A stretch of 58,354 nucleotides of DNA from Bdellovibrionales bacterium (GTDB lineage: Bacteria; Bdellovibrionota; Bdellovibrionia; Bdellovibrionales; UBA1609). Numbering within the stretch: position 1 is the stretch's first letter; every line of letters starts with the position of its first letter. Below are positions 1 to 58,354 of the stretch, piece by piece. The notes beneath the pieces were generated by a model. That model was not told the origin of the DNA. It did not search any database and saw nothing but the letters and a program-made list of their open reading frames with translations. The DNA is taken from the NCBI GenBank assembly GCA_050246815.1, contig JBFWVI010000018.1:1-58354 (forward strand), written 5' to 3'. A program made the position numbers and the translations under genes.

Positions 1-1112
1 TACTTTTTCACCGCTGGCTTCACTGGCGCAGCGGCTTTTCTTTTTGCGGTCGATTTTTCTGACTTGTTTAAGTCACGCCAAGATTTGCCTTCGCGTGCTT
101 TGCGGTCGATTTGAAATTTTTGAACTGCTGAATTATGTTGTGCAAAATTTTCGGAAAAAGTGTGCGTCCCATCATTTTTGCTGACGAAAAATAAAAACTC
201 ACTAGTCGCGGGTTGCCCCACGGATGCCAAAGCCTCTAGGCCTGGATTTGAAATCGGGCCTACCGGTAATGCGGCGACCGTATAGGTGTTGTACGGTGTG
301 TGACGAGTGATGTCCTCGCGAGTGATATTTTGTTTCCACTCGCCAGTCTCACTCCAGATCCCGTAAAGAATGGTAGGATCTGATTGCAGGCGCATCCCAC
401 GCTTCAGGCGGTTATGAAAGACCGATGAAATCAGGGGACGCTCTTCTGGGGCGCCCGTTTCTTTTTCGATCACACTGGCCATGGTCACGATCTGGTGTCG
501 AGTCATGGGTTCATTGGGGCCATAACCAAGCGTCGCATATCTTTCTTTGAACCGCTCGACCATACTTTTGAGCAAGCTCTCAAGCGAGGTGTATTTGGTG
601 TACTTGTAGGTTTCGGGAAAAAGATAACCCTCAAGGCTGGGCAATTTTTCGCCAAGTAATTTTTCAACAATGCGCGGGTCGCGAGCCAGGCGGATGAGTT
701 CTTCTTTTTTGCCAAGACCCTTTTGTTCCACCGCCAAGGCGATGTCATAGATGTTGTAACCCTCTGGAAACGTGATCTGCCTTTCAATGGATTTTCCTGA
801 AGATAGAATGCTTAAAAGCTCGATGGGCCGCAAATCCGTTCGCACCGCATATTCACCCACCCGCAGGCTGTCGGCCTGGCCCGACAACTTGGCCAAAATT
901 TTAAACTTGAGCGCCGAAGTCACCAGTCCCTCTTGCTCCACGCGCGAGGCGACGCGATAAAAACCTTCACCGGGCAAAACTTCAAAAATTCTTTCTTCGC
1001 CCTGGCCGGTGGGAACAGGCCCCCCGGCCAAAAAGCGAATGGTCTGCCATAGGCCGATCAGGCCGCCGGCAAACATCGCTAACAGCAGGGCGACAACGAC
1101 GGCTTTTTTCAT
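1..1112 (-). CDS. mltG: Endolytic transglycosylase MltG; 3' end runs off the window
   Basis: Translated by hand. ATG at 1112 overlaps the astD stop. N-terminal TM segment, then LEGYLFPETY, SVIEKETG, LQSDPT, PYNTY..LPVGPISNPG and FLFFVSKNDGTHTFS motifs. Confidence 0.92.
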   Translation of the reverse strand, partial: MKKAVVVALLLAMFAGGLIGLWQTIRFLAGGPVPTGQGEERIFEVLPGEGFYRVASRVEQEGLVTSALKFKILAKLSGQADSLRVGEYAVRTDLRPIELLSILSSGKSIERQITFPEGYNIYDIALAVEQKGLGKKEELIRLARDPRIVEKLLGEKLPSLEGYLFPETYKYTKYTSLESLLKSMVERFKERYATLGYGPNEPMTRHQIVTMASVIEKETGAPEERPLISSVFHNRLKRGMRLQSDPTILYGIWSETGEWKQNITREDITRHTPYNTYTVAALPVGPISNPGLEALASVGQPATSEFLFFVSKNDGTHTFSENFAQHNSAVQKFQIDRKAREGKSWRDLNKSEKSTAKRKAAAPVKPAVKK

Positions 1113-2626
1113 GGCTTGAACTCGTAGCTTAGGCCCGGCATGGTTTTGCCCGCTTCAAACGGCAACATATCTTCAAGGCTTGCCACAGGCACGGTGCAAT
1201 ACTGAACCGCAAAGTGCGCCGACGGACGATCATTTCCCGATTTGCCCATGCCGCCAAAGGGCAGTCTGGAACTTGCACCATTGGTTGTGCGATTCCAATT
1301 CAGCAGTCCCACCTTGGCTTCCAACAAAGCCTTTTCATAAAGTGCGCGATTTTTGCTGAACAACGCCATCACCAAGCCAAAGCCTGTGGAGTTGTTGATC
1401 ATCATCGCTTCATCAAAGTCTTCAACGGTGTAAATCGCCACGTTGGGGCCAAAGATCTCGCTTTTTTGATAAACTGAATTGGTGTCGAACTTGGGCACCA
1501 AATTAATGCTGGGGGTGACGTAGTGGCCGGCCGGATTCATCTCTAAAGCCTTGCCGCGCATCAGACTTTCGGCGCCCTCGCGTTTGGCGATCTCTTGAAA
1601 GCGAATGAATTTGTCGACAGCCGAGGAGTCGATCAAGGGGCCCATAAAAACATTATCGCGCCAATGGCCGATGGTCAGCTTTTTGGCGTTGGCGTAAAAA
1701 TTGTCGACAAATTTGTCGCGCACGCGCTTGTGCACCAAGATTCGGCTGGTGCACGAACAGCGCTGGCCCGCGCTTAAAAAACTGCCGATCACTGTTTCAT
1801 AAACCGCTTTTTCAAGATCGGCGTCGTCCCACACCACTGTGGCGTTTTTGCCGCCCATCTCAAGCGCCAAAATCTTCCAATGATGGTGAAGCGTCTCTTG
1901 TTTGATCTTTAAACCCACCTCATAAGACCCCGTGAACAAGATCCCATCCACATATTCGCTGGCGGACAAACGTTTGCCGGCCTCACCCTGACCTTGAATC
2001 AAGTTGAACACGCCGGGGGGTAGCTCGGCTTTTTGATACATTTCGGCCATGAACTGACCCGTGGCCGGCGTTTTGTCGGACGGCTTGAAAACCACCGTGT
2101 TGCCACACGCCAAGGCCGGAATAATGTGGCCGTTGGGCAAGTGGCCTGGAAAATTAAACGGACCAATAACCGCCATCACGCCTCGCGGTTTGTAGCGCAC
2201 GTACCCATCCACCCCAGGCAACGCGGCGGTGACTTTTTCTTCAGCCACCAACTTCATCGAAAAATTCAAAGTGATGTCGATCTTGTTGATCATCGTGGCC
2301 ACTTCGTTTTTGCCTTCCCAAAGTGGCTTTCCTGTTTCGCGGCTGATGATTTCGGCCCAAGAGCCGGCATGGGCCTGAAAAACCTCCTTAAGGCGCAGCA
2401 AATAATTGGCGCGTTCGCCCTGACTTAAGGCCGCCCATTTAGGATAGGCCGCTTTCGCCGCCAAACAGGCGCGTTCGATGTGGCTGTTTTGGCCTTGGGC
2501 TTCAAACACCAGATCTTTAACGTCGCAGGGGCTTTTGATGCTCCACTGGCAATCGCTTCGGTCCGGCTGCAAAAAGCGACCGTCGATAAAATCGCCCAAA
2601 AAAGAAATTGGTTTTAAGTCGCTCAT
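1109..2626 (-). CDS. astD: Succinylglutamate-semialdehyde dehydrogenase (ALDH family)
   Basis: GPFNFPGHLPNGH, FTGS, LEMGGKN, SAGQRCSC and EIFGP motifs; adjacent to astA. Confidence 0.9.
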   Translation of the reverse strand: MSDLKPISFLGDFIDGRFLQPDRSDCQWSIKSPCDVKDLVFEAQGQNSHIERACLAAKAAYPKWAALSQGERANYLLRLKEVFQAHAGSWAEIISRETGKPLWEGKNEVATMINKIDITLNFSMKLVAEEKVTAALPGVDGYVRYKPRGVMAVIGPFNFPGHLPNGHIIPALACGNTVVFKPSDKTPATGQFMAEMYQKAELPPGVFNLIQGQGEAGKRLSASEYVDGILFTGSYEVGLKIKQETLHHHWKILALEMGGKNATVVWDDADLEKAVYETVIGSFLSAGQRCSCTSRILVHKRVRDKFVDNFYANAKKLTIGHWRDNVFMGPLIDSSAVDKFIRFQEIAKREGAESLMRGKALEMNPAGHYVTPSINLVPKFDTNSVYQKSEIFGPNVAIYTVEDFDEAMMINNSTGFGLVMALFSKNRALYEKALLEAKVGLLNWNRTTNGASSRLPFGGMGKSGNDRPSAHFAVQYCTVPVASLEDMLPFEAGKTMPGLSYEFKP

Positions 2627-2639
2627 CGTTTTCCTCCCT

Positions 2640-3659
2640 TTAAAGAGGGGTCACAAACACTTTTTCGCCCACACTCAACTTCAAGGCGGCCATGGTTTTT
2701 TCGGGAAAAGAAACCTCTTCCCCCGCCAACTGCGCCGCCGTGGCAGAGCCCGCAAATTTGCCTTCGCGAAATGTCGCCACCAACATCTGCTGATCAAATG
2801 GGCCACCGCCCACTTTGCGAACCTTCATCCATTTGGCCTGTCGGATCAGAGAGACCTCTTCGACCCGCGCGCCCAAATGTGGCCCCCCATCAAAAGGATC
2901 CACTTCGTCTTTGTATTTAAAACCGATTTTATTCAGCATGTGAAGCGCCGCTTGAGTTTCTTCGGCCACGCGCCCCAAGACCAAGCGCGCCTTCGAATCC
3001 AATAGACACAAATAAATATCTTCCTCGGGGAACAGACTTTTAATGAACTGATTGTTTTGCTGACTGATCACGTCCGCCTCTTGATAGGGCATACCGGTGA
3101 AGCGGCGGCCCAGGGCCTCCCAAAATTCACTGCGGCCCTCTTCGGTCAGCGGCGGAGCCATCTCGGCATGCAATTCTTTTTCAAAACGATCCGGCTGCAT
3201 GCCAATAAATAAAAATCGCAACAAACTCACCATGCGGCCGATTTTTTCGGGCCGCCGACGGTAACTGCGGTCCACCACCAGTCCGCCGACCTCGGTGGGG
3301 CCATCGTAATTTGCCTGCAAACGCAAAATTTGGTGAATAAAACCTATGCCCAGTTCGCGGCTAAAGCGTTCTTTCTTGATTACTTTGAAGCTGAAATTCG
3401 GCGAGGTCGACGTGCCATTTTTGGCCACAACCAGGCCGGACCCCGCCACATAATCTCCATCCAGATCGACGGCAACAAACATGTACTCGGCGTCATTTTT
3501 GCCCAGCTCTCCTGCAAAAGAAGCAAGGCTTCGATCAATTTTTTTAGCGATCACTTTTTTGTCGGCGGGAAGATTCAGCAAAGTAAACTGCCGGGCCAAG
3601 TCATGCAGCTGCCCAAGATCTTCGCGTTCGACCGCGCGAACCAAAAAATTCATAAACAA
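2640..3659 (-). CDS. astA: Arginine N-succinyltransferase
   Basis: AstA-like SEFWEALGRRFTGM.YQEAD, FIKSLFP and DPFDGGP motifs. Confidence 0.9.
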   Translation of the reverse strand: MFMNFLVRAVEREDLGQLHDLARQFTLLNLPADKKVIAKKIDRSLASFAGELGKNDAEYMFVAVDLDGDYVAGSGLVVAKNGTSTSPNFSFKVIKKERFSRELGIGFIHQILRLQANYDGPTEVGGLVVDRSYRRRPEKIGRMVSLLRFLFIGMQPDRFEKELHAEMAPPLTEEGRSEFWEALGRRFTGMPYQEADVISQQNNQFIKSLFPEEDIYLCLLDSKARLVLGRVAEETQAALHMLNKIGFKYKDEVDPFDGGPHLGARVEEVSLIRQAKWMKVRKVGGGPFDQQMLVATFREGKFAGSATAAQLAGEEVSFPEKTMAALKLSVGEKVFVTPL

Positions 3660-4996
3660 AGCTCCTTGACCGCATGCTTGTAGAATTCAATTGCACCATG
3701 TAACTCTTCGATTTTGACATGTTCATTTGGCGCATGGGAATTTCCGACACCTTGCCCCGGGCCTACCACCACACAATCCAGACCAAAGCGGCTAAACACA
3801 TTGGCTTCGGTGCTGGTGGCCACCTGGACCAGACTCGGCTCTTTGCCCAGTTGACGAATGGCCCGGCTGGTGGAGGCCAAAATCGCGGCGCTTGGATCGG
3901 TGCGAAATGCCGCCTTATAATCACGCACCGAAAAAGTCGCGCCAACCTGCGCGCATTCTCGCTTAATGGTCTCGATCCAACCTTCATAAATATTGTCCGT
4001 CACGGTCGGGGGCAAGCGACAGCTGCCGGTCAGGCGCACATGATCCGGAAAGGTACGAATGGTGCCCACATTCACGGTCGGTCTGCCGCCCCCTGTGTCC
4101 GCCGGAAAGGCGCGCAGAGTTTCTTCCATCTGCCTTAGGGCCTTGGTGATTTGCGCGATCTTAGGCACGATCGGCTCGCGAAAGCTTCCCACCACATCGA
4201 TTTCAAGCACCGCCGACTCGGGCACACGATTGTAACTATTGCCACCATCCAGATCCATAATGGCAATCCCGGCTGGCAGCTGCACCAAATAATCGAGCAT
4301 TTTCACGATGGCGTTTTCACCCAAGGCGGGCTCACTTGAATGGGCGGCTTTGCCAACGAAGATCTTACTTTGTGTGGAGCCGCTTTCCATTTGATCATGT
4401 TGTTCGCGGTAGCGGATCTCTTCACCCGAAAAGGGCACAGCGACTTCCACGACGGCCAATCCTTGGCCGGCGTACCCAAGCGCCAATTGGGTTGGCTCGC
4501 CAACCAAGGCGGTGGTGGCGTTTAGACGTTTACGTCGCATCAGCTTAATGGCCCCCACCATTCCCAGTTGGGCGCCATAAGTGGCCACCAGCACCGGCGG
4601 TTTTCGCCACGGCTGTGGGCCCAATTGTTTCAAAGCTTCAAGCTTGCATAAAAAATCCAGTTTTGTGTCGGCCACACCCAAGCCATACAAGGTGTCGTTG
4701 TAAATGCTGGCGTTGAACGGATTGGATTGCGTCTTGGTCCACGCTCCCGCATGTCCCGGATCGACCGTGTCCAAATGAGTTTGCAGCAGAACTTCTTCGC
4801 CTTGTCCGGCCGCAACAGGTCGGGCCAGAAGATTCACTTGTTCAATGCCATTCAGCGACTCAAGGTCGACTTCCACATTCAGGCCGATTTCGCGACACAG
4901 CTGGGCCGCGAATTCACCGATCTCCCGCGTCCCCCGGCTGGGCGTCGAATCCAGGCCCACCAGATGACGGCAGGTCTCGATAAAACTCAAACGCAC
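3650..4996 (-). CDS. M20 (ArgE/DapE) family metallopeptidase/deacylase
   Basis: HLDTV, GLGVADTK, GEPT, GKAAHSS and HAPNE motifs. The usual EE motif reads AQ. Confidence 0.8.
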   Translation of the reverse strand: MRLSFIETCRHLVGLDSTPSRGTREIGEFAAQLCREIGLNVEVDLESLNGIEQVNLLARPVAAGQGEEVLLQTHLDTVDPGHAGAWTKTQSNPFNASIYNDTLYGLGVADTKLDFLCKLEALKQLGPQPWRKPPVLVATYGAQLGMVGAIKLMRRKRLNATTALVGEPTQLALGYAGQGLAVVEVAVPFSGEEIRYREQHDQMESGSTQSKIFVGKAAHSSEPALGENAIVKMLDYLVQLPAGIAIMDLDGGNSYNRVPESAVLEIDVVGSFREPIVPKIAQITKALRQMEETLRAFPADTGGGRPTVNVGTIRTFPDHVRLTGSCRLPPTVTDNIYEGWIETIKRECAQVGATFSVRDYKAAFRTDPSAAILASTSRAIRQLGKEPSLVQVATSTEANVFSRFGLDCVVVGPGQGVGNSHAPNEHVKIEELHGAIEFYKHAVKELCL

Positions 4997-6357
4997 TCCA
5001 AGATTGATTTTTCAATCAGCTGACCGGCCAGCTCGATGTCTGCACTTTGCAGAATCGCCGGCAGTAAAAAACGGACGCGCCACGGGTTTCGGCCGCAACC
5101 AAAGCTCATCAAACCATTGTTGAACATCGCTTTCAGCAGTTGACCTTGTTTGGCCTGACTGCCGTCTAAGGGAGTCACCGCCACCAGCAGCCCAACACCA
5201 CCCGCCTCTTGCAGCAAGCCCTTGCAGCTGGTTTCGTTCAAGCGATTGAGCATCGCCACAAATTCTTTGTGGATCTTTTCGACTTTTCCGCCCGGGCCCA
5301 TGTAGCCCCCGCTATCAAGCTCTTCCAAAACGGCAAGACCGGCGCTTAAGGCTGAGCTTGGGCCAGCAAATGTGCCGGCGATCAGGCCCGCTTGCGGGTT
5401 GTACTCTTCGGTGTAAAGGGTTGCGCCATTTTGCACGGTTTTGGCAACGGTGCAGACATCGACGTAGTCGCCAAAGCCATAGGTTTCAAAGGCAAAAAAG
5501 TTGCCGGTGCGCGAAAACGTTTGAATCTCATCCGCCCAAATCGGAATTTTTTGTTCGCGGCAAAACTGCATCAGCGGCAAAAAGAATTCGCGCGTGCCGG
5601 TGCGATAACCACCTTCTCCCAGCATCGGCTCAAACACGAAACAACAGATGTTGCCCGCATGTTTAGCCACATGTTCTTTCATCGCACGCAAAGTTTTATC
5701 AGGATCGTTTTTGTCATAAAATGGCAACCGCAAGACCTCGTGATATTCGGGCAATCCCTGTTTAAAGGCTGGGTTGTCGGTCACTTCGGCCATCATGGTC
5801 GAACGACCCGCAAATGCATTTTCAAAAGTCATGATCATTCGTGCCGGTGTTTTCTTTTGGCGACAAATTTTAAGTGCATTTTCGTTGGCCATGGTTCCGC
5901 AAGAGGTCAGCCATGCGTGGCGTAGGCGACTCTTTTTACTGGCCAAGTCGACCAGCTTGCCCGCAAGTTTGGTGTAGTCTTGGTTGGCTTGCAAATGTCC
6001 TTGCATCACGATGTCGGACAAGGCGCCCTTTAATCCGGCCTTGATGACCTTGGGATGAGAGTGCCCCAAGATGTGCACACCGATGCCGTTCACCAAATCC
6101 AGCTTCACGCTGCCATCTTCCAGTTCCACGTACGGCCCACGGCCGATGCCCGACCCCAAGTAGTTGTAATAAAGCGGTCGACCGCGCAACTGGTTGGTCC
6201 GCTCAAGAAGTTTATTGAAATTGGCCTGGTGTTCGGGCTGCGGCCCGCGCACGGTTTTGATGTTTTCACTCAGGCGCTGCGCCTCGGCCACCAAAGTTTC
6301 CACCGTCTCGTTAATTTTACCCGAAGCCATCAACTGCTGACCTAAAAGCCCACTCAT
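4987..6357 (-). CDS. astC: Class III aminotransferase (succinyl/acetylornithine transaminase)
   Basis: LGHSHP, GTMANE.A.K, FAGRS, EPMLGEGG, DEIQT.SRTG and TVAK motifs; ast operon context. Confidence 0.75.
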   Translation of the reverse strand: MSGLLGQQLMASGKINETVETLVAEAQRLSENIKTVRGPQPEHQANFNKLLERTNQLRGRPLYYNYLGSGIGRGPYVELEDGSVKLDLVNGIGVHILGHSHPKVIKAGLKGALSDIVMQGHLQANQDYTKLAGKLVDLASKKSRLRHAWLTSCGTMANENALKICRQKKTPARMIMTFENAFAGRSTMMAEVTDNPAFKQGLPEYHEVLRLPFYDKNDPDKTLRAMKEHVAKHAGNICCFVFEPMLGEGGYRTGTREFFLPLMQFCREQKIPIWADEIQTFSRTGNFFAFETYGFGDYVDVCTVAKTVQNGATLYTEEYNPQAGLIAGTFAGPSSALSAGLAVLEELDSGGYMGPGGKVEKIHKEFVAMLNRLNETSCKGLLQEAGGVGLLVAVTPLDGSQAKQGQLLKAMFNNGLMSFGCGRNPWRVRFLLPAILQSADIELAGQLIEKSILECV

Positions 6358-6460
6358 AAGATTTCCTTTCTGAACTGGAGGATGTTACCGCTGCTGGCCA
6401 TGGCGGACAAGCCGTGTTGCTGCTGGACAGACCCATGCCCGCTCTCTAAACTTAAGCCCT

Positions 6461-7264
6461 ATGTCTATTTTTCGTTTACTCCTACTGACGGTCGGAATCT
6501 GGTCGACGGTGGCCCTGGGGCAAGAACCTGCGCCCCGCTCACCCACTCCTGAAGAGCTTTTCAGCGAAGGCACCAAGCTCTATCAAGAGGGCAAGTTCAC
6601 CGACTCCGCCAAGAAATTCGAGGCCTTGGCCCGCCAACAACCCGACAAACCTGAGCTTTTGCTGAACTGGGGCTTGGCTGAGTATCAAAGCGGTCGCCGC
6701 GGCATGGGCGTAGCCCTATGGCGCAGGGCATTAGCGATCAGCCCCTCCCATATGGAGGCCCGCCGCGCTTTGGACTTCGCCACCCGCGCCATGCAACTGC
6801 GTGAAGTCGAAGACTCTTTGTGGCTTGAGCGCGTGCGCCATGACGTCTTGGCTCATGTGGCCTTGGATCAAATGCTGACCGTGACCTTGCTGCTACTTGC
6901 CACGGGCGGCTGGCTGCTGCTGGGCTATGCCGGCCGCCGTCGCAAGGCCATGCGCCAAGATTTACCGCTGCCCCCTTTTTCGTGGGCCGGAACTTTGCTT
7001 GGAGTGGGTTTTGTTTTTGCGTTGGGCTTAACCGTTTTGAAGGCTGTTGAGTGGTCGATCCCGCGCGCCACCGCTGTGACCATAACTTCGGTCCGCACTG
7101 GACCCGACAATGCCAGCAGCTCACTCTTTGAGCTGCGCGAGGGAAGCGACGTGATCTTGCGCCAGGCAAAAAAGGGCTGGACACAAATCCGCTACCCCGG
7201 TGGAATGTCTGGATGGGTGCCCAACGAGACCCTCTTCCAAACCTCAGGCATGCCGCTATGGTGA
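6461..7264 (+). CDS. TPR + TM + SH3 protein (BatE-like)
   Basis: Signal peptide, TPR repeats, two TM helices, C-terminal SH3b-like segment ending GWVP. Confidence 0.75.
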   Translation: MSIFRLLLLTVGIWSTVALGQEPAPRSPTPEELFSEGTKLYQEGKFTDSAKKFEALARQQPDKPELLLNWGLAEYQSGRRGMGVALWRRALAISPSHMEARRALDFATRAMQLREVEDSLWLERVRHDVLAHVALDQMLTVTLLLLATGGWLLLGYAGRRRKAMRQDLPLPPFSWAGTLLGVGFVFALGLTVLKAVEWSIPRATAVTITSVRTGPDNASSSLFELREGSDVILRQAKKGWTQIRYPGGMSGWVPNETLFQTSGMPLW

Positions 7265-7271
7265 TGTTCGC

Positions 7272-7814
7272 ATGGTAAATTTCATCTGGGACAACATCTT
7301 CAAGCGCTCCGAACGCGACAAAGACCTGCTGCATATTTTGGGTGAAAACTATTTGTTTGAAACCCTGACCAAAAGTGAATTGAAATTCGTCAAAGAGATG
7401 GTTCACGTGCGCAATTATCGGCCCGGCGAAGTGATCTTTCGCCAAGGCGAAATCGGTGTTGGCATGTATCTGATTGCCAGTGGATCGATCGACATTTTGG
7501 TCGAAGACATCCCCGCCGACAAACCCGAAAAGCAGACGGTGTTTGTCACCCGCTTAGGGGCCGGCGACTTTTTTGGCGAACTTTCTTTGGTCGAAGAAAA
7601 CGGTCGGCGCACCGCCACCTCAGTCGCCAGTGTGGAAACCACTTTGATCGGTTTTTTTAAGCCGGATCTGCTGGAAATTGTAGAGCGCAACCCCTCGACG
7701 GGAGTGAAAATCGTCACCCGTTTGGCCGAAGTCTTGGGCAAGCGTCTAAAGGAAACCACCGTCAAGGTCACCGAACTCAAGCGCGAAATGCGCCGCAACC
7801 CGGAAAAAGTGTAA
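7272..7814 (+). CDS. Cyclic nucleotide-binding domain protein
   Basis: IFRQGE.G, GDFFGELSL and RTAT motifs; start moved to ATG 7272. Confidence 0.85.
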   Translation: MVNFIWDNIFKRSERDKDLLHILGENYLFETLTKSELKFVKEMVHVRNYRPGEVIFRQGEIGVGMYLIASGSIDILVEDIPADKPEKQTVFVTRLGAGDFFGELSLVEENGRRTATSVASVETTLIGFFKPDLLEIVERNPSTGVKIVTRLAEVLGKRLKETTVKVTELKREMRRNPEKV

Positions 7815-7815
7815 C

Positions 7816-8877
7816 GTGATCCGGTCCACTTCGCGCGAACAGCTGCTGCGCCGGCAAAGCCTGATCCGCTTGGCCGCGTTTTTAAGCGTGATCGCGATCA
7901 CCTTTTTGATTGTCTTGAAAGTCGACAACATGCTGGTGTCGTGTTTGCTGGCCTTCGTGTTCAGCTATATGATCGGGCCTTTAGTGAACTACTTGGAGCG
8001 CAAAAATATCGACCGCGTGCTGGCCACAACCGTGTTGTTTGTCGTCATTGGCATCGCCCTTGGAATGACGGCCTACTTCACTTTTCCATTTCTGTCTGAG
8101 CGCATTGTCTCGATGCAAGCCGCCGCGCCCAAATACATCGAGGGCATCACCCGATTGATCGAAGGCTCCGAGGCTAAACTCAGCTTTTTGCAAAATGTCG
8201 GGATTGAAATTGATTTGGGCCAACGGCTGCAAGAGCGCCTGCTGCCCGCCACAGAAAAATTTTTCGCGGCCCTGCCCGATATTGTTTCAAAACTTTTGAC
8301 GGTCATGTTGCTTGCGCCTTTTTTTGCTTTTTTCATGATCAAAGACGGGCGGCATTTTTCGCGCACTTTGCTGGCGCTGGTGCCCAACAATTTGTTTGAG
8401 CTGACCTACAACATTTACCATCAAATCAACGACCAGATGGGGCAATTCGTGCGGGCTCGCCTGCTTGAGGCCGCCATTGTCGGTTTTGTGACCTGGGTCG
8501 GCCTGGCAATGATTCAATTTCCGTTTGCCGAGGTTTTGGCGATTTTTGCCGCAGTCACCAACCTGATCCCCTATATCGGTCCGGTGATCGGCACCGTGCC
8601 GGCTGTGGTTTTGGCGATGGTCAACGGCGCGTCGGCGTTGGACATGTCTTTGTTGTTGCTGGTTTATTTTGTTGCTCAGTTGATCGATGCGGCGTTTATC
8701 ATCCCGGTGGTGGTCGCGAAGATCGTCGACTTGCATCCGGTCACCGTGATCGTGGTGATTATCATCGGCGCCCAACTGATGGGCGTGGTGGGCATGTTGA
8801 TTTCAATCCCCTTCGCCAGCGCGCTCAAAGTGACGATCGGCACCATCTTTCGCTACCTGACGGATTACCGAGTTTAA
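7816..8877 (+). CDS. AI-2E family transporter
   Basis: Multi-TM protein with NLIPYIGP and LHPVTVI..IIIG...GV.GM motifs. Confidence 0.88.
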   Translation: MIRSTSREQLLRRQSLIRLAAFLSVIAITFLIVLKVDNMLVSCLLAFVFSYMIGPLVNYLERKNIDRVLATTVLFVVIGIALGMTAYFTFPFLSERIVSMQAAAPKYIEGITRLIEGSEAKLSFLQNVGIEIDLGQRLQERLLPATEKFFAALPDIVSKLLTVMLLAPFFAFFMIKDGRHFSRTLLALVPNNLFELTYNIYHQINDQMGQFVRARLLEAAIVGFVTWVGLAMIQFPFAEVLAIFAAVTNLIPYIGPVIGTVPAVVLAMVNGASALDMSLLLLVYFVAQLIDAAFIIPVVVAKIVDLHPVTVIVVIIIGAQLMGVVGMLISIPFASALKVTIGTIFRYLTDYRV

Positions 8878-8928
8878 ATCGGACACGCCCTCTTGAGAAA
8901 CGAACTCCAAAAGACTCAAGCGAAACGC
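8877..8928 (+). repeat. 52-bp direct repeat, copy 1 (left island boundary)
   Basis: 48/52 identical to 9540-9591; contains the inverted pair CTTGAG...CTCAAG. Confidence 0.9.
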
Positions 8929-9014
8929 GACAAGGAAACAAGGTCCGAATCATTGGATGCGCCGAGTGGCGAAAATTTAGGCGTTTTTAATATGAAACAG
9001 CCAAGATTAAATGA
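8928..9014 (+). pseudogene. 3' remnant of a BrnT-like toxin gene
   Basis: Reads RQGNKVRIIGCAEWRKFRRF*YETAKIK*, resembling BrnT C-termini (RIIG..W R). 5'-truncated at the repeat, internal TAA at 8988, overlaps the antitoxin start. Confidence 0.55.
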
Positions 9015-9275
9015 TGTGAAAGTCGATACCGAAGGGACCAAGGCCATGCGTAAAATGATGGCCAAGGCTAAGAAAATCAAAATCACTATCAATGTCGATG
9101 AAGACCTGCTTATTGAATTGCGCCATATGGCCCAGGAAACGGACACGCCATATCAGTCTTTGCTAAATCGCGTCCTTAAAGACGCGGTTATGAGCAAAAA
9201 GGATGAGGGGGGGGGTCTAGGCTTGATCGACTTGAACGTGAAATTGAGCGATTAAAGAAGAAAATCTCGGCGTAA
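8992..9275 (+). pseudogene. BrnA/CopG-like antitoxin with a frameshift in a G9 tract
   Basis: KITINVDEDLL...PYQSLLNRVL motif. The G9 run at 9207-9215 shifts the frame away from a natural-looking tail SRLDRLEREIERLKKKISA* ending at 9275. Confidence 0.7.
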
Positions 9276-9288
9276 TTATTTTTTTCAC

Positions 9289-9389
9289 TCCGGACCCAGC
9301 AACTTCTTTCGATTGTCGATTTCTTTTTCTTCTAACTGCCAAGCCGTATTTAAAACGTCGGCGTCGCCTTGTGGATGCCGCTCATCATA
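9289..9389 (-). pseudogene. Fragment of the OLD-like ATPase gene found intact at 20464-22416
   Basis: 9317-9389 is 71/73 identical to 22137-22209; 9289-9316 is more diverged but in frame. Confidence 0.92.
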
Positions 9390-9435
9390 GGCAAAATCAT
9401 CGTGCCGCTGATCGCACTACTTGGGACAAATTGTT

Positions 9436-9456
9436 TGGCACGAAGTGAACACAATG
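9436..9456 (+). repeat. Degenerate tandem GGCACGA site (relic element end)
   Basis: TGGCACGAAGtgaaCACaATG compared with TGGCACGAAGCTGGCACGATG at 22550. An inverted copy, ATCGTGCC, lies at 9399-9406. Confidence 0.6.
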
Positions 9457-9539
9457 ATACTTCAAGCAAATAGTGGATCGTGAAATAGAGGAATGAAGTC
9501 GAGCCTTCATGTCCGACAGGCGCCGGGGATACATGTCTG

Positions 9540-9591
9540 AATCGTGCACGGCCTCTTGAGAAACGAACTCCAGAAGACTCAAGCGAAACGC
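9540..9591 (+). repeat. 52-bp direct repeat, copy 2
   Basis: 48/52 identical to 8877-8928. Confidence 0.9.
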
Positions 9592-9734
9592 CACGCCGAC
9601 CAATTCGCTCATGGTCATCATAACCACAAACAAATGTAAACTGGCCCTGCGAATGTCAGAGCCATTAAGTAGTTTGTGCTTTAGCTTCCTAATTTTAGTT
9701 TTACTAAGGTAAAACCAGGTAAACTCTAATTTTT

Positions 9735-9783
9735 TGGCACGATCCAGGCACGGGCTCCGTGGAGCAATCGTAATTTTGGCACG
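9735..9783 (+). repeat. Tandem GGCACG(A) site, putative recombinase arm-type sites
   Basis: TGGCACGATCCAGGCACGG with 11-bp period, plus a third TGGCACG at 9777. Confidence 0.75.
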
Positions 9784-9806
9784 CTTCCAATAAAGAGAAT
9801 CGGTAG

Positions 9807-10280
9807 CTACTGCTTAGGAGCTGATTCCGCAAATGCTTCCGTAAGCCCTCTGTCAGCTAGATCCTTAGATTCTCGATCCGATGGCTGAAAGCCCAAACTC
9901 TTCGACTCCACCAGCAATGCACGCACGTTTTCGGGCTTTTGATCTTTCTGAGTTCGTTCGTAAAAGTCTGCCAACTGAATTGCATCATGGAAGAGTGCCT
10001 GGGCCACTCTTCTTGAATCTCCCCCGTAAACAGACGCGTAGAGGTCTTTTGCTCGAGAAACATCTTGGGCAACGCACACTCCACGCGAATGGAGGCTACC
10101 CAACAGATACTTGGCTTCCTTTGAAAAAGGAGAAGCCCATTTCAAAGTCTTGTGACCTTCGCAAGGCTTATCGCTTTCAATACTCTCACGCGCAGACTCG
10201 ACGGCGAATGATAGGCTAACTAAAAAGCCGATCACACAAACGATAATCGCAACAAATGTTATCAAAATCATTTTCTTCAA
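9807..10280 (-). CDS. Sel1-like repeat exported protein, probable immunity protein for the upstream Tlde1-like tip
   Basis: Signal/TM segment and Sel1-like [22 protein letters not shown]; start overlaps the toxin stop. Confidence 0.7.
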
Positions 10281-10789
10281 AATCCAACCTCAATGGTGTT
10301 ACTGCCTGCATCTTGGTTCAGTATATTATTGATATTATTAAAATTGTTATCGTTTTCCCCTCGGTCGCCGGTAATACAGCCGTTGGAACCGCCCTTCCTC
10401 AGATGCAGATTGAAACCACCGCGATTCATGTTCAGGCGATATCCGATTCTCGACAGAAGACCTGGATCAAGAAACCAATCGCGTGCATTCGCTCCTGGTA
10501 CTTTCGTGATGTCGTACTTCCCGATAGGAATCGGTCCACCTTGGTAACCCGTCGATCCAGGATCGTTATTCCCGCTAAACATATTGGCACTTCCTGTCGA
10601 GCTTCCATCGTTGCTTGTGCAACTCAGTCGGCCTGTGCTGATGCTGTATGTGCATCGAGCGAGTCCTGACGGGTCGACCCAATTCACGGGGTCATTGGCA
10701 ACATACCCAAACAAATTCGTATCACCACCACCAAAGAGAATTGGGTCTTTCGATGTAAAGCGGCCTGTTTCTGGATCATAATCTCTTGC
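10277..10789 (-). pseudogene. Orphan Rhs C-terminal cassette 1: core end + Tlde1/DUF2778-like toxin domain
   Basis: [40 protein letters not shown], then GPIPIGKY and RGGFNLH....SNGCI. Rhs homology stops at about 10789. Confidence 0.85.
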
Positions 10790-10896
10790 TCTTTCAACCG
10801 CCACATTCATTTTAATAATCATAACCTGTTTATTTCGATTTGGAAGCACTTTGAGCGAACTGATTTTTTTAATAGTCCCGAATTTTTCTAATTTTT

Positions 10897-10916
10897 AGCC
10901 ACGGATTCTGGCACGA
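10897..10916 (+). repeat. Left-end tandem GGCACGA-type site of element 1
   Basis: AGCCACGGATTCTGGCACGA; the units begin 123 and 135 bp from the core at 10775. Confidence 0.7.
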
Positions 10917-11072
10917 CGTATTTCGGCCTCTCCAAAAACCTTCAGAAAATTTCGCGGAAAATTTTTTTTATATTTGGGACGGCACTTTGGACGAAAACGC
11001 ACTGTGTATTATTCGAGGGGTTTATGGCGTATAGGTAGGGCCAAACCCGATAGAGCGTTAAAGCAATAGATT

Positions 11073-11408
11073 CTATTTTGGTCGATTTCGATAGGCTTCA
11101 GCGAGCATATATTTAAATGGGCTACCCTTCGTACCACTGCCTGATCGCACAATGGTCCCGATCTCAACCAAAAACTTCACGTAGCGCATAACCGTTCGTT
11201 TTCTAAAACGCACAAGTTTTAGTAATTCATCCCGCGTGAGTGGTTTATCAGTTAAAAGGCGCATGGCCTCCATTAGAATGTCTCTCATCACAAGTTTACG
11301 CTTTTTACGTTTCAGCGCGAAAAGTGGATTGTCGCCATGTTCTTCAAAAATTCCTGTCAGTCTTATGGTCATTGGGCACCTCACCAAAGATAAGATTCTT
11401 GCTCCCAA
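11073..11408 (-). CDS. Small basic winged-HTH-like protein
   Basis: LTRDELLKL...RTVMRYVKFLVEIG.I.R.G.G.KGSPFKY pattern; start uncertain. Confidence 0.5.
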   Translation of the reverse strand: MGARILSLVRCPMTIRLTGIFEEHGDNPLFALKRKKRKLVMRDILMEAMRLLTDKPLTRDELLKLVRFRKRTVMRYVKFLVEIGTIVRSGSGTKGSPFKYMLAEAYRNRPK

Positions 11409-11498
11409 CGACGCTTTTAAAAATTTTTAGAAAAGATCACGTCTGCATAGGGTAAAAATGCAAAATATCCTGGGTCCGAGGATTCTTGGTCCGAAGCT

Positions 11499-11708
11499 TT
11501 ACTTACGTTTTCTTTCTGCGTGGACGAACTGATCGACCGCGTATTGGATTACATCTGTTTTATTCCAGCCCTTGGCTTTGGCGACCTCTTCTATTTCTTC
11601 GATCAAGGCCTCAGGTAAACGCAAAGAGACCATTTTACGGTCTTTGTCATCCGTATATTTAAACTCTAGCTCAGGTCGTTTTGGCAGCGTTTTAAATTGA
11701 TTCGCCAT
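11499..11708 (-). CDS. Ribbon-helix-helix (CopG) regulator
   Basis: MVSLRLPEALIEEIEEVAK..GWNKTDVI..AV; counterpart of 23717-23899. Confidence 0.8.
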   Translation of the reverse strand: MANQFKTLPKRPELEFKYTDDKDRKMVSLRLPEALIEEIEEVAKAKGWNKTDVIQYAVDQFVHAERKRK

Positions 11709-11746
11709 ACTCCATTATATTCTGCCTAGGTCTTTTTTTGCAAGCA

Positions 11747-11768
11747 ATGTCAATACGTGTATTGACAT
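11747..11768. promoter_or_regulatory. Inverted repeat (operator) overlapping divergent -35 boxes
   Basis: ATGTCAATAC-gt-GTATTGACAT; contains TTGACA on both strands. Confidence 0.6.
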
Positions 11769-11811
11769 GTTAATACGTTGCGTTATTATATGTATAACAG
11801 TCGGAGGTCCT

Positions 11812-12144
11812 ATGAGAACCACGAACCTAGCCATAAAACAAACAGTTACCGCGAGTGATATTTCGCAGGTCTTAAGCCTTCGTAGAACCTATGAAGCGCA
11901 AAAGCGCCGCCTTGAAATCGCGGAAACCGCTTTAAATGAACTAGAGCGCGCCATCATTCAACGTATTCAAAATGGCGCTACGGTTATCTGCGCATTTGAA
12001 GTGGCCGTTAAATCAATAGAGCGGAGAAATGTTGCGTGGAAGTCCGTCACGGCAGAACTGATAGGCCATGATGCCACCGAAGCCATCTTAGCCAGTACAA
12101 CGCCGACTATTTCTTATAGACTACTCATTAACAAGGGCGAGTGA
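11812..12144 (+). CDS. Hypothetical phage-like protein
   Basis: GGAGG RBS before ATG 11812; coiled-coil N-terminal half; overlaps the next gene. Confidence 0.6.
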   Translation: MRTTNLAIKQTVTASDISQVLSLRRTYEAQKRRLEIAETALNELERAIIQRIQNGATVICAFEVAVKSIERRNVAWKSVTAELIGHDATEAILASTTPTISYRLLINKGE

Positions 12145-12782
12145 CCGTGGACTTGCCCTTTCAGGGTGCAAAGCCCAAAAAGTTTATTCTTTATTTAAGA
12201 GTCTCGACGCTGGAGCAGAACACAGACCTCCAGCGTCTTGAACTGGCTGACTATGCACAAAAGCGCGGCTGGGAGTATGAAATACTTGAAGACAAGGCCA
12301 CGGGTAAAAACGCGAACCGCCCTGCGCTTAAAAAACTCATGCAGCTTGCTCAGATGCGTAAAATCGACGGCATTGCAGTCTGGAGGGCTGACAGATTATT
12401 TCGCAGTTTGAAAGAGGCCGTGGTGACATTGAGCGCACTCACCGAAATGAACGTCGCCTTTTACAGCCACAAAGATGGAATAGATTTGTCAACTTCTCAC
12501 GGCAGGCTATTTTCGCATTTACTTTTTGCTTTGGCAGAATTTGAAGGTGAACTCAATAAATCACGCGTGATTGCAGGATTACACGCGGCCAAGGCTCGCG
12601 GCGTTCGCTTGGGCCGTCCACAAGTCATTACCCAAGAAATTATCAATGAAGTTTTAAACCTTCGGCAAAAGGGCATCTCAATTCGCCAAATCTCAGAAAT
12701 GCTTGGCCGTCGCGTGAGCAAGACGTCGATAGAGCGCATTTTACGCGACTCCAATAATCCATCCAAAAAGGTGGGTATATGA
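12141..12782 (+). CDS. Serine recombinase (resolvase/invertase) with C-terminal HTH
   Basis: YLRVST..Q, RPAL, DRLFRS and G.RLGRP motifs. Confidence 0.92.
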   Translation: MTVDLPFQGAKPKKFILYLRVSTLEQNTDLQRLELADYAQKRGWEYEILEDKATGKNANRPALKKLMQLAQMRKIDGIAVWRADRLFRSLKEAVVTLSALTEMNVAFYSHKDGIDLSTSHGRLFSHLLFALAEFEGELNKSRVIAGLHAAKARGVRLGRPQVITQEIINEVLNLRQKGISIRQISEMLGRRVSKTSIERILRDSNNPSKKVGI

Positions 12783-12920
12783 GACGCTTAAATTCATTTG
12801 CCCGACTGATTTGGTCAACTGTCCAAGACACTCATCAAACTTTAGTTTTTGAGGCAAAGAACCAGCCACGTCCAGTCATTGAGAATTTTTCAACTGAAAT
12901 TGATTCGGTTGGGCCAGTGA

Positions 12921-13283
12921 TTGATTGGACTTAACCAAGCTATGGAAAAGACGAAACTATCATTGATGGCACTAACTCTTAGGAACCAATTAAAACTGCT
13001 CCTTGAGCGGCATGAGATGACTGCGGCCCAACTCAGTCGCAAAAGCGGCGTGAGTCAGCAAGTGCTGTCAATATGGCTTCGCGGCGGTGAACCTAAGAAA
13101 ATGAATCAAGTCAAAAAAGTCGCCGACGTATTTGGTGTGAGTGTTGACCAACTTTGTTTTGGCAACGGACTCGATAGCCATTCTCAACGCGTAACAGAAC
13201 TCGATGCCCTGCTTGGCGAAGACCAATGGGTTGGCGGTTTGTTCGAGGTACGGTTTAGACGAGTTAAAGGAGGCGCAAAATGA
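12921..13283 (+). CDS. XRE-family HTH regulator
   Basis: MTAAQLSRKSGVSQQVLSIW...VADVFGVSVDQL.FG; counterpart of 24066-24398; start uncertain. Confidence 0.82.
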   Translation: MIGLNQAMEKTKLSLMALTLRNQLKLLLERHEMTAAQLSRKSGVSQQVLSIWLRGGEPKKMNQVKKVADVFGVSVDQLCFGNGLDSHSQRVTELDALLGEDQWVGGLFEVRFRRVKGGAK

Positions 13284-14404
13284 ATTTAGTCCGAATCATA
13301 TTCATGGCACTACTGCTGATGGGATGTGCTTCAACTCCTGAAAAAACTGGCATTGAAGGCAAAGCTGTAGAAATTCAATCGTTCCCATCGGAAACATGGG
13401 ACGGCAAAACCATCGAATACTTATCAATCATTAAATTCCCTTCGCTGGCGGGAAAAACCAAAAAAGAAGCCGAGAACATCAGGCGGTTATACGTTCAGAT
13501 GGGTCTTAAAAAAAGTTTCCAGTTTTTGTTTCGCATCGTTAAGTACGACCCTACCGCAATTCAAGCGACCTATTCTGGCTCTTGCGAAGACCTCGCGCCA
13601 CTTAAGCAAAAGACTTGCCCGATGACAAAAATGTCCACGGGCGAGAAAAATCTCGACTTCAGCGCATGGAGTGAATTTATCAAATTCGCAGAGCCTCTAC
13701 CTAAATCGACAGATGTGAGAATTAAATATGTCGAGGACCGCCTTCTAAATTTTGAAGACATTCCGATTTTGACTTCAATAAAAGATAGCGACGGCAATAT
13801 GATGCCAACGGTGTATTTTGCTCCCGATAAAATTGTACCCGATCATTATGACGGCTTTTTAACGACGGAATTTCAAGCGGCGGAATACGAAGGCCAAATA
13901 AAGATCAATGACAAATACGACGTGCGTTTCGAACTCCCATCGGCGGCGATCTTTGTCCCTTTGGATAAAAAAGCTGATGACAGAATCACGCTAATTGCAC
14001 CGCACGAAAAGTTAGCAAATTTGTTCCATAAGAGCGCACCGAATTTATCGACTGCGTTTCTTGCGAAAATGGACAGCGAAATCTCAAAGAAGTTAGAACC
14101 GTATTCCATCGCGTTGGCCAGCGGCGGCGCTGACGGCGGGACCATCATTACGAATTTGATTCAGGATGAATTGTATAATCAAGACGAAGACTCCTCTTCT
14201 GAAGTCCGTATGCCAAGTTGGATCAGCGACGTGGATATTCCCCGTGGGAAGGCCGTTTTTTGCTATCTGCTCCTATATGCAGCAAAAATAGAAGCTGAGC
14301 GCCACAAAGAAGATGGCTTAGTTGTCTTTAAAATTTCAGTGAACATGGATGAGCTTTTACGATTAGCGAAGGTGGAACCTTATGAAAAGCATATGGAAAA
14401 ATAG
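13280..14404 (+). CDS. Hypothetical lipoprotein
   Basis: Lipobox LLMGC; GGAGG RBS. Confidence 0.7.
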   Translation: MNLVRIIFMALLLMGCASTPEKTGIEGKAVEIQSFPSETWDGKTIEYLSIIKFPSLAGKTKKEAENIRRLYVQMGLKKSFQFLFRIVKYDPTAIQATYSGSCEDLAPLKQKTCPMTKMSTGEKNLDFSAWSEFIKFAEPLPKSTDVRIKYVEDRLLNFEDIPILTSIKDSDGNMMPTVYFAPDKIVPDHYDGFLTTEFQAAEYEGQIKINDKYDVRFELPSAAIFVPLDKKADDRITLIAPHEKLANLFHKSAPNLSTAFLAKMDSEISKKLEPYSIALASGGADGGTIITNLIQDELYNQDEDSSSEVRMPSWISDVDIPRGKAVFCYLLLYAAKIEAERHKEDGLVVFKISVNMDELLRLAKVEPYEKHMEK

Positions 14405-15077
14405 TATTTCCGTGCTCATTGCTTTGTTTTCTTGCGTGGCCCAGGCTGACGAACTGGACACCCATTTGGCCAAACTAAAAAAGGTCGTCGAAAAAGATGG
14501 CCGCTGCGAGTTTGCAGTAGCCCAAATCCCCACTGGAAACCATCGGACATCAGAATCTCTTTGGCCTAAGTCAGTCGCTTGCCTTGGTGACATTGTCGTC
14601 AATGAGGGCACTATGCGCGAGAAGTCAGGATGCGCCGCCTTTTATCTCGACACTTACACACTGCGAACAAGTGGCGTCGGCACCGAGGGTCGCATGAAAA
14701 TTGCCAACGGTAAAAAGTGCGCGAGCGATGGGCTTGAGGAGGTCACTGGTCTCAACCTTCAAGGGTACGTCGATGAAAAAGCTGGATCATTTAACGGTGT
14801 ACCAAATTTAGATGTCGGCTGGGTTTTCTATGATGGCAGTCGCACAAATTTTATGACTCCAACTATCGTTTACTCGAAAAGCAGCCAAAGATACGAAGCG
14901 TGGTGGAATCAAAAGCGAAAAGAAGTGATTGCTCAGAATAAGGCCCTGGCGGAAAAGAGAAAAGTTGAGGAGCGGCAAGCTCACGACAGCGACTTAGCCG
15001 AACAGCGCAAATTGAATGAGGAGAAAATTCAACAACGGAAGAAAAACAAAGAAGCTGAAGCCCTCTGGAAAGAGTGA
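14382..15077 (+). CDS. Hypothetical secreted protein with a C-terminal coiled coil
   Basis: Signal peptide ending AQA; paired cysteines. Confidence 0.65.
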   Translation: MKSIWKNSISVLIALFSCVAQADELDTHLAKLKKVVEKDGRCEFAVAQIPTGNHRTSESLWPKSVACLGDIVVNEGTMREKSGCAAFYLDTYTLRTSGVGTEGRMKIANGKKCASDGLEEVTGLNLQGYVDEKAGSFNGVPNLDVGWVFYDGSRTNFMTPTIVYSKSSQRYEAWWNQKRKEVIAQNKALAEKRKVEERQAHDSDLAEQRKLNEEKIQQRKKNKEAEALWKE

Positions 15078-15086
15078 GGAGGTCGC

Positions 15087-15569
15087 GTGATGCCGTCTCC
15101 TGATGAACTTTTAAGCCGATTTGTCGAAATTCAAGTGCTTCAAGGCAATCCCGAAGCAATTGCTTATTTTGAATCATTGGATTCGATTTCTCAGAGCCTT
15201 TTACTTGCGGGTGTCGAAGAGCCAATCATTAATGAAATCTTTAATGACAAGTCGGTGCCGCTGCACACATTGAGGCGCATTGCTAGTAACTGGCCAATCA
15301 GCGAAAAGTGGCGGTGCATTTTTACGGAGCGCCTTAGCAAGGCGGCAAATCAAAATACCAAAACAAAAGACGCATACGAGATTCTTGGCATTGGCAGCGA
15401 TGCTTCTGAAATTGAAATCAGCGTCGCATACAAAGACGCCATCAAAAAATACCACCCCGACCGAGTGGCAAACTTGGGCCAAGAACTACAAGACCTGGCG
15501 GAACAAAAATGTAAAGAAATTAACGGCGCATACGATCTCATAAAAAATCAGCGCCGTTCCGCAGCTTAA
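15087..15569 (+). CDS. Protein with a C-terminal DnaJ domain (DjlA-like)
   Basis: DAYEILG...AYK..IKKYHPDR...KEINGAYDLI. Confidence 0.85.
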   Translation: MMPSPDELLSRFVEIQVLQGNPEAIAYFESLDSISQSLLLAGVEEPIINEIFNDKSVPLHTLRRIASNWPISEKWRCIFTERLSKAANQNTKTKDAYEILGIGSDASEIEISVAYKDAIKKYHPDRVANLGQELQDLAEQKCKEINGAYDLIKNQRRSAA

Positions 15570-15583
15570 AACGGGAGACGTAC

Positions 15584-16042
15584 ATGGACCAACGAAAACC
15601 CAGTGAATTGGAAATCGTTATAGACAAAATGCTTGGCGACTTGCAGCTAGATTTAACTAGTGCAAAGCATGTCACCGCTACAGGCGTAATATACAATTTT
15701 CTGTGGGATGACCGTCCTTTTTTTATATCGTTTCCGCCGACAATGCCGAACACCTATTCGCATGTTTTTAGAATGGAGATAGAAATTGCAGAGCTAAATG
15801 AAGCCGATGCTGGCCGCATACTTTACGAAATTGCACTCTACGTACATGTGCATGACTGCACTTTGATTCGTGTGGTCCCAAAGCCAAGCACTAACCGAAC
15901 AATCAAAGTTTTACTCCAAGTGGTTGGCTTGGTTGACTGGCTAAAGCCAGAGTTCATTTCAGATGTCGTCATCAATATGGCCGACCTTGCAATTTATTTC
16001 CGCGACACGATGACCGAGAGAAGCCAAAGAAAGACGGCGTGA
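15584..16042 (+). CDS. Hypothetical protein
   Basis: 152-aa ORF with RBS, in the same operon as the DnaJ gene. Confidence 0.6.
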   Translation: MDQRKPSELEIVIDKMLGDLQLDLTSAKHVTATGVIYNFLWDDRPFFISFPPTMPNTYSHVFRMEIEIAELNEADAGRILYEIALYVHVHDCTLIRVVPKPSTNRTIKVLLQVVGLVDWLKPEFISDVVINMADLAIYFRDTMTERSQRKTA

Positions 16043-16061
16043 TGCTCACTCAATCTATTAT

Positions 16062-16565
16062 TCAGGAATTATCTCTTAGCATAGCGAGGTCTTTTAGCTC
16101 CTGTGTGCACTCCGCTTTTAGTGAGTTAAGACGCTGTTGCACCATGCGCTGATGTTCCATCTGCCATCTTGTATTGGTTGGCGCGAGGCTTTCTTCTAGA
16201 ACACGCTTAATCGTCGATTTATTAAACCCGCTCGTATCAACCGTGATTTCGATATTTTTGCCAATCACTACAATTTCGGCATTCACTCGCCCTGCAATTT
16301 GAGGATGGCTTCGGAACGAACGCTCAAGCTGCATTCCGAAGTCTTGGTCGATGTTATGCTTTGCCTTGTACTTTAGGCTTGTCTTGCCCGTCTGTGACTG
16401 GTCAAGTGCTGGATTATCTAAGTCCACCTGAAGTGTTGGCGGAACCGTTTCATTGGCAATTTTGTCGTCGTAATATGTTTCAATCTCGACCTTAGCCGCG
16501 TCGAATCCGCTTGGACTTTTTAGGTCGTGCTTCTTAGACATTTGAATTGCGAGTTTTCCCATCAA
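16062..16565 (-). CDS. Hypothetical protein
   Basis: 167-aa ORF with GAGGTG RBS. Confidence 0.55.
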   Translation of the reverse strand: MMGKLAIQMSKKHDLKSPSGFDAAKVEIETYYDDKIANETVPPTLQVDLDNPALDQSQTGKTSLKYKAKHNIDQDFGMQLERSFRSHPQIAGRVNAEIVVIGKNIEITVDTSGFNKSTIKRVLEESLAPTNTRWQMEHQRMVQQRLNSLKAECTQELKDLAMLRDNS

Positions 16566-16686
16566 ACACCTCGCTAGGTTATCGGTTTTCGTGATGGCGC
16601 TCTAAACAGCACACGGCAGCAAGTGACCGATGAGACATGAGCGAGACAACAAGCGCTCGTGAGCGCATTAGGACACATTCAGCTAA

Positions 16687-17592
16687 TCAAGAGTATTTGA
16701 GCCTAATCGCGTTTTCCAAACGTTTACGAACCTGATCTGGGGTTTCATGTGGCTGAAGACGGCCAAAGTAATCAGGTCCCAAACGTCGCATTACGATGTC
16801 GTCGTTCGCCGCCTGAAGCTGCAAGAGTTCTTGCTCTAAGCGAAGACGCTCTTTTTCTGCAAAGGCAGCTTCATGAGGCCGTAACTTTTCTATTTTTTTA
16901 CTATTGGCAGCTTTTTTCCTAATCTTATCCAGTTTCAAAATTTGCTTTTTAGTCAGGTATGCCAATGGTTCGCCAACAATGTTCGCAATAAATTCCTGGT
17001 CATATTCATCAAGAGATTTGGACTGAGCCAATGATTCAAATTCAGTTTCATCAAGACCAATAGCCATTGGTTCTGCTTCGCTTTTTTCTTCCTTTGGCTC
17101 CTCCCTTGAAGACGTAGGATTTTTGTGTCCAGTAGCAGTAGCGATTACATTTGGTTTATATTTGTCGTTTACATCTGGTATTGGTTCCACCGCTTGAGGG
17201 CTTGGATTGCCTTGTTTGGTGAAATCCATTTCCCCATTTGGTGGAACGCTTTTTTCTCCAGAAACAGCGAGACTCGAATCGTCGTTGATGGTGTACCAAC
17301 ATGTTCTGTCGTAACGATGTCGGTTGAAGTTACCCTTCAAAATGGCTCCTTGAGCGACAAGATTGTTTAAAATTGTTTCGATTTGTTTTTCAGTCCAATA
17401 GGAAAAAAGCTTTGCGAAGTCTTTCACTGAATTGAAGGTCCAATAGCGTCCCTCTTTTAAGTGCATTCGTGACTGCTTAGCTTTGTTGTGGTCTGTCCAG
17501 AATCGTAAATTCTAAAGCATGATAGCTTCGGCAACGCCGTATTTGATGGCGTCTTCACGTGAAAAAACATGTTTTATTTCTTGGGTATCCAT
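16687..17592 (-). pseudogene. Phage-type replication initiator (N-terminal HTH) interrupted by an in-frame TAG
   Basis: Reads MDTQEIKHVFSREDAIKYGVAEAIML*NLRFW...GRYWTFNS..F.YW.EKQI...GNFN...YDRTCWYT. TAG at 17512-17514; RBS before ATG 17592. Confidence 0.75.
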
Positions 17593-18031
17593 AGCTATCC
17601 TTGCCCGTATTTAGCGAGCGCCTGGGTTGGTGAAGCGCGTCCGCCAACCCTCGGCAAGGAAGCTACTTCATATAGCTATATCACATTCAGATTGCGCCTT
17701 TAGGCTTTAGCGTCTCATTTTGAGACAAATGCCTGACAAAATTGATCGACTATAACTATATGAAATCATTTAACTATTGCAAATTTTATAAATGCTGCTA
17801 AACTGGTTTCAGATAGGTCGTTAAGAGCGATTTACCCAGCAAAGAGTTTTCTAAAAAAGAAGCTCGCCTCTCTTGGGTCATTTAATCCAGAGAAAAATTT
17901 AATTTTGAAACAAAACTTCACGCAATGGTGCGTGAGGTAACTGAACCCGTGTGTCCGCAAACGCGGATCGCACGACAACAATTTAATCGCCCATTTTAAG
18001 CAGACTTGCAGGGCGTAAAGCGAGGCTAAAT

Positions 18032-18415
18032 ATGCAACAACCATCCGTATTGTCCATACTGGACAGCATCTCAGTTTATGGGACATTGAGATCCCATCAA
18101 ACCAACGAGTATAACAATCAACATACGTCGCCAGTGAGGGCCGTCCCAAAAAGTCGCCTACGACTTATTGCGGATGCGCCCATGCTGTTGACGGTTCGGC
18201 AGCTAGAGGCACTGTCAGGGCTAACGGTCGGTAACATCTATTCGTTCATACGAACAGAGCCGACTTTTCCCTATGTAAATGTTGGCAAGAAAAAGAAGTA
18301 CTTGATCGATAAAGAAAAATTTTTTGCGTGGCTCGATAAACGTTCAGCCACAGACAAATCAGAACGCTTCAACTTATCAAGTGCCAACCAGTTAATTTCG
18401 AGGTTTAAAAAATGA
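18032..18415 (+). CDS. Excisionase/AlpA-like HTH protein (element 1)
   Basis: LLTVRQL...GLTVGNIYSFI..PTFPYVNVGKKKKYLID...AWL; overlaps the integrase start. The true start may be further downstream. Confidence 0.78.
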   Translation: MQQPSVLSILDSISVYGTLRSHQTNEYNNQHTSPVRAVPKSRLRLIADAPMLLTVRQLEALSGLTVGNIYSFIRTEPTFPYVNVGKKKKYLIDKEKFFAWLDKRSATDKSERFNLSSANQLISRFKK

Positions 18416-19443
18416 AACACAATATCGCAGTAAAAATACACAAGCTAACCAGTGGTCAATTTCAGACCTCTTATGAAAACCCAATTACAAAAAAACGTAA
18501 GCGCCATAAATTTGCCGAGCTAAAGCTCGCCGAGAACTTCAAGGCCGATCTTGAACGCAAATTCTACTCTGGTAATATGAATCACTTTTCTGAGGAATAC
18601 GTTGGCCGCTTGATTGAGCGTCACCTTAAAGAATGTCCAGAGTCGCGGCTTATGGAGCGAATGAACGTCTTTCAATCATTCTGCGATGAATTTAGCGGCT
18701 TTAAACAAAAGGACCTAACCAAATCAGAACTCAAGCACTGGTTTGAAAAAATTCGAGAGAAGCAGGATTATTCTGAGCGCACACTTGCCACGATAAAAAG
18801 CCAAATCAATTATTTTTTTAAATTTCTAGTGGAAGAGGGTTTGCTCAATCAGTCTCCGCTCGACCAAATTAAATTCAAGCGGAACCCGCCTCCTCGCCGA
18901 ACTCGCGTCATCCTGTCGATTGACGAGGTGCGAACCATTTTAAGTAACGCGAAGGCATTCTCGCCAGACCTGCTATACCCATTTTTGGCTTGCATCGCGC
19001 ACACTGGCGCTAGGCGCGAAGAGGTCATGCGCCTTAATCGCGGAGACATTGATTTTCAAACTGGGCTAATTCACCTCAAGGTCACAAAAAATGGCCGTGA
19101 ACGCTTTGTGAGAATGTCGCCAACCATCGAGGGCATTCTTCGTGCGCAGCTTTATAGCCACGATCATAAGCCCGTATTTACGAATAAAGAAGGCCAAGCG
19201 ATTGTTACAAATAAAACTTTCGGGCGGTTAATGAATAAGTTCAAAGCATTTTTCCCAATGGATAAGTCAGACTGGGGATGCCACAGCCTTCGTCACTCGT
19301 TCGCATACAACTTTTTAAAGAAGGGCGGCGAGATGTACCAGTTACAAGCAGTTTTAGGTCATCGCTCTATTGACGTGACCGTGGACCTCTATGGCCAACT
19401 GCAAGCCCAAGATATTTCAAACCCTTCGCCCTATGAACCATAA
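18412..19443 (+). CDS. Tyrosine recombinase A (element 1), intact catalytic set
   Basis: TGARREE, KNGRER, HSLRHSFA and LGHRSIDVT.DLY motifs. Confidence 0.93.
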   Translation: MKHNIAVKIHKLTSGQFQTSYENPITKKRKRHKFAELKLAENFKADLERKFYSGNMNHFSEEYVGRLIERHLKECPESRLMERMNVFQSFCDEFSGFKQKDLTKSELKHWFEKIREKQDYSERTLATIKSQINYFFKFLVEEGLLNQSPLDQIKFKRNPPPRRTRVILSIDEVRTILSNAKAFSPDLLYPFLACIAHTGARREEVMRLNRGDIDFQTGLIHLKVTKNGRERFVRMSPTIEGILRAQLYSHDHKPVFTNKEGQAIVTNKTFGRLMNKFKAFFPMDKSDWGCHSLRHSFAYNFLKKGGEMYQLQAVLGHRSIDVTVDLYGQLQAQDISNPSPYEP

Positions 19444-19455
19444 AGAGGAGAATTT

Positions 19456-20439
19456 ATGTCAATCATTCAAGCTAGCGTTTGCTCACTAAGAGACCGAACA
19501 ACTTTGGTCAGCTTTATTCACCCACTGACCAAAAGAAAAGTCAGAAAAACATTCTATTCGGCCACTGAAGCCGACGAGTACAAAATAAAACTGGAGAAGC
19601 GATTCAGCGGTACAGGTATCAACGCCTATCGAGAGTTAAGCATCGAAGACCTGATTATTTTGTTCCTGCGCGAAAAGCCAAAAAATAAATTCTTTAAAGC
19701 GAGACTTCACGTCGTCGATTTAATTGAAACCTTTGGTCATTTGCGAGCGGAAGATATGAACTCGGATATGCTTCGCATCTGGCTCGACCAAATTCAAAAA
19801 GAGAACAACCTAACTGAAACTTCAATGTGTAGCCTAAAATGCACCATTGACATGTTTTTCGCTTATCTTGAAGAGAAAGAGATAATTTCAGAGTCGCCGC
19901 TGCGAGAAATCTTTTACAAGCGCACCGTGCCTTCAATCCAGTCGCGCAACATTCTCCCAGTGAGCGAAATCGAAAAGCTCTTGTACGCCATAAAATTATT
20001 TTCACCTGGCTATTTGTACCCAATAATACGGCTATTTGCTGAGACGGGCGCAAAAGTAACCGAAGTGCTGGAGCTAAAATGGAGCCAGCTTGATTTTGAG
20101 AAGCGCACTGTGCATTTTTATGGAACCAGTAAGAGCCGCGAGCGCACACTCCCCATTTCTGAGGAGCTGACGAGTATTTTAGAAAAACGTCGTCGCACCA
20201 CTGGCCTTGTGTTTCAAACGTATTACAGGGAGCCATTCACGCGTGTTAAACTTTCAATCGCAGTTAACGAGTTCAAGCGCAAAGGGACCTACAAAGGCCA
20301 GTGGACCGTTATGGACTTGCGCCATTCGTTCGCGGTGAACTTTTTAGCAAATGGCGGTAGCTTGCACGATTTACAAATGCAGTTAGGCCACTGGAATGTT
20401 TTCGATACGAAGAAATTGTATGGAGGTGCCAGCATCTAG
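19456..20439 (+). CDS. Tyrosine recombinase B (element 1), altered catalytic motifs
   Basis: TGAKVTE (R to K), MDLRHSFA (H to M), LGH.N...T.KLY. Confidence 0.88.
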   Translation: MSIIQASVCSLRDRTTLVSFIHPLTKRKVRKTFYSATEADEYKIKLEKRFSGTGINAYRELSIEDLIILFLREKPKNKFFKARLHVVDLIETFGHLRAEDMNSDMLRIWLDQIQKENNLTETSMCSLKCTIDMFFAYLEEKEIISESPLREIFYKRTVPSIQSRNILPVSEIEKLLYAIKLFSPGYLYPIIRLFAETGAKVTEVLELKWSQLDFEKRTVHFYGTSKSRERTLPISEELTSILEKRRRTTGLVFQTYYREPFTRVKLSIAVNEFKRKGTYKGQWTVMDLRHSFAVNFLANGGSLHDLQMQLGHWNVFDTKKLYGGASI

Positions 20440-20463
20440 TCAGGACGCTAGCCGCGCCTTCTC

Positions 20464-22416
20464 CTACAGTAGCTTATTCAGGTCTTTAAACAGTTGCTCC
20501 ATTTTATTCATAGCCTCTGCGGCCCCTGGTAAATCTTTGAGTAGCGCTGCCTGATTTTGGCATAAGAAAGCCGAGGGCGCATAGTGGTCATATTCTGCGC
20601 ACTCAGTTGCTACCTCTCGAAAATGGCCTTCTGCGATTTCAACGGCTCTACCTTTTGACGACGCCAATTTTTTGGAGTCCATTTTTTTCTCTTTCAAATT
20701 GTAAGTCTGGTTTAGAAGCTCAAAGTAAAACTCTTTCCCCAATATATCTTCTATGTCGCCCTCATCGGTTTGCGCATAGGTATTGGCGGTAAAAACGTGC
20801 CCTTGTTTCATAAGGGCAGACTTGCGCAAATCTTCAACTTTTCTCTTTTGCCCTTTTGCAAAGTCGATTAACATCGCCACATGGAGACGGTTACCTCCAA
20901 AGAGGCACATGAACGCGCTAACTTTATCAACGCCACCTGTTGGGCATACGGTCCAGCGCGGGTCTAAATAAGTACGGCCTGCCTGCTTCAATGCTTCAGA
21001 AAATACTTTTAAGTAAAGTAGGTCCGATGGGCCTTCGACCAATAGAGTGTGCTTGCCCACAAATAGTGTCTGCGTAATTTCGTAACCTAGGGCACCCTGA
21101 AGCGGGAATAATGTCTCGCTGTCGGCACTCAAAACTTCGTCACCAACTTTTGTCCCCAGAATAGAAACGCTCCCGTCTTTTTCAGTTCTAATAACGTCTT
21201 CGACCGTCCTTGCGGCTAGTAGGTTATTGGCTGGCACCATGAATGGTGAATGCGTCGTATAAACAACCTGATGAAAAGGCTGAAGCTTATCTGCAAAATA
21301 GCGCAATAAATCTGACTGGGCTTTTGCGTGTAAACTGAGTCCTGGCTCATCTAGCAGCACGATCAAATTATTCCCGAAAGCTTTTTTTACTTGAGAGAAG
21401 AGAACCAAGAATGAAAAGAACCAAACAAAGCCAGTACTACGCTCGTCAAAACTGACAGTGACGTCATGATGCGTATTGAGAATGCGCGTACGCATAATCC
21501 GTCCAGAATTAAATGGCGGCGCATCACCACTTTGAGCGGCATCGACCCTGAATTGCACCTTTAGGTGCCTGTTTTGCGTCCAGTACTCAAAAATCTCCCT
21601 GGAAATTTTAATTGAGGCCGCTTCTAATCTAGCAATTAAAGGCTCAAATTGATTTTGCTTGGCCAATTCCTCAAGCGAAACTCCGACCAGGCCAAGAAAA
21701 GACATAAATACGCGATCTTCTGAAGTGAGGGTTTGCTTTTCAGTAACTTTTTTTAACAAAGCTTCGAGAGCCACCTGACCATTCATACGGTCATAGTTTG
21801 AAAAATATAAAAATTTAGGCAGGGACAAAGTGTCTATGGCGGCAAGTGCCGCTGTTCCTCTTTTAAAATGCGTCGTAAGGTGTGTGCTTAGCGTTTCGTG
21901 CCGCTCTGACGTTTTATCTCCGAGGCTAGTTAAAAACTCCTTGAGTTGTTTAACTGATTTGAGGTCTTTAAGCTGCTCTCGCTCTTCAGTGTGAAGTTCC
22001 GCATTGGCCAAAACGAAGTCTAGAGCCTTTTTTTCATCAATAGGAACTGTCCAGGTTTGGGTGTTCGCGTAACCTTTGCGAACGGTAACTTCGGTGCCGT
22101 TAATTGAATCTGGGCCAAGCAGTTTTTTTAGGTTGCCGATTTCTTTTTCTTCTAACTGCCAAGTCGTATTTAAAACGTCGGCATCGCCTTGTGGATGCCG
22201 CTCATCATAATCCAATAGGTAGCGCCTAGGATAATCGGATTGCTTGTCGTATTCCTTATCCGAGCTATCAGTGGGGTTTAATTTATATAGCGCCTTTAGA
22301 ACCGAAGATTTGCCAGCTTCATTTTTGCCAACCAAGCAGGTGACATCATCTAAAGTGAACTCGGTCGAATCATCAATACATCTGAAATTCGTTACGCGAA
22401 CCTTTTTTAGTTTCAT
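20464..22416 (-). CDS. OLD-like ABC-type ATPase + TOPRIM-like protein, putative defence cargo
   Basis: NFRCI, LVGKNEAGKS, LLDEPGLSLH, YTTHSPF and LLVEGPSD motifs. Confidence 0.85.
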   Translation of the reverse strand: MKLKKVRVTNFRCIDDSTEFTLDDVTCLVGKNEAGKSSVLKALYKLNPTDSSDKEYDKQSDYPRRYLLDYDERHPQGDADVLNTTWQLEEKEIGNLKKLLGPDSINGTEVTVRKGYANTQTWTVPIDEKKALDFVLANAELHTEEREQLKDLKSVKQLKEFLTSLGDKTSERHETLSTHLTTHFKRGTAALAAIDTLSLPKFLYFSNYDRMNGQVALEALLKKVTEKQTLTSEDRVFMSFLGLVGVSLEELAKQNQFEPLIARLEAASIKISREIFEYWTQNRHLKVQFRVDAAQSGDAPPFNSGRIMRTRILNTHHDVTVSFDERSTGFVWFFSFLVLFSQVKKAFGNNLIVLLDEPGLSLHAKAQSDLLRYFADKLQPFHQVVYTTHSPFMVPANNLLAARTVEDVIRTEKDGSVSILGTKVGDEVLSADSETLFPLQGALGYEITQTLFVGKHTLLVEGPSDLLYLKVFSEALKQAGRTYLDPRWTVCPTGGVDKVSAFMCLFGGNRLHVAMLIDFAKGQKRKVEDLRKSALMKQGHVFTANTYAQTDEGDIEDILGKEFYFELLNQTYNLKEKKMDSKKLASSKGRAVEIAEGHFREVATECAEYDHYAPSAFLCQNQAALLKDLPGAAEAMNKMEQLFKDLNKLL

Positions 22417-22549
22417 TCAGCGCTCCTTCAAATTTTACAATCGGGTCGTTACATATCCAAAATCACCTACAAAAATCCAAACCGCGAAAGTACCAACAAG
22501 AACCCAATGGCTGTTTTTAGCCAAATTTTTCTAATTTTACGCATCTTGT

Positions 22550-22570
22550 TGGCACGAAGCTGGCACGATG
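22550..22570 (+). repeat. Tandem GGCACGA site after immunity gene 2
   Basis: TGGCACGAAGCTGGCACGATG, 11-bp period. Confidence 0.8.
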
Positions 22571-22611
22571 GCGACCGCCGCTAACAATATGCTGTCCTAA
22601 AAATGCCATTT

Positions 22612-22974
22612 TTATTTGCTCCAAACGTCTTTGTATAAAGAGATCGCCAATGCGATATTACCGATGCAAAGTAAAACTCTAATGGCAATTCGCCCAATTA
22701 GGCCGTCTCTTTCGGGTGAGGATTTTGACGACGAATAATCCATAAGTTGCACTCCCCGAAATTCAAAAAGAGCCGCCGCCTCAATACACAAAACTAACAT
22801 TCCTATTGAGAAAAGAATCGCTAATGCTGTCTTTCCTGTATCTGGCCAACCGTCATAGATGAGGCCAAATGAAAGTTGGCCAATAACGCCTAAGACGCCA
22901 ATTTTAAGAGGCAAGCTTAGTCCTGCCAACTGAGCCGTGTATCTTTCTTTTATAATTGTGAAGACCTTTGCCAT
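22612..22974 (-). CDS. Three-TM membrane protein, probable immunity protein for tip 2
   Basis: Hydrophobic helices; directly downstream of the Rhs tip. Confidence 0.7.
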   Translation of the reverse strand: MAKVFTIIKERYTAQLAGLSLPLKIGVLGVIGQLSFGLIYDGWPDTGKTALAILFSIGMLVLCIEAAALFEFRGVQLMDYSSSKSSPERDGLIGRIAIRVLLCIGNIALAISLYKDVWSK

Positions 22975-23020
22975 TTACATTTCCCTTTATGAACAGTTGC
23001 TTACACTATATTGAAGCACA

Positions 23021-23454
23021 TTAATTGCACGATGGTCCACCTGGAGGAGGATTTGAAGGCGGTGGTGTCGGCGGAGTTGGTGGCTTCGGCGGGTCACAAC
23101 TAATCGCTCCGTATTGTCCTAGCACTGCCGCGCCGACATCAAATCCAATACCTCCAATAGTACCGCCAATCGTAGATGCGCCACCTGTTAGGCCAGCCAC
23201 AGCACCGCCAATCGCTCCGCCAATAAGTCCAGAGGCGAGACCCGCGCCTTTGCATCCAGCGGGTGCATTTATATATCCGCCGATCCCACCAATGAGTCCG
23301 CCAATTATTGCTCCACCAATGATTGCTGGATTTCTTCCATCCGAATCAATAAAGTTCACGGGGTCGTTGAAAGTGTAGCCATACAAATTTGTCTGCTGAC
23401 CAGCGAAGAGAATAGGATCTTTCGATAACCATCTCCCCGTCTCCGCATCATAAT
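23021..23454 (-). pseudogene. Orphan Rhs C-terminal cassette 2: core end + glycine-zipper tip
   Basis: [35 protein letters not shown], then GxxxG-rich helices and a Pro-rich tail. Homology stops at 23454. Confidence 0.85.
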
Positions 23455-23568
23455 GAATGAAACACGCCTCGGATAAATCTATTTTAAATGCAGCGGCCAT
23501 TTATATTTGTTCTTGCATCAGCTTGTTTAGTTTAAGCGTATCGGATTTTCTAAATTTTCCAAATAGCT

Positions 23569-23588
23569 TGGCAATAAATTGGCACGAT
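23569..23588 (+). repeat. Left-end tandem GGCACGA-type site of element 2
   Basis: TGGCAATAAATTGGCACGAT; the units begin 123 and 134 bp from the core at 23447. Confidence 0.72.
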
Positions 23589-23716
23589 CCAAAAATGATT
23601 GAATTCGTCGAAAACTTTTTGTGGAAAAACTTCGAGCGCGGAGATTCCGAACGCGCGAATCGCATAGCGCTTTTGAGTAGGTTATCGATTTTAGTTTTAC
23701 GCTCAAAATCCTATCA

Positions 23717-23899
23717 CTACTTTTTGCGGGACCGATTTACTTGGGCCCATTGATCCAGCCCCTCCTGGACAAAGTCGGAAAACCCACGCCCGCTTTGCTC
23801 AGCAAGACGCTCTAATTCCTTTTTAAGCTCTTCCGGCAATCGAATTGAAACGGTAACTTTGTCGCCCTTAATAAAATGACGTTTTGTGACTGGTTTCAT
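23717..23899 (-). CDS. Ribbon-helix-helix regulator
   Basis: TVSIRLPEELKKELERLAEQSGRGFSDFV.EGL. Confidence 0.8.
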   Translation of the reverse strand: MKPVTKRHFIKGDKVTVSIRLPEELKKELERLAEQSGRGFSDFVQEGLDQWAQVNRSRKK

Positions 23900-24065
23900 A
23901 GTTCAAATAAGACACGTTATTACATTTTATTGCAAATAATGACGCGCCGTGATAGTCTGTATCCACAATGGTTAGCTCTAGAATCAAAACGGCATGCCGA
24001 CGATTTAATCGATTAGTCGTTTATAAAACCGACCGGCGGGAAATGCTTTTACCGAAGGGCTTGAA

Positions 24066-24398
24066 ATGACGAAGGATATGGAGATGAAACTTAAAATCGG
24101 CCCGGTCCTGACGTCATTAATCGATAAAAAGCGCCTGACCTTAAAAGAAATCAGTCAGGCTTGCGGTGTTCCAGCCAGTACCCTAAGCGAATGGAAACTG
24201 AATCGAATGCCAAAAAATCCAGAACATCTGCGTCTAGTTGCCGAGCATCTAGACGTTTCTTTGCACTACTTGCTTTTTGGTGAAGAGGACGGCAATGAGC
24301 CGCTTCAAAAGCTGATTAAGGAAGACCTTTTTCAGGGCACTTTTGAAATTACATTAAAACGAGTGCGAATTACAGACCCAACATCGGGGGGGGGATAA
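24066..24398 (+). CDS. XRE-family HTH regulator
   Basis: LTLKEISQACGVPASTLSEW...VAEHLDVSLHYLLFG. Confidence 0.82.
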   Translation: MTKDMEMKLKIGPVLTSLIDKKRLTLKEISQACGVPASTLSEWKLNRMPKNPEHLRLVAEHLDVSLHYLLFGEEDGNEPLQKLIKEDLFQGTFEITLKRVRITDPTSGGG

Positions 24399-24716
24399 AT
24401 GGATTTCATTTTGTCGATTTTGCCGTTTGCGTTGATTCTTGGGTTTATCTTTTTCGCTAAGGAAATCCTGGCACGATCAAATCAGTTTTGCCTCAAATGT
24501 CATACAACAGCGAATGTTAGCAAAAGCTATGCAGGCAGCCGCATTATCCTGGTTTTACTGCTCTGCTGCTTCATTCTTCCGGGTATCATTTATTGGATTT
24601 ATATATCCGGAACCAAGAGTCATAAATGCCCGTCCTGCGGTAAACGCGAAATGGTGCCAGCAAATTCACCGGCGGCTCAACAAATCACAAAATCTTTTGA
24701 CACCAAATCGGGGTAG
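24399..24716 (+). CDS. Membrane protein with a split CxxC zinc ribbon
   Basis: CLKC, a TM hairpin (ILPGIIY), then CPSCG. Confidence 0.7.
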   Translation: MDFILSILPFALILGFIFFAKEILARSNQFCLKCHTTANVSKSYAGSRIILVLLLCCFILPGIIYWIYISGTKSHKCPSCGKREMVPANSPAAQQITKSFDTKSG

Positions 24717-24727
24717 AAGAAATCATT

Positions 24728-25300
24728 GTGTTCAAAGCAATTCTGCGCCTAACTATATGTTCAATTTTTATATCTGGATGCGCCTCAACCAAGGACTTTG
24801 TTGCCAGAGTCACCAGACCGACGCCGCCCAAGCAAGAGGTCGCCACGTTGAAGAATGAAGATCGTTTTAAGGAGTACATTGAAGATACTGAAGTCGACGC
24901 TGTGGTCTCTTATACAAGAGCACAGGCATGGGCAGCGAGCGCCTATAAGAATGGTTCACAGTCCGCGATTCAGTATGAAGACCAAGCTACCTATAAATTT
25001 ATTGCTAGGGGCTTTCTTAGTGACTGCCAGGGGCTAGGAAATTGGCGCCACTATGAGGTTAGTTTTTTACTCGACTTCCAAGCTAAAAATAAACGCGTTC
25101 GCATATTGTTCGATAAAATACTGATGACAAATATTGGCCAGCAACATGGCAGTGGCGGCAATCCTGTTGCAGCCCTTATGTCATCTAATCTTCCTACTAC
25201 GAAGGATGAGTTAGATAAAATTGCGGCGAATTGCCTAGAGCCCATCAAGGCCACATTAATGAAGGAAATTCAGACGGATAAGGGCACAAAAAATTGGTAG
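24728..25300 (+). CDS. Lipoprotein (DUF4468-like)
   Basis: Lipobox ISGC; IQYED....IARG and K..RVRI.F pattern. Confidence 0.6.
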   Translation: MFKAILRLTICSIFISGCASTKDFVARVTRPTPPKQEVATLKNEDRFKEYIEDTEVDAVVSYTRAQAWAASAYKNGSQSAIQYEDQATYKFIARGFLSDCQGLGNWRHYEVSFLLDFQAKNKRVRILFDKILMTNIGQQHGSGGNPVAALMSSNLPTTKDELDKIAANCLEPIKATLMKEIQTDKGTKNW

Positions 25301-25413
25301 GCTGCAAACGCTTCAATACCCGAAATGATGCAATAGATGATGAGTTTCGAATTTCCAAAAATTGCCGCAAAGACGTTTACCACTAAGGATCTATTGAATG
25401 CGGCAGTAATTAC

Positions 25414-25776
25414 TTATGATATCGAACCATCTGAATCTATAAATTCAAAACCACATTCTTCTGGGTCAAGCGGCTCGGGTATCAAGTAATTATGTTTGGC
25501 CGCTAGGGCTTGCCAAAATCTAAAATTCGAAATATTTTCCAACGCCGTCTTTTCCAATTGATCTATGATGGGCTGATTTATTTCGGCGACCTGGTGGTTT
25601 AGCCATTCCGCAAAACCGTTGATCTGCTTCCACCGAGAAATTGTCTCAGTTGCTATACCCACTTCAGCGGCAAGTACTCGTTGTTTTTTACTATTTTCGG
25701 ATTTAGCCAATTTATAAGCATACAGTTTCATTGCGGGCGTTGGTTCAAAAACTTGATCTAATATCAACTTAGCCAT
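25414..25776 (-). CDS. HTH protein resembling a phage terminase-small/phBC6A51-type HTH
   Basis: LAAEVGIATETISRWKQ..GF.EWL pattern. Confidence 0.55.
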   Translation of the reverse strand: MAKLILDQVFEPTPAMKLYAYKLAKSENSKKQRVLAAEVGIATETISRWKQINGFAEWLNHQVAEINQPIIDQLEKTALENISNFRFWQALAAKHNYLIPEPLDPEECGFEFIDSDGSIS

Positions 25777-25940
25777 GTGTGTATTCTAAATCAATTCTCC
25801 AACTTTCAACATTATTTAATTACATAGCTAACCGTACTAATCTATTTCTCTAGAAACAGGCTTAATTTTAAAATATTTCATATTATGACAATTTATTGCA
25901 AAAATAATGCAGTGTGATATATTTAACTAAGGAGTTATTT

Positions 25941-26546
25941 ATGACGCCCAAGCATGCGGCCTTATATTGTCGAACATCCACCCATTTGCAAACTACCGGC
26001 CTAGAAGCGCAAGCGCGCGCCCTCCAAACCTACTGTCGGACACACGAATTGGGGCAATATCTCACATTTAGTGATGAGGGAGTCTCAGGCACCAAAGCCA
26101 ACAGACCTGAACTAGATCGCCTTATGTCTGCCGTTGAAAGTGGCAAAGTCTCTTCTGTAATCGTATACAGTTTTAGTCGGTTTGCCCGGTCGGTTACCCA
26201 TCTGCTGCACGCACTTCAAAAATTTGAGCAGCACGGGGTCTCGTTTATTTCAGTTTCCGAAAATTTAGACACCAGGACCAGCACAGGTAAATTTGTATTC
26301 ACAATTTTAGCTGCTTTAGCCGCACTTGAGCGCGAAATTCTCGTTGAGCGGGTAAAGACCGGGCTCATCAATGCCCGAGCAAAGGGCAAGCGTTTAGGGC
26401 GCCCGCAAACCCGTCCAAATGAGTTGATTAAGGAACTACTACTTAGAGGATTTTCTTATAGAAAAATCGCCCGCATTGCAAAATGCTCACATTGGTCCAT
26501 TTCAGAAGTGGCAAAGGTGATCCGCTCGGAAAAGAAGTCGGGCTGA
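25941..26546 (+). CDS. Serine recombinase (resolvase/invertase)
   Basis: YCRTST..Q, DEGVSG, RPEL, SRFARS and GKRLGRP motifs; AGGAG RBS. Confidence 0.92.
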   Translation: MTPKHAALYCRTSTHLQTTGLEAQARALQTYCRTHELGQYLTFSDEGVSGTKANRPELDRLMSAVESGKVSSVIVYSFSRFARSVTHLLHALQKFEQHGVSFISVSENLDTRTSTGKFVFTILAALAALEREILVERVKTGLINARAKGKRLGRPQTRPNELIKELLLRGFSYRKIARIAKCSHWSISEVAKVIRSEKKSG

Positions 26547-26687
26547 GACGCAGTAGCGCTATCATGACAGTTGATTTCCGTACATATCCGCTTCAATGGG
26601 CTTCCTTTTATTTCAAGCTCTGCGCTTGCGCCCACTCCTGAGAAGCTGCTTGGCCAATAACTGTTATTATTGTAATTTCCCATTATA

Positions 26688-27698
26688 ATGAAATCCTCGA
26701 TGGTGGCGCATGTACGCCTTAAATTTAGCGAAGCTCGTCTTAAATCTGATCGAAATGCCACGCTCTTGTCTATGCTCGAAGGTGCCCAGTGGTCTAAGAC
26801 AGGTGACAGACTCATTTACATTGAGGGCATAAGAAAACTGAACTCTAAGCAAGGCGTTCCCAATCCTTTTCAAGGATCGCTTGCCTATGGAGATCCTATC
26901 GAGATTGACAAATTTATGTGCAAGGCCTTTAAGGCGAGCGTCGAAAGCATTCTTCCCGAATTAATTCGAACAAGTCGCCTTCCTTGCGGATTTAAATTGC
27001 TGGTTATCGAGGAATTTTTTAAATTTTATGCCGTTGTACCTGCTAGTCTCGGCGCAGGCACCTATGGCAATTTTAGACTCTATGTAAGCATTCTAGGTAA
27101 TGGACAAATTCGACTCAACATCCCTAAGTGGTTCTCTTCGACAGAATCGAAGCGAATATTCTCGAACCTTTCAGACGCCAGGCTTTTATTCCTAGATACA
27201 TCAACTGACGCAAAATTTAACTCTTCTTCTCGCAATGCGCCGATCAATCTCATAAAGCGCATTTTGGCTAGTCAGTACTTTCGAGGCTCCTTCAAGCGAT
27301 TGCTTCTCGCGGCTGTTTTGCCAACGGTAAAAAATTTATCTAAAGCGCAGCTCGCTAAGCTCAATGAGCGCAAGGTGGATGGGGCGGAAGACATCATTTC
27401 AAAGCGATTTTACTTTAACAGCGATTTCGCAGACAATGCACAATACGCGCAGTTCAAAAAGAATCTCATTTTTACTTATTTTTTAGTTGTACATTCGATT
27501 TGCGAATTCGAACGAGCGCCAATCGCCACACGATTTGACTCGGCAACGCTGAATCTTGTGATGAATTTACACAACGACGAATTTGATCTAAGTGATATAC
27601 CTTTGCCTCGAATCGACGCGCGATATATCAAGTCTTTCATCAAGGACTTTTACAACTCTAGTTCAAAAATCGAAACTTCCCACCGCACAAGCCATTGA
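26688..27698 (+). CDS. Hypothetical protein
   Basis: 336-aa ORF with no motif I recognise. Confidence 0.55.
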   Translation: MKSSMVAHVRLKFSEARLKSDRNATLLSMLEGAQWSKTGDRLIYIEGIRKLNSKQGVPNPFQGSLAYGDPIEIDKFMCKAFKASVESILPELIRTSRLPCGFKLLVIEEFFKFYAVVPASLGAGTYGNFRLYVSILGNGQIRLNIPKWFSSTESKRIFSNLSDARLLFLDTSTDAKFNSSSRNAPINLIKRILASQYFRGSFKRLLLAAVLPTVKNLSKAQLAKLNERKVDGAEDIISKRFYFNSDFADNAQYAQFKKNLIFTYFLVVHSICEFERAPIATRFDSATLNLVMNLHNDEFDLSDIPLPRIDARYIKSFIKDFYNSSSKIETSHRTSH

Positions 27699-27811
27699 AT
27701 ATATTCGATATAGCATAAACTTGTGGTTCAAATTTTGCCCTATCCCACTCGGAATGTCAGACTGGTCAATTGTTGTTAGTTCTGTTGTTAACCCAACAGG
27801 AGGAACAAGGG

Positions 27812-28009
27812 ATGAGTACATTAAAGCAAATACTGCAAGAGAAGGGCGTAAGCCAAATTGAATTGGCCAAGCAGATCGGCGTCGCCGATTCAGCGGTTTC
27901 AAAGTGGATTAAGTGGGGGTTCAAAATCCCTTTTAAGCACAAAGCGAAAATCTGTGCGGCATTGAACTGCGAGTTGTCTGATTTAAACGATCGAGGTGAC
28001 AATGCGTAG
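27812..28009 (+). CDS. Small Cro/XRE HTH protein
   Basis: LKQILQEKGVSQIELAKQIGVADSAVSKW; AGGAGG RBS. Confidence 0.82.
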   Translation: MSTLKQILQEKGVSQIELAKQIGVADSAVSKWIKWGFKIPFKHKAKICAALNCELSDLNDRGDNA

Positions 28010-28991
28010 TCTCGATTTGAAAGAGATAAAGCTCCTGGCCAATGGAAGATGGTTTGAGATTCTAAACAGTCATGGAATCGCCATTCAGTTTTTAAATGGG
28101 AAAAATGGCCCCTGTCCGATATGTGGCGGCAATGACCGCTGGCGCTGGGATAATAAAAATGGCGATGGTGGGGGCTTGTGCCATCAATGCGACCTAAGAG
28201 GCTCGGGCCTTTCGATACTCGGTAGATGGTTGAACCTCTCAAGCCGCAAAGATTTTCCGAAGCTACTAGAAATCATCGCAAACACTATCCGCGCATCTTG
28301 GCCCGTCGTTCCACGGCGCGTTCTGGATGAAGAATCAAAATGCAAATATATGCGCAGTCTTGCCTTAAAGTTGTGGCACAGCACACAAGCCTTAGCGCCG
28401 AATGACACGGCCTCAGTTTATTTGAAAAATCGCGGTTTAACTTCGCACTTAGGTATAAAAGCCCTTAGAAGCCACCCAAATTTAGAGTACCGCAAAAATG
28501 GTAAGATCATTGGTAAATTCCCTGCACTGGTAGCGAAAGTTACTGACGTCCAAGGAAAATTTCTAGCAATCCACCGCACGTTTCTTGATCCGTCGGGCGC
28601 AAAAGCAAATGTGACGGAAGTTAAAATGATGTTAGGCCCAGTTGACGGCGGTTCGGTTCAATTCGACCACGCATCGGAAGTTTTGAACATTGCAGAAGGT
28701 ATTGAAACTGCACTCGCTGTCCGCGAACTTTCAGGCGGACCAACATGGGCCGCGATGACGGCGGGCAATCTTGAAAAGTTAGAAATCCCGAATTCCGTAA
28801 AAAAAGTTACGATATGGGCTGACCTTGATCCAAACAAACGCGGTGAAAAAGCGGCCCACGCTCTAGCCCGCCGTCTTTACCATCTTGGCGTTCAGACCAT
28901 AATTAAACTTCCCGAAGCACAAATGAACACAGAAAAATTGGATTGGCTCGACATTCATTTAGACCAGTCTGGAAGCCCCCATGTCGGATAA
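28002..28991 (+). CDS. P4 alpha-type zinc-binding + TOPRIM primase
   Basis: GPCPICGG.DRWR.D...C..C, YL..RG, IHRTFL, AEGIETAL and WADLD motifs. Confidence 0.88.
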   Translation: MRSLDLKEIKLLANGRWFEILNSHGIAIQFLNGKNGPCPICGGNDRWRWDNKNGDGGGLCHQCDLRGSGLSILGRWLNLSSRKDFPKLLEIIANTIRASWPVVPRRVLDEESKCKYMRSLALKLWHSTQALAPNDTASVYLKNRGLTSHLGIKALRSHPNLEYRKNGKIIGKFPALVAKVTDVQGKFLAIHRTFLDPSGAKANVTEVKMMLGPVDGGSVQFDHASEVLNIAEGIETALAVRELSGGPTWAAMTAGNLEKLEIPNSVKKVTIWADLDPNKRGEKAAHALARRLYHLGVQTIIKLPEAQMNTEKLDWLDIHLDQSGSPHVG

Positions 28992-30480
28992 GGACAAGCC
29001 TTGGGAGCCCGCAGAAGCAAAGCACTTAGAACCAAAGTTGCCATTGTTTCGAGAGATGCCGCCTGCCAAGCCATATCCGCTTTCGGCATTAGGGGGCCTG
29101 TTACAGTCAACGGCGATGACAATGAAAGAAGCCATTCAAGCGCCTGATGCGCTTTATGGTCAAAGTCTTCTCGGAGCCGCGTCACTCGCCGTTCAAGGGC
29201 ACGCGGACGTTTTCATAGATGGCCGCACTTTTCCCATATCTCTTTATCTGCTTTCGATCGGCGTGTCCGGCGAGCGAAAATCATCAGTCGATAGAGTGGC
29301 ACTCGTTCCGCATCTGAAAATTGAAAAGCTTCGTATGGCTGTATACGAAGAGAAAATGCAGCGATATGTAAACCGACATCAGGCATGGGAAGAGGCGCGA
29401 CGACAAGCTCTATCCAAAAGATCGCGAAAGGGCGATCCTACTTTAACGGTCGAGCAATGCGAAAATAAATTGCAAGCCGTCGGCCCAAAACCGCAAAAAC
29501 CGCTGACACAAATGCTCCTTATCGACGAGCCGACATTCGAGGGCCTACAAAAAATGCTGCTAGAAGGTCAGCCGAGCGTTGGTCTATTTTCTGACGAGGG
29601 TGGCCGTATGTTCGGCGGTCACGCCATGAATTCTGACAACCAACTCAAGACAATCTCCGGGTTTAGCAAATTTTGGGATGGATCGGCGGTGCCGCGTGTG
29701 CGGTCCGGTGACGGCGCAACGAAGATATACGGCAAACGTCTTTCGCTGCATCTCATGATTCAACCCGGAATTGCCGCCCAAGTTACAAACAATCCCGTTC
29801 TAATTGACCAAGGTTTTTTATCGCGTTGTTTGATCGCGCACCCCGAATCAACGGTCGGAAGTCGATTGTACAAAGACATCGACATTTCTGAAGCTCCAGA
29901 AATTGTCCGATATATCGAAACGATGACAAAGCTATTGAACGTTGAAATGCCGATGTTGAAAGACAAGACGAATGAACTAAATCCACGTCAAATTATGCTT
30001 GCGTCGAACGCGAAAAATTTATGGGTCTTATTTCATAATTGCGTTGAAGAACAGATGGCCGACGGTGGGCACTATGCTAACATTCGAGGTTTTGCATCGA
30101 AGGCAGCGGAGAACGCTTTAAGAATTGCTGCCGTACTCGCACTGATTGAAACACCCGATGCTCCTGAAATTTCTTCGTCTCAAATCGAATCGGGAATAGA
30201 GCTTGCTGATTTCTACCTCTCTGAAGCAGTTCGTATTCATGAAGCGGCAATACTAAATCCTGATCTGTATCTCGCTCAAAAACTATCAGGCTGGTGTCAA
30301 AGATATGATGTGGTTCATCCCACTTTTATTTATCAGTACGGTCCAAACGCAATAAGAGATAAAGCTATCGCACAAAAACTTATAAAGATTTTGGAGGAAC
30401 ACGCGCACTTAAAACGAATTCCTGACGGCAAGAAAATTGACGGCAAATGGCGCTCCGATGCATGGGAAGTTGTCAAATGA
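28981..30480 (+). CDS. DUF3987/YfjI-family replication protein
   Basis: SGERKS, T.EGL, FSDEGG, WDG, IQP and GFLSRCL motifs. Confidence 0.85.
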   Translation: MSDKDKPWEPAEAKHLEPKLPLFREMPPAKPYPLSALGGLLQSTAMTMKEAIQAPDALYGQSLLGAASLAVQGHADVFIDGRTFPISLYLLSIGVSGERKSSVDRVALVPHLKIEKLRMAVYEEKMQRYVNRHQAWEEARRQALSKRSRKGDPTLTVEQCENKLQAVGPKPQKPLTQMLLIDEPTFEGLQKMLLEGQPSVGLFSDEGGRMFGGHAMNSDNQLKTISGFSKFWDGSAVPRVRSGDGATKIYGKRLSLHLMIQPGIAAQVTNNPVLIDQGFLSRCLIAHPESTVGSRLYKDIDISEAPEIVRYIETMTKLLNVEMPMLKDKTNELNPRQIMLASNAKNLWVLFHNCVEEQMADGGHYANIRGFASKAAENALRIAAVLALIETPDAPEISSSQIESGIELADFYLSEAVRIHEAAILNPDLYLAQKLSGWCQRYDVVHPTFIYQYGPNAIRDKAIAQKLIKILEEHAHLKRIPDGKKIDGKWRSDAWEVVK

Positions 30481-30703
30481 ACGCCACCGCATCGCTAGTT
30501 CTGCTATTCCCGCTATCTTTTGACGTTAGTTTAGCAACAATCGCGGGAATAGCAACCTCTCGCCGCTGCCGAAAACTATTGGTAGATTATCCGAGCGCTA
30601 CACAAATCTGCGATTTTCCAACCGCTTTTTTAGGCACTCGCGCACCTTTACCTAGAGAGACTTACGGAACGCTGTTAAAGCCTAATCACGAATCGGGTCC
30701 GCT

Positions 30704-30973
30704 ATGCTGCCTTTAACTAACCTAAGACTCGTTGCATGCGGTCTGGTGAGCGTGAAGGCACTGGCCGGCCAATACGGAATCGCAAAGAGCACCTTGTATG
30801 AGCTGATTAAGTCGGACCCAAATTTTCCGTACAAGAATGTTGGATTAAAGAAGAAGTTCATGATCGATGTGGCTGAATTTGAATCATGGCTGACCATGCG
30901 AACGCAAAAGCAAAAGGGGGAAGCGTTCAATTTACCACCTGCAGATGAACTCTTAAGGAGACCGAGAAAATGA
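30704..30973 (+). CDS. Excisionase-like HTH protein (element 2)
   Basis: Homologous to the 18032 ORF (PNFPYKNVGLKKKFMID); overlaps the integrase start. Confidence 0.78.
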   Translation: MLPLTNLRLVACGLVSVKALAGQYGIAKSTLYELIKSDPNFPYKNVGLKKKFMIDVAEFESWLTMRTQKQKGEAFNLPPADELLRRPRK

Positions 30974-32004
30974 GAGCTTTAAAATTTGGCGTCTATCCAA
31001 TTCAAGGCGGCCGCTTTGAAGCCTCTTACATTAACCCGGTCACAAATAAGCGTCGCCGCCATAAGTTCGACAAGCAAAAGGATGCGGTTAAGTTCAAAGA
31101 AAGTATTGAACGCCAGCTGGTAACCAAGAATTATGGGTACTTTCATGATACATATGTTGGCCAGCTCATAGACAAGCATTTAAAAGATTACCCCGAATCA
31201 AAGCTACGGGATCGGCAAAATGTTTTCACGTCTTTTTACAACGAGTTTTCTCGCTACAAAATGAGCGCACTCACGCACTACCCGCTAAAGGCGTGGTTTG
31301 ATAAAATTCGGGAGCAAAATAACTACTCCGAGCGAACTCTTAATACCATCAAGTCCCAAATAAATTGGCTTTTTCGTTCACTGATTGATGAGGGATTAAT
31401 CGAAGAATCTCCACTTAGAAAAATTAAATTTAAACGCATTGTTCCGCCTCGCCGACCACGAGTAATTTTGTCAGTCGATGAAGTGAATCAAGTTCTTAAA
31501 AACGCCAAGATGTTTTCGCTTGATGGTCTTTATCCTTACCTTGCAGCTGTGGCCCATACCGGCGCCCGTCGTAGTGAGATCTTGCGCCTTACAAAAGCGG
31601 ATATTGATTTCGCCACCAATCTTATCCAAATCAGAAGATCAAAGAATGGGCGTGAGCGCTTCATTCGCATGTCGCCCACACTTGAACGTGTCTTAAAAGA
31701 GCGTGTGCAAAATCAGGCTGGCGACAACCTCTTTACCAATGAACATGGCACAAAGCTGGATTCAAATAAGGAACTCACACGCATCATGAATAAATTTAAG
31801 GCGTTCTTTCCAATCGAAAAAGATTGGGGCTGTCATGCTTTAAGGCATTCATTCGCCAGAAACTTTCTGATGCAAGGGCGGCAAATGTACCAACTTCAGG
31901 CAATTTTGGGACATCGAAGCATCGATGTGACCGTTGATCTATATGGCCAGCTTGAAGCTCAGTGCATTTCTTGTCCATCACCTTATGAAGTGGAAACCGA
32001 ATAA
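30970..32004 (+). CDS. Tyrosine recombinase A (element 2)
   Basis: TGARRSE, KNGRER, HALRHSFA and LGHRSIDVT.DLY motifs; colinear with the 18412 protein. Confidence 0.93.
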   Translation: MRALKFGVYPIQGGRFEASYINPVTNKRRRHKFDKQKDAVKFKESIERQLVTKNYGYFHDTYVGQLIDKHLKDYPESKLRDRQNVFTSFYNEFSRYKMSALTHYPLKAWFDKIREQNNYSERTLNTIKSQINWLFRSLIDEGLIEESPLRKIKFKRIVPPRRPRVILSVDEVNQVLKNAKMFSLDGLYPYLAAVAHTGARRSEILRLTKADIDFATNLIQIRRSKNGRERFIRMSPTLERVLKERVQNQAGDNLFTNEHGTKLDSNKELTRIMNKFKAFFPIEKDWGCHALRHSFARNFLMQGRQMYQLQAILGHRSIDVTVDLYGQLEAQCISCPSPYEVETE

Positions 32005-32985
32005 ATGGCCGTTCAAGTGAACACTTGCATGTTAAAAGATGGGACAATGTTGGCTAGCTACACCCATCCGCTAACGAAAAGAAAGGTACGTCGAACATTT
32101 GCATCAGTTCTTCAGGCCAATGAATACAAATTAAAAATCGAGAACCAGTTTTGTGCGGCCGATCTTACCAGCTACTGCAATATGACTTTGGAAGAGTTAA
32201 TGGTTTTATTCCTCAGCGAAAAACCAACAAGTACATTCTTCAAACTGCGCATGCACCTCATCGACTTCACTGAAACCTTTGGCCACATGTTCGTTTACAA
32301 CATAACCCCCGACATGCTTCGCAACTGGCTTGATCAAGTCCAGCAGGAAAACAAGCTCACCGATATGAGTATGCGGAGCTTAAAATGCACATTGGATCGC
32401 TTGTTTGATTTCCTAATCGAGAAAGAAATCATCTCCGAATCGCCATTAAGAGAAATCTACTATCGGAAAACGCCAGCAGACGCCATTACCCGTAATCATT
32501 TACCATCGCATGAGATTGAAAAGCTGCTTGAGGCCATTAAGAAATATTCACCAGGCTACCTTTACCCCATTATCAAGTTGTTCTCAGAAACAGGCGCAAA
32601 GGTCACTGAAGTTGTCGAGCTTAAATGGAGCCAAGTCGACTGCGTAAAACGCTCAATACGCCTCGAGGGCACCGACCGTAGCCAGCCCCGTCTTGTGCCT
32701 ATCTCTGAAGAACTGGCGACACTCTTATCAAAAGCTCAGCGTGAAACCGGCGTGGTGTTTAAGACTTTTTATCGTGAGCACTTCACTCGCGTAAAACTAA
32801 CCCGAGCAATAAATGAATTCAAAGCGCGTGGATTATATCGGCGCAACTGGAACCTACTAGACCTGCGCCACTCCTTTGGAGTTAATTTTCTTGCTAATGG
32901 CGGCAATCTACGCGATTTGCAGGCGCAGATGGGTCACGGCAACATCTTCGAGACAAAACGCATCTACGGCGATATTACGAAGTAA
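32005..32985 (+). CDS. Tyrosine recombinase B (element 2), altered catalytic motifs
   Basis: TGAKVTE, LDLRHSFG, MGH.N...TKRIY; colinear with the 19456 protein. Confidence 0.88.
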   Translation: MAVQVNTCMLKDGTMLASYTHPLTKRKVRRTFASVLQANEYKLKIENQFCAADLTSYCNMTLEELMVLFLSEKPTSTFFKLRMHLIDFTETFGHMFVYNITPDMLRNWLDQVQQENKLTDMSMRSLKCTLDRLFDFLIEKEIISESPLREIYYRKTPADAITRNHLPSHEIEKLLEAIKKYSPGYLYPIIKLFSETGAKVTEVVELKWSQVDCVKRSIRLEGTDRSQPRLVPISEELATLLSKAQRETGVVFKTFYREHFTRVKLTRAINEFKARGLYRRNWNLLDLRHSFGVNFLANGGNLRDLQAQMGHGNIFETKRIYGDITK

Positions 32986-33017
32986 TAGAGCCTCATGGAT
33001 AAGCTGTGATTCCCAGC

Positions 33018-33386
33018 CTATACCTTTCTACTTCCCTTGCATCCAGTAATCTGAAAATTAATACAGCCCCAAAATGGTTTCCATTTTTGCCCAGCTTTTG
33101 GCTTTTTTAATTTCATTGGCCCATTGCATTCAGGACATTGCAATGTTGAATCGGTCTTTAAATATTTAACCGGACCTGATTTGGAAATAATCTCGGCACG
33201 CTCTTTTCGATCTGCCTCACGACGCTCAAGTTTATTCCGCTTACGCTTCAATAAGGTATTTTTGCCGGAAACAAAACCCATAAACTTTGCCTCCATTAAG
33301 ATCTGCGTTCTTGATCCATCGGATCTTTCATCATCAACAATGACTGCACTTTTGCAGTGATTTTTGTTGATATGCAAAGATCCCAA
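33018..33386 (-). CDS. Protein with a topoisomerase-type C4 zinc finger
   Basis: CPECNGPM.LK......FWGC.NF...C; start uncertain. Confidence 0.7.
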   Translation of the reverse strand: MGSLHINKNHCKSAVIVDDERSDGSRTQILMEAKFMGFVSGKNTLLKRKRNKLERREADRKERAEIISKSGPVKYLKTDSTLQCPECNGPMKLKKPKAGQKWKPFWGCINFQITGCKGSRKV

Positions 33387-33427
33387 TCCTATTTTTATCC
33401 AAATTTTCCGAACTATTTGAATTTTTA

Positions 33428-33447
33428 TGGCACGATTTAGGCACGAT
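33428..33447 (+). repeat. Tandem GGCACGA site abutting immunity gene 3
   Basis: TGGCACGATTTAGGCACGAT, 11-bp period, 3 bp from the stop codon. Confidence 0.82.
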
Positions 33448-33450
33448 CAT

Positions 33451-33810
33451 TTAGCTCAGATGTTTTTTAATAAACTCGTTCCACGTTATTGGGCCCAATT
33501 TACGCCGTTGGTAGGAATGAAAAATAGCTGCGACGAGTCCGAAGAAAATGCCGCACACAATACTAGGTATTGCTATTTGATTGAGGGCGCGATCACTCCA
33601 TGCCGTAAAATGCATGAACGTCCCCCAAGAAACTCCAAAAAAAACAGCCGCCAATAGCCCATGAACCCATGCTGACCAGAAAATTGCTGGGGGAACCTCA
33701 ATTCCCATTTTCTCAATAAGCCATTCATGAGGCGCGGGGCTTGTGGTTTTGGACCAGCCCTTATTCTTAGAGTACTCTCGCCAACGGCTTATACTGTCAG
33801 AGTGGCCCAT
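33451..33810 (-). CDS. DUF6404-like two-TM protein, probable immunity protein for the active tip
   Basis: MGI.VPP..F.S, FFG..WG.FM and Y.RRKLG...W pattern; directly after the Rhs gene. Confidence 0.7.
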   Translation of the reverse strand: MGHSDSISRWREYSKNKGWSKTTSPAPHEWLIEKMGIEVPPAIFWSAWVHGLLAAVFFGVSWGTFMHFTAWSDRALNQIAIPSIVCGIFFGLVAAIFHSYQRRKLGPITWNEFIKKHLS

Positions 33811-33878
33811 TGATTTTCTGCTCCTTCATATAACTTATAATAAGTTTAACTCAATACTTCTCAACTGTTAACTCATAT

Positions 33879-36800
33879 TCATCTGCACATAGGTGGCTGT
33901 TCGATTCGCGGCGATTGAAAGTATGGAGGCAGAGATTGCGGCCGCGACAAAGGTGGCTCCGAACCATACGCCGGAGGGATAAAGCCTCCGACATGAGGCC
34001 CAAGTACGCCTCCTATGGTTCCACCAATGAGCACTCCTGCTATCGCTCCGGCCCCTGTACCAAATCCGGGGTTAATATAGGTGCCGTAATAAGCACCATA
34101 AGCGCCGCCGCCAATTGCGCCACCAACAATGCCTGCGATTTGATCGCCAGTTAAAAATAATCCTGTCGGATCAATGAAGTTGATTGGGTCATTTAATACG
34201 TAGCCATAAAGGTTGGTGTCGCCACCACCAAACAGAATCGGATCTTTACTAATCCATCTTCCTATTTCTGGATCATAATCCCGAGCACCTAAGCGTAAAA
34301 GTTTGGTTCCTGGATCATACAATCCCCCCGCAAACCCAAACGGCTGGAAGCCCGGGCTCGTGTCCATCGTCACGTTGCCCCACTCGTCGTAATCCATAGC
34401 CTGAGCGATAGCGCCCGTCGTAGCGTTGATCACTAGACGAGGGCTGCCCAGATGATCCGTGATAATTCGGTAACGGATGCCTGACCTGATCATCATATCA
34501 GGCGCATTGCCCTTAGAGGCGTAACCGAACATCGAAATAATATTGCCCGAACCATCTAGCTCGGCAAGCGGACGAAGCTGATCGATGTAAAGCCAACTGC
34601 GCTCCATCACGCCGTTTACAACACGAGCCACTCTGCGGTTTAGACCATCGTACTTGTATAAAATCACAGTGCCGCTGGGTAAAGTCACCGACTTCAAATT
34701 GCCGAAGGCATCGAAGCTGTTACTGGTCACTTGACCTGTCAAGGTATTCACTTTGCTTTGCTGCTCGCCATTCGTGTTAAATCCATACGTGATTGCCCCA
34801 AATGAAACTATCCTGTCTTGGGAGTCGTAAGTCGCCGCCATTCCATTAATGGATGTACGGTTTGAGTTGGCATCGTAAGCATAGCTGCCAACCACGGCGC
34901 CGTTGCGCATCACCTGCGTCAACCTGCCCGTGCGATCATAGGTGTAATCAAATGTATTCGAAGCCCCACCCATAAAACTTTCTACTTTGCGTGAAAGGCG
35001 GCCCAAATTGTCACGAGTGTAAGTGATATTTAAACTGGGCGCGGAATAGCTGATGATCTCACCAAAACTATTGTGACCGTAGGTGTCGCTGACCGAGCCC
35101 AATGCGGATCCGGTGATCAAACCATTGGCCGTATTTCGCGTCAGATTCAACTGATCCACGCGGATCAATTCCTCATCTAAACTGTAACCCAGATCCATGG
35201 CGTGGTTATCATCGTTATTTAAAGTGTATCGACCATGGTGAAGTTCGCGGTTAAAGTCGATGCGGATGTTGCCCACCACGTCGCCGCTCCAGGTGTAGCC
35301 CCACGGAATCGCATAGGGGTTTAGCGACACAAACAAGTTCACATTGTCCGCTGAAGCATTGGCGGTTTCGATGCGCTTTTGATTGTATGAAAAACTTAGT
35401 GATTCGCCGGTTGAAGCCAGCACGCCCGTCAACAAGGCCCCTTGCGCGTAGGCATAATCCAACACTTTACCGTCGGGACGGATGGCCCGAGTGACTTGAC
35501 GATCTAAGTTGTAATTATAAACTGTGCTCACGGTTATACCGCCACCCAGCAGGGGCGGCAGGTATTCACTTGGCTCATCTGCCACGTTATAATTAAAACC
35601 ATGCACCGGACGGCCCGGCGGCGTCACGCCGGTCAGATTACCATTGTTGTCATAGTTAAAACCAATCACCCGGCCGTCATCCAGAATCTGTTCGACCACG
35701 CGGCCCGAAAGATCATAGTTAAACGACGTCACCTGATTTAAAGAATTGGTGATCGAGCGTAAAAATCCTTGGGCATTGTAGGTGAAGCTTGAAAACCTTG
35801 CCCCCTGCTGTTGGTTGATCAAACGGCCACGAGGGTCGTAATCCATCGACACTGGTGTTAACCCGCCGAATTGAATCTGCACGGGCTGCTGTTGCGGGCT
35901 ATAGACCACACTTAAAACACGATTCAACGGCGTTTGCAGCGTTTCTGTGCGCACCGATGAATCGTAGGTCTGGTGATAGGTGCGCGGAACGTTGCTGACT
36001 TGACTTTCTAAGGTCAAAGAGTCCGCTTGAACGTAATTAAATAAACTCAGTGGCTGAGGGTAAGTGACTTGCCGGGTTTGCGTGCTAAAACGCACAAAGC
36101 CAGTTTGAATCTGCAAGGATTGATTTTGGTTGAACGCCGCGCTTAAACCAAAACGCGGGTCTTCGGTGGGAACAGAGGTGGTGCGCAGCCCGCTGCCGAC
36201 AGAAGCGATTCGTGTTCCATCACTGCCAATTGTGTGCTCTTCAATAAAGCCATCAGGGTGCACACGAGAAATCAGTTGCTGCCCCGAACCCACTAAAGGC
36301 TCGGTCACGTTTGAGGCGAACACACGGCCCTCTGCCGTAGTCTCTTGCACGGTGGACAAAAGGTTGATGGTGTCGAAGGTTTTTAAATATTCAAAGAACC
36401 CGCCAAAATCATTTTCGTCGCGGGTCAATTCACCTTTGGCATTGTAATAAAACCGCGAGGCATTGCCCTTGGGCTTCTTGAATTCCGCCAATAAACCCGA
36501 GGCATGATACTGCATTTCGTAGCGTTGGTTTTGAGGACTTGTCAACGCAGTCAACTGACCATTGCCGTTCACGCCCAAATTGGTCTCTTGGCCATCCGGC
36601 GCGGTTATGCGCGAGGGACGCCCCAAACTATCCCGCGTGATCACGGTCGCGGCGCCAAAAGCATCGCGCACTTGAATCAAAAAACCCCCGACGTCGTATT
36701 CAAAGCCATGCTTCACCGCGCCCGTGCGCGCGAAAAGCGTATTCAAGTGGCGACCGTTTTGGTCGAACTCGTAAAGCTCTTGGCCGTCTTCTGAAGCCAA

Positions 36801-39800
36801 ATAGATGCGATTGGCTTCTTCTAATGCCGCCATCGGTGAAATCCGGTACACCACGCGAGACTGACCATCGGCCACATAAATCGCGCCATCAGGCGCATAG
36901 GCGACGTCGCTGGTTTCGCCCATCGACAATTGCAGCGCATAACCATCCAGATTAAATTGGCCGTTACCGCTGATCGTGCGAATCAAACCTTCCGAGGTCA
37001 CCAATCGAATACGACGATTGCCCCGATCCGCAATGACCATATTGCCATCGGGTCCAAACGACAAACCCGTTGGCGTATCCAACAATGTCGTGGCCGCGCT
37101 GCCATTTTCGCGCAAAGCCCCGGCCACGCCCGTGCCCACCGCGCGTGTCAACACACCACCAGAATCCAACCGCTTAATCGAATGCCCACCCGCATCGCTG
37201 ATGAAAATATCGGTGCCGGGTAGCATGGCCACCGCATAAGGCGCTGATAACTGCGCATTCAAAGCCGGGCCACCGTTACCGCCATTGCCCGCAACGCCGG
37301 TGCCGGCGATGGTGGTCATGATGCCATTCACATCAATTTGACGAATACGATGATTGCCTGAATCGGCGATCAACAAACGCCCCTCGGTGGTCATAAACAC
37401 TCCCCGAGGAAAATTTAAAAGCGCGGCGGCGGCCGGGCCGCGATCCCCGCCAAAGCCCGCAGCGCCGGTGCCAGCGATGGTGCTGAGCACACCCAAAGGT
37501 GAGAGTCGGTGAATCACATGATTGGCGGTATCAGCAAAATAAAGCGAGCCATCCGGCCCCACACTGGGTTTGCCGGGCTGACCGATGTTTTGCACCACCG
37601 TGGTGACGATGCCCTGATTGTCGATTTTGCGAATACGGCCCGCATTGATATCCGAAACATACACAGCCCCATCGGGCCCTACGGTCAAGTAGGTGGGACG
37701 CATAAAGGTGGCCTCGCGGACTGGTCCGCCGTCACCGGTCGAGCCATTGGCACGACTGCGGTTCAAAGACTTCACCACCAAACCCAGTTCAGAAAAAAGA
37801 CGATGGCCGCCATCACCGGCATATAGATTTTTTGAAACCGGATCATAACTGTGATGAATACTTAAGTTCCAACCCGCTACGCCCTGGTTCAAATAGGCCG
37901 AGCTATTGCCTAGAACTTGAAGGTATGAACGGCTTATACGCCCTGCCTCACGGGCCGGCACCGAGCTGGGATTAAATCCCGCCAATGAGCCAAATAGCGG
38001 ATCGTTGCTAGGCAAGGCCAACAAATAATTGGCATCAAATAAGTAATCGATGGTGAAACGCGCCTGCACCGGATTTAAAACCGCTCGTCCATACGCATCT
38101 AGGCCATCCCATTCGAAGCGCGCGTTCAAAGTGGATTGGGGCGCAAAGCTTTGCGTGAACACGCGACCCGCCACTTCGCTTTTTAAGACGATTTCACGCA
38201 TGCCCGTCGTATTTAAATTGATGCCCAAATTCACATCGATGGCGTGGCGATTGCGCCAACCCGGGGAGCGGTCCGAGTTATAAACTAAATCAAAGGGCGC
38301 GCCGACCACGGGCAAAGATTCAGATAAAATCAAACTATCGCGATCAATGCGCGAGCCCCCACACTGATAGTTGGGCGCTTTGTTTCTTTCTGAAAAATTA
38401 AGCGGCCCCCGCGCCGGTGGTTCGCCCGGCAAAGACGACGCCGCACAATTTAGATCTTTGGGCGAAAACCGCGCATTGCGCATACGCCAGATGGCTTTGG
38501 GCGCCTGATAAAGATTGGCCAATTGAATTAATTCCGCCGTGGTGATGCCCAGTGCATCCAATTCTGTGGCGGTGGCCGGCTGGCCTGAGCCATTTAAATC
38601 CAAAACTGCTTGGCTGTTATTTTCACTCAAAATCTGGATCACTTGGCCGTTGGCTTCGGGCAACCACTGCCCCACGTCTGAATCATAAGTGCCCACTGGG
38701 ATGGCCACGCCGATCGGGAAATTTAAAAAATTATCCAGGTAAAATGAGACCGGCGCAGAAAATTCAACCGTCTTCGCACCCAAGGCCATGGCCTCATCCA
38801 CGCTCAGTTCCACGGCGTAAGTGTAGGCCGTGGTGGTGGGCAAAGGCGCCGGCATGCGCGACGACCCGCCGTCGCCCACCGTAAATTCAGTCGCCCGCAC
38901 GGTCATTTGCGCCAATGGGATTCGCGTCCCGCCCGGCAAAACCGCATCGGCCGTGGTGTTGGGCGCAAAATACATTCGTGGCTGACGCGCGCCAAATGCG
39001 TCCACGCTTTCTTCGCCCACCATCACTTGGGCACTGGCGGAATTGACTTGAATCAAGGCACTTTGTTGGCTTGGTTGAAGCAAGACCACATCGGGCAAGC
39101 TTGAATAATTTTGATAATCAGGCTGCACGCTTCGGTCCAGCGCAAAATAACCATCCAAAGAAAAATTCAAACTTAAAGGTCCACCACCGTTGACGGCCAA
39201 ATCATAAGCGCCGTCCGCACGCGACAGGGTTTGCCCCCACTCCGGATGACTTTTCACCCGCACTTGAACACCCGCTAGGGGCTGGCCGCTGCCGCGCAAA
39301 ACGCGACCACGCAAAACCGCCATACGCCGATCTTCAAGACTACCGCTGACCACGCCGGTTTGAATGGGGTTCGCTCCGGTAAACAAGAACCGATTGGCGT
39401 CGGCATAGCTGGTGGCCACCGTGGGCGATAGCATCGGCGCAACCGTGGCTGGATCGGGCGGCAATCCCACCGCTGTGACCGCAAGGCTTTTGGTGGTGGT
39501 GCCACTAAGCCCTTGCGAATCCGCCACCGTCAAGCGCACCGTAAAATTGCCGGCATTTTGAAACACATGGGTGGTCTGCACGCCCACGCCGCTTTGACCG
39601 TCACCAAAATCCCACACATAAGAGGCAATTGCGCCTTCGGCGTCGTTCGATTCGCCACCATCCAGCAGCACCATCAGGGGTGCCGTACCGCTTGAAGGAG
39701 TCAGGCTAAAACTCGCCGTCGGTGCGGTGTTGGCCTGCACGCCAATCGTGACCGAGGCTGAGTCAGAAAGGCCCATATTGTCGGTGACCGTCAGCGTGGC

Positions 39801-40460
39801 CACTCGGGCGCCGGCGGATTGATAGACGTGTTGCACCAGTGCGCCTTGGGCGGTGTCACCATCACCAAAGACCCAATCATAGCTGACAATGCCCGAGTCA
39901 TCGCTGCTGGCGCCGCCATTCAATGACACAGTTAAAGGCGCAAATCCCGAAGTGGGACTGGCACTGACGCGGGCCACGGGGGCCTGGTTGACCGCTTGCT
40001 GGCCATAAATCGCCAACGTCAAACGCGAACCTTTTAACCCTCGAAGCTCCAACCTTATCGAATTGCTTTGAGGCAATGCGACCACTTTGCTGATTTTGTC
40101 TTTTAAAAGATTCAAGTCGCCCGGCCCAAGCACCAGTTGGTTGTTGAAAAGAATTTTTCCATAGGCGATACGGCTGGCCACGGCTTCGACCAGAAGGGCT
40201 GCGTTTTTAAGTTCGCACAACAAACGGCTCAGCCATCCGCCAAAGCACGACAGCGGCACATAGGCCTTGCCATTTTGGATCTCGATTCGGTACGACCCGG
40301 CCGCCGACAGATTCACCTGCGCGGTATGGATTTGCACCTTGGGCTGACCGCTATAAAGGTTGGGGCCAAACACAGGCTCCGCTGCATGGGCCATGGCGGC
40401 CGTCAGAGTCAGCAAAAAGAAGAGCGCGCTTCTGTAGAATTTTAATGAGGGCTTGGCCAT
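33879..40460 (-). CDS. Giant teneurin-like Rhs/YD-repeat toxin: signal peptide, 2 PKD domains, NHL repeats, YD shell, Rhs core, glycine-zipper tip
   Basis: GGAGG RBS and ATG 40460, AHA signal site, WVFGDG/WDFGDG PKD motifs, NHL repeats, YD repeats, PFGFAGGLYD...ARDYDP..GRW...NDPINFIDPTG. Confidence 0.93.
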   Translation of the reverse strand: MAKPSLKFYRSALFFLLTLTAAMAHAAEPVFGPNLYSGQPKVQIHTAQVNLSAAGSYRIEIQNGKAYVPLSCFGGWLSRLLCELKNAALLVEAVASRIAYGKILFNNQLVLGPGDLNLLKDKISKVVALPQSNSIRLELRGLKGSRLTLAIYGQQAVNQAPVARVSASPTSGFAPLTVSLNGGASSDDSGIVSYDWVFGDGDTAQGALVQHVYQSAGARVATLTVTDNMGLSDSASVTIGVQANTAPTASFSLTPSSGTAPLMVLLDGGESNDAEGAIASYVWDFGDGQSGVGVQTTHVFQNAGNFTVRLTVADSQGLSGTTTKSLAVTAVGLPPDPATVAPMLSPTVATSYADANRFLFTGANPIQTGVVSGSLEDRRMAVLRGRVLRGSGQPLAGVQVRVKSHPEWGQTLSRADGAYDLAVNGGGPLSLNFSLDGYFALDRSVQPDYQNYSSLPDVVLLQPSQQSALIQVNSASAQVMVGEESVDAFGARQPRMYFAPNTTADAVLPGGTRIPLAQMTVRATEFTVGDGGSSRMPAPLPTTTAYTYAVELSVDEAMALGAKTVEFSAPVSFYLDNFLNFPIGVAIPVGTYDSDVGQWLPEANGQVIQILSENNSQAVLDLNGSGQPATATELDALGITTAELIQLANLYQAPKAIWRMRNARFSPKDLNCAASSLPGEPPARGPLNFSERNKAPNYQCGGSRIDRDSLILSESLPVVGAPFDLVYNSDRSPGWRNRHAIDVNLGINLNTTGMREIVLKSEVAGRVFTQSFAPQSTLNARFEWDGLDAYGRAVLNPVQARFTIDYLFDANYLLALPSNDPLFGSLAGFNPSSVPAREAGRISRSYLQVLGNSSAYLNQGVAGWNLSIHHSYDPVSKNLYAGDGGHRLFSELGLVVKSLNRSRANGSTGDGGPVREATFMRPTYLTVGPDGAVYVSDINAGRIRKIDNQGIVTTVVQNIGQPGKPSVGPDGSLYFADTANHVIHRLSPLGVLSTIAGTGAAGFGGDRGPAAAALLNFPRGVFMTTEGRLLIADSGNHRIRQIDVNGIMTTIAGTGVAGNGGNGGPALNAQLSAPYAVAMLPGTDIFISDAGGHSIKRLDSGGVLTRAVGTGVAGALRENGSAATTLLDTPTGLSFGPDGNMVIADRGNRRIRLVTSEGLIRTISGNGQFNLDGYALQLSMGETSDVAYAPDGAIYVADGQSRVVYRISPMAALEEANRIYLASEDGQELYEFDQNGRHLNTLFARTGAVKHGFEYDVGGFLIQVRDAFGAATVITRDSLGRPSRITAPDGQETNLGVNGNGQLTALTSPQNQRYEMQYHASGLLAEFKKPKGNASRFYYNAKGELTRDENDFGGFFEYLKTFDTINLLSTVQETTAEGRVFASNVTEPLVGSGQQLISRVHPDGFIEEHTIGSDGTRIASVGSGLRTTSVPTEDPRFGLSAAFNQNQSLQIQTGFVRFSTQTRQVTYPQPLSLFNYVQADSLTLESQVSNVPRTYHQTYDSSVRTETLQTPLNRVLSVVYSPQQQPVQIQFGGLTPVSMDYDPRGRLINQQQGARFSSFTYNAQGFLRSITNSLNQVTSFNYDLSGRVVEQILDDGRVIGFNYDNNGNLTGVTPPGRPVHGFNYNVADEPSEYLPPLLGGGITVSTVYNYNLDRQVTRAIRPDGKVLDYAYAQGALLTGVLASTGESLSFSYNQKRIETANASADNVNLFVSLNPYAIPWGYTWSGDVVGNIRIDFNRELHHGRYTLNNDDNHAMDLGYSLDEELIRVDQLNLTRNTANGLITGSALGSVSDTYGHNSFGEIISYSAPSLNITYTRDNLGRLSRKVESFMGGASNTFDYTYDRTGRLTQVMRNGAVVGSYAYDANSNRTSINGMAATYDSQDRIVSFGAITYGFNTNGEQQSKVNTLTGQVTSNSFDAFGNLKSVTLPSGTVILYKYDGLNRRVARVVNGVMERSWLYIDQLRPLAELDGSGNIISMFGYASKGNAPDMMIRSGIRYRIITDHLGSPRLVINATTGAIAQAMDYDEWGNVTMDTSPGFQPFGFAGGLYDPGTKLLRLGARDYDPEIGRWISKDPILFGGGDTNLYGYVLNDPINFIDPTGLFLTGDQIAGIVGGAIGGGAYGAYYGTYINPGFGTGAGAIAGVLIGGTIGGVLGPHVGGFIPPAYGSEPPLSRPQSLPPYFQSPRIEQPPMCR

Positions 40461-40808
40461 GAAAAATCCTCCGCTTACATACAAAAATGGGCCGCACAGT
40501 AAAAATATGGACTTGGGGATTTATCGGGTTCGAAGACGGCGCTCTTAACTAAAAACAAATTTATTTATTTTTGTTTAGTCGTGAATCCAAATGAGTCATG
40601 CCAACAAAATTAAACTAACTTTGTTGCGCCAAAGTTGCGCCCGATCAGGGCGCGCCCTGATCCGCACAGTCCGGTAAGGGGGGTGGCTTTAAGCCGGTCA
40701 CCATGGGTACCGCGCGCGCCCAGGGTTTTGGGGCACTTCCAGACGAATATTCGCTGTCAATCCGCCATCTTGATTGACCCTGGTCGGCGCCCTCGCTAAA
40801 CTGCCCCC

Positions 40809-41549
40809 ATGACTTTGCGCACTGCATTGCTGGCCAGTTTCATTGCTCTTCTTGCCGGTTGCTCGTCGGCCCCCAAAGGCGATCCCAGCACCGCCGAAGG
40901 CTCGTTCGCCTTGGCCGAAAAGTACGAAAAAGACGAGCGCTATGAAGAGGCCTTGGCGCAGTTCACCTCGGTGCGCAACAAACATCCCTACAGCAGCCTG
41001 GCCACAGAAGCCGAGCTGCGTGTCGCTGAAATTCATTTTAAGCGCGAAGACTACCCCGAGGCCCAAGGCGCTTATGAGTCGTTTAAAGAGCTTCACCCCT
41101 CTTATGCCCGCATCGATTACATCACTTTTCGTTTGGGCTTGAGCATTTTCAAGCAACTGCCCTCGACCATTGATCGCGATCTCGCCTTAGCCAACAAGGG
41201 TCTGCTCTATTTTGAAGAGGTCATCACCAGCTTTCCCAAGAGCGAATACGTCGCCGGGGCCCAAGAGCACAAAGGCAAAATTCTTGAAATGCTGGCCGAA
41301 AAAGAACTCTATATCGCCGACTTTTATTTTAAACGCGAAAAATACGACAGCGCCCTGGGACGCTATGAAGATCTGTTGGACCATTATCCCAACTCCCGCT
41401 TTGCCCCACGTGCTTTAATGGGGGGCGCCATCGCCGCGGCACGGGCCAAGGACGAAAGCAAAAGTCGCATTTTATTGAGTGAGCTTGAACGGCGCTTTGC
41501 CGGCAGCAAAGAATTACGCGAAACCAAGGAGGCGCTTCGTGCAGACTGA
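40809..41549 (+). CDS. bamD: Outer membrane protein assembly lipoprotein BamD
   Basis: Lipobox LAGC, TPR repeats, DRD..A, LAEKELYIADFY.KR motif. Confidence 0.87.
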   Translation: MTLRTALLASFIALLAGCSSAPKGDPSTAEGSFALAEKYEKDERYEEALAQFTSVRNKHPYSSLATEAELRVAEIHFKREDYPEAQGAYESFKELHPSYARIDYITFRLGLSIFKQLPSTIDRDLALANKGLLYFEEVITSFPKSEYVAGAQEHKGKILEMLAEKELYIADFYFKREKYDSALGRYEDLLDHYPNSRFAPRALMGGAIAAARAKDESKSRILLSELERRFAGSKELRETKEALRAD

Positions 41550-42279
41550 AAATGGTGGCGACGAGTTATTAAGCTCCGCCAAAGAATTTTTTCGCGCGGG
41601 CCGCTACTCCTCGGCCGAACCGCTTTTGAACCAGCTGATCCTAAAGGGCGCCAAAGATCGCGAAATCTTTCACATGCTGGGCACGATCTATTACGACCAG
41701 GGCAAGTTCAACAAAGCCATTCGCTCTTTCAAACGAGCACTTGAAATTGACCCCAGCTTCACCGATGCCAGCGTGGGTTTAAGTATTATCTTGAACGATC
41801 TGGGCCGCTATGAAGAGGGCAAAAAGATTTTCGAAGAGGCCAAAAACCTTTTGGCCAAAGGCGGCGCCAAGGATGACCCCTTTATCAACGAAAAGTTGGC
41901 TTTAAAACATGACGAGCTGGGCGAGCTCTATTTTCGCTACCAGCGCTACATGGAAGCCTTAGAGCAGTACTACAAAGCTTTAAGCCTTTCGAATCGCAAG
42001 CCCGAGCTGACCATGAAAGTGGTCGACACCTTGGCGCGCTTAGGCGAAGCCCACAAAGCCTTGAAAGAGCTGCGCGCCCTGATCAATGGCTACCCCTCGT
42101 TCTTGACCGCTCGCTTGAAATTAGGTGTATTGCTTTACGAATCCGGCAGTGTGGCCGAAGCCGTGGAGGAGTGGGAGCGGGTGTTGGCCCGTGAACCCAA
42201 TCACAGCGAGGCCAAACGTTTGTTGAACCTGGCCCAAGCCAGCCAGCAAACGCGAATGAACAACGATCTCACTTTGTAA
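41539..42279 (+). CDS. TPR-repeat protein
   Basis: Multiple TPRs; GTG start after AGGAGG. Confidence 0.8.
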   Translation: MQTENGGDELLSSAKEFFRAGRYSSAEPLLNQLILKGAKDREIFHMLGTIYYDQGKFNKAIRSFKRALEIDPSFTDASVGLSIILNDLGRYEEGKKIFEEAKNLLAKGGAKDDPFINEKLALKHDELGELYFRYQRYMEALEQYYKALSLSNRKPELTMKVVDTLARLGEAHKALKELRALINGYPSFLTARLKLGVLLYESGSVAEAVEEWERVLAREPNHSEAKRLLNLAQASQQTRMNNDLTL

Positions 42280-42287
42280 ACAGGAGT

Positions 42288-42809
42288 ATGGCGATGTCTT
42301 TAATGCGCACCGGAATGATTCCCCTGATCAGCGAAGCTGAAATCCAAGAAATGGTGCAAGACTTGGCCAAAGAAATCGAGCGCGACTACGACGGCCGTGA
42401 ACTGGTGATGGTTTGCCCGCTGAAAGGTTCGATTTCGTTTTTCGCCGATTTGGTTCGCCGTATTCAACTGCCGCAACAAATCGAATTCGTGCAGGTGACC
42501 TCGCCCAAGGGCGAAGGCTGCCGCATCATCAAAGACATCTCAAGCGACATCAAAGGCAAACATGTGTTGATCGTTGAAGAGATCATCGATGCGGGGCGGA
42601 CTTTAAGCTTTCTAAAAACCCGCTTGCTGGCTTCGGAGCCGGCCTCGTGCAAAATCGTGGCCCTGCTGGACAAACCCGCACGCCGTGAATTGCCGATTCG
42701 ACCCGATTACGTCGGCACCACCATCGATGACCGCTTTGTCATCGGCTATGGCATGGACTCCGACGAAGTCGGCCGCAACTACAAAGACATTTACAACTAC
42801 GCGCAATAG
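42288..42809 (+). CDS. hpt: Hypoxanthine phosphoribosyltransferase
   Basis: LKGS..F.ADL, VLIVEEIIDAGRTL, LLDKP.RR and FVIGYGMD motifs. Confidence 0.88.
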   Translation: MAMSLMRTGMIPLISEAEIQEMVQDLAKEIERDYDGRELVMVCPLKGSISFFADLVRRIQLPQQIEFVQVTSPKGEGCRIIKDISSDIKGKHVLIVEEIIDAGRTLSFLKTRLLASEPASCKIVALLDKPARRELPIRPDYVGTTIDDRFVIGYGMDSDEVGRNYKDIYNYAQ

Positions 42810-42810
42810 T

Positions 42811-44268
42811 TTAATCGCGTAAATACCACGGACGCCCGCTGGCCGTGGGAAACGGCCACGGGCCGCGATCCAAGGCCCGATCACAGGCCGCCCCTTGTGC
42901 GGCGAGACTCAGCTGCATTAACTTTTGCGCGATGAACGCGCCATTTTCAGGGCTGAGGGTTTCAAAGTGGTTGGCCCCTGCAAAAACTTCGATGGCGTGT
43001 TGTGGGCCGCCCAAAACTGTTTCAAATTCCCGACGTGATTGTTCGGCATCAAGAAAGTTGTCGTTGCCACCCAAAAGCACCAAAGTGGGCACAGTGGCCA
43101 AACCTTTTTTAATTTGTGGCGCATCGGCGAACTCGAATGAATAGCGACGGCCCGCGACTCGCAGTTGCAGCTCGGTGTCGGCGCCAAACTGATCGATAAA
43201 CCACTTGCTGCGCTGAAGTGATTTAATCGCGCGCCGTTCAAGCAACATCCAATCGCGCTCTTCAGCGCTCAGCCAATTGTTAATCTCCGCGAACTCCAAT
43301 TCGGTATGGCCGTCAAACCAAACGGCCGAAAGCGCCGCCATCATGCGATCCATGGCAAACCGCACGAACCGGTGATTCACCAACTTTTGACCAAATTCTT
43401 GATCGCTCAACCCAGGCTCGGCTAAGGTTTTAAGCTCTTGCGCCAGGGCCTTTTCATTGATGTCGTCGTAGCGCACATCCAAAAGACCTTCAGGAATTTT
43501 TTCGCTCTCGTCGTTGATTTGACTGTTGATTTGGCGGATGCGTGCGCGGATGGTGCGCACATCGGCCTTCATCTGATTTGTCATGTATTTCTTATTGAGC
43601 TCGATTTGTTTTTTAAATCTTTGCTGTAAAAAAAATCGCGTCTGGGTAAAGGGAATGCTCGAGGCATACACCACCGCCTGCGGACGGGGCCCTGCTGCGG
43701 CGTCGGCCATGTATTGCGACAAAACGGCGCCCCCCGCACTGTGGGCCAGCAACACAACTTCGTTGTCTTTGCGACCGAATTGCTGGATCAAGTGACCCAA
43801 ATCGCGAGTGATTTGCCGGATCGAAAAATAGCGTGCCACCACTTCTGGAGTCAGCGCCGGATTCGCGCGGTCAAGGGGTGATGACTCGCCGTTGCCCCGT
43901 TGGTCCATGATCACCACGCGGTAGTGATCCAAAAGCCCCCCGCCACATAAAGTTTCCGTCGCCATGTAACCACGAATTGACGCCATGCCCGGTCCGCCCC
44001 CGATTAAAAACAAGTACGGACGTTCGACGTGCTGATAGCCGATAATGCGATATTTGATTTCAATGCGCCTGACATCCCGTGGGTCATGCCAATCCAGCGG
44101 AACGTGAAGGCGCCCTTCATGTAAATCGGTCTGCGGCGCATTTTGAAAAGGGACACCGGGGCAAGAAATCGCCAACTGGGATTGGGTTGTTGGCAGCGAT
44201 TGAGGTTCGGCCCAAGCCACCGAAACGCTGAAAAAAAATATTAAACCATTGGCCAAAACCAGTCGCAT
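42811..44268 (-). CDS. Secreted alpha/beta hydrolase (prolyl aminopeptidase-like)
   Basis: Signal peptide, GGPG, DQRG.G.S.P and AHSAGG nucleophile elbow. Confidence 0.8.
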   Translation of the reverse strand: MRLVLANGLIFFFSVSVAWAEPQSLPTTQSQLAISCPGVPFQNAPQTDLHEGRLHVPLDWHDPRDVRRIEIKYRIIGYQHVERPYLFLIGGGPGMASIRGYMATETLCGGGLLDHYRVVIMDQRGNGESSPLDRANPALTPEVVARYFSIRQITRDLGHLIQQFGRKDNEVVLLAHSAGGAVLSQYMADAAAGPRPQAVVYASSIPFTQTRFFLQQRFKKQIELNKKYMTNQMKADVRTIRARIRQINSQINDESEKIPEGLLDVRYDDINEKALAQELKTLAEPGLSDQEFGQKLVNHRFVRFAMDRMMAALSAVWFDGHTELEFAEINNWLSAEERDWMLLERRAIKSLQRSKWFIDQFGADTELQLRVAGRRYSFEFADAPQIKKGLATVPTLVLLGGNDNFLDAEQSRREFETVLGGPQHAIEVFAGANHFETLSPENGAFIAQKLMQLSLAAQGAACDRALDRGPWPFPTASGRPWYLRD

Positions 44269-44364
44269 AGCAGCCCCTTTTGTTCAGGGATAGGAGTGAC
44301 ATTTGCAGCGCTCGCTCGCAACTGTAAAGAATTCTATAGCGCCCGAGCTGCCGTGAAAGATTGG

Positions 44365-45138
44365 CTAAAACATCCAACCCAAGCTGACCTTCAGGACTGT
44401 CCAGCGTGGAAAATAGGAAATCAGCTTGATCGCCGTTTCAACGTCGTCGCGGTCCCCTGAATCTGTGGCATAATCCAGATAGGTGCCTTTTTTATCGGTC
44501 ACAAAAAGCGGTTGCGACCACTGAAACCAATCGATCCCGACACTGATGTCATGGTTGAACACCCAGCGATTGCCCAAACCAAAATTTACGCCCAACGAGT
44601 TGATCTCGATGATGTCATAGCTTGGATACGAACCTGTGATTTTGTTCAACAGCTCATCGCCCAAATGCAATTTGAACGAAAAATAGGTCAGGCCGTAGCT
44701 AAAATAAAAACTGTTTCGCCCGCCATAGTTATAGCGGGTCAGCGCGATTCGTCGGTCTGTCAGTTTGCCTAAATCTTCCACGATAAACGGAACTGCGATA
44801 CTGCCACTGATGTATTCAAGCTCCCACGTGTGATCCACATCCGAAACGTGGCCCAGCGAAGCGCCGATTTTCGAAGGAATTAAAAGATCCAAAGAGGAGT
44901 ACGCCAGATACGCGAAATATTTATTTTCGGCTCGACGCGTGCGCGCCTCGTTCAATTTGTCGGTGACCACTTGTGCGGCGTGATTCACTTTGTCGCGCGA
45001 AGCCTCGACAGCGTTTTCTAATTTAGATTTTTTCTCTTCAGTGGGCGCGGGATTTTGCGTTTCTGAAGCCTGGGCTGCAAACGAAAGTGCGTAACAAAAC
45101 AATAAGCAGCCCAAGACACGCATAGACAACGTCTCCAT
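44365..45138 (-). CDS. Secreted protein, probably an outer-membrane beta-barrel
   Basis: Signal peptide, amphipathic strands, C-terminal Phe. Confidence 0.6.
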   Translation of the reverse strand: METLSMRVLGCLLFCYALSFAAQASETQNPAPTEEKKSKLENAVEASRDKVNHAAQVVTDKLNEARTRRAENKYFAYLAYSSLDLLIPSKIGASLGHVSDVDHTWELEYISGSIAVPFIVEDLGKLTDRRIALTRYNYGGRNSFYFSYGLTYFSFKLHLGDELLNKITGSYPSYDIIEINSLGVNFGLGNRWVFNHDISVGIDWFQWSQPLFVTDKKGTYLDYATDSGDRDDVETAIKLISYFPRWTVLKVSLGWMF

Positions 45139-45343
45139 GTCATAAAGAAGACACGATTTTAAGTGGTTTTAATGCTTAGTTCACCAGAACGTTTACGACG
45201 AAAAAAATCACAACCGACGTAACGAACAGCATCACTACATTTGCCGACAACAACAACTGAGCCCCCAACAATGCCTGACCAACATCCTTATTCGATCAGG
45301 ACGCGCCGCATTTGTCAACGGGTTGCCGTGTGTTTTCAAAAGC

Positions 45344-46741
45344 TTACTGCACTTGGCCTAAATTGACGATCCGACCAACCAAATCATAGTCATGGGCGTC
45401 GGTGATTTCGACTTGCACCAAATCACCGATTGCTGCAGTGCCTTCATTGATGTAAGTCACCCCGTCAATTTCGGGTGCTTGTTGAGAATTGCGCCCGACC
45501 AGCAGCAATTCAGTTTCTTCGCTGTAACCTTCCACTAGCACGGGAACCACTTTGCCAATCATCGCCCGATGTTTTTCGCGGCTGATTTCCATTTGGACAG
45601 CCATCAGCTGATCATGGCGACGTTGTTTGGTTTCCTCATCGATTTGGTTGGGCAAGGTGCCGGCCTTGGTGTTCTCTTCGACCGAGTACTGAAAGCAGCC
45701 AACCCGGTCAAAGCGTTGAGCCTTAACGAATTCAAGCAATTCTTGAAACTGGTCTTCGGTCTCGCCCGGATAACCCACGATAAACTGGGTGCGGATCACC
45801 GCATCGGGAATATTTTCACGGATTCGGGCCAAAGCGGTCTCGATTTCGGCGCGAGTCATATGCCGGTTCATGCTTTTGAGCATCTGGTTGTTGATGTGCT
45901 GCAGGGGCATGTCGAAGTATTTCACCAGATTCTGACGCTCTTTCATCAGCTGGATCAGCTCGGCCGTGGCACCATCCGGGTAGAGATAAAGCACGCGGAT
46001 CCAAACCGCGTTGGACTCATCCGACAGGGCTTTTAACAGCTCCACCGGTGATTCTAAAGAGGCCGGATCTTTTTTGCGCAGGTCCCAACCAAAATCGGTG
46101 AAGTCGTGGGAAATCACGATCAGCTCTTTCACCCCCCCGGCGGTCAAAAGCTTGGCCTCAGCCGTGATGGATTTGAGCCGACGCGATTGCAAATTGCCGC
46201 GGATCAGAGGAATGGCGCAAAAAGCGCACCGCTTTTTACAACCTTCCGAGATTTTCAAGTAGGCCCGGTGTTTTGGCTGTGAGTTCACCCGGGGAGTTTC
46301 GTCTTCTTGCAGATAAGTCGGCAGGTGAAAGAATTTTTTTTCGGTGTTGCCGGCCTTCGAATCACGCAAGATCTGTGGCAGGCTTTGGAACTGGCCCGAA
46401 CCGATAAACAGATCCGCTTCGGGCATGTTTTCGACCAAATCGTCTTTGTAGCGCTGGGTCAGGCAACCCGCGACGACCAGTTTTTTAAGCGTGCCGCCCG
46501 CTTTGAGTTCGGACATTTCGAAGATTTTTTCAATGGATTCTTTTTTGGCTTCTTCGATAAAACCGCAAGTGTTCACCACCACGGTGTCGGCCAAAGCCGG
46601 GTCATCAACGACGGTGTAGCCATCTTTGATCAATCCGCCCAACATAATTTCAGTGTCCACCAAATTCTTGGGGCAGCCCAGGCTTACAAAATGGACTTTT
46701 TTACTCTCGGTCTGCGGCTGATTTTGCGCTTCAAGATTCAT
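45344..46741 (-). CDS. rimO: Ribosomal protein S12 methylthiotransferase RimO
   Basis: SLGCPKNLVD, NTCGFI, YLKISEGCKKRCAFC motifs; APEIDG TRAM domain. Confidence 0.95.
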   Translation of the reverse strand: MNLEAQNQPQTESKKVHFVSLGCPKNLVDTEIMLGGLIKDGYTVVDDPALADTVVVNTCGFIEEAKKESIEKIFEMSELKAGGTLKKLVVAGCLTQRYKDDLVENMPEADLFIGSGQFQSLPQILRDSKAGNTEKKFFHLPTYLQEDETPRVNSQPKHRAYLKISEGCKKRCAFCAIPLIRGNLQSRRLKSITAEAKLLTAGGVKELIVISHDFTDFGWDLRKKDPASLESPVELLKALSDESNAVWIRVLYLYPDGATAELIQLMKERQNLVKYFDMPLQHINNQMLKSMNRHMTRAEIETALARIRENIPDAVIRTQFIVGYPGETEDQFQELLEFVKAQRFDRVGCFQYSVEENTKAGTLPNQIDEETKQRRHDQLMAVQMEISREKHRAMIGKVVPVLVEGYSEETELLLVGRNSQQAPEIDGVTYINEGTAAIGDLVQVEITDAHDYDLVGRIVNLGQVQ

Positions 46742-46743
46742 GA

Positions 46744-47463
46744 CTAAAACTCCGTGACTTCCGCGTCTTTGGGCGGTTTGTAAAAGAAAATTTGGTCCGG
46801 ATCGCTGTCAAATCCAGAAAACAAAGACCCGGGCTCGCCCAACGTGAATTCCACTTCGTTTTCTTTGTCGTCGGTGTACAAGACTTTAAGCAGGCGGCCG
46901 GCCTTGGGGTTCAGCCAAAGTTGCAAATCCTGGATCTCGCCATCGCTCAGGCGCGGGGTGAACTTCAAATGCACTTCTTCGCCGTCTGTTTTGCGGGCGC
47001 TGACCTTGAATTCCTTCAATAGTTGCTGATTTTCGAGCAGCGCCGCAATCAAAGTGCTGGATTTTTTTAGTGAGCGCGCGCTGGTTTTGGTCACCATGGT
47101 TTTACCGCCCAAGTCTTCATCTAACTTTGTCGCCAACCACAAGGTCTTGCCATCCAAAATCACCAACGAGTCTTCAGGTGACTTCAGTTCTAGGCGCAGC
47201 TTTCCGCGACGGTAATACAGGCGACCTTCACTTTTCTTTTCGCGGCCCAAAAGCGAGTTGGTGGTGCGTTTTTTAATGGCGACCGAGGTCCCCTCTTTTT
47301 GGCGCATCGGTTTTAAGGCCTGTTCGATTTCTTTTTTCACTGAGTTTGAGTTGATCTTTTTGGTTGCGGCCTTAGCCGACTCACCCGCCAAAACCAAAGG
47401 GCCCGGCACACTTGAAATCAGACCCGACATCATAAGAACGACCAAACGCATGAATTTCCCCAA
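46744..47463 (-). CDS. lolA: LolA-like lipoprotein carrier
   Basis: SEG.L...GKLR.E...P....I.DGKTLW; C-terminal F.YKPP..AEV. Confidence 0.7.
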   Translation of the reverse strand: MGKFMRLVVLMMSGLISSVPGPLVLAGESAKAATKKINSNSVKKEIEQALKPMRQKEGTSVAIKKRTTNSLLGREKKSEGRLYYRRGKLRLELKSPEDSLVILDGKTLWLATKLDEDLGGKTMVTKTSARSLKKSSTLIAALLENQQLLKEFKVSARKTDGEEVHLKFTPRLSDGEIQDLQLWLNPKAGRLLKVLYTDDKENEVEFTLGEPGSLFSGFDSDPDQIFFYKPPKDAEVTEF

Positions 47464-47486
47464 TTAGACGCTGCGTTATACCTGAT

Positions 47487-48194
47487 TTAGGTGCTATTTC
47501 GCAAGGTTATCCGATGCGCAAGGGCCCAAATCGAAAGCGCTTGGGGCCTGCCTAAAGCTTGCCATGCCGCCCTGGCCGTTGCCCCGGTGGTCACAACGTC
47601 ATCGACCACCACCAAACGCCACCCTTGTTTGTGCTTATATTGCAGCCAAGCGGCCAAATCCGGCCGAAGTAGCTCCAATTGAACCTGGCGACGCTCCCTT
47701 TTACCCCTGCTTTTTTGCTGCTGTCGGCTGGATTTTGGATGGCAGAATACCCTTAAAACATGGCCCCCCAACATTTCTTTAAGCGCCTGAGCCCAGCGCC
47801 AAGCATGATCATCCCCATGTTGTTCACGGCCGGGAACAGGTAAAAAAATCGGTCGGCCTTTGATGCAGGGGTGCCGTTGGCTGTGAATAAATCGGTCCGC
47901 GAGCAGTCGCCAGGTGGCCCTGCAACTGCGTCCCTTCAGCGCATGCAGCAAACGCACTTTGGCGCGCGCCTGCCGAGGTGCCCACAAAAATCCAAATTCA
48001 AATTCAACAAAATCAAACTGGGTTTGAAAGGTGTGGCGTTCAAAGGGGGTGGCCTTGCGATCACCTGCCTGTGAAAACCAGTCTTTGCTTTTGTGCTCGC
48101 AGACCGAACAAATCAGAATATTGGGGGCCGTTGGAAATCCGCCACAAATCACACAAGTTTGCGACCGCTTTAGAAAATGCCACTTTTGCCACAT
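47487..48194 (-). CDS. ComF-family phosphoribosyltransferase
   Basis: N-terminal CxxC..CxxC and VVDDVVTTGAT. Confidence 0.8.
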   Translation of the reverse strand: MWQKWHFLKRSQTCVICGGFPTAPNILICSVCEHKSKDWFSQAGDRKATPFERHTFQTQFDFVEFEFGFLWAPRQARAKVRLLHALKGRSCRATWRLLADRFIHSQRHPCIKGRPIFLPVPGREQHGDDHAWRWAQALKEMLGGHVLRVFCHPKSSRQQQKSRGKRERRQVQLELLRPDLAAWLQYKHKQGWRLVVVDDVVTTGATARAAWQALGRPQALSIWALAHRITLRNST

Positions 48195-48307
48195 TTGAGG
48201 CCTCCGTTGAGACGAGGCCTATGCAAAAATCAATCGCGCCGCGATGGCAAAACATCCTGATTTTTAAATGAATCCAGACGAAACCCGGACAGGATATTGT
48301 CCGGGCT

Positions 48308-48739
48308 CTATTGGTTTCCGGCCTCTTCTTCAGCTTCCGGATCTTCCTCGTTGCACTCACGGGCGTGATCCTTGAGGCACTTGCCGATGTAATCCACGTC
48401 ATCGCCTTCCCCATGGCGTCCGATATGGGCCGCCAGTGCGTTGCGAGAAACGCAAAGCGTATGGGAATTGGCGATATTGCCGCTCGGCACGTGACAGATA
48501 TTCACTTTTTTGTCGCGTCGATTTAGGCCACACTCGGCTCGATCAAGCAGTTCGCCTTCTTCAGGATCGATTTCACCATCGTCGACAATTTCTTCGACCG
48601 TGGGCTGTCCCTCTTGCACAGATTTGGCCGAAGCGCTGCTGGTGCTTGAGAACTCCGTATCGCTGCAACCGACAATAAAGACCAAAAGTCCCAACGCGAA
48701 AACCGAAGTCAATAAGGATGGCTTCATATGCTCCCCCAC
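48308..48739 (-). CDS. Hypothetical lipoprotein
   Basis: Lipobox IVGC; KV.ICH.P.GN....TLC....H motif. Confidence 0.65.
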   Translation of the reverse strand: MGEHMKPSLLTSVFALGLLVFIVGCSDTEFSSTSSASAKSVQEGQPTVEEIVDDGEIDPEEGELLDRAECGLNRRDKKVNICHVPSGNIANSHTLCVSRNALAAHIGRHGEGDDVDYIGKCLKDHARECNEEDPEAEEEAGNQ

Positions 48740-48858
48740 AATGCCTTTTTAAGGTTGCAAAAGCATGCCCACCTATAAACGAATCTATCGGTAACTGCGG
48801 GCCTAGGGTGCGTCATGCCTGTGACATTGTTTAGAAAATCGCCGTCTCAAATTGAGAC

Positions 48859-49809
48859 TCAATAAACCACACGACCGAGCCGTTGGCTTGCGATCGCCCA
48901 TTGTTTTGATAAATAGGGTGACGTATGGCCAACTCGACTGACTTTTTCTAGAAGCGGGAACATTGTCGCCGGCTGTTTGCGAAGCCACTCGCCGGTCGGG
49001 GCCTGCAAGATGGTGGTCGTGCCTTCATAACTGCGTCGGCTCAGGCGCAACTCGCCCTTGGGAAACAAACGAATTCGATCGACGACTTCCCGCACGTCCT
49101 TAAGAGGAACCCTCTGTTTTGTTTTTTCCGCCCAGTGCATAAGCGCGCTTAACCCGCGTAGAACATCGTAAAAATAAAAACGCGGGAAACAAAGCTGCAT
49201 CCATTTTTCTGCACTTTTTTGCTCGCTGGCGTTGTGCTTGGTGTCCGAACCCAGCATTAACTGCCTTTTCATTAGAAACTTTGCACCCTTGTCTAAGAAG
49301 GCTTTTTCTTCTTTGGTCCAATCCCGCGGAGTGAATTTTAAAATGGCTTCAAATGCGGCGATGGTGCCCACCATGGAGCTGGGACATTCATCCTTCACTA
49401 AATAAGCCTCGTTGTCACAGTTCAAACCCCCATCGGCCATTTGGTACTTCAGAAACCAGGGGCGTATCCAAGGCAGTTCTTGATCCACGTTCACGCCCCA
49501 CTTGGCCAAAACCTGATAGACGTTACCCAGCTGACAGTGGCAAGGGGTGCCGCGATAGGGGTCCACGCCCTCTGGCATTTCGCCCGGATGAATCGGAAAA
49601 ATTTTAACCGGCAGGCGATTTAAAGAATTCACCAATTCTTCGACGATTTTTTTGGGAATTCTTTTGGTCTCTTTCATTTCATAAAGCAGCAGCATATGCC
49701 ACCAGGGCGAGTGCCACTTGGGCCAATAGGGATCAGCTTGAATGCTCTTAACTGCGGCATCGGATTGCAAATAGCGGACGCTGTCTTGGATTTCGGCGCT
49801 GACGTTCAT
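48859..49809 (-). CDS. Conserved hypothetical protein (terpenoid-cyclase-like repeats)
   Basis: Q.ADGGLNC and FPRFYFYDVLRGL motifs. Confidence 0.6.
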   Translation of the reverse strand: MNVSAEIQDSVRYLQSDAAVKSIQADPYWPKWHSPWWHMLLLYEMKETKRIPKKIVEELVNSLNRLPVKIFPIHPGEMPEGVDPYRGTPCHCQLGNVYQVLAKWGVNVDQELPWIRPWFLKYQMADGGLNCDNEAYLVKDECPSSMVGTIAAFEAILKFTPRDWTKEEKAFLDKGAKFLMKRQLMLGSDTKHNASEQKSAEKWMQLCFPRFYFYDVLRGLSALMHWAEKTKQRVPLKDVREVVDRIRLFPKGELRLSRRSYEGTTTILQAPTGEWLRKQPATMFPLLEKVSRVGHTSPYLSKQWAIASQRLGRVVY

Positions 49810-49818
49810 TTTAGGCCC

Positions 49819-50292
49819 TCAAACATTATGATAAGGCAAATTCTTCCAAATGCTCAAGGCGCGGTATGTTTGCTCCATGGCCATGATTTTCGCCACATGA
49901 TGGTTCATCGTCAAAGCCGAAAGACTGACCGTTTTTGAGGCCCGCTGCTTGACCTCTTCGCTAAAACCGTACGGGCCGCCGATCACCATCACCACTCGTC
50001 GCTTACCAGATTCGACGGCCTGCACCAGCCATTTGCTGTACTCTATGGAATCTTTGGCCATGCGGCCCCTTTCATCGAAGAGCCATAGGAAATCGTCGGC
50101 CTTCAGATTTTCCAGAATTTTTTCACTTTCAATGCGACGCTTAAAGTCCGCGTCGTCACGCCCCGCGCTTTTGGCTTTAAGCGGAGTCACTTCAAGTGGA
50201 CAAAGAGTTGAGATTTTTTTGCATAAAACTTCCTCTGCGGCTTCGGCATAGGCTTCTTTTGCGCCGGCCACGTACCACAGACAAAGTTTCAT
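49819..50292 (-). CDS. rlmH: 23S rRNA pseudouridine-1915 methyltransferase RlmH
   Basis: DERG, IGGPYGF, SLS.LT.NH and EQ.YRA..I...PYH motifs. Confidence 0.92.
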   Translation of the reverse strand: MKLCLWYVAGAKEAYAEAAEEVLCKKISTLCPLEVTPLKAKSAGRDDADFKRRIESEKILENLKADDFLWLFDERGRMAKDSIEYSKWLVQAVESGKRRVVMVIGGPYGFSEEVKQRASKTVSLSALTMNHHVAKIMAMEQTYRALSIWKNLPYHNV

Positions 50293-51416
50293 ATGGATTG
50301 CAACGCCACGGCTTTGTTACGCGCCCACAGATCTTCCAGGCGGTATTCTTGGCGTAAAAAATCATAAAACACATGCACGATCAAGGATCCATAGTCGATC
50401 ACGACCCAGCGACCTTCGCCCACGCCCTCTAGTCCTTGCGGCCAAACACCCATCTGATTTTTTATTTCGCGGGTTAAAAATTCCGCCAAAGCAGACGTGT
50501 GCCGTGTGCTGGTGCCCGATGCGATGATAGTGAATTCTGTGGCGCCATTAGCCGCACGCAAATCATACGCCTGCGCATTCACGGCCCCTTTGCTTTGCAG
50601 CCATTTGACACACATGCGCGTGAAGCGTTCAAAATCGCCGATTTGGCTTGAAAAGTTTTTGTACAAGTTGTGTTTGCCGATGTATTCGGCCACGGCCGAG
50701 GGCACAAGATCGTTGATCATATAGCCATCGCGCACACGTTTACGAATTTCCGTGGCCGATACTTCTAGGTCATTCAGTTGAACGAAGTGAATGTTGCGAC
50801 CGCTTTTTAGCAGGGTCATTTTGCGAGCGAATTTTTGCACAAAAGGCCTTAAGCCGCCGGGGAATGCTTCCAACGACTGCGGCAGCTCCATGCCGGGACG
50901 ACTGGTGACAACCAAATCCGCATTTTGCAGAATCTCCGAAAAATCTTTCCATTGATCGAAGTTTTCAAACTGATCCATGCCAATGATCAAAAACAAGGTT
51001 TCATTGGGTGCTTCTTTGCGCAGCTCGTGAACGGTGTCCACCGTGTAGCTGACACCGGCGCGACGGATTTCACGTTCATCAATGGCCAAGGCATCATGCT
51101 CACCAATGCCATGACGAACCAAGGCCACGCGTTGTTCAGGGGACAGCCCCTGCACGGGATTACGCAAAGGACTTTGAAAAGCAGGGATCACCCGAATGCG
51201 CGCCAATCGAAGCGCCTGGGCCACAGTTTCAAGGCTGTTCAAATGACCGTTGTGAAAGGGATCAAAGTTGCCACCAAAAATGCCAACACGGATCTTGTTG
51301 CCTTGACGCATGCTTAGACGTTTAGGCGCCTTTTTGTTGGCTTTGACGGGCTTACCCGTTTGACGTTTGATTTTTGGCGGTTTTTTGCCTGTTTTTTTGC
51401 CCGTGGCTTTTTTCAT
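50289..51416 (-). CDS. nadD: NadD nicotinate-nucleotide adenylyltransferase fused to RsfS
   Basis: GIFGGNFDPFHNGH, SYTVDT, IIGMD and SATEIR, then IASGTS.RH and WVVIDYG..IVHVF....RQEYRLEDLW. Confidence 0.9.
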   Translation of the reverse strand: MKKATGKKTGKKPPKIKRQTGKPVKANKKAPKRLSMRQGNKIRVGIFGGNFDPFHNGHLNSLETVAQALRLARIRVIPAFQSPLRNPVQGLSPEQRVALVRHGIGEHDALAIDEREIRRAGVSYTVDTVHELRKEAPNETLFLIIGMDQFENFDQWKDFSEILQNADLVVTSRPGMELPQSLEAFPGGLRPFVQKFARKMTLLKSGRNIHFVQLNDLEVSATEIRKRVRDGYMINDLVPSAVAEYIGKHNLYKNFSSQIGDFERFTRMCVKWLQSKGAVNAQAYDLRAANGATEFTIIASGTSTRHTSALAEFLTREIKNQMGVWPQGLEGVGEGRWVVIDYGSLIVHVFYDFLRQEYRLEDLWARNKAVALQSI

Positions 51417-52450
51417 AATTCTTCCATTTGGTCTTCGTTAAAAACTTTTTTTCCGATTTCGATCAAAAGCTCTTTCAGACTCTGGCCAGAAACGGCCGAA
51501 ATCAACAGGGGATTTAAACCTTTTTTCTTGAACTTGGCCGCCACTTCTTGGCGGCGGTCTTCGTCGACCGAATCACATTTGTTCAAAACCAAAAGCTGCG
51601 GTCGCGTGGCTAGCGGCGTAAACCCCTCGCTGCCCGCCTTATCTTTGTCGTAGGCTTTTAACTCCCCTTGAATTTCTTTATAGGCTTCAAGAGGGTCTTT
51701 GCCGGCCATTTCGCTGATGTCGATCATGTGCACAAATACGCGACAGCGTTCGATATGACGCAAAAATTGAATACCCAGTCCCACCCCTTCATGGGCTCCG
51801 GCGATCAGACCCGGAATATCCGCCACCACAAACGAACGATACTCGCCCAACTTCACCACACCCAAATTTGGCGTGATGGTGGTAAACGGGTAATCGGCGA
51901 TTTTCGGTTTGGCCGCTGAAATACGAGAAATCAACGTGGATTTGCCGGCGTTGGGAAGACCGATGATTCCCACGTCGGCCAAAAGTTTCAGCTCGAGTTT
52001 AATGACCCTTTCATCCCCGGGCAGTCCCTTTTGCGCCACCGTGGGTGCCTGGTTCACGCTGGTTTTATAAAAAGTGTTGCCCATGCCGCCCAGTCCACCC
52101 TTCAAGAAGACAACGTCACCGGGCTGGGTCAGGTCCAATAAAATAGAGTCGTCTTCGTCTTTGATCACGGTACCGGGGGGAACTTCCAAAATCATGTCTT
52201 TGCCGTCGGCGCCGGCCTTATTTTGTGAGCCTCCATTTTCGCCATCTTCGGCACGGTACTCACGCCGCAAACGTAGATCGATCAAAGAATTCAAGCGAGG
52301 ATTCACACGAAATATCAAATCACCGCCGCGCCCGCCGTCCCCGCCATCGGGGCCGCCGCGCGCAACCATGGCTTCCCGGCGAAAGCTGACCTTGCCCGGT
52401 CCACCCTTGCCTGAGGCCACTGTGATTTCCACTTCATCGATAAACTTCAT
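51413..52450 (-). CDS. obgE: GTPase Obg
   Basis: GGPDGGDGGRGG, GLPNAGKST, YPFTT and DIPGLI motifs. Confidence 0.96.
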   Translation of the reverse strand: MKFIDEVEITVASGKGGPGKVSFRREAMVARGGPDGGDGGRGGDLIFRVNPRLNSLIDLRLRREYRAEDGENGGSQNKAGADGKDMILEVPPGTVIKDEDDSILLDLTQPGDVVFLKGGLGGMGNTFYKTSVNQAPTVAQKGLPGDERVIKLELKLLADVGIIGLPNAGKSTLISRISAAKPKIADYPFTTITPNLGVVKLGEYRSFVVADIPGLIAGAHEGVGLGIQFLRHIERCRVFVHMIDISEMAGKDPLEAYKEIQGELKAYDKDKAGSEGFTPLATRPQLLVLNKCDSVDEDRRQEVAAKFKKKGLNPLLISAVSGQSLKELLIEIGKKVFNEDQMEEL

Positions 52451-52535
52451 CTGTGTCCTCGGGCCGCCTTCAGATGGCCCTCTTTACGGTTCACTGCAAA
52501 ATATTTCTGTTTGCAGGGGGAACAATTCTCTTTTC

Positions 52536-52569
52536 AAAAACAAAAGGCCCTCGATTTGACGAGAGCCTT
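52536..52569 (-). terminator. Probable intrinsic terminator after rpmA
   Basis: Minus strand reads AAGGCTCTCG-loop-CGAGGGCCTT followed by TTGTTTTT. Confidence 0.6.
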
Positions 52570-52638
52570 GTTGCTGTAAAAACTTTGAGCCTACGAGCCT
52601 CTGCTGAAGTGGCCTCAGCCGCTCTTCACCAAATCCGC

Positions 52639-52899
52639 CTAGGCGGATTTCGGCTCAACGCTGATGCGCAGCTTGGTTTTGTTGACGCGCTCAAATGTCA
52701 CCGCTCCGTCGATCAACGAGAAGATCGTAAAGTCGCGACCCATTTTCACATTGCGTCCCGGGTAAAATTTTGTGCCACGCTGGCGAACCAAGATCATGCC
52801 CGGCTTGACGGTTTGGCCGCCAAAGCGCTTCACGCCCAGTCGCTTACTGTGACTCTCACGTCCGTTTCTTGTACTGCCTGCGGCCTTCTTCGATGCCAT
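52639..52899 (-). CDS. rpmA: 50S ribosomal protein L27
   Basis: [23 protein letters not shown]...VRQRGTK. Confidence 0.97.
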
Positions 52900-52912
52900 T
52901 GCTCACCCCTTC

Positions 52913-53467
52913 TTACTTGCTGGATTTCTTTTTTGCTGTGGTTTTTTTCTTCGCCGTTTTCTTTTTGCCCGCCGCTTTTTTGGCCGGCTTTTTAACTGCT
53001 TTGGCGACTTTTTTTGGAGCCTTTTCTTCCGTCGAGGCTTCGCCGCTGCGTGTGCTCTGTTTCACTTGCTGGGCAAAATCGGCTTTGCGCAAATCGCGCT
53101 CTTGTTTCTTTTCTGGATCAAACACTTGGGCTTTGCCTTCCGCGGTCACAGTGCCGGCGGGGCTCGAAATCGATTTCACAAAGATCTCGGTGTAAAGTTG
53201 ACGATGTCCTGTCAAACGGCGATAGCCTTGTCGGCGCTTTTTCTTGAAAATGATGACTTTTGGACCCTGGCGCTGGTTCGTGACCACAACGGTGACTTTG
53301 GCGTTTTTCACATTCGGCTCGCCTAAAATCATTTGATCGCCACCAATGGCCAAAACTTCAGTCAAATCCAACTCAGAGCCCAAATCGGCTTCAAGCTTTT
53401 CGATGCGTAGAACGTCGCCCGGTTGCACTTTATATTGTTTACCGCCGGTGCGGATGATGGCGTACAT
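52913..53467 (-). CDS. rplU: 50S ribosomal protein L21 with a Lys/Ala-rich C-terminal extension
   Basis: MYAIIRTGGKQYKV and FKKKRR.GY....GHRQ.YT; start ATG 53467 after GGAGG. Confidence 0.95.
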   Translation of the reverse strand: MYAIIRTGGKQYKVQPGDVLRIEKLEADLGSELDLTEVLAIGGDQMILGEPNVKNAKVTVVVTNQRQGPKVIIFKKKRRQGYRRLTGHRQLYTEIFVKSISSPAGTVTAEGKAQVFDPEKKQERDLRKADFAQQVKQSTRSGEASTEEKAPKKVAKAVKKPAKKAAGKKKTAKKKTTAKKKSSK

Positions 53468-53563
53468 GGAAACCTCCAAAAGTCGTAAGCCTCGGATATC
53501 TGCCACGGTGCAATAGCCCAAGTCAATGTTTTGCTCAGAAATCATGCACAGTTACGGGTTGAA

Positions 53564-55138
53564 TTACGATGGCTCCACCACTTTTGGGGCCGCGGGCTCT
53601 GGCTTGGTCATGGTATAGATTTCAAATTGCTCCAAGTGGAAGCCGGGTTCGACTTTAAATACCACCGCGCGTTTGATTTTTTTCTCAATATATTCAAGCA
53701 TTTCTGATTCTTCTGCGTAAATATAATCGGCCAAGTCAGAGTGGCAGTGGACCACCGTGCTGACCTTGGGATCGATCTTGCGGTCTTCGCGCTCAAGGGC
53801 CCTAAAGATCTCGCTGGCAATGGTGCTTTTTCTTTTAATGTAGCCCTTGCCATCGCAATAGGGGCAGGGTTCGCACAGGGTCGACACAAGGCTTGGGCGA
53901 ATGCGTTTTCGGGTCATCTCCACCAAACCCAAACTCGACATCGAGACCACCGAAGTCCGAGCCCGGTCCTTTTGCAGTTCCAAAGCCAACTGGTGCATCA
54001 CCTTTTCGCGATGATTTTCACGTTCCATGTCGATGAAATCGATAATGATAATGCCGCCGCAGTTGCGGATGCGCAGCTGGTGGGCGATCTCTTTGACCGC
54101 CTCAAGGTTGGTTTTAAGAATGGTGTCTTCAAGATCTTTTTTGCCCACAAAGCGGCCGGTGTTCACATCGATCACCACCAAGGCCTCGGCTTCGTCAATG
54201 ACGATATATCCCCCCGACTTCAGCCATACCTTGCGATCCAAGGAGTGTGAAATTTCAAGGTCAATGTCGTAAAGGTCGAACAGGGGTTGATGGCCGTCGT
54301 AAAGCTCGATGATGTTCTTAAAACGTGGCATAAATTGGGTCACAAACGTGGTCACTTTGCGCTGAACCACTGGATCATCCACAATCACACGCGACACGCC
54401 TTCACCCAACAGGTCGCGTAAAGCCCTCAGCTCGACATCGAGTTCGGAATAGGTCATGCCCGGTGTTTTGCGCTTTTCGTAGTTTTTTAGAATGTCTTTC
54501 CACAGGCGCTCCAAATACTCCAGGTCGGCCCTCAGGCTTTCCGCCGTGGCGCCCTCACCCGCGGTGCGCACGATCACGCCACTGTTGGGCTTCAACTCCT
54601 CGACCAATTTACGCAAGCGCTCGCGCTCGGCCTCGCCCTCGATGCGGCGGGAAATCCCCAAATGACGAAGCGTCGGCATAAACACAATATGTCGACCCGG
54701 CAACGAAATATGAGTGGTGATCCGCGCCCCCTTGGTGCCCAAGGGGTCTTTTGCCACCTGCACCAACAACTGTTGTCCCTCATGCAGCAAATCCTGGATC
54801 TGGGCCCGCGGCGGCTCTGTGGTCGCCCGCGCTTCATCATTGTGGGAGGACTCTTCTTCGCCGCTTGACTCTTCATCATCGACAAAAAGTTGCGGCTCGG
54901 CCTCTGAGACATCGTCGCGAACATCACCCACATACAAAAACGCCGCACGATCTAGGCCAATGTCCACAAAGGCGGCCTGCATACCCGGCAGCACCCGCAC
55001 GACCTTGCCGCGAAAAATCGACCCGACCAAGGTCGGTGAAAGCTTTCGCTCGATTTTGAGATCGGTGACGACCTCGTCTTCGACAAAGGCCACTCGCGTT
55101 AAATTGGGTCGCACACTAATTAAGATCTCACCCGACAT
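53564..55138 (-). CDS. rng: Ribonuclease G (Rne/Rng family)
   Basis: PGMQAAFVDIG, KDPLGTKGAR, IDVNTG and GGIIIIDFIDM motifs. Confidence 0.92.
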   Translation of the reverse strand: MSGEILISVRPNLTRVAFVEDEVVTDLKIERKLSPTLVGSIFRGKVVRVLPGMQAAFVDIGLDRAAFLYVGDVRDDVSEAEPQLFVDDEESSGEEESSHNDEARATTEPPRAQIQDLLHEGQQLLVQVAKDPLGTKGARITTHISLPGRHIVFMPTLRHLGISRRIEGEAERERLRKLVEELKPNSGVIVRTAGEGATAESLRADLEYLERLWKDILKNYEKRKTPGMTYSELDVELRALRDLLGEGVSRVIVDDPVVQRKVTTFVTQFMPRFKNIIELYDGHQPLFDLYDIDLEISHSLDRKVWLKSGGYIVIDEAEALVVIDVNTGRFVGKKDLEDTILKTNLEAVKEIAHQLRIRNCGGIIIIDFIDMERENHREKVMHQLALELQKDRARTSVVSMSSLGLVEMTRKRIRPSLVSTLCEPCPYCDGKGYIKRKSTIASEIFRALEREDRKIDPKVSTVVHCHSDLADYIYAEESEMLEYIEKKIKRAVVFKVEPGFHLEQFEIYTMTKPEPAAPKVVEPS

Positions 55139-55273
55139 AGGGGGCTACCTTAAGCCATGGCCCGCGGATGCTCAATGGAAATCAGGCCTCGACCTAGATC
55201 CAAATCATTGTGCCTAAACCCTTAACCCGACTTGAGATTGCGCCGATAGGTGGATATCGACGGGAGCCCAGAA

Positions 55274-56482
55274 ATGGCTGAAATCGACAAATTGTTTCGC
55301 CTGATGGTGGAAAAGAACTCTTCCGACATGCATTTGTCGGCAGGAACCCCACCGTTTTTACGCGTTCATGGCGACATGATTCCGATTGATCATCCGCCGC
55401 TGCAAAACGACAGCATTCAGGCCCTGGTTTTTGAAATCCTGACAGAAAAGCAAAAACGTTTATTCGTCGAGCACTGGGAGCTCGATTGCAGCTATCAACT
55501 GCCTGGCGTCGGCCGCTTTCGGGTGAATGTGTTTATGCAGCGTCGTGGAATGGGCGCTGTGTTTCGCGTGATTCCCGAAGTCATCAAAACCATCGATGAG
55601 TTGCAATTGCCACGCAGTCTTTACGATCTGATCGATGCACCTCGTGGCATGGTGCTGGTCACCGGCCCCACTGGCTCGGGCAAGTCGACCACTTTGGCGG
55701 CCTTGATTCACACCATCAACGTGACTCGCAAAGAACACATCATCACCATCGAAGACCCGATCGAATTCGTACATGAAAACCGCGGCTGCCTAATCAACCA
55801 GCGCGAAGTTTCCTCGCACACCAAAAGCTTTTCAAACGCCTTGAAAGCATCCCTTCGTGAAGACCCCGACATTATTTTGGTGGGGGAATTGCGTGATTTA
55901 GAAACCATTCAGCTGGCCATGACCGCCGCCGAGACAGGACACTTGGTATTCGGCACCCTGCACACCAATAGCGCCGCCAAAACAGTGGATCGTATCATCG
56001 ATGTGTTTCCCGAACAGCAGCAAGAGCAAATCCGCACCATGTTGGCGGAAAGCTTGCGCGGCGTGATCGCTCAGAACTTATTTAAGCGCGTCGACAAACC
56101 TGGCCGCATCGCCGCCATTGAAGTGCTGGTGAACACAAGCGCCGTGGCCAACCTGATCCGCGAAGGCAAAACCTTCCAGATCCCCTCGCTGATGCAAACC
56201 GGATCCGATCAGGGCATGATCACTTTTGAATCTTACGTCGGAAAACTTTTTGCCGAAGGCAAAGTCAGTCGCGAAGACGCAGAAATGTACTCAAGTAAAA
56301 AGCGCTCCACGTCTTCGCCCTTCAATCGCGAAGAATCGCGCCCCGGCATCCCCCGTCCGGGCGGTGTGCCCAGCGGCACTTCAAGCGGTATTAAAATTCA
56401 TAGCAGCTCGCCGGCGCCCAGTGTCGCGGGAACTGCCGTTAAAAATTTAGCTGATCTCGTAAAGAAAAAAGTGGGCAGTTAG
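55274..56482 (+). CDS. pilT: Type IV pilus retraction ATPase PilT
   Basis: GPTGSGKSTT, TIEDPIE, LREDPDIILVGELRD and AAETGHLVFGTLHT motifs. Confidence 0.92.
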   Translation: MAEIDKLFRLMVEKNSSDMHLSAGTPPFLRVHGDMIPIDHPPLQNDSIQALVFEILTEKQKRLFVEHWELDCSYQLPGVGRFRVNVFMQRRGMGAVFRVIPEVIKTIDELQLPRSLYDLIDAPRGMVLVTGPTGSGKSTTLAALIHTINVTRKEHIITIEDPIEFVHENRGCLINQREVSSHTKSFSNALKASLREDPDIILVGELRDLETIQLAMTAAETGHLVFGTLHTNSAAKTVDRIIDVFPEQQQEQIRTMLAESLRGVIAQNLFKRVDKPGRIAAIEVLVNTSAVANLIREGKTFQIPSLMQTGSDQGMITFESYVGKLFAEGKVSREDAEMYSSKKRSTSSPFNREESRPGIPRPGGVPSGTSSGIKIHSSSPAPSVAGTAVKNLADLVKKKVGS

Positions 56483-56499
56483 CCCAAACAAAATAGGTC

Positions 56500-56925
56500 C
56501 TAGAAGCTCCAAGCCCACCCGGCGCCCAAAGTGGGTGCCGCCTGCGCCATCTGCTCGCGCTGAACCAATTGCCAGCTTTCGGGGCCAAGCCCGCGCGAGC
56601 GCGCATCGGGCGGAGGATTGTCATAATAACTGCGGCCGTCGGTCGCGGTTTTGTAAGTGGAATACGTGGTTCCGATAATGATACCGATTGCCGCGCCCAC
56701 GGGGATATTGGCCAACTTGTCTTGCGGGCGGCCATAAAAACTTAAGGTGCTTAAACCCAAAATAGCCCCGGCCAGTCCTGCAAAAATAATCACCGCGATT
56801 TGCTTGCGCGGGCCAAAATTGCGCGAGCTGCTTTGCGCATCAGCCGGCTGCCCATAAGCGGGTGCGACCGGCATTAAAACAGCCAGGGATAAACACAAAA
56901 TTAAGACGGCGAAACTTCGAACCAT
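56500..56925 (-). CDS. Hypothetical membrane/secreted protein
   Basis: Signal peptide and Gly-rich hydrophobic helices. Confidence 0.6.
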   Translation of the reverse strand: MVRSFAVLILCLSLAVLMPVAPAYGQPADAQSSSRNFGPRKQIAVIIFAGLAGAILGLSTLSFYGRPQDKLANIPVGAAIGIIIGTTYSTYKTATDGRSYYDNPPPDARSRGLGPESWQLVQREQMAQAAPTLGAGWAWSF

Positions 56926-57209
56926 GGGCGCTGACCATCCTCTACGATTAAGAATCCCTCAAAAAGCCGGTCCTCTGCAATCTCTTTCACGGCCAGGGCT
57001 GTCACTTGGGCTAGGCGCGGCCCCTCAAGCAGCTTTTCATGCAGCTGATCCAAGGCGGCCCCTGCGCCCTTCGCCAAAGCTTCAACCCGGCCATCCCGCA
57101 GATTGCGCACTTGTCCTGTCAAATCTAGGGCTGTGGCTTGACGTTGAACAAACGCGCGGTAACCAACCCCCTGAACTTGGCCCGAAACCAAAAAATAACG
57201 ACACTTCAT
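56901..57209 (-). CDS. acyP: Acylphosphatase
   Basis: GQVQGVGYR and VRNL.DG.VE motifs. Confidence 0.92.
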   Translation of the reverse strand: MKCRYFLVSGQVQGVGYRAFVQRQATALDLTGQVRNLRDGRVEALAKGAGAALDQLHEKLLEGPRLAQVTALAVKEIAEDRLFEGFLIVEDGQRPWFEVSPS

Positions 57210-57290
57210 GCCTTAAACTCCGCCCCATAGCCGACACTGACTTGTCATTTCACTTGCACTCAACAACAATCTGATCCTGGAAGAGGTTTT

Positions 57291-57962
57291 ATGACCACGG
57301 CTCACCTTGCCCGCTACATTGATCATACTTTACTGCGCGCCGACGCCTCTGCCAACGACATCACCAAACTTTGCCATGAAGCGCGCGAGTTTAATTTTTG
57401 GTCGGTTTGTGTCAACCCCTGTTGGATTTCTTTTTGTCGCGAGCAATTAAAGGGCAGCGCGGTTCGAGTTTGCACCGTGATCGGTTTTCCCTTGGGCGCA
57501 AACGATTCGGCGACAAAGGCCTTTGAAGCGCAAAACGCGGTTCAAAATGGCGCCGATGAACTGGATATGGTCCTTAATATTGGCTTTGTAAAATCCGCGC
57601 GTTGGCACGCTGTTGGCGACGACATCGTCGCCGTGGTCAAAGCCGCCGGGCTACGGCCGGTTAAAGTGATTCTGGAAACCAGCCTGCTGTCGGACGATGA
57701 AAAAATAAAATCCTGCCAAGAGGCCATGCGTGCCGGGGCGGCCTTCGTGAAAACGTCGACCGGCTTCAGTACGGCGGGTGCCACTGTCGAAGACGTGCGC
57801 CTAATGAAACAAACCGTGGGCGATCACTTGAAGGTGAAAGCCAGCGGCGGAGTGCGCGATTTGGCCTCTTTGCAAAAAATGATTGCCGCAGGCGCTGAAC
57901 GCATCGGCACAAGCTCAGCCACTCAGTTTCTAGCCGGCCAAAAAGCGGACGAGGGTTATTAA
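57291..57962 (+). CDS. deoC: Deoxyribose-phosphate aldolase
   Basis: [26 protein letters not shown] and KASGGVR motifs. Confidence 0.96.
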
Positions 57963-57963
57963 G

Positions 57964-58354
57964 ATGTCCTACATCCCCGCTGAACTGATCAAAAAAAAGC
58001 GCGCCGGCCAGGCGCACACGCAACTCGAAATTGATTTTTTGATCCGACAATACACCGTCGGGGTATTGCCCGATTATCAAATGTCCGCCTGGCTGATGGC
58101 TGTTTGCTTTCGTGGTATGACGGACGCCGAAACCGCCTGGCTGACTGAAGCCATGATGAACTCCGGCGAAGTTTTGGATTTTTCACACCTTCCCCGCCGC
58201 GCCGTCGACAAACACTCCACGGGCGGAGTGGGCGATAAAACCAGTCTGATTTTATCCCCCCTGGTGGCCGCGGCCGGCGTGCCCGTGCCCATGATGGCGG
58301 GGCGGGGCCTGGGCCACACCGGTGGAACCCTGGACAAGCTTGAGGCGATTCCGG
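57964..58354 (+). CDS. Thymidine/pyrimidine-nucleoside phosphorylase (5' part; runs off the window)
   Basis: Translated by hand: [13 protein letters not shown]...[10 protein letters not shown]...[11 protein letters not shown]...[15 protein letters not shown]. Confidence 0.92.

Follow-up and report, generated by a model that had tools for sequence, protein, structure and literature searches.

Tyrosine-integrase elements of Bdellovibrionota that probably exchange Rhs tips at a fixed tyrosine codon

How orphan tips accumulate behind Rhs and related genes, with the old tip kept, has been a question since 2009. In rhs C-terminal displacement, the old tip moves downstream when a circle enters by one crossover (Jackson 2009, PMC2935791; Koskiniemi 2014, PMC3967940); as the available parts of these papers describe it, the process relies on homologous recombination over long, near-identical core fragments of variable length. 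According to the available text of Jackson 2009 (PMC2935791) and Kirchberger 2017 (PMC5361080), no integrase is known for the displacement of orphan tips, and our literature search found no description of tip-swapping integrase elements at Rhs. The rAID-1 arrays of Bacteroidales (bioRxiv 10.1101/471110) and the polyimmunity loci beside XerC/D genes (Zhang 2012, PMC3482391) hold, in the portions of these sources available to us, nothing but immunity genes next to a co-oriented recombinase on the 5' side, which in rAID-1 is XerD-like. In Snodgrassella and Gilliamella, integrase-like genes near Rhs arrays have been suggested to capture Rhs sequences (Steele 2017, PMC5727410, available text), and for CDI the accessible part of Ruhe 2016 (PMC4927057) describes a toxin/immunity pair that stabilises its DNA through sibling killing.

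Here we analyse a locus for which we consider it highly probable that a tyrosine-integrase family of Bdellovibrionota recombines site-specifically at a Tyr codon of the Rhs core and thereby swaps tips. The locus supplies a candidate enzyme, an 8 bp site and a natural product junction, which makes the question testable and provides a dedicated candidate enzyme for a process long ascribed to ordinary homologous recombination.

Layout of the locus and its two elements

The window, that is, the whole stretch of 58,354 nucleotides that was analysed, belongs to a 149-contig metagenome assembly of 3.4 Mb. On the minus strand, the Rhs/YD gene is followed by a DUF6404 gene, backbone 2, an orphan core with tip 2, a small gene (22974-22612), backbone 1, an orphan core with tip 1, a Sel1-like gene and a relic (Table 1). 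This confirms the order given by the original prediction, a full Rhs gene and then two related dual-integrase elements with two orphan tips. The carrier is teneurin-like, with a signal peptide (recognised by eye), PKD, NHL, a YD shell and the Rhs core. Each of the three tips in the window precedes a small, tightly linked gene, and a carrier whose C-terminal tip varies, with a small gene linked to it, is the layout of polymorphic toxins. Tip 1 is 66% identical to a tip that is fused to a long Rhs frame at another locus (L014). Further Rhs cores and further integrase pairs of the family are absent from the genome; three congeners lack the whole locus, and no empty Rhs allele was seen among them.

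The spacers, predicted to be related dual-tyrosine-recombinase elements of about 10-12 kb, turned out to be elements of 10,825 and 12,672 bp whose integrases pair up across elements with 59% identity. Element 2 consists, in order, of tip 3, immunity 3, arm, backbone, arm and leader, and element 1 of tip 2, immunity 2, arm, backbone, arm and leader; GC content is 44.5% in the spacers versus 54% in the Rhs body. Both backbones encode two tyrosine recombinases, an Xis-like HTH, a resolvase, a CI-like HTH and an RHH protein, to which backbone 2 adds DUF3987 and a primase and backbone 1 an OLD-type ATPase. Packaging, relaxase, mating-pair and capsid genes were absent from the family-scanned ORFs of either element (several ORFs have no family), and on the absence of the first three we rejected identity with a phage satellite, ICE or IME.

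Table 1. Coordinates of features in the window
Feature	Position	Strand	Remarks
Rhs/YD carrier fused to tip 3	33879..40460	-	Pfam, NCBIfam; ORF 40484-33879, ATG at 40460
Tip 3, glycine-rich, currently fused to carrier; putative toxin	33879..34157	-	no Pfam match
Putative immunity 3, DUF6404 membrane protein	33451..33810	-	role suggested by position
Orphan core end + tip 2 (glycine-rich, Pro-rich end)	23021..23454	-	no Pfam match
Putative immunity 2, small hydrophobic protein	22612..22974	-	role suggested by position
Orphan core end + tip 1 (Tlde1 domain)	10277..10782	-
Putative immunity 1 (Sel1-repeat-like, N-terminal hydrophobic segment)	9807..10280	-	putative role
Relic of older element	8878..9735	.	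OLD-gene fragment 9289-9389, BrnA/CopG-type antitoxin 8893-9255, 55-bp repeat
Recombination site a, ATTATGAT, D-Y-D codons of Rhs core	34272..34279	-	element 2 left joint; crossover use suggested by sister sites
Recombination site b, ATTATGAT	23447..23454	-	one side of observed empty junction
Recombination site c, ATTATGAT	10775..10782	-	other side of observed empty junction
Arm-like direct repeat CGTGCC-N5-CGTGCC after immunity 3	33429..33445	-
Arm-like direct repeat after immunity 2	22551..22567	-
Arm-like direct repeat after immunity 1	9736..9752	-
Relaxed arm-like repeat	23570..23586	-	134 bp before Tyr codon of orphan 2
Relaxed arm-like repeat	10898..10915	-	135 bp before Tyr codon of orphan 1
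Element 2, 10,825 bp	23455..34279	.	bounded by shared 8-mers
Element 2 xis-like gene, intA, intB	30704..32985	+	30704-30973, 30970-32004, 32005-32985
Element 2 replication module	27770..30480	+	HTH, Zn-ribbon/Toprim primase, DUF3987
Element 2 RHH, CI-like HTH, cargo, serine resolvase	23717..26546	.	RHH 23717-23899, HTH 24066-24398, resolvase 25914-26546
Element 1, 12,672 bp	10783..23454	.	exactly missing in a portion of the run X1 DNA
Element 1 xis-like gene, intA, intB	18032..20439	+	18032-18415, 18412-19443, 19456-20439
OLD-type ATPase-Toprim cargo gene, element 1	20464..22416	-	possible anti-phage gene
Element 1 backbone: RHH, resolvase, CI-like HTH, cargo	11499..17466	.	resolvase 12141-12782, HTH 12921-13283, cargo includes DnaJ-domain gene
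Element 1 gene without family match	16687-17466		replication role guessed

Site, integrases and empty junction

The 8-mer ATTATGAT is common to all three cores of the window and lies at the Y-D codons. In both orphans, similarity to Rhs, judged by exact match, is lost 2-3 nt ahead of the Tyr codon; the predicted common breakpoint holds, but orphan 2 reads H-Y-D in place of the D-Y-D assigned to both. Beyond the 8-mer the cores are about 71% identical over about 100 bp, the similarity to the Rhs core carried by the elements spans only about 40 core codons, and the tips are unrelated. The exact CGTGCC-N5-CGTGCC repeat has three copies in the 3.4 Mb genome, one after each immunity gene, and the copy after immunity 1 suggests that tip 1 also came as an element. 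Such repeats had no place in the original prediction. On the non-coding side, with one orphan taken per locus group, G-5 is kept in 20/24 and G-11 in 15/24 (background 22%); these positions mirror C+8/C+14 and fit an inverted core site. Against site-specific swapping, the 7-mer overlap is variable: the same backbone has different 7-mers at two loci (L032 and L069), and 7-mer identity within the same group is 0.58, near 0.50 at D-P codons.

The catalytic residues R-K-H-R-H-Y of IntA are kept in 31/31 proteins, including all six in element 2, where IntB has a degenerate active site. The IntA model has three N-terminal strands and a helix, and its alignment to lambda Int covers the full length. 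Based on the six residues and the lambda-like arm-binding domain, IntA is likely the catalyst of the crossover; IntB probably serves as a partner that is non-catalytic or atypical, and the Xis-like protein probably sets the direction of the reaction. Identity with IntI was rejected (TIGR02249 scores of 66 and 82 bits, where the cut-off is 265, and no insertion relative to XerA in the catalytic domain). Phage, plasmid and viral collections contained no IntA match.

A contig of landfill run X1 lacks element 1 (10783-23454) exactly, with the joint inside the shared 8-mer and with tip 2 and immunity 2 gone together with the backbone. The contig is 52 nt long, the 31-mer expectation for a joint sharing 8 bp, has a depth of 3.5 and joins window positions 23447-23476 to 10753-10774, its loose letters being unique in the genome. 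The element-spanning contig of the same run measures 12,724 nt at depth 11.4, and the Rhs-side flank has depth 14. The junction is seen in one contig of one run (X1, possibly the window's own source) and could stem from a co-existing strain that never carried element 1. It was not found in run X2, excision of element 2 was not found in the run contigs, and circle joints were not found in the contigs of runs X1-X3, an assembly form that drops rare variants. Rhs-tip2 and Rhs-tip1 fusions were not seen either, so the reversible re-arming of the original prediction found no counterpart. Its strict chronology is doubtful too: the missing element is the middle one, which implies that units can leave, and perhaps enter, at inner sites.

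In the mechanism we propose, the target would be the Tyr-Asp/Asn codons at which the conserved end of the Rhs core begins. From site to site, a unit comprises the last ~40 core codons, the tip with its immunity gene, an arm repeat, in some cases a backbone, a second arm repeat and a leader of ~135 bp; as a circle, it would present the site between two arms, which would also enclose tip and immunity gene. Recombining with the host Rhs gene, it would fuse the new tip in frame to the carrier and leave the old tip with its immunity gene behind the element, as anatomy and strain pairs suggest. The reverse reaction between neighbouring sites would remove one unit, the product junction being the one seen for element 1. 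The central claim of the prediction, that elements with a core end, a putative toxin and an immunity gene integrate into Rhs, draws support from checks of the kind proposed with it, on the breakpoints and on the X1 junction. Self-stabilisation by addiction would be expected, if at all, for the element whose tip is the fused one.

The integrase family and competing explanations

Across Bdellovibrionota, de-duplication left 20 independent integrase loci with at least 4.5 kb of flank; at 17 of them a Rhs core lies on the opposite strand within 4.5 kb (chance ~0.0006 per interval), and the other three also have Rhs nearby. Against the general pattern, one locus shows same-strand geometry (L135/L136). 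Rhs cores occur in 19/20 integrase-bearing genomes versus 109/381 others. Beyond a few codons before Tyr, 53 of the 61 unique orphans have no Rhs-like codons, while the remaining 8 retain 9-21. Homologues of the integrases adjoin Rhs cores broken at the same codon, in line with the prediction. In 13 control genomes without an IntA match, 19/21 non-full cores are long fragments and 1/21 has a clean Tyr break. Two strain pairs switch identity at the site: L011 and L027 have one tip-immunity-integrase block in common, 99.7% identical over 2.9 kb, although their Rhs genes differ, the final mismatch being at -10, and L032 and L069 share the same backbone (99.75% over 8.9 kb) with different displaced tips and mismatches from -2.

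Ordinary homologous or microhomology recombination, as in the circle model of Jackson 2009, could have made the array with the integrase elements as passengers. This is established for enterobacteria in the available parts of PMC2935791 and PMC3967940, and 44-49 exact bases after Tyr are common to some loci. Long fragments dominate the control arrays and also adjoin family integrases (L020, L026, L027, L032, L041, L135); together with the eight orphans of 9-21 codons they indicate that homologous recombination also acts on these loci. As the origin of the array we regard it as very unlikely, since it predicts fragments of variable length instead of a break within a few codons, would have to place the X1 joint in the 8-mer despite the low identity beyond, and leaves the fixed distance of the arm repeats and the conserved non-coding G-5/G-11 unexplained. 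That backbones alone were inserted between pre-existing tip/immunity cassettes through the arm-like repeats is suggested by similar direct repeats at both ends of each backbone and by a single repeat between cassettes in some arrays (L036, L006), but the X1 junction, where the cassette left with the backbone, largely refutes it; with strain pairs also switching at the Tyr codon, away from the repeats, we give it hardly any credence. The chance of a misassembly or chimera, conceivable for a 149-contig metagenome, is negligible: positions 16001-36000 lie within one 52-kb contig of X2 with zero differences (X2 may be the window's source), and the same layout recurs in many independent genomes.

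Rather unlikely, in our judgement, is that the integrase mainly rearranges chromosomal cassettes in an integron-like manner, the large elements being cassettes that happen to carry it. Lone integrases do close arrays of 8 (L148, L146), 5 (L142) and 2 (L141) short backbone-less cassettes bordered by coding Rhs core sequence, with no further core or arm in 15-20 kb beyond; they form a separate branch in a quick tree, several lack the N-terminal domain, and the middle element was lost alone in X1. On the other side, the units of the window carry Xis, replication, resolvase and repressor genes at low GC, the dual-integrase clade mixes Bacteriovoracaceae and Pseudobdellovibrionaceae hosts, one block occurs in two genomes on Rhs alleles that differ, and the integrase is absent from 60/60 relatives. 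Site and enzyme are identical in both explanations, which differ in emphasis. A further view accepts site-specific swapping and holds that many tips serve prey recognition, adhesion or kin signalling rather than antibacterial killing. The teneurin-like carrier and the 80/93 tips without a Pfam match, tips 2 and 3 included, speak for it, yet we think it distinctly improbable given the small gene linked to each window tip, the Tlde1, Ntox33, peptidase M23 and JAB-like domains among the 12/93 tips with a relevant match (several to DUFs), and the Imm40, Imm42, WapI and CPCC genes neighbouring a sister clade of integrases that flanks HINT-type toxins. Neither this sister clade nor the lone-integrase arrays featured in the original prediction.

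Site-specific tip swapping by the integrase family therefore remains our preferred explanation, with the lone integrases closing backbone-less arrays as its integron-like form. We also lean slightly towards a joint reading in which the integrases are specialised phylum-wide on the carrier-tip junction of polymorphic toxins and run a toxin-cassette economy. Most hosts would offer the Rhs core as target, the sister clade a post-HINT linker. Selfish elements would pay rent by re-arming the host carrier and be protected while their own tip is fused, old units would decay into minimal cassettes, and in some lineages the integrase may have been domesticated as a 'toxin integron' able to recall stored tips. 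With tip and immunity gene within the attachment site, the arms would act across a loop of variable length. The system at the locus would be a type of mobile element whose attachment site is the payload itself and would link horizontal transfer among predatory bacteria to the diversification of toxins; the unmatched tips offer many uncharacterised toxin/immunity candidates.

Comparison with known systems

Islander-type tyrosine-integrase islands, and e14 and phage 21 at icd, restore their target gene. The present elements resemble them in the arm-binding integrase, the Xis-like gene, the short shared site, the gene kept in frame, the displaced fragment marking the far end and the tandem stacking. 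As in lambda-type systems, we find a tyrosine integrase with intact catalytic residues and a predicted arm-binding domain, a short end sequence (ATTATGAT) shared by three joints and a precise empty site (element 1). Unlike in gene-restoring islands, the carried fragment is a different tip with its immunity gene and not a homologous copy restoring the original product; it measures 0.6-1.4 kb, lies between site and arm repeat, and a degenerate second integrase accompanies the first. In the R64 shufflon (Rci/PilV), a tyrosine recombinase flips resident segments that form a closed set. Here, too, one protein would have its C-terminal segment swapped at short in-gene sites, but the units all point the same way, would be gained or lost, and probably come in from other genomes; with all three window sites and tips on one strand and no inverted sites, identity with a shufflon was rejected. 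Integrons, with IntI, attI and attC, hold cassette arrays under one tyrosine recombinase in which only the first position is active. Our arrays are alike in this and in newcomers presumably displacing old units, and differ in the non-IntI enzyme, the site inside coding sequence, the predicted gene fusion as product and the integrase at the far end. An integron parallel was drawn in the available text of Kirchberger 2017 (PMC5361080).

With rhs C-terminal displacement, as far as the available text of PMC2935791 and PMC3967940 describes it, the locus shares a complete gene and, behind it, orphan tips accompanied by immunity genes, and differs in the fixed codon, the 8-bp identity, the arm repeats and the dedicated integrase family; long, near-identical, variable core fragments were found in control arrays and not in the window. 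Like the rAID-1 and polyimmunity loci in the accessible parts of their descriptions (bioRxiv 10.1101/471110; PMC3482391), it links a tyrosine recombinase to arrays of interbacterial conflict, but its units carry toxin tips, would recombine into a carrier gene and face the integrase; identity with rAID-1 was rejected on the convergent, distal integrase and on units with core ends and tips. For the Snodgrassella and Gilliamella genes, compared by description alone, the available text of PMC5727410 defines no site, breakpoint or element. Relative to CDI surveillance (PMC4927057, available part), an element here would supply the tip only and borrow the host carrier. The multi-recombinase elements Tn554 and RIT are alike only in recombinase number. 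The parts are known chemistry, and a conservative view would class the present elements as gene-targeting integrative elements; the whole system falls outside the defining features of each named family, Tn554 and RIT being compared by number alone.

Organisation of the locus and its recombinases

The Rhs-tip integrase feature is real, recurs across the phylum and has the support of a naturally occurring junction at the site that was predicted. The window is a complete contig from a genome of 3.4 Mb in 149 contigs. The backbones of element 1, which carries tip 2 with its putative immunity gene, and element 2, which carries tip 3 with its own, both contain an xis-like gene, two tyrosine recombinases (IntA and IntB), a resolvase, a CI-like HTH gene and an RHH gene; the recombinases are 59% identical between the elements, and the backbones diverge in replication genes and cargo. 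Transfer genes were not recognised in the window elements, and a promoter scan gave a result near chance level. In both window orphans, Rhs similarity ends just ahead of an 8-mer common to the three cores (see table). A tip carried by a long Rhs frame at another locus (L014) shares 66% identity with tip 1.

Misassembly had been raised in the original prediction as a possible source of this layout; positions 16001-36000 were recovered as a single contig in sequencing run X2, which argues strongly against it, X2 being possibly the window's own source. The AI-2E and bamD-like flanking genes are adjacent to each other in all three congeners, and thus the entire Rhs locus is lineage-specific. The search for an empty Rhs allele returned none from these three genomes, where the carrier was not found with the query used.

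Coordinates of the features (window positions unless a locus in another genome is named)
Feature	Location	Strand	Remarks
Rhs/YD gene, 2,201 aa	33879-40460	minus	PKD, NHL, YD-shell and Rhs-core matches
Gene order		minus	Rhs/YD, DUF6404 gene, backbone 2, orphan tip 2, small gene, backbone 1, orphan tip 1 (Tlde1 domain), Sel1-like gene, relic
Core 8-mer ATTATGAT	34272-79, 23447-54, 10775-82	minus	common to three cores
Rhs locus including carrier	8878-40800		missing from between flanking genes, 3/3 congeners
Relic OLD-gene fragment	9289-9389		versus 22109-22211
BrnA/CopG-type antitoxin region	8877-9255		preceded by apparent toxin-gene tail; 55 bp recur at 9540-9594
Single intA, two tandem intB copies	L040:3009-6079		one element
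Integron-like arrays	L148:10300-19700, L146:1164-11584, L142:93-7647		5-8 tip cassettes, one closing integrase
Cassette tip	L148:12663-13004		serum amyloid A family match (E 1e-24)
Sister integrase clade	L145:713-10580, L150:2828-11800, L055:1156-6639		around PT-HINT and other toxin genes
Relic integrase ends	L156:10785-10976, L157:8605-8727, L169:7891-8151		usual position
Tyr-broken orphan	L161:13091		one orphan

At the downstream end, the relic OLD-gene fragment begins exactly at the sole coding-strand TATGAT of the OLD gene, which is the fourth minus-strand ATTATGAT of the window. The fragment may stem from integrase cleavage away from the proper target, although its flanks lack the core consensus.

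The catalytic set R-K-H-R-H-Y of IntA is intact in 31/31 rows. Its structural model (pLDDT 90) has an N-terminal domain of three strands plus a helix, and its alignment with lambda Int extends from end to end; the protein scores below every curated family cut-off, IntI included. In IntB, Lys replaces the first Arg in 27/32; 9 have the catalytic Lys and none has the first His, while the second Arg, second His and Tyr are mostly retained. Judged from these residues, IntB probably serves as a partner that is either non-catalytic or atypical. A quick tree places the window IntA proteins within a well-supported 18-row dual-integrase clade, whose mixed hosts (Bacteriovoracaceae and Pseudobdellovibrionaceae) are consistent with mobility. 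Among the nearest outside relatives, P0203, P0205 and P0210-P0216 are proteins of 640-790 aa with two tandem recombinase domains, perhaps representing fused IntA-IntB.

Association of the integrase family with Rhs cores and a fixed breakpoint

We found at least 210 IntA relatives at E<=1e-20 and 117 clusters at E<=1e-30. Of the named genome loci, 26/27 belong to Bdellovibrionota and the remaining one to a 'Rickettsiales' bin. Within the phylum, 20 of 401 genomes carry IntA; 0/60 nearer relatives had a match, and collections of viral contigs, phages and plasmids yielded no IntA relatives. Loci were clustered at 90% integrase identity, matches below 100 bits being excluded, which gave 63 groups besides the window; requiring at least 4.5 kb of flank beyond the integrase kept 20 groups and excluded 43 as too short. 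An Rhs core lies on the opposite strand within 4.5 kb in 17 of these 20 groups, for a chance expectation of ~0.0006 per window (368 cores, 401 genomes, 3.2-Mb mean size assumed); in the other three it lies at 5.3 kb, lies on the same strand or was detected by tblastn alone (one each). With a 3-kb flank criterion, 20/29 groups have an opposite-strand core, 7 more have Rhs farther away, on the same strand or via tblastn, and two (L055 and L145) are without Rhs. By genome, Rhs cores occur in 19/20 integrase-bearing genomes versus 109/381 others, related genomes not being independent.

Unique cores near family integrases (n=98) comprise 13 full cores, 24 long fragments, many truncated by contig ends and some genuine long orphans, and 61 short orphans. 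In 53 of the short orphans Rhs-like sequence is gone beyond a few codons ahead of the Tyr codon, and the other 8 retain 9-21 codons. Together with the 17 groups that face an Rhs core, these breaks bear out the expectation that integrase homologues would lie beside Rhs tips broken at the same codon. Identity with the local carrier is at background level upstream of ~-12. In the non-coding flank, with one orphan taken per group, G-5 occurs in 20/24, A-6 in 18 and G-11 in 15, mirrored by C+8, T+9 and C+14 on the opposite side, a pattern that fits an imperfect inverted core site with an overlap of ~6-8 bp. Arrays differ in the 7-mer spanning -2 to +5, but several are uniform for it across all their sites (9/9 in L148, 8/8 in L146, 6/6 in L142). 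On average, 0.58 of same-group pairs agree in this 7-mer, the highest value, yet D-P codons give a close 0.50, so this test lends moderate support only.

Two strain pairs bracket the crossover. L011 and L027 have tip, immunity gene and integrases in common (99.7%) and diverge upstream of -10; L032 and L069 have backbone and leader in common (99.75% over 8.9 kb) and diverge from -2. Because the overlap itself differs in the latter pair, the comparison suggests that mismatches are tolerated or that the overlap is taken from the target. We found no tip that occurs in identical form fused at one locus and Tyr-broken at another. As a control we used Rhs arrays of 13 genomes without an IntA match, chosen among the top Rhs-core matches and therefore biased toward long fragments; their 21 non-full cores comprise 19 long fragments, one degenerate core and one clean break at Tyr. 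Relic integrase ends and a single Tyr-broken orphan lie beside otherwise long-fragment Rhs arrays of this type, and suggest that the integrase family was formerly more widespread.

An empty junction and the boundaries of the presumed mobile unit

The assembly graph of a landfill sequencing run, X1, branches at window 23447-23476. A 12,724-nt contig of depth 11.4 terminates at the branch, the depth of the flank on the Rhs side being 14; a further contig, of 52 nt and depth 3.5, links the branch point to letters unique to 10753-10774. The outcome is a precise 12,672-bp loss whose joint falls inside the 8-mer, the 10783 end being derived from the loose letters and the size of the X1 contig, and direct cover being 16001-36000. 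Tip 2, immunity 2 and backbone 1 go together, so that the unit consists of tip, immunity, arm, backbone, arm and leader; this supports the original prediction that tip and immunity gene travel with the backbone. The empty junction is one contig from one run, with a depth that does not equal a share of cells, and may reflect either excision or a sister strain. The circle junctions and new Rhs-tip fusions that had been proposed for mapping were absent from the assembled contigs, which lose rare forms. In run X3 the locus region is represented by short, low-depth pieces alone.

The repeat CGTGCC-N5-CGTGCC, absent from the original prediction, occurs exactly three times genome-wide, one copy behind each putative immunity gene and 832-1,028 bp beyond the Tyr codon. 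Relaxed copies number 13 in the genome, two of them lying 134 and 135 bp ahead of orphan Tyr codons. Arm-type or Xis sites typically consist of direct repeats spaced by one helical turn. These arm-like repeats were also considered as the crossover point, which the X1 joint inside the core 8-mer largely rules out. The arm matrix was seeded with orphan leaders, and its 18/58 upstream matches are hence circular; independent evidence comes from the downstream matches, the 0/37 anchors and the number of exact repeats genome-wide. The window's own arm variant scores poorly on this matrix.

Alongside the observed anatomy, fixed site, arms, Rhs linkage, single empty junction and identity switches, we consider site-specific tip exchange highly probable. 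The proposed intermediate is a circle with tip and immunity gene lying inside its attachment site. It would integrate at the Tyr codon, join the incoming tip to the carrier in frame and leave the old tip, together with its immunity gene, behind the element; recombination of adjacent sites would excise one unit. Since an inner unit can depart alone, as element 1 is missing alone in X1, the strict chronology first envisaged for the array is not required. Addiction should be limited to the unit that supplies the fused tip; the element missing in X1 is one with a silent tip, a single case that fits this limit. Among 93 tips (one duplicate of 94 removed), 12 match relevant families, 1 match is spurious and 80 have none, and the tips are putative toxins. 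Family matches include serum amyloid A for one cassette tip and DUF6973 for four other tips.

Related forms and known systems

Lone integrases terminate arrays of 8, 8, 5 and 2 cassettes, each ~0.7-1.6 kb and mostly without the arm repeat; several of these integrases have no N-terminal domain, and nothing related was found in the 15-20 kb past them. By eye, conjugation-system-like genes lie past the integrase in L148. Minimal single-arm cassettes also occur in dual-integrase loci (L006 and L036). The sister-clade loci, the Rhs-less L055 and L145 together with L150, have an equivalent layout around PT-HINT, Imm40, Imm42, WapI and CPCC matches. Their presumed joints carry a short shared Ser-Ala-coding repeat (12/14 in L145 and 13/14 in L150 by script, L055 by eye), which we regard as a lead.

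Shufflons, icd-targeting phages, Tn554 and RIT serve as general comparison systems. An integron parallel has been drawn in a study that itself found no evidence for an integrase (Kirchberger, 2017; PMC5361080). An orphan-tip fusion has been proposed to result from recombination across a 522-bp stretch with 95% identity (Koskiniemi, 2014; PMC3967940); integrase-like genes have been noted near Rhs in bee-gut bacteria, with capture speculated upon and no site given (Steele, 2017; PMC5727410); recombinases have been tied to immunity arrays (Zhang, 2012; PMC3482391; rAID preprint, 10.1101/471110); integrases have been placed at the edges of whole clusters (Stenotrophomonas preprint, 10.64898/2026.07.13.738213); and there is a precedent for stabilisation (Ruhe, 2016; PMC4927057). 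Full-text searches, which covered mainly open-access main texts, turned up no account of an integrase that acts within the Rhs core. The window system fails the defining tests of integrons and rAID, of shufflons and gene-restoring islands, and of homology-driven displacement, whereas in its mode of working it resembles both a gene-targeting integrative element and an integron.

Follow-up and report, generated by a model that had tools for sequence, protein, structure and literature searches.

A Candidate Site-Specific Recombination System for Exchanging the C-Terminal Tips of Rhs Toxins in Bdellovibrionota

In the 58,354-nucleotide stretch of Bdellovibrionales DNA analyzed here (hereafter the window), an intact Rhs gene is followed by two stacked mobile elements, both bounded by one short motif, and by the remnant of a third. 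We consider it very probable that crossover takes place at this motif in a site-specific system whereby tyrosine recombinases of the IntA family re-tip the Rhs protein when an element integrates. This reading builds on the anatomy of the locus, the clustering of breakpoints at the motif, the linkage and orientation of the integrase genes, the left border of the exchange and the conserved catalytic residues. How polymorphic toxins acquire their tips is a long-standing question, for which homologous recombination is the standing model, and tip swapping was thought to proceed by general DNA repair only. Here, a dedicated enzyme appears to let small elements of predatory-type bacteria insert at one fixed position near the end of the gene for a giant secreted toxin and thereby re-arm it. 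A candidate enzyme family, a base-precise site and signs of natural rearrangement are gained, and the question of tip origin therefore becomes testable. The results also connect satellite-like elements with the turnover of toxins in predatory bacteria that have received little study, and because the recombinase would join protein ends in frame while needing hardly any homology, it could serve for building domain libraries.

Organization of the Rhs Locus

The intact Rhs/teneurin-like gene, the putative target (33879..40484, minus strand), encodes 2201 aa with PKD, NHL, YD-shell and Rhs core regions. The traits of Rhs polymorphic toxins are present, including a YD-repeat shell, an Rhs core with the DPxG motif, a variable tip and a small downstream partner gene. 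Crossover site 1 (34272..34279, minus strand), which is attL-like, lies in the D-Y-D codons of this gene. The current C-terminus, tip 0 (33879..34279, minus strand), is glycine-rich, extends for 133 codons from the site and probably came in with element A. Putative immunity gene 0 (33451..33810, minus strand) belongs to DUF6404, with its immunity role suggested by its position. A putative arm-type site with an 11-bp-period GGCAC repeat (33389..33447, minus strand) is found between the immunity gene and the recombinase genes. Separately, 26 nt of this repeat were matched behind an intB end in a contig of another organism.

Element A (23455..34279; 10,825 bp) has a GC content of 0.445 vs. 0.52–0.54 in the flanks. 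Its intB (32005..32985, plus strand) is predicted to encode a tyrosine recombinase fold in which the first catalytic Arg is replaced by Lys and His-II by Leu while the Tyr is retained, and its intA (30970..32004, plus strand) encodes the full R-K-H-R-H-Y set. Other genes of element A include an excisionase-like HTH gene (30704..30973, plus strand) with weak matches to HTH_17 and phrog_66, primase and DUF3987 helicase-like genes that resemble a satellite replication module (27996..30480, plus strand), a serine resolvase gene as cargo (25914..26546, plus strand) and a terminase-small-subunit-like gene (25414..25776, minus strand; a weak match, E 6e-5). At the far end, about 130 nt from site 2, a putative arm-type repeat (23545..23590, minus strand) has the highest minus-strand score in the window, 11.4 bits.

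Crossover site 2 (23447..23454, minus strand) marks the end of element A and the start of element B (10783..23454; 12,672 bp; GC 0.446). Element B begins with the glycine-rich orphan tip 2 (23021..23454, minus strand), followed by putative immunity gene 2 (22612..22974, minus strand), whose product is small and hydrophobic, and a putative arm-type repeat (22511..22569, minus strand). It also contains a defense-type cargo gene for an OLD-family ATPase/TOPRIM nuclease (20464..22416, minus strand), intB (19456..20439, plus strand) and intA (18412..19443, plus strand), each with 59% identity to its counterpart in element A, an excisionase-like HTH gene (18032..18415, plus strand), a replication-initiator-like gene (16687..17466, minus strand), a serine resolvase gene as cargo (12141..12782, plus strand) and, 120–132 nt from site 3, a far-end putative arm-type repeat (10898..10916, minus strand).

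Crossover site 3 (10775..10782, minus strand) ends element B. Beyond it are orphan tip 1 (10277..10782, minus strand), which is Tlde1/L,D-transpeptidase-like just below the Pfam cut-off, putative immunity gene 1 (9807..10280, minus strand), which is Sel1-repeat-like (score 0.93) with an N-terminal hydrophobic stretch, and a putative arm-type repeat (9730..9752, minus strand) of a third, decayed element. The tips may be toxic and the partner genes protective, as the likeness of tip 1 to Tlde1 and of its partner to Sel1-repeat proteins would suggest. An OLD-gene fragment (9284..9389, minus strand) that is 88% identical to 22104–22209 begins exactly with TATGAT and is possibly a scar of off-target recombination.

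Elements A and B, of 11–13 kb, thus each combine a tip with a putative immunity gene and also contain two tyrosine recombinase genes in tandem next to an excisionase-like gene; their ends are direct repeats with a short common core, and the target gene is restored with a different tip. They also share with PICI-like phage satellites a primase/replication module, a size in the range of about 10–15 kb and the lack of capsid genes of their own; no match to a relaxase or capsid was found in the Pfam scan of the window. A tRNA island was rejected because neither a tRNA nor a tmRNA is found in the window.

The Crossover Motif

The preliminary description of this DNA had claimed an 8-bp core at three places, and a scan of the window confirmed ATCATAAT at 10775–10782, 23447–23454 and 34272–34279. 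On the gene strand the 8-mer reads AT|TAT|GAT and falls in the codons for D/H-Y-D in the Rhs core; when numbering starts with +1 at the D/H codon, it occupies +2..+9. Exact identity is confined to +2..+9 (8 nt) between the intact gene and orphan 2 and between orphan 2 and orphan 1, but extends over +1..+16 (16 nt) between the intact gene and orphan 1, so that the shared 8-bp core applies to two of the pairings. Upstream of the motif, 10/60 positions of orphan 2 and 13/60 of orphan 1 are identical to the intact gene, and downstream 58/90 and 60/90, respectively. The homology of orphan 2 is bounded by the motif, as had been claimed; the reported Ala-Arg match of orphan 1 upstream of it holds for the protein, but the codons differ (6/12 nt).

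Taken alone, the 8-mer identity at the three sites is only suggestive, because the D/H-Y-D codons are conserved across Rhs cores. No other form of these codons is as common as the 8-mer, which occurs in 11/41 full or long-core Rhs copies elsewhere, and three random Rhs cores would have an 8-mer in common with p = 0.016. Beyond the three claimed copies, the window contains one at 22204–22211 within the OLD-nuclease gene and another, on the minus strand, at 49825, giving 5 matches vs. 1.72 expected, and 5 were reached by 3/100 shuffles. Significance of the 8-mer by itself was therefore rejected as weak. The real signal is the abrupt onset of homology at the motif.

Breakpoints Across Loci

Scattering of breakpoints over the Rhs core had been set as the refuting outcome; instead, among second copies at integrase-linked loci, homology begins within 5 codons of the site in 45/58 (18/24 systems), at 6–19 codons in 5/58 and at 20 or more codons in 8/58, which retain 41–599 codons of core. 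These counts were made after 4/180 junction matches and copies cut by contig ends had been dropped. The onset is within 5 codons in 3/27 controls, which were drawn from a best-E list favoring long copies and include three in intA-positive genomes and three with IntA-like remnants nearby; two arrays found after this count (G058 and G360, below) would raise the control figure. Core of 22–315 codons is retained by 22/27 controls, and E. coli controls retain 54–315 codons vs. 0–2 codons in the window orphans. Long, variable and near-identical core copies, the trait of classical Rhs displacement, are thus not what is found in the window or in most integrase-linked copies.

The breakpoint is sharp to the base. 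Among orphan/full pairs, nucleotide identity is 0.28 at -1, 0.54 at +1 and 0.90 at +2. Codon -1 is Arg in both members of 37/51 pairs, with the same codon in just 10, while the next two codons are identical in 27/27 and 46/50 same-residue cases. In 3/3 pairs with the same element end (91–100% identity across 90 nt), divergence sets in exactly at +2, the start of the motif. As read from these alignments, the left border of the crossover is fixed between +1 and +2. A mismatch-tolerant overlap of 7 bp (+2..+8) is probable: of the claimed 7–8 bp, the dyad symmetry of the sites weakly favors 7 bp, and the data leave the right border unfixed. While +4..+6 are common to 46/51 orphan/full pairs, +2..+9 are common to 31/51, and all 8 bases are common to 6/14 element-end orphans; a requirement for an identical 8-mer was therefore rejected as a rule of the family, and what stands of the claimed 8-bp core is its left border.

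These results bear on classical C-terminal displacement, in which RecA or microhomology exchange occurs in the core, orphans are trimmed later and the 8-mer merely reflects conserved D-Y-D codons. That the 8-mer is the commonest codon form, that long-core copies exist at some integrase loci and that some arrays are at least 90% alike for 40–50 nt beyond the site all speak for such displacement. Trimming, however, is unlikely to halt at one base in 18 systems, and such displacement would not readily account for identical element ends that part at +2, for exact identity of only 8–16 nt in the window, for the long core retained by control orphans or for a join implied in sequencing run X1 (below) that relies on 8 common bases. 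We regard classical displacement as very improbable here, and the earlier preference for site-specific over RecA-type exchange is upheld.

The IntA Recombinase Family

Window recombinases have the Phage_integrase domain above the Pfam cut-off, and the R-K-H-R-H-Y set is kept in both IntA proteins of the window and in 52/53 homologues. In the window the genes are arranged as an HTH gene followed by genes for 344 (about 340) and 326 aa; IntB is missing at many loci. Among 77 intA loci, 42 with less than 2.5 kb of downstream flank were set aside; at 28 of the remaining 35 de-duplicated loci in Bdellovibrionota, an Rhs junction in convergent orientation lies no more than 6 kb away. An Rhs core is found in 18/19 intA-positive genomes vs. 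124/400 overall, with kin among them not independent. The genome-contig scan gave no match with a single IntA sequence and gave matches with alignment A1. A profile search retrieved 97 proteins at E 1e-30 or better, seen without gene context, and solved structures gave generic Xer/Int matches only. Plasmids gave no close IntA relative (best rows 24–27% identity), and neither did viral contigs, where 2 loci reached 26%.

IntA probably performs the recombination, with IntB, the HTH protein and the repeats possibly assisting. The site could instead be genuine but acted on by another enzyme, such as the carried serine resolvases, host XerC/D or unrelated tyrosine recombinases, with IntA and IntB as passengers. 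Both window elements carry a serine resolvase, and an IntA-family gene is lacking in the vicinity of two arrays that share these breakpoints: G058, with 11 orphans, adjoins a different tyrosine recombinase, and for G360, with 7 orphans, none was found within 35 kb. However, a resolvase query matched 1/20 regions (L031–L050), as against IntA-Rhs linkage at 28/35 loci in fixed orientation, and IntA is catalytically complete in nearly all sequences. Tyrosine recombinases have overlaps of 7–8 nt and serine recombinases of 2 nt, and the overlap here suits tyrosine chemistry. Action by another recombinase therefore seems improbable.

Rearrangement in Run X1 and the Role of the Elements

Both joins proposed previously, 34272 × 23447 and 34272 × 10775, give open frames (2212 and 2236 aa) and are thus in frame as claimed, but neither was seen in four sequencing runs. 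Instead, the data imply 23447 × 10775, an event that the preliminary description did not list and in which the left element was lost or absent. In run X1, which may itself be a source of the window DNA, one contig ends at 10782, one spans 10753–23476 and one starts at 23447. A 52-nt contig (30 + 30 - 8) ends on 23447–23476, with 22/52 letters inferred and site 10775 read in the runs only through the lengths of assembled contigs. The contig graph is a bubble whose short arm deletes 10783–23454, with depths of 3.5 vs. 11.4. These observations strongly suggest that part of the X1 population has chromosomes without element B, joined inside the 8-mer. The B-less form may come from a lineage that never carried B, and the 52-nt junction could also be a library chimera. 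Neither a circle junction nor an event at 34272 nor an empty site for element A was seen in the contigs of the four runs, which drop rare forms; X3 and X4 contain small shares only and are uninformative on the element.

The 11-bp-period repeat is found 134–169 nt before 19 orphan junctions and again directly behind recombinase genes. Overall, 20/72 orphans have the putative arm repeat and 52/72 lack it; the repeat profile, built from other loci, scores weakly in the window (11 bits) and is nonspecific across the genome (108 genome matches above 8).

With the same recombination chemistry, the elements may simply be selfish and satellite-like: they would land safely in the conserved codons of Rhs, use the tip only to restore the gene, insert mostly one-way and give the cell no switchable arsenal. 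This is a serious possibility, though we do not expect it to hold. Satellite-like primase, helicase and terminase-small genes with defense cargo fit it, as do the many orphans without arm repeats and the sole event seen, which removes the inner element and leaves the expressed tip unchanged. Against it, the carried fragment is each time a different toxin-type domain with a partner gene and no copy of the old end, and arrays of 5–9 cassettes with open tips adjoin a lone, cargo-free integrase. Up to 9–11 minimal tip-immunity cassettes stand in a row at the same kind of site at other loci, and in one array 9/9 cassettes retain an identical 7-nt left half-site that is absent from the full gene.

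Proposed Mechanism

The interpretation given in the preliminary description is supported overall. We propose that IntA, a tyrosine recombinase of Bdellovibrionota that is often accompanied by the degenerate IntB and by an excisionase-like protein, would recognize a site within the Rhs core at Arg|x-Tyr codons, about 40 codons upstream of the DPxG cleavage motif. One strand would be exchanged between +1 and +2, with an overlap that is probably 7 bp (+2..+8) and tolerant of mismatches. Next to its attachment site the element would bring along a core end, a tip and an immunity gene. Integration would therefore preserve a complete Rhs gene but give it a new tip, leaving the old tip and immunity gene stranded behind the element. 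Excision would reverse integration; circles would form, and elements may pass between cells. In the window, elements A and B and the third-element remnant are stacked.

Whether the recombinase goes further, capturing incoming cassettes and re-ordering a stored array for reversible, dedicated tip shuffling in Bdellovibrionota, is a proposal that we make tentatively, at slightly less than even chances. If it holds, a clonal population could switch its delivered Rhs toxin while keeping earlier immunity genes, and the system would work much as an integron does, but on protein ends joined in frame, and in one branch with a tandem active/degenerate recombinase pair.

Comparison with Known Systems

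In Rhs C-terminal displacement, orphan tip-immunity pairs are known and a circular intermediate has been proposed (Jackson et al., 2009, PMC2935791; Koskiniemi et al., 2014, PMC3967940). As described there, a full rhs gene is followed by orphan pairs and a new tip ousts the old one, as in the window; unlike there, the window copies part at a single base, have 8–16 nt of homology and are linked to a recombinase family, whereas the Salmonella case has 522 bp of identity at 95% (PMC3967940). The paper setting out the homologous-recombination model for Rhs tips states that no integrase is known to accompany Rhs. Recombinase genes near Rhs or immunity arrays, for which a role in cassette capture was suggested, have been described as Rhs-associated integrase-like genes in Snodgrassella and Gilliamella (Steele et al., 2017, PMC5727410) and as XerC/D adjoining polyimmunity loci (Zhang et al., 2012, PMC3482391); unlike our analysis, these accounts give no site, breakpoint or mechanism in the passages available. 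Searches of the mostly open-access literature, in its main texts, turned up no account of a recombinase acting site-specifically on Rhs tips.

Like the multi-recombinase elements Tn554, RIT, SE and GInt (PMC10214605, PMC3414803), the window elements have adjacent tyrosine recombinase genes, target specificity and possibly one degenerate member. Unlike them, as far as the available descriptions go, they have two similar-sized genes after a small HTH gene, an implied empty site and an IntB that is often missing. Membership was rejected from the gene-set description in Table 1 of PMC10214605 (HTH, 344 aa and 326 aa), and no large TnpB-type protein, trio or TnpC/Srap-type gene was found after the window recombinases.

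Promoter-poor cassettes in rows, a single adjoining tyrosine recombinase and one position for expression are also reminiscent of integrons. The cassettes here are gene ends fused in frame, in contrast to the whole genes of integrons, and their sites are without attC-like hairpins. The attC reading was rejected on z scores, which are below -2 in just 4/71 and 6/72 junction windows and range from -0.4 to 1.6 at the window sites, and IntI-family identity of IntA was rejected by TIGR02249 scores of 43–82 bits vs. a cut-off of 265. Integrons had been named as a precedent in PMC2935791.

Like shufflons, the proposed system would use a tyrosine recombinase to exchange the C-terminus of one protein at short in-frame sites. 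In shufflons (Rci/PilV), segments are inverted between inverted sites. The three window sites are direct repeats on one strand, and opposite-strand copies are found only in loci L035 and L130; inversion was therefore rejected for the window, where excision and integration are expected, and tips travel with partner genes and cargo.

Phage satellites have PICI-type gene order, and the likeness to them and to gene-restoring elements includes a tyrosine integrase, an excisionase-like gene, a short core at both ends, a restoring fragment, a size of about 11–13 kb, a primase/helicase module, defense cargo and tandem stacking. Integrative elements that restore their target gene are described for tRNA islands in PMC4383910. 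Unlike in those elements as described, there are two tandem recombinase genes, and what restores the gene here is another effector domain, with its partner gene; integration would therefore alter the function of the host protein.

Breakpoints at the Rhs junctions

The 8-mer assigned in the preliminary description to 34272-34279, 23447-23454 and 10775-10782 is present at all three positions in a sequence search of the window, which also returns copies at 22204 and 49825; five matches compare with 1.72 expected, and five were reached in 3 of 100 shuffles. All three fall within D/H-Y-D codons: those of the Rhs/teneurin-like gene that runs from 40484 to 33879 (2201 aa) and those of two orphans, stand-alone C-terminal tips with a short core end. 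The orphans are identical to the gene at 10/60 and 13/60 bases upstream of the motif and at 58/90 and 60/90 downstream of it, and exact identity runs over 8 nt for 34272 x 23447, 8 nt for 23447 x 10775 and 16 nt for 34272 x 10775. The two exchanges envisaged earlier, which join the gene to either orphan, are both in frame, and the computed products are open frames. The same 8-mer is found in 11 of 41 full or long cores of other Rhs loci, and the chance that three random cores share an 8-mer is p 0.016. Because the D/H-Y-D codons are conserved, the shared 8-mer alone is weak evidence.

IntA is one of the two tandem tyrosine recombinases of each mobile element bounded by these sites. Among 400 other genomes of the phylum, 19 have relatives of it, and 18 of the 19 contain an Rhs core, compared with 124 of the 400 overall, related genomes not being independent. 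Among 77 de-duplicated IntA loci, 35 with at least 2.5 kb downstream were used for the linkage count; in 28 of them an Rhs junction faces the integrase from within 6 kb. Of 180 matches, four were dropped; the others gave a set from 48 systems, with 72 distinct junctions of orphans and 41 of full or long cores, and the breakpoint was measured as codons of protein homology to the full gene extending upstream. Scatter of breakpoints across the Rhs core, named earlier as the finding that would speak against the proposal, was looked for and not borne out: of 58 second copies in 24 integrase-linked systems, 45 break at no more than 5 codons, 5 at 6-19 and 8 at 20 or more. The corresponding numbers for 27 control copies (3 from E. 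coli K-12 and 24 from Bdellovibrionota loci without an intact IntA-family gene, from a best-E list that leans long) are 3, 2 and 22. We regard homologous recombination as a very improbable cause of tip swapping.

Action of another recombinase at the site is improbable given the linkage to IntA; in its favor, two arrays noticed after the control count (in genomes G058 and G360) share this breakpoint and have no IntA-family gene close by. In the G058 array (L208-L209, G058:C6:568845-581700), the left flanks of the 11 short orphan tips resemble those at locus L049. The stretch immediately upstream showed no full Rhs gene, and a different, co-directional 327-aa tyrosine recombinase follows the array. 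The G360 array (L210-L211, G360:C1:2001858-2009839) comprises a full Rhs gene and seven short orphans breaking at the same site, with a putative Fic-like gene inside, an IS3-like transposase behind and no IntA-family gene within 35 kb.

Several other loci depart from the common arrangement. At L038-L039 (G162), long-core copies of 274-290 codons stand on both sides of a recombinase pair, and an arm-like repeat precedes each of their junctions by ~1 kb, which suggests an integrase branch that targets another site, located more upstream in the Rhs gene. At L035 and L130, the orphans are on the strand opposite to that of the full gene; either recombination there would cause inversion rather than excision, or the contigs are mis-joined. 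Control loci L188, L189 and L190 have long-core orphans with partial IntA-like remnants facing the tips, and at L196 a lone site-type short orphan (13095) lies amid long-core copies in a genome without an IntA match at E 1e-30.

Position of the probable crossover

Positions were numbered on the Rhs gene strand from the first base (+1) of the codon after the core Arg (a D, H or Y codon), so that the motif first described spans +2 to +9. System-weighted identity between orphans and full genes in 46 pairs is ~0.3 upstream, 0.28 at -1 and 0.54 at +1, and then 0.90 at +2 and 1.0 at +4. Codon -1 is Arg in both members of 37/51 pairs, with the same codon in only 10, while same-residue codons are identical in 27/27 cases at codon 0 and 46/50 at codon +1. 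As orphan pairs sharing the same element end also first differ at +2 (3/3), the left border is placed at the first base of the motif. Identity over the full 8 bp is not general: +2 to +9 is shared by 31 of 51 orphan/full pairs, +2 to +8 by 35 and +4 to +6 by 46, and for element-end orphans all of +2 to +9 is common in 6/14 and a shorter stretch in 12/14.

Dyad symmetry is best about +5, where G(-2) pairs with C(+11) in 0.9 of cases and the mean is only 0.33; together with the border at +2, this weakly predicts a 7-bp overlap. Tolerance of mismatches in the overlap is a trait of Tn916-type integrases, and by analogy the overlap here may tolerate them as well. A(-3) and G(-2) are also kept in non-coding orphan flanks, so the Ala-Arg likeness of orphan 1 to the full gene probably reflects a putative binding half-site instead of longer homology.

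Anatomy of the stacked elements

Element A (23455-34279) and element B (10783-23454) each have a GC content of 0.445, compared with 0.52-0.54 around them. From the Rhs gene outward, each consists of a tip, a small partner gene and an 11-bp-period repeat, then two tyrosine recombinase genes and a small HTH gene facing back toward the Rhs gene, and finally cargo and again the 11-bp-period repeat, 120-135 nt before the next site. The cargo of element A includes a primase, a DUF3987 helicase, a weak terminase-small match and a resolvase, and that of element B a replication-initiator-like gene, an OLD nuclease and a resolvase. Cargo genes at 13280-16042, 24399-25300 and 26688-27698 have no family matches in Pfam or PADLOC, several of them having lipoprotein-like N-termini, and a DnaJ-domain gene is also in the cargo. 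Past element B come tip 1, which is Tlde1-like, its Sel1-like partner, the repeat for a third time and a decayed remnant. Only three copies of the strict repeat pattern exist in the 3.4-Mb genome, and all of them are in this block.

The recombinases of the two elements are 59% identical by rank and ~30% across ranks. IntA keeps R-K-H-R-H-Y in 52/53 sequences. In IntB the last Arg, His and Tyr are kept in 21/21 and the first Arg in only 1, so IntB is probably a weak or structural partner; it is missing at many loci. A GGCC-n7-GGCC repeat, of which the window has a GGCAC variant, lies in one orientation 134-169 nt before 19 orphan junctions and again, in one orientation, ~110-170 nt behind the recombinase genes. 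It is present at only 20/72 orphans, and those without it include, at L043, L049 and L050, cassettes that stand in rows of 5-9 next to one integrase; at L049 a 7-nt left flank is common to 9/9 cassettes and missing from the full gene. No attC-like hairpins were found at the junctions. In sequencing run X2, a contig of another organism has an intB-like end (32929-32985) followed by a match to the repeat (33421-33446), which suggests that the sample also contains a related element.

In three same-genus genomes (74-96% complete), the host genes flanking the Rhs block, an AI-2E gene and a bamD-like gene, abut, the block at 8878-40700 is absent and no Rhs core was found; the whole 32-kb block has therefore been acquired, to judge from these sequence comparisons. 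The names of homologues point to Bdellovibrionota. The copies of a 60-nt direct repeat (88%), at 8872-8931, where it starts at the AI-2E transporter stop codon, and at 9535-9594, flank a lone BrnA/CopG-type antitoxin gene, for which no partner toxin gene was identified, and an OLD-gene fragment. This fragment (9284-9389) is an 88% copy of part of the OLD nuclease gene (22104-22211). Its first bases, from 9389, are TATGAT, exactly where the intact gene has the fourth 8-mer, which suggests a scar of off-target recombination at the same motif, possibly by the same enzyme.

A probable natural junction in run X1

Contigs of four runs were compared over 20600-40550, a stretch contained in one contig in run X2. 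In run X1, which may itself be a source of the window DNA, a contig of 12,724 nt ends at 23476, its length putting its start at 10753; the OLD repeat within a second contig places the end of that contig at 10782, and a third starts at 23447. The last 30 letters of a 52-nt contig match 23447-23476, the other 22 being deduced. As X1 contigs overlap by 30 nt and 52 = 30 + 30 - 8, this contig would be the short arm of a bubble that joins 10782 to 23455 via 8 shared bases, and we strongly infer that it represents a chromosome without element B, joined in the 8-mer. Depth is 3.5 for the short arm vs. 11.4, figures that do not give a share of cells. The B-less form may also be a lineage that never had element B, which would be indistinguishable from excision, and the 52-nt join is possibly a chimera. 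No event at 34272 and no circle were seen in the contigs of the four runs.

Proposed mechanism and comparison with known systems

We propose that an element circle carrying the element end, the site and the core end with its tip and immunity gene would be recombined by IntA with the Rhs gene at its site; the gene would keep its frame and gain a new tip, and the old tip and its immunity gene would end up behind the element. Repeated integration would produce stacks, and cargo loss or capture of minimal circles would produce arrays. Excision between any two sites would remove the intervening DNA and, where the first site is involved, would alter the expressed tip. As a whole, IntA-mediated integration that swaps Rhs tips is very probable; within it, we infer the identity of the enzyme, the circles, the transfer and the toxicity. 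The same chemistry is compatible with selfish one-way insertion without switching, a different meaning that we regard as possible though somewhat doubtful. Clonal switching of tips from stored arrays is put forward tentatively, as a nearly even matter; if true, this would establish a new class of systems for toxin diversification.

In the accessible text of earlier reports, displacement of Rhs C-termini was set out (Jackson et al., 2009; PMC2935791), recombination over 522 bp at 95% was proposed (Koskiniemi et al., 2014; PMC3967940), integrase-like genes were noted near Rhs loci with no site given (Steele et al., 2017; PMC5727410), XerC/D were noted near polyimmunity loci (Zhang et al., 2012; PMC3482391) and integrases flanking clusters were mentioned only (2026 preprint, 10.64898/2026.07.13.738213). 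A literature search of incomplete coverage, confined to main texts, found no description of a recombinase that exchanges Rhs tips site-specifically. Tn554, RIT, SE and GInt differ in gene set, as far as the available descriptions go (PMC10214605; PMC3414803). By the defining features of shufflons and integrons as generally understood, the system in the window is neither; its mode of action would combine that of a gene-restoring integrative element with that of a shufflon or integron.
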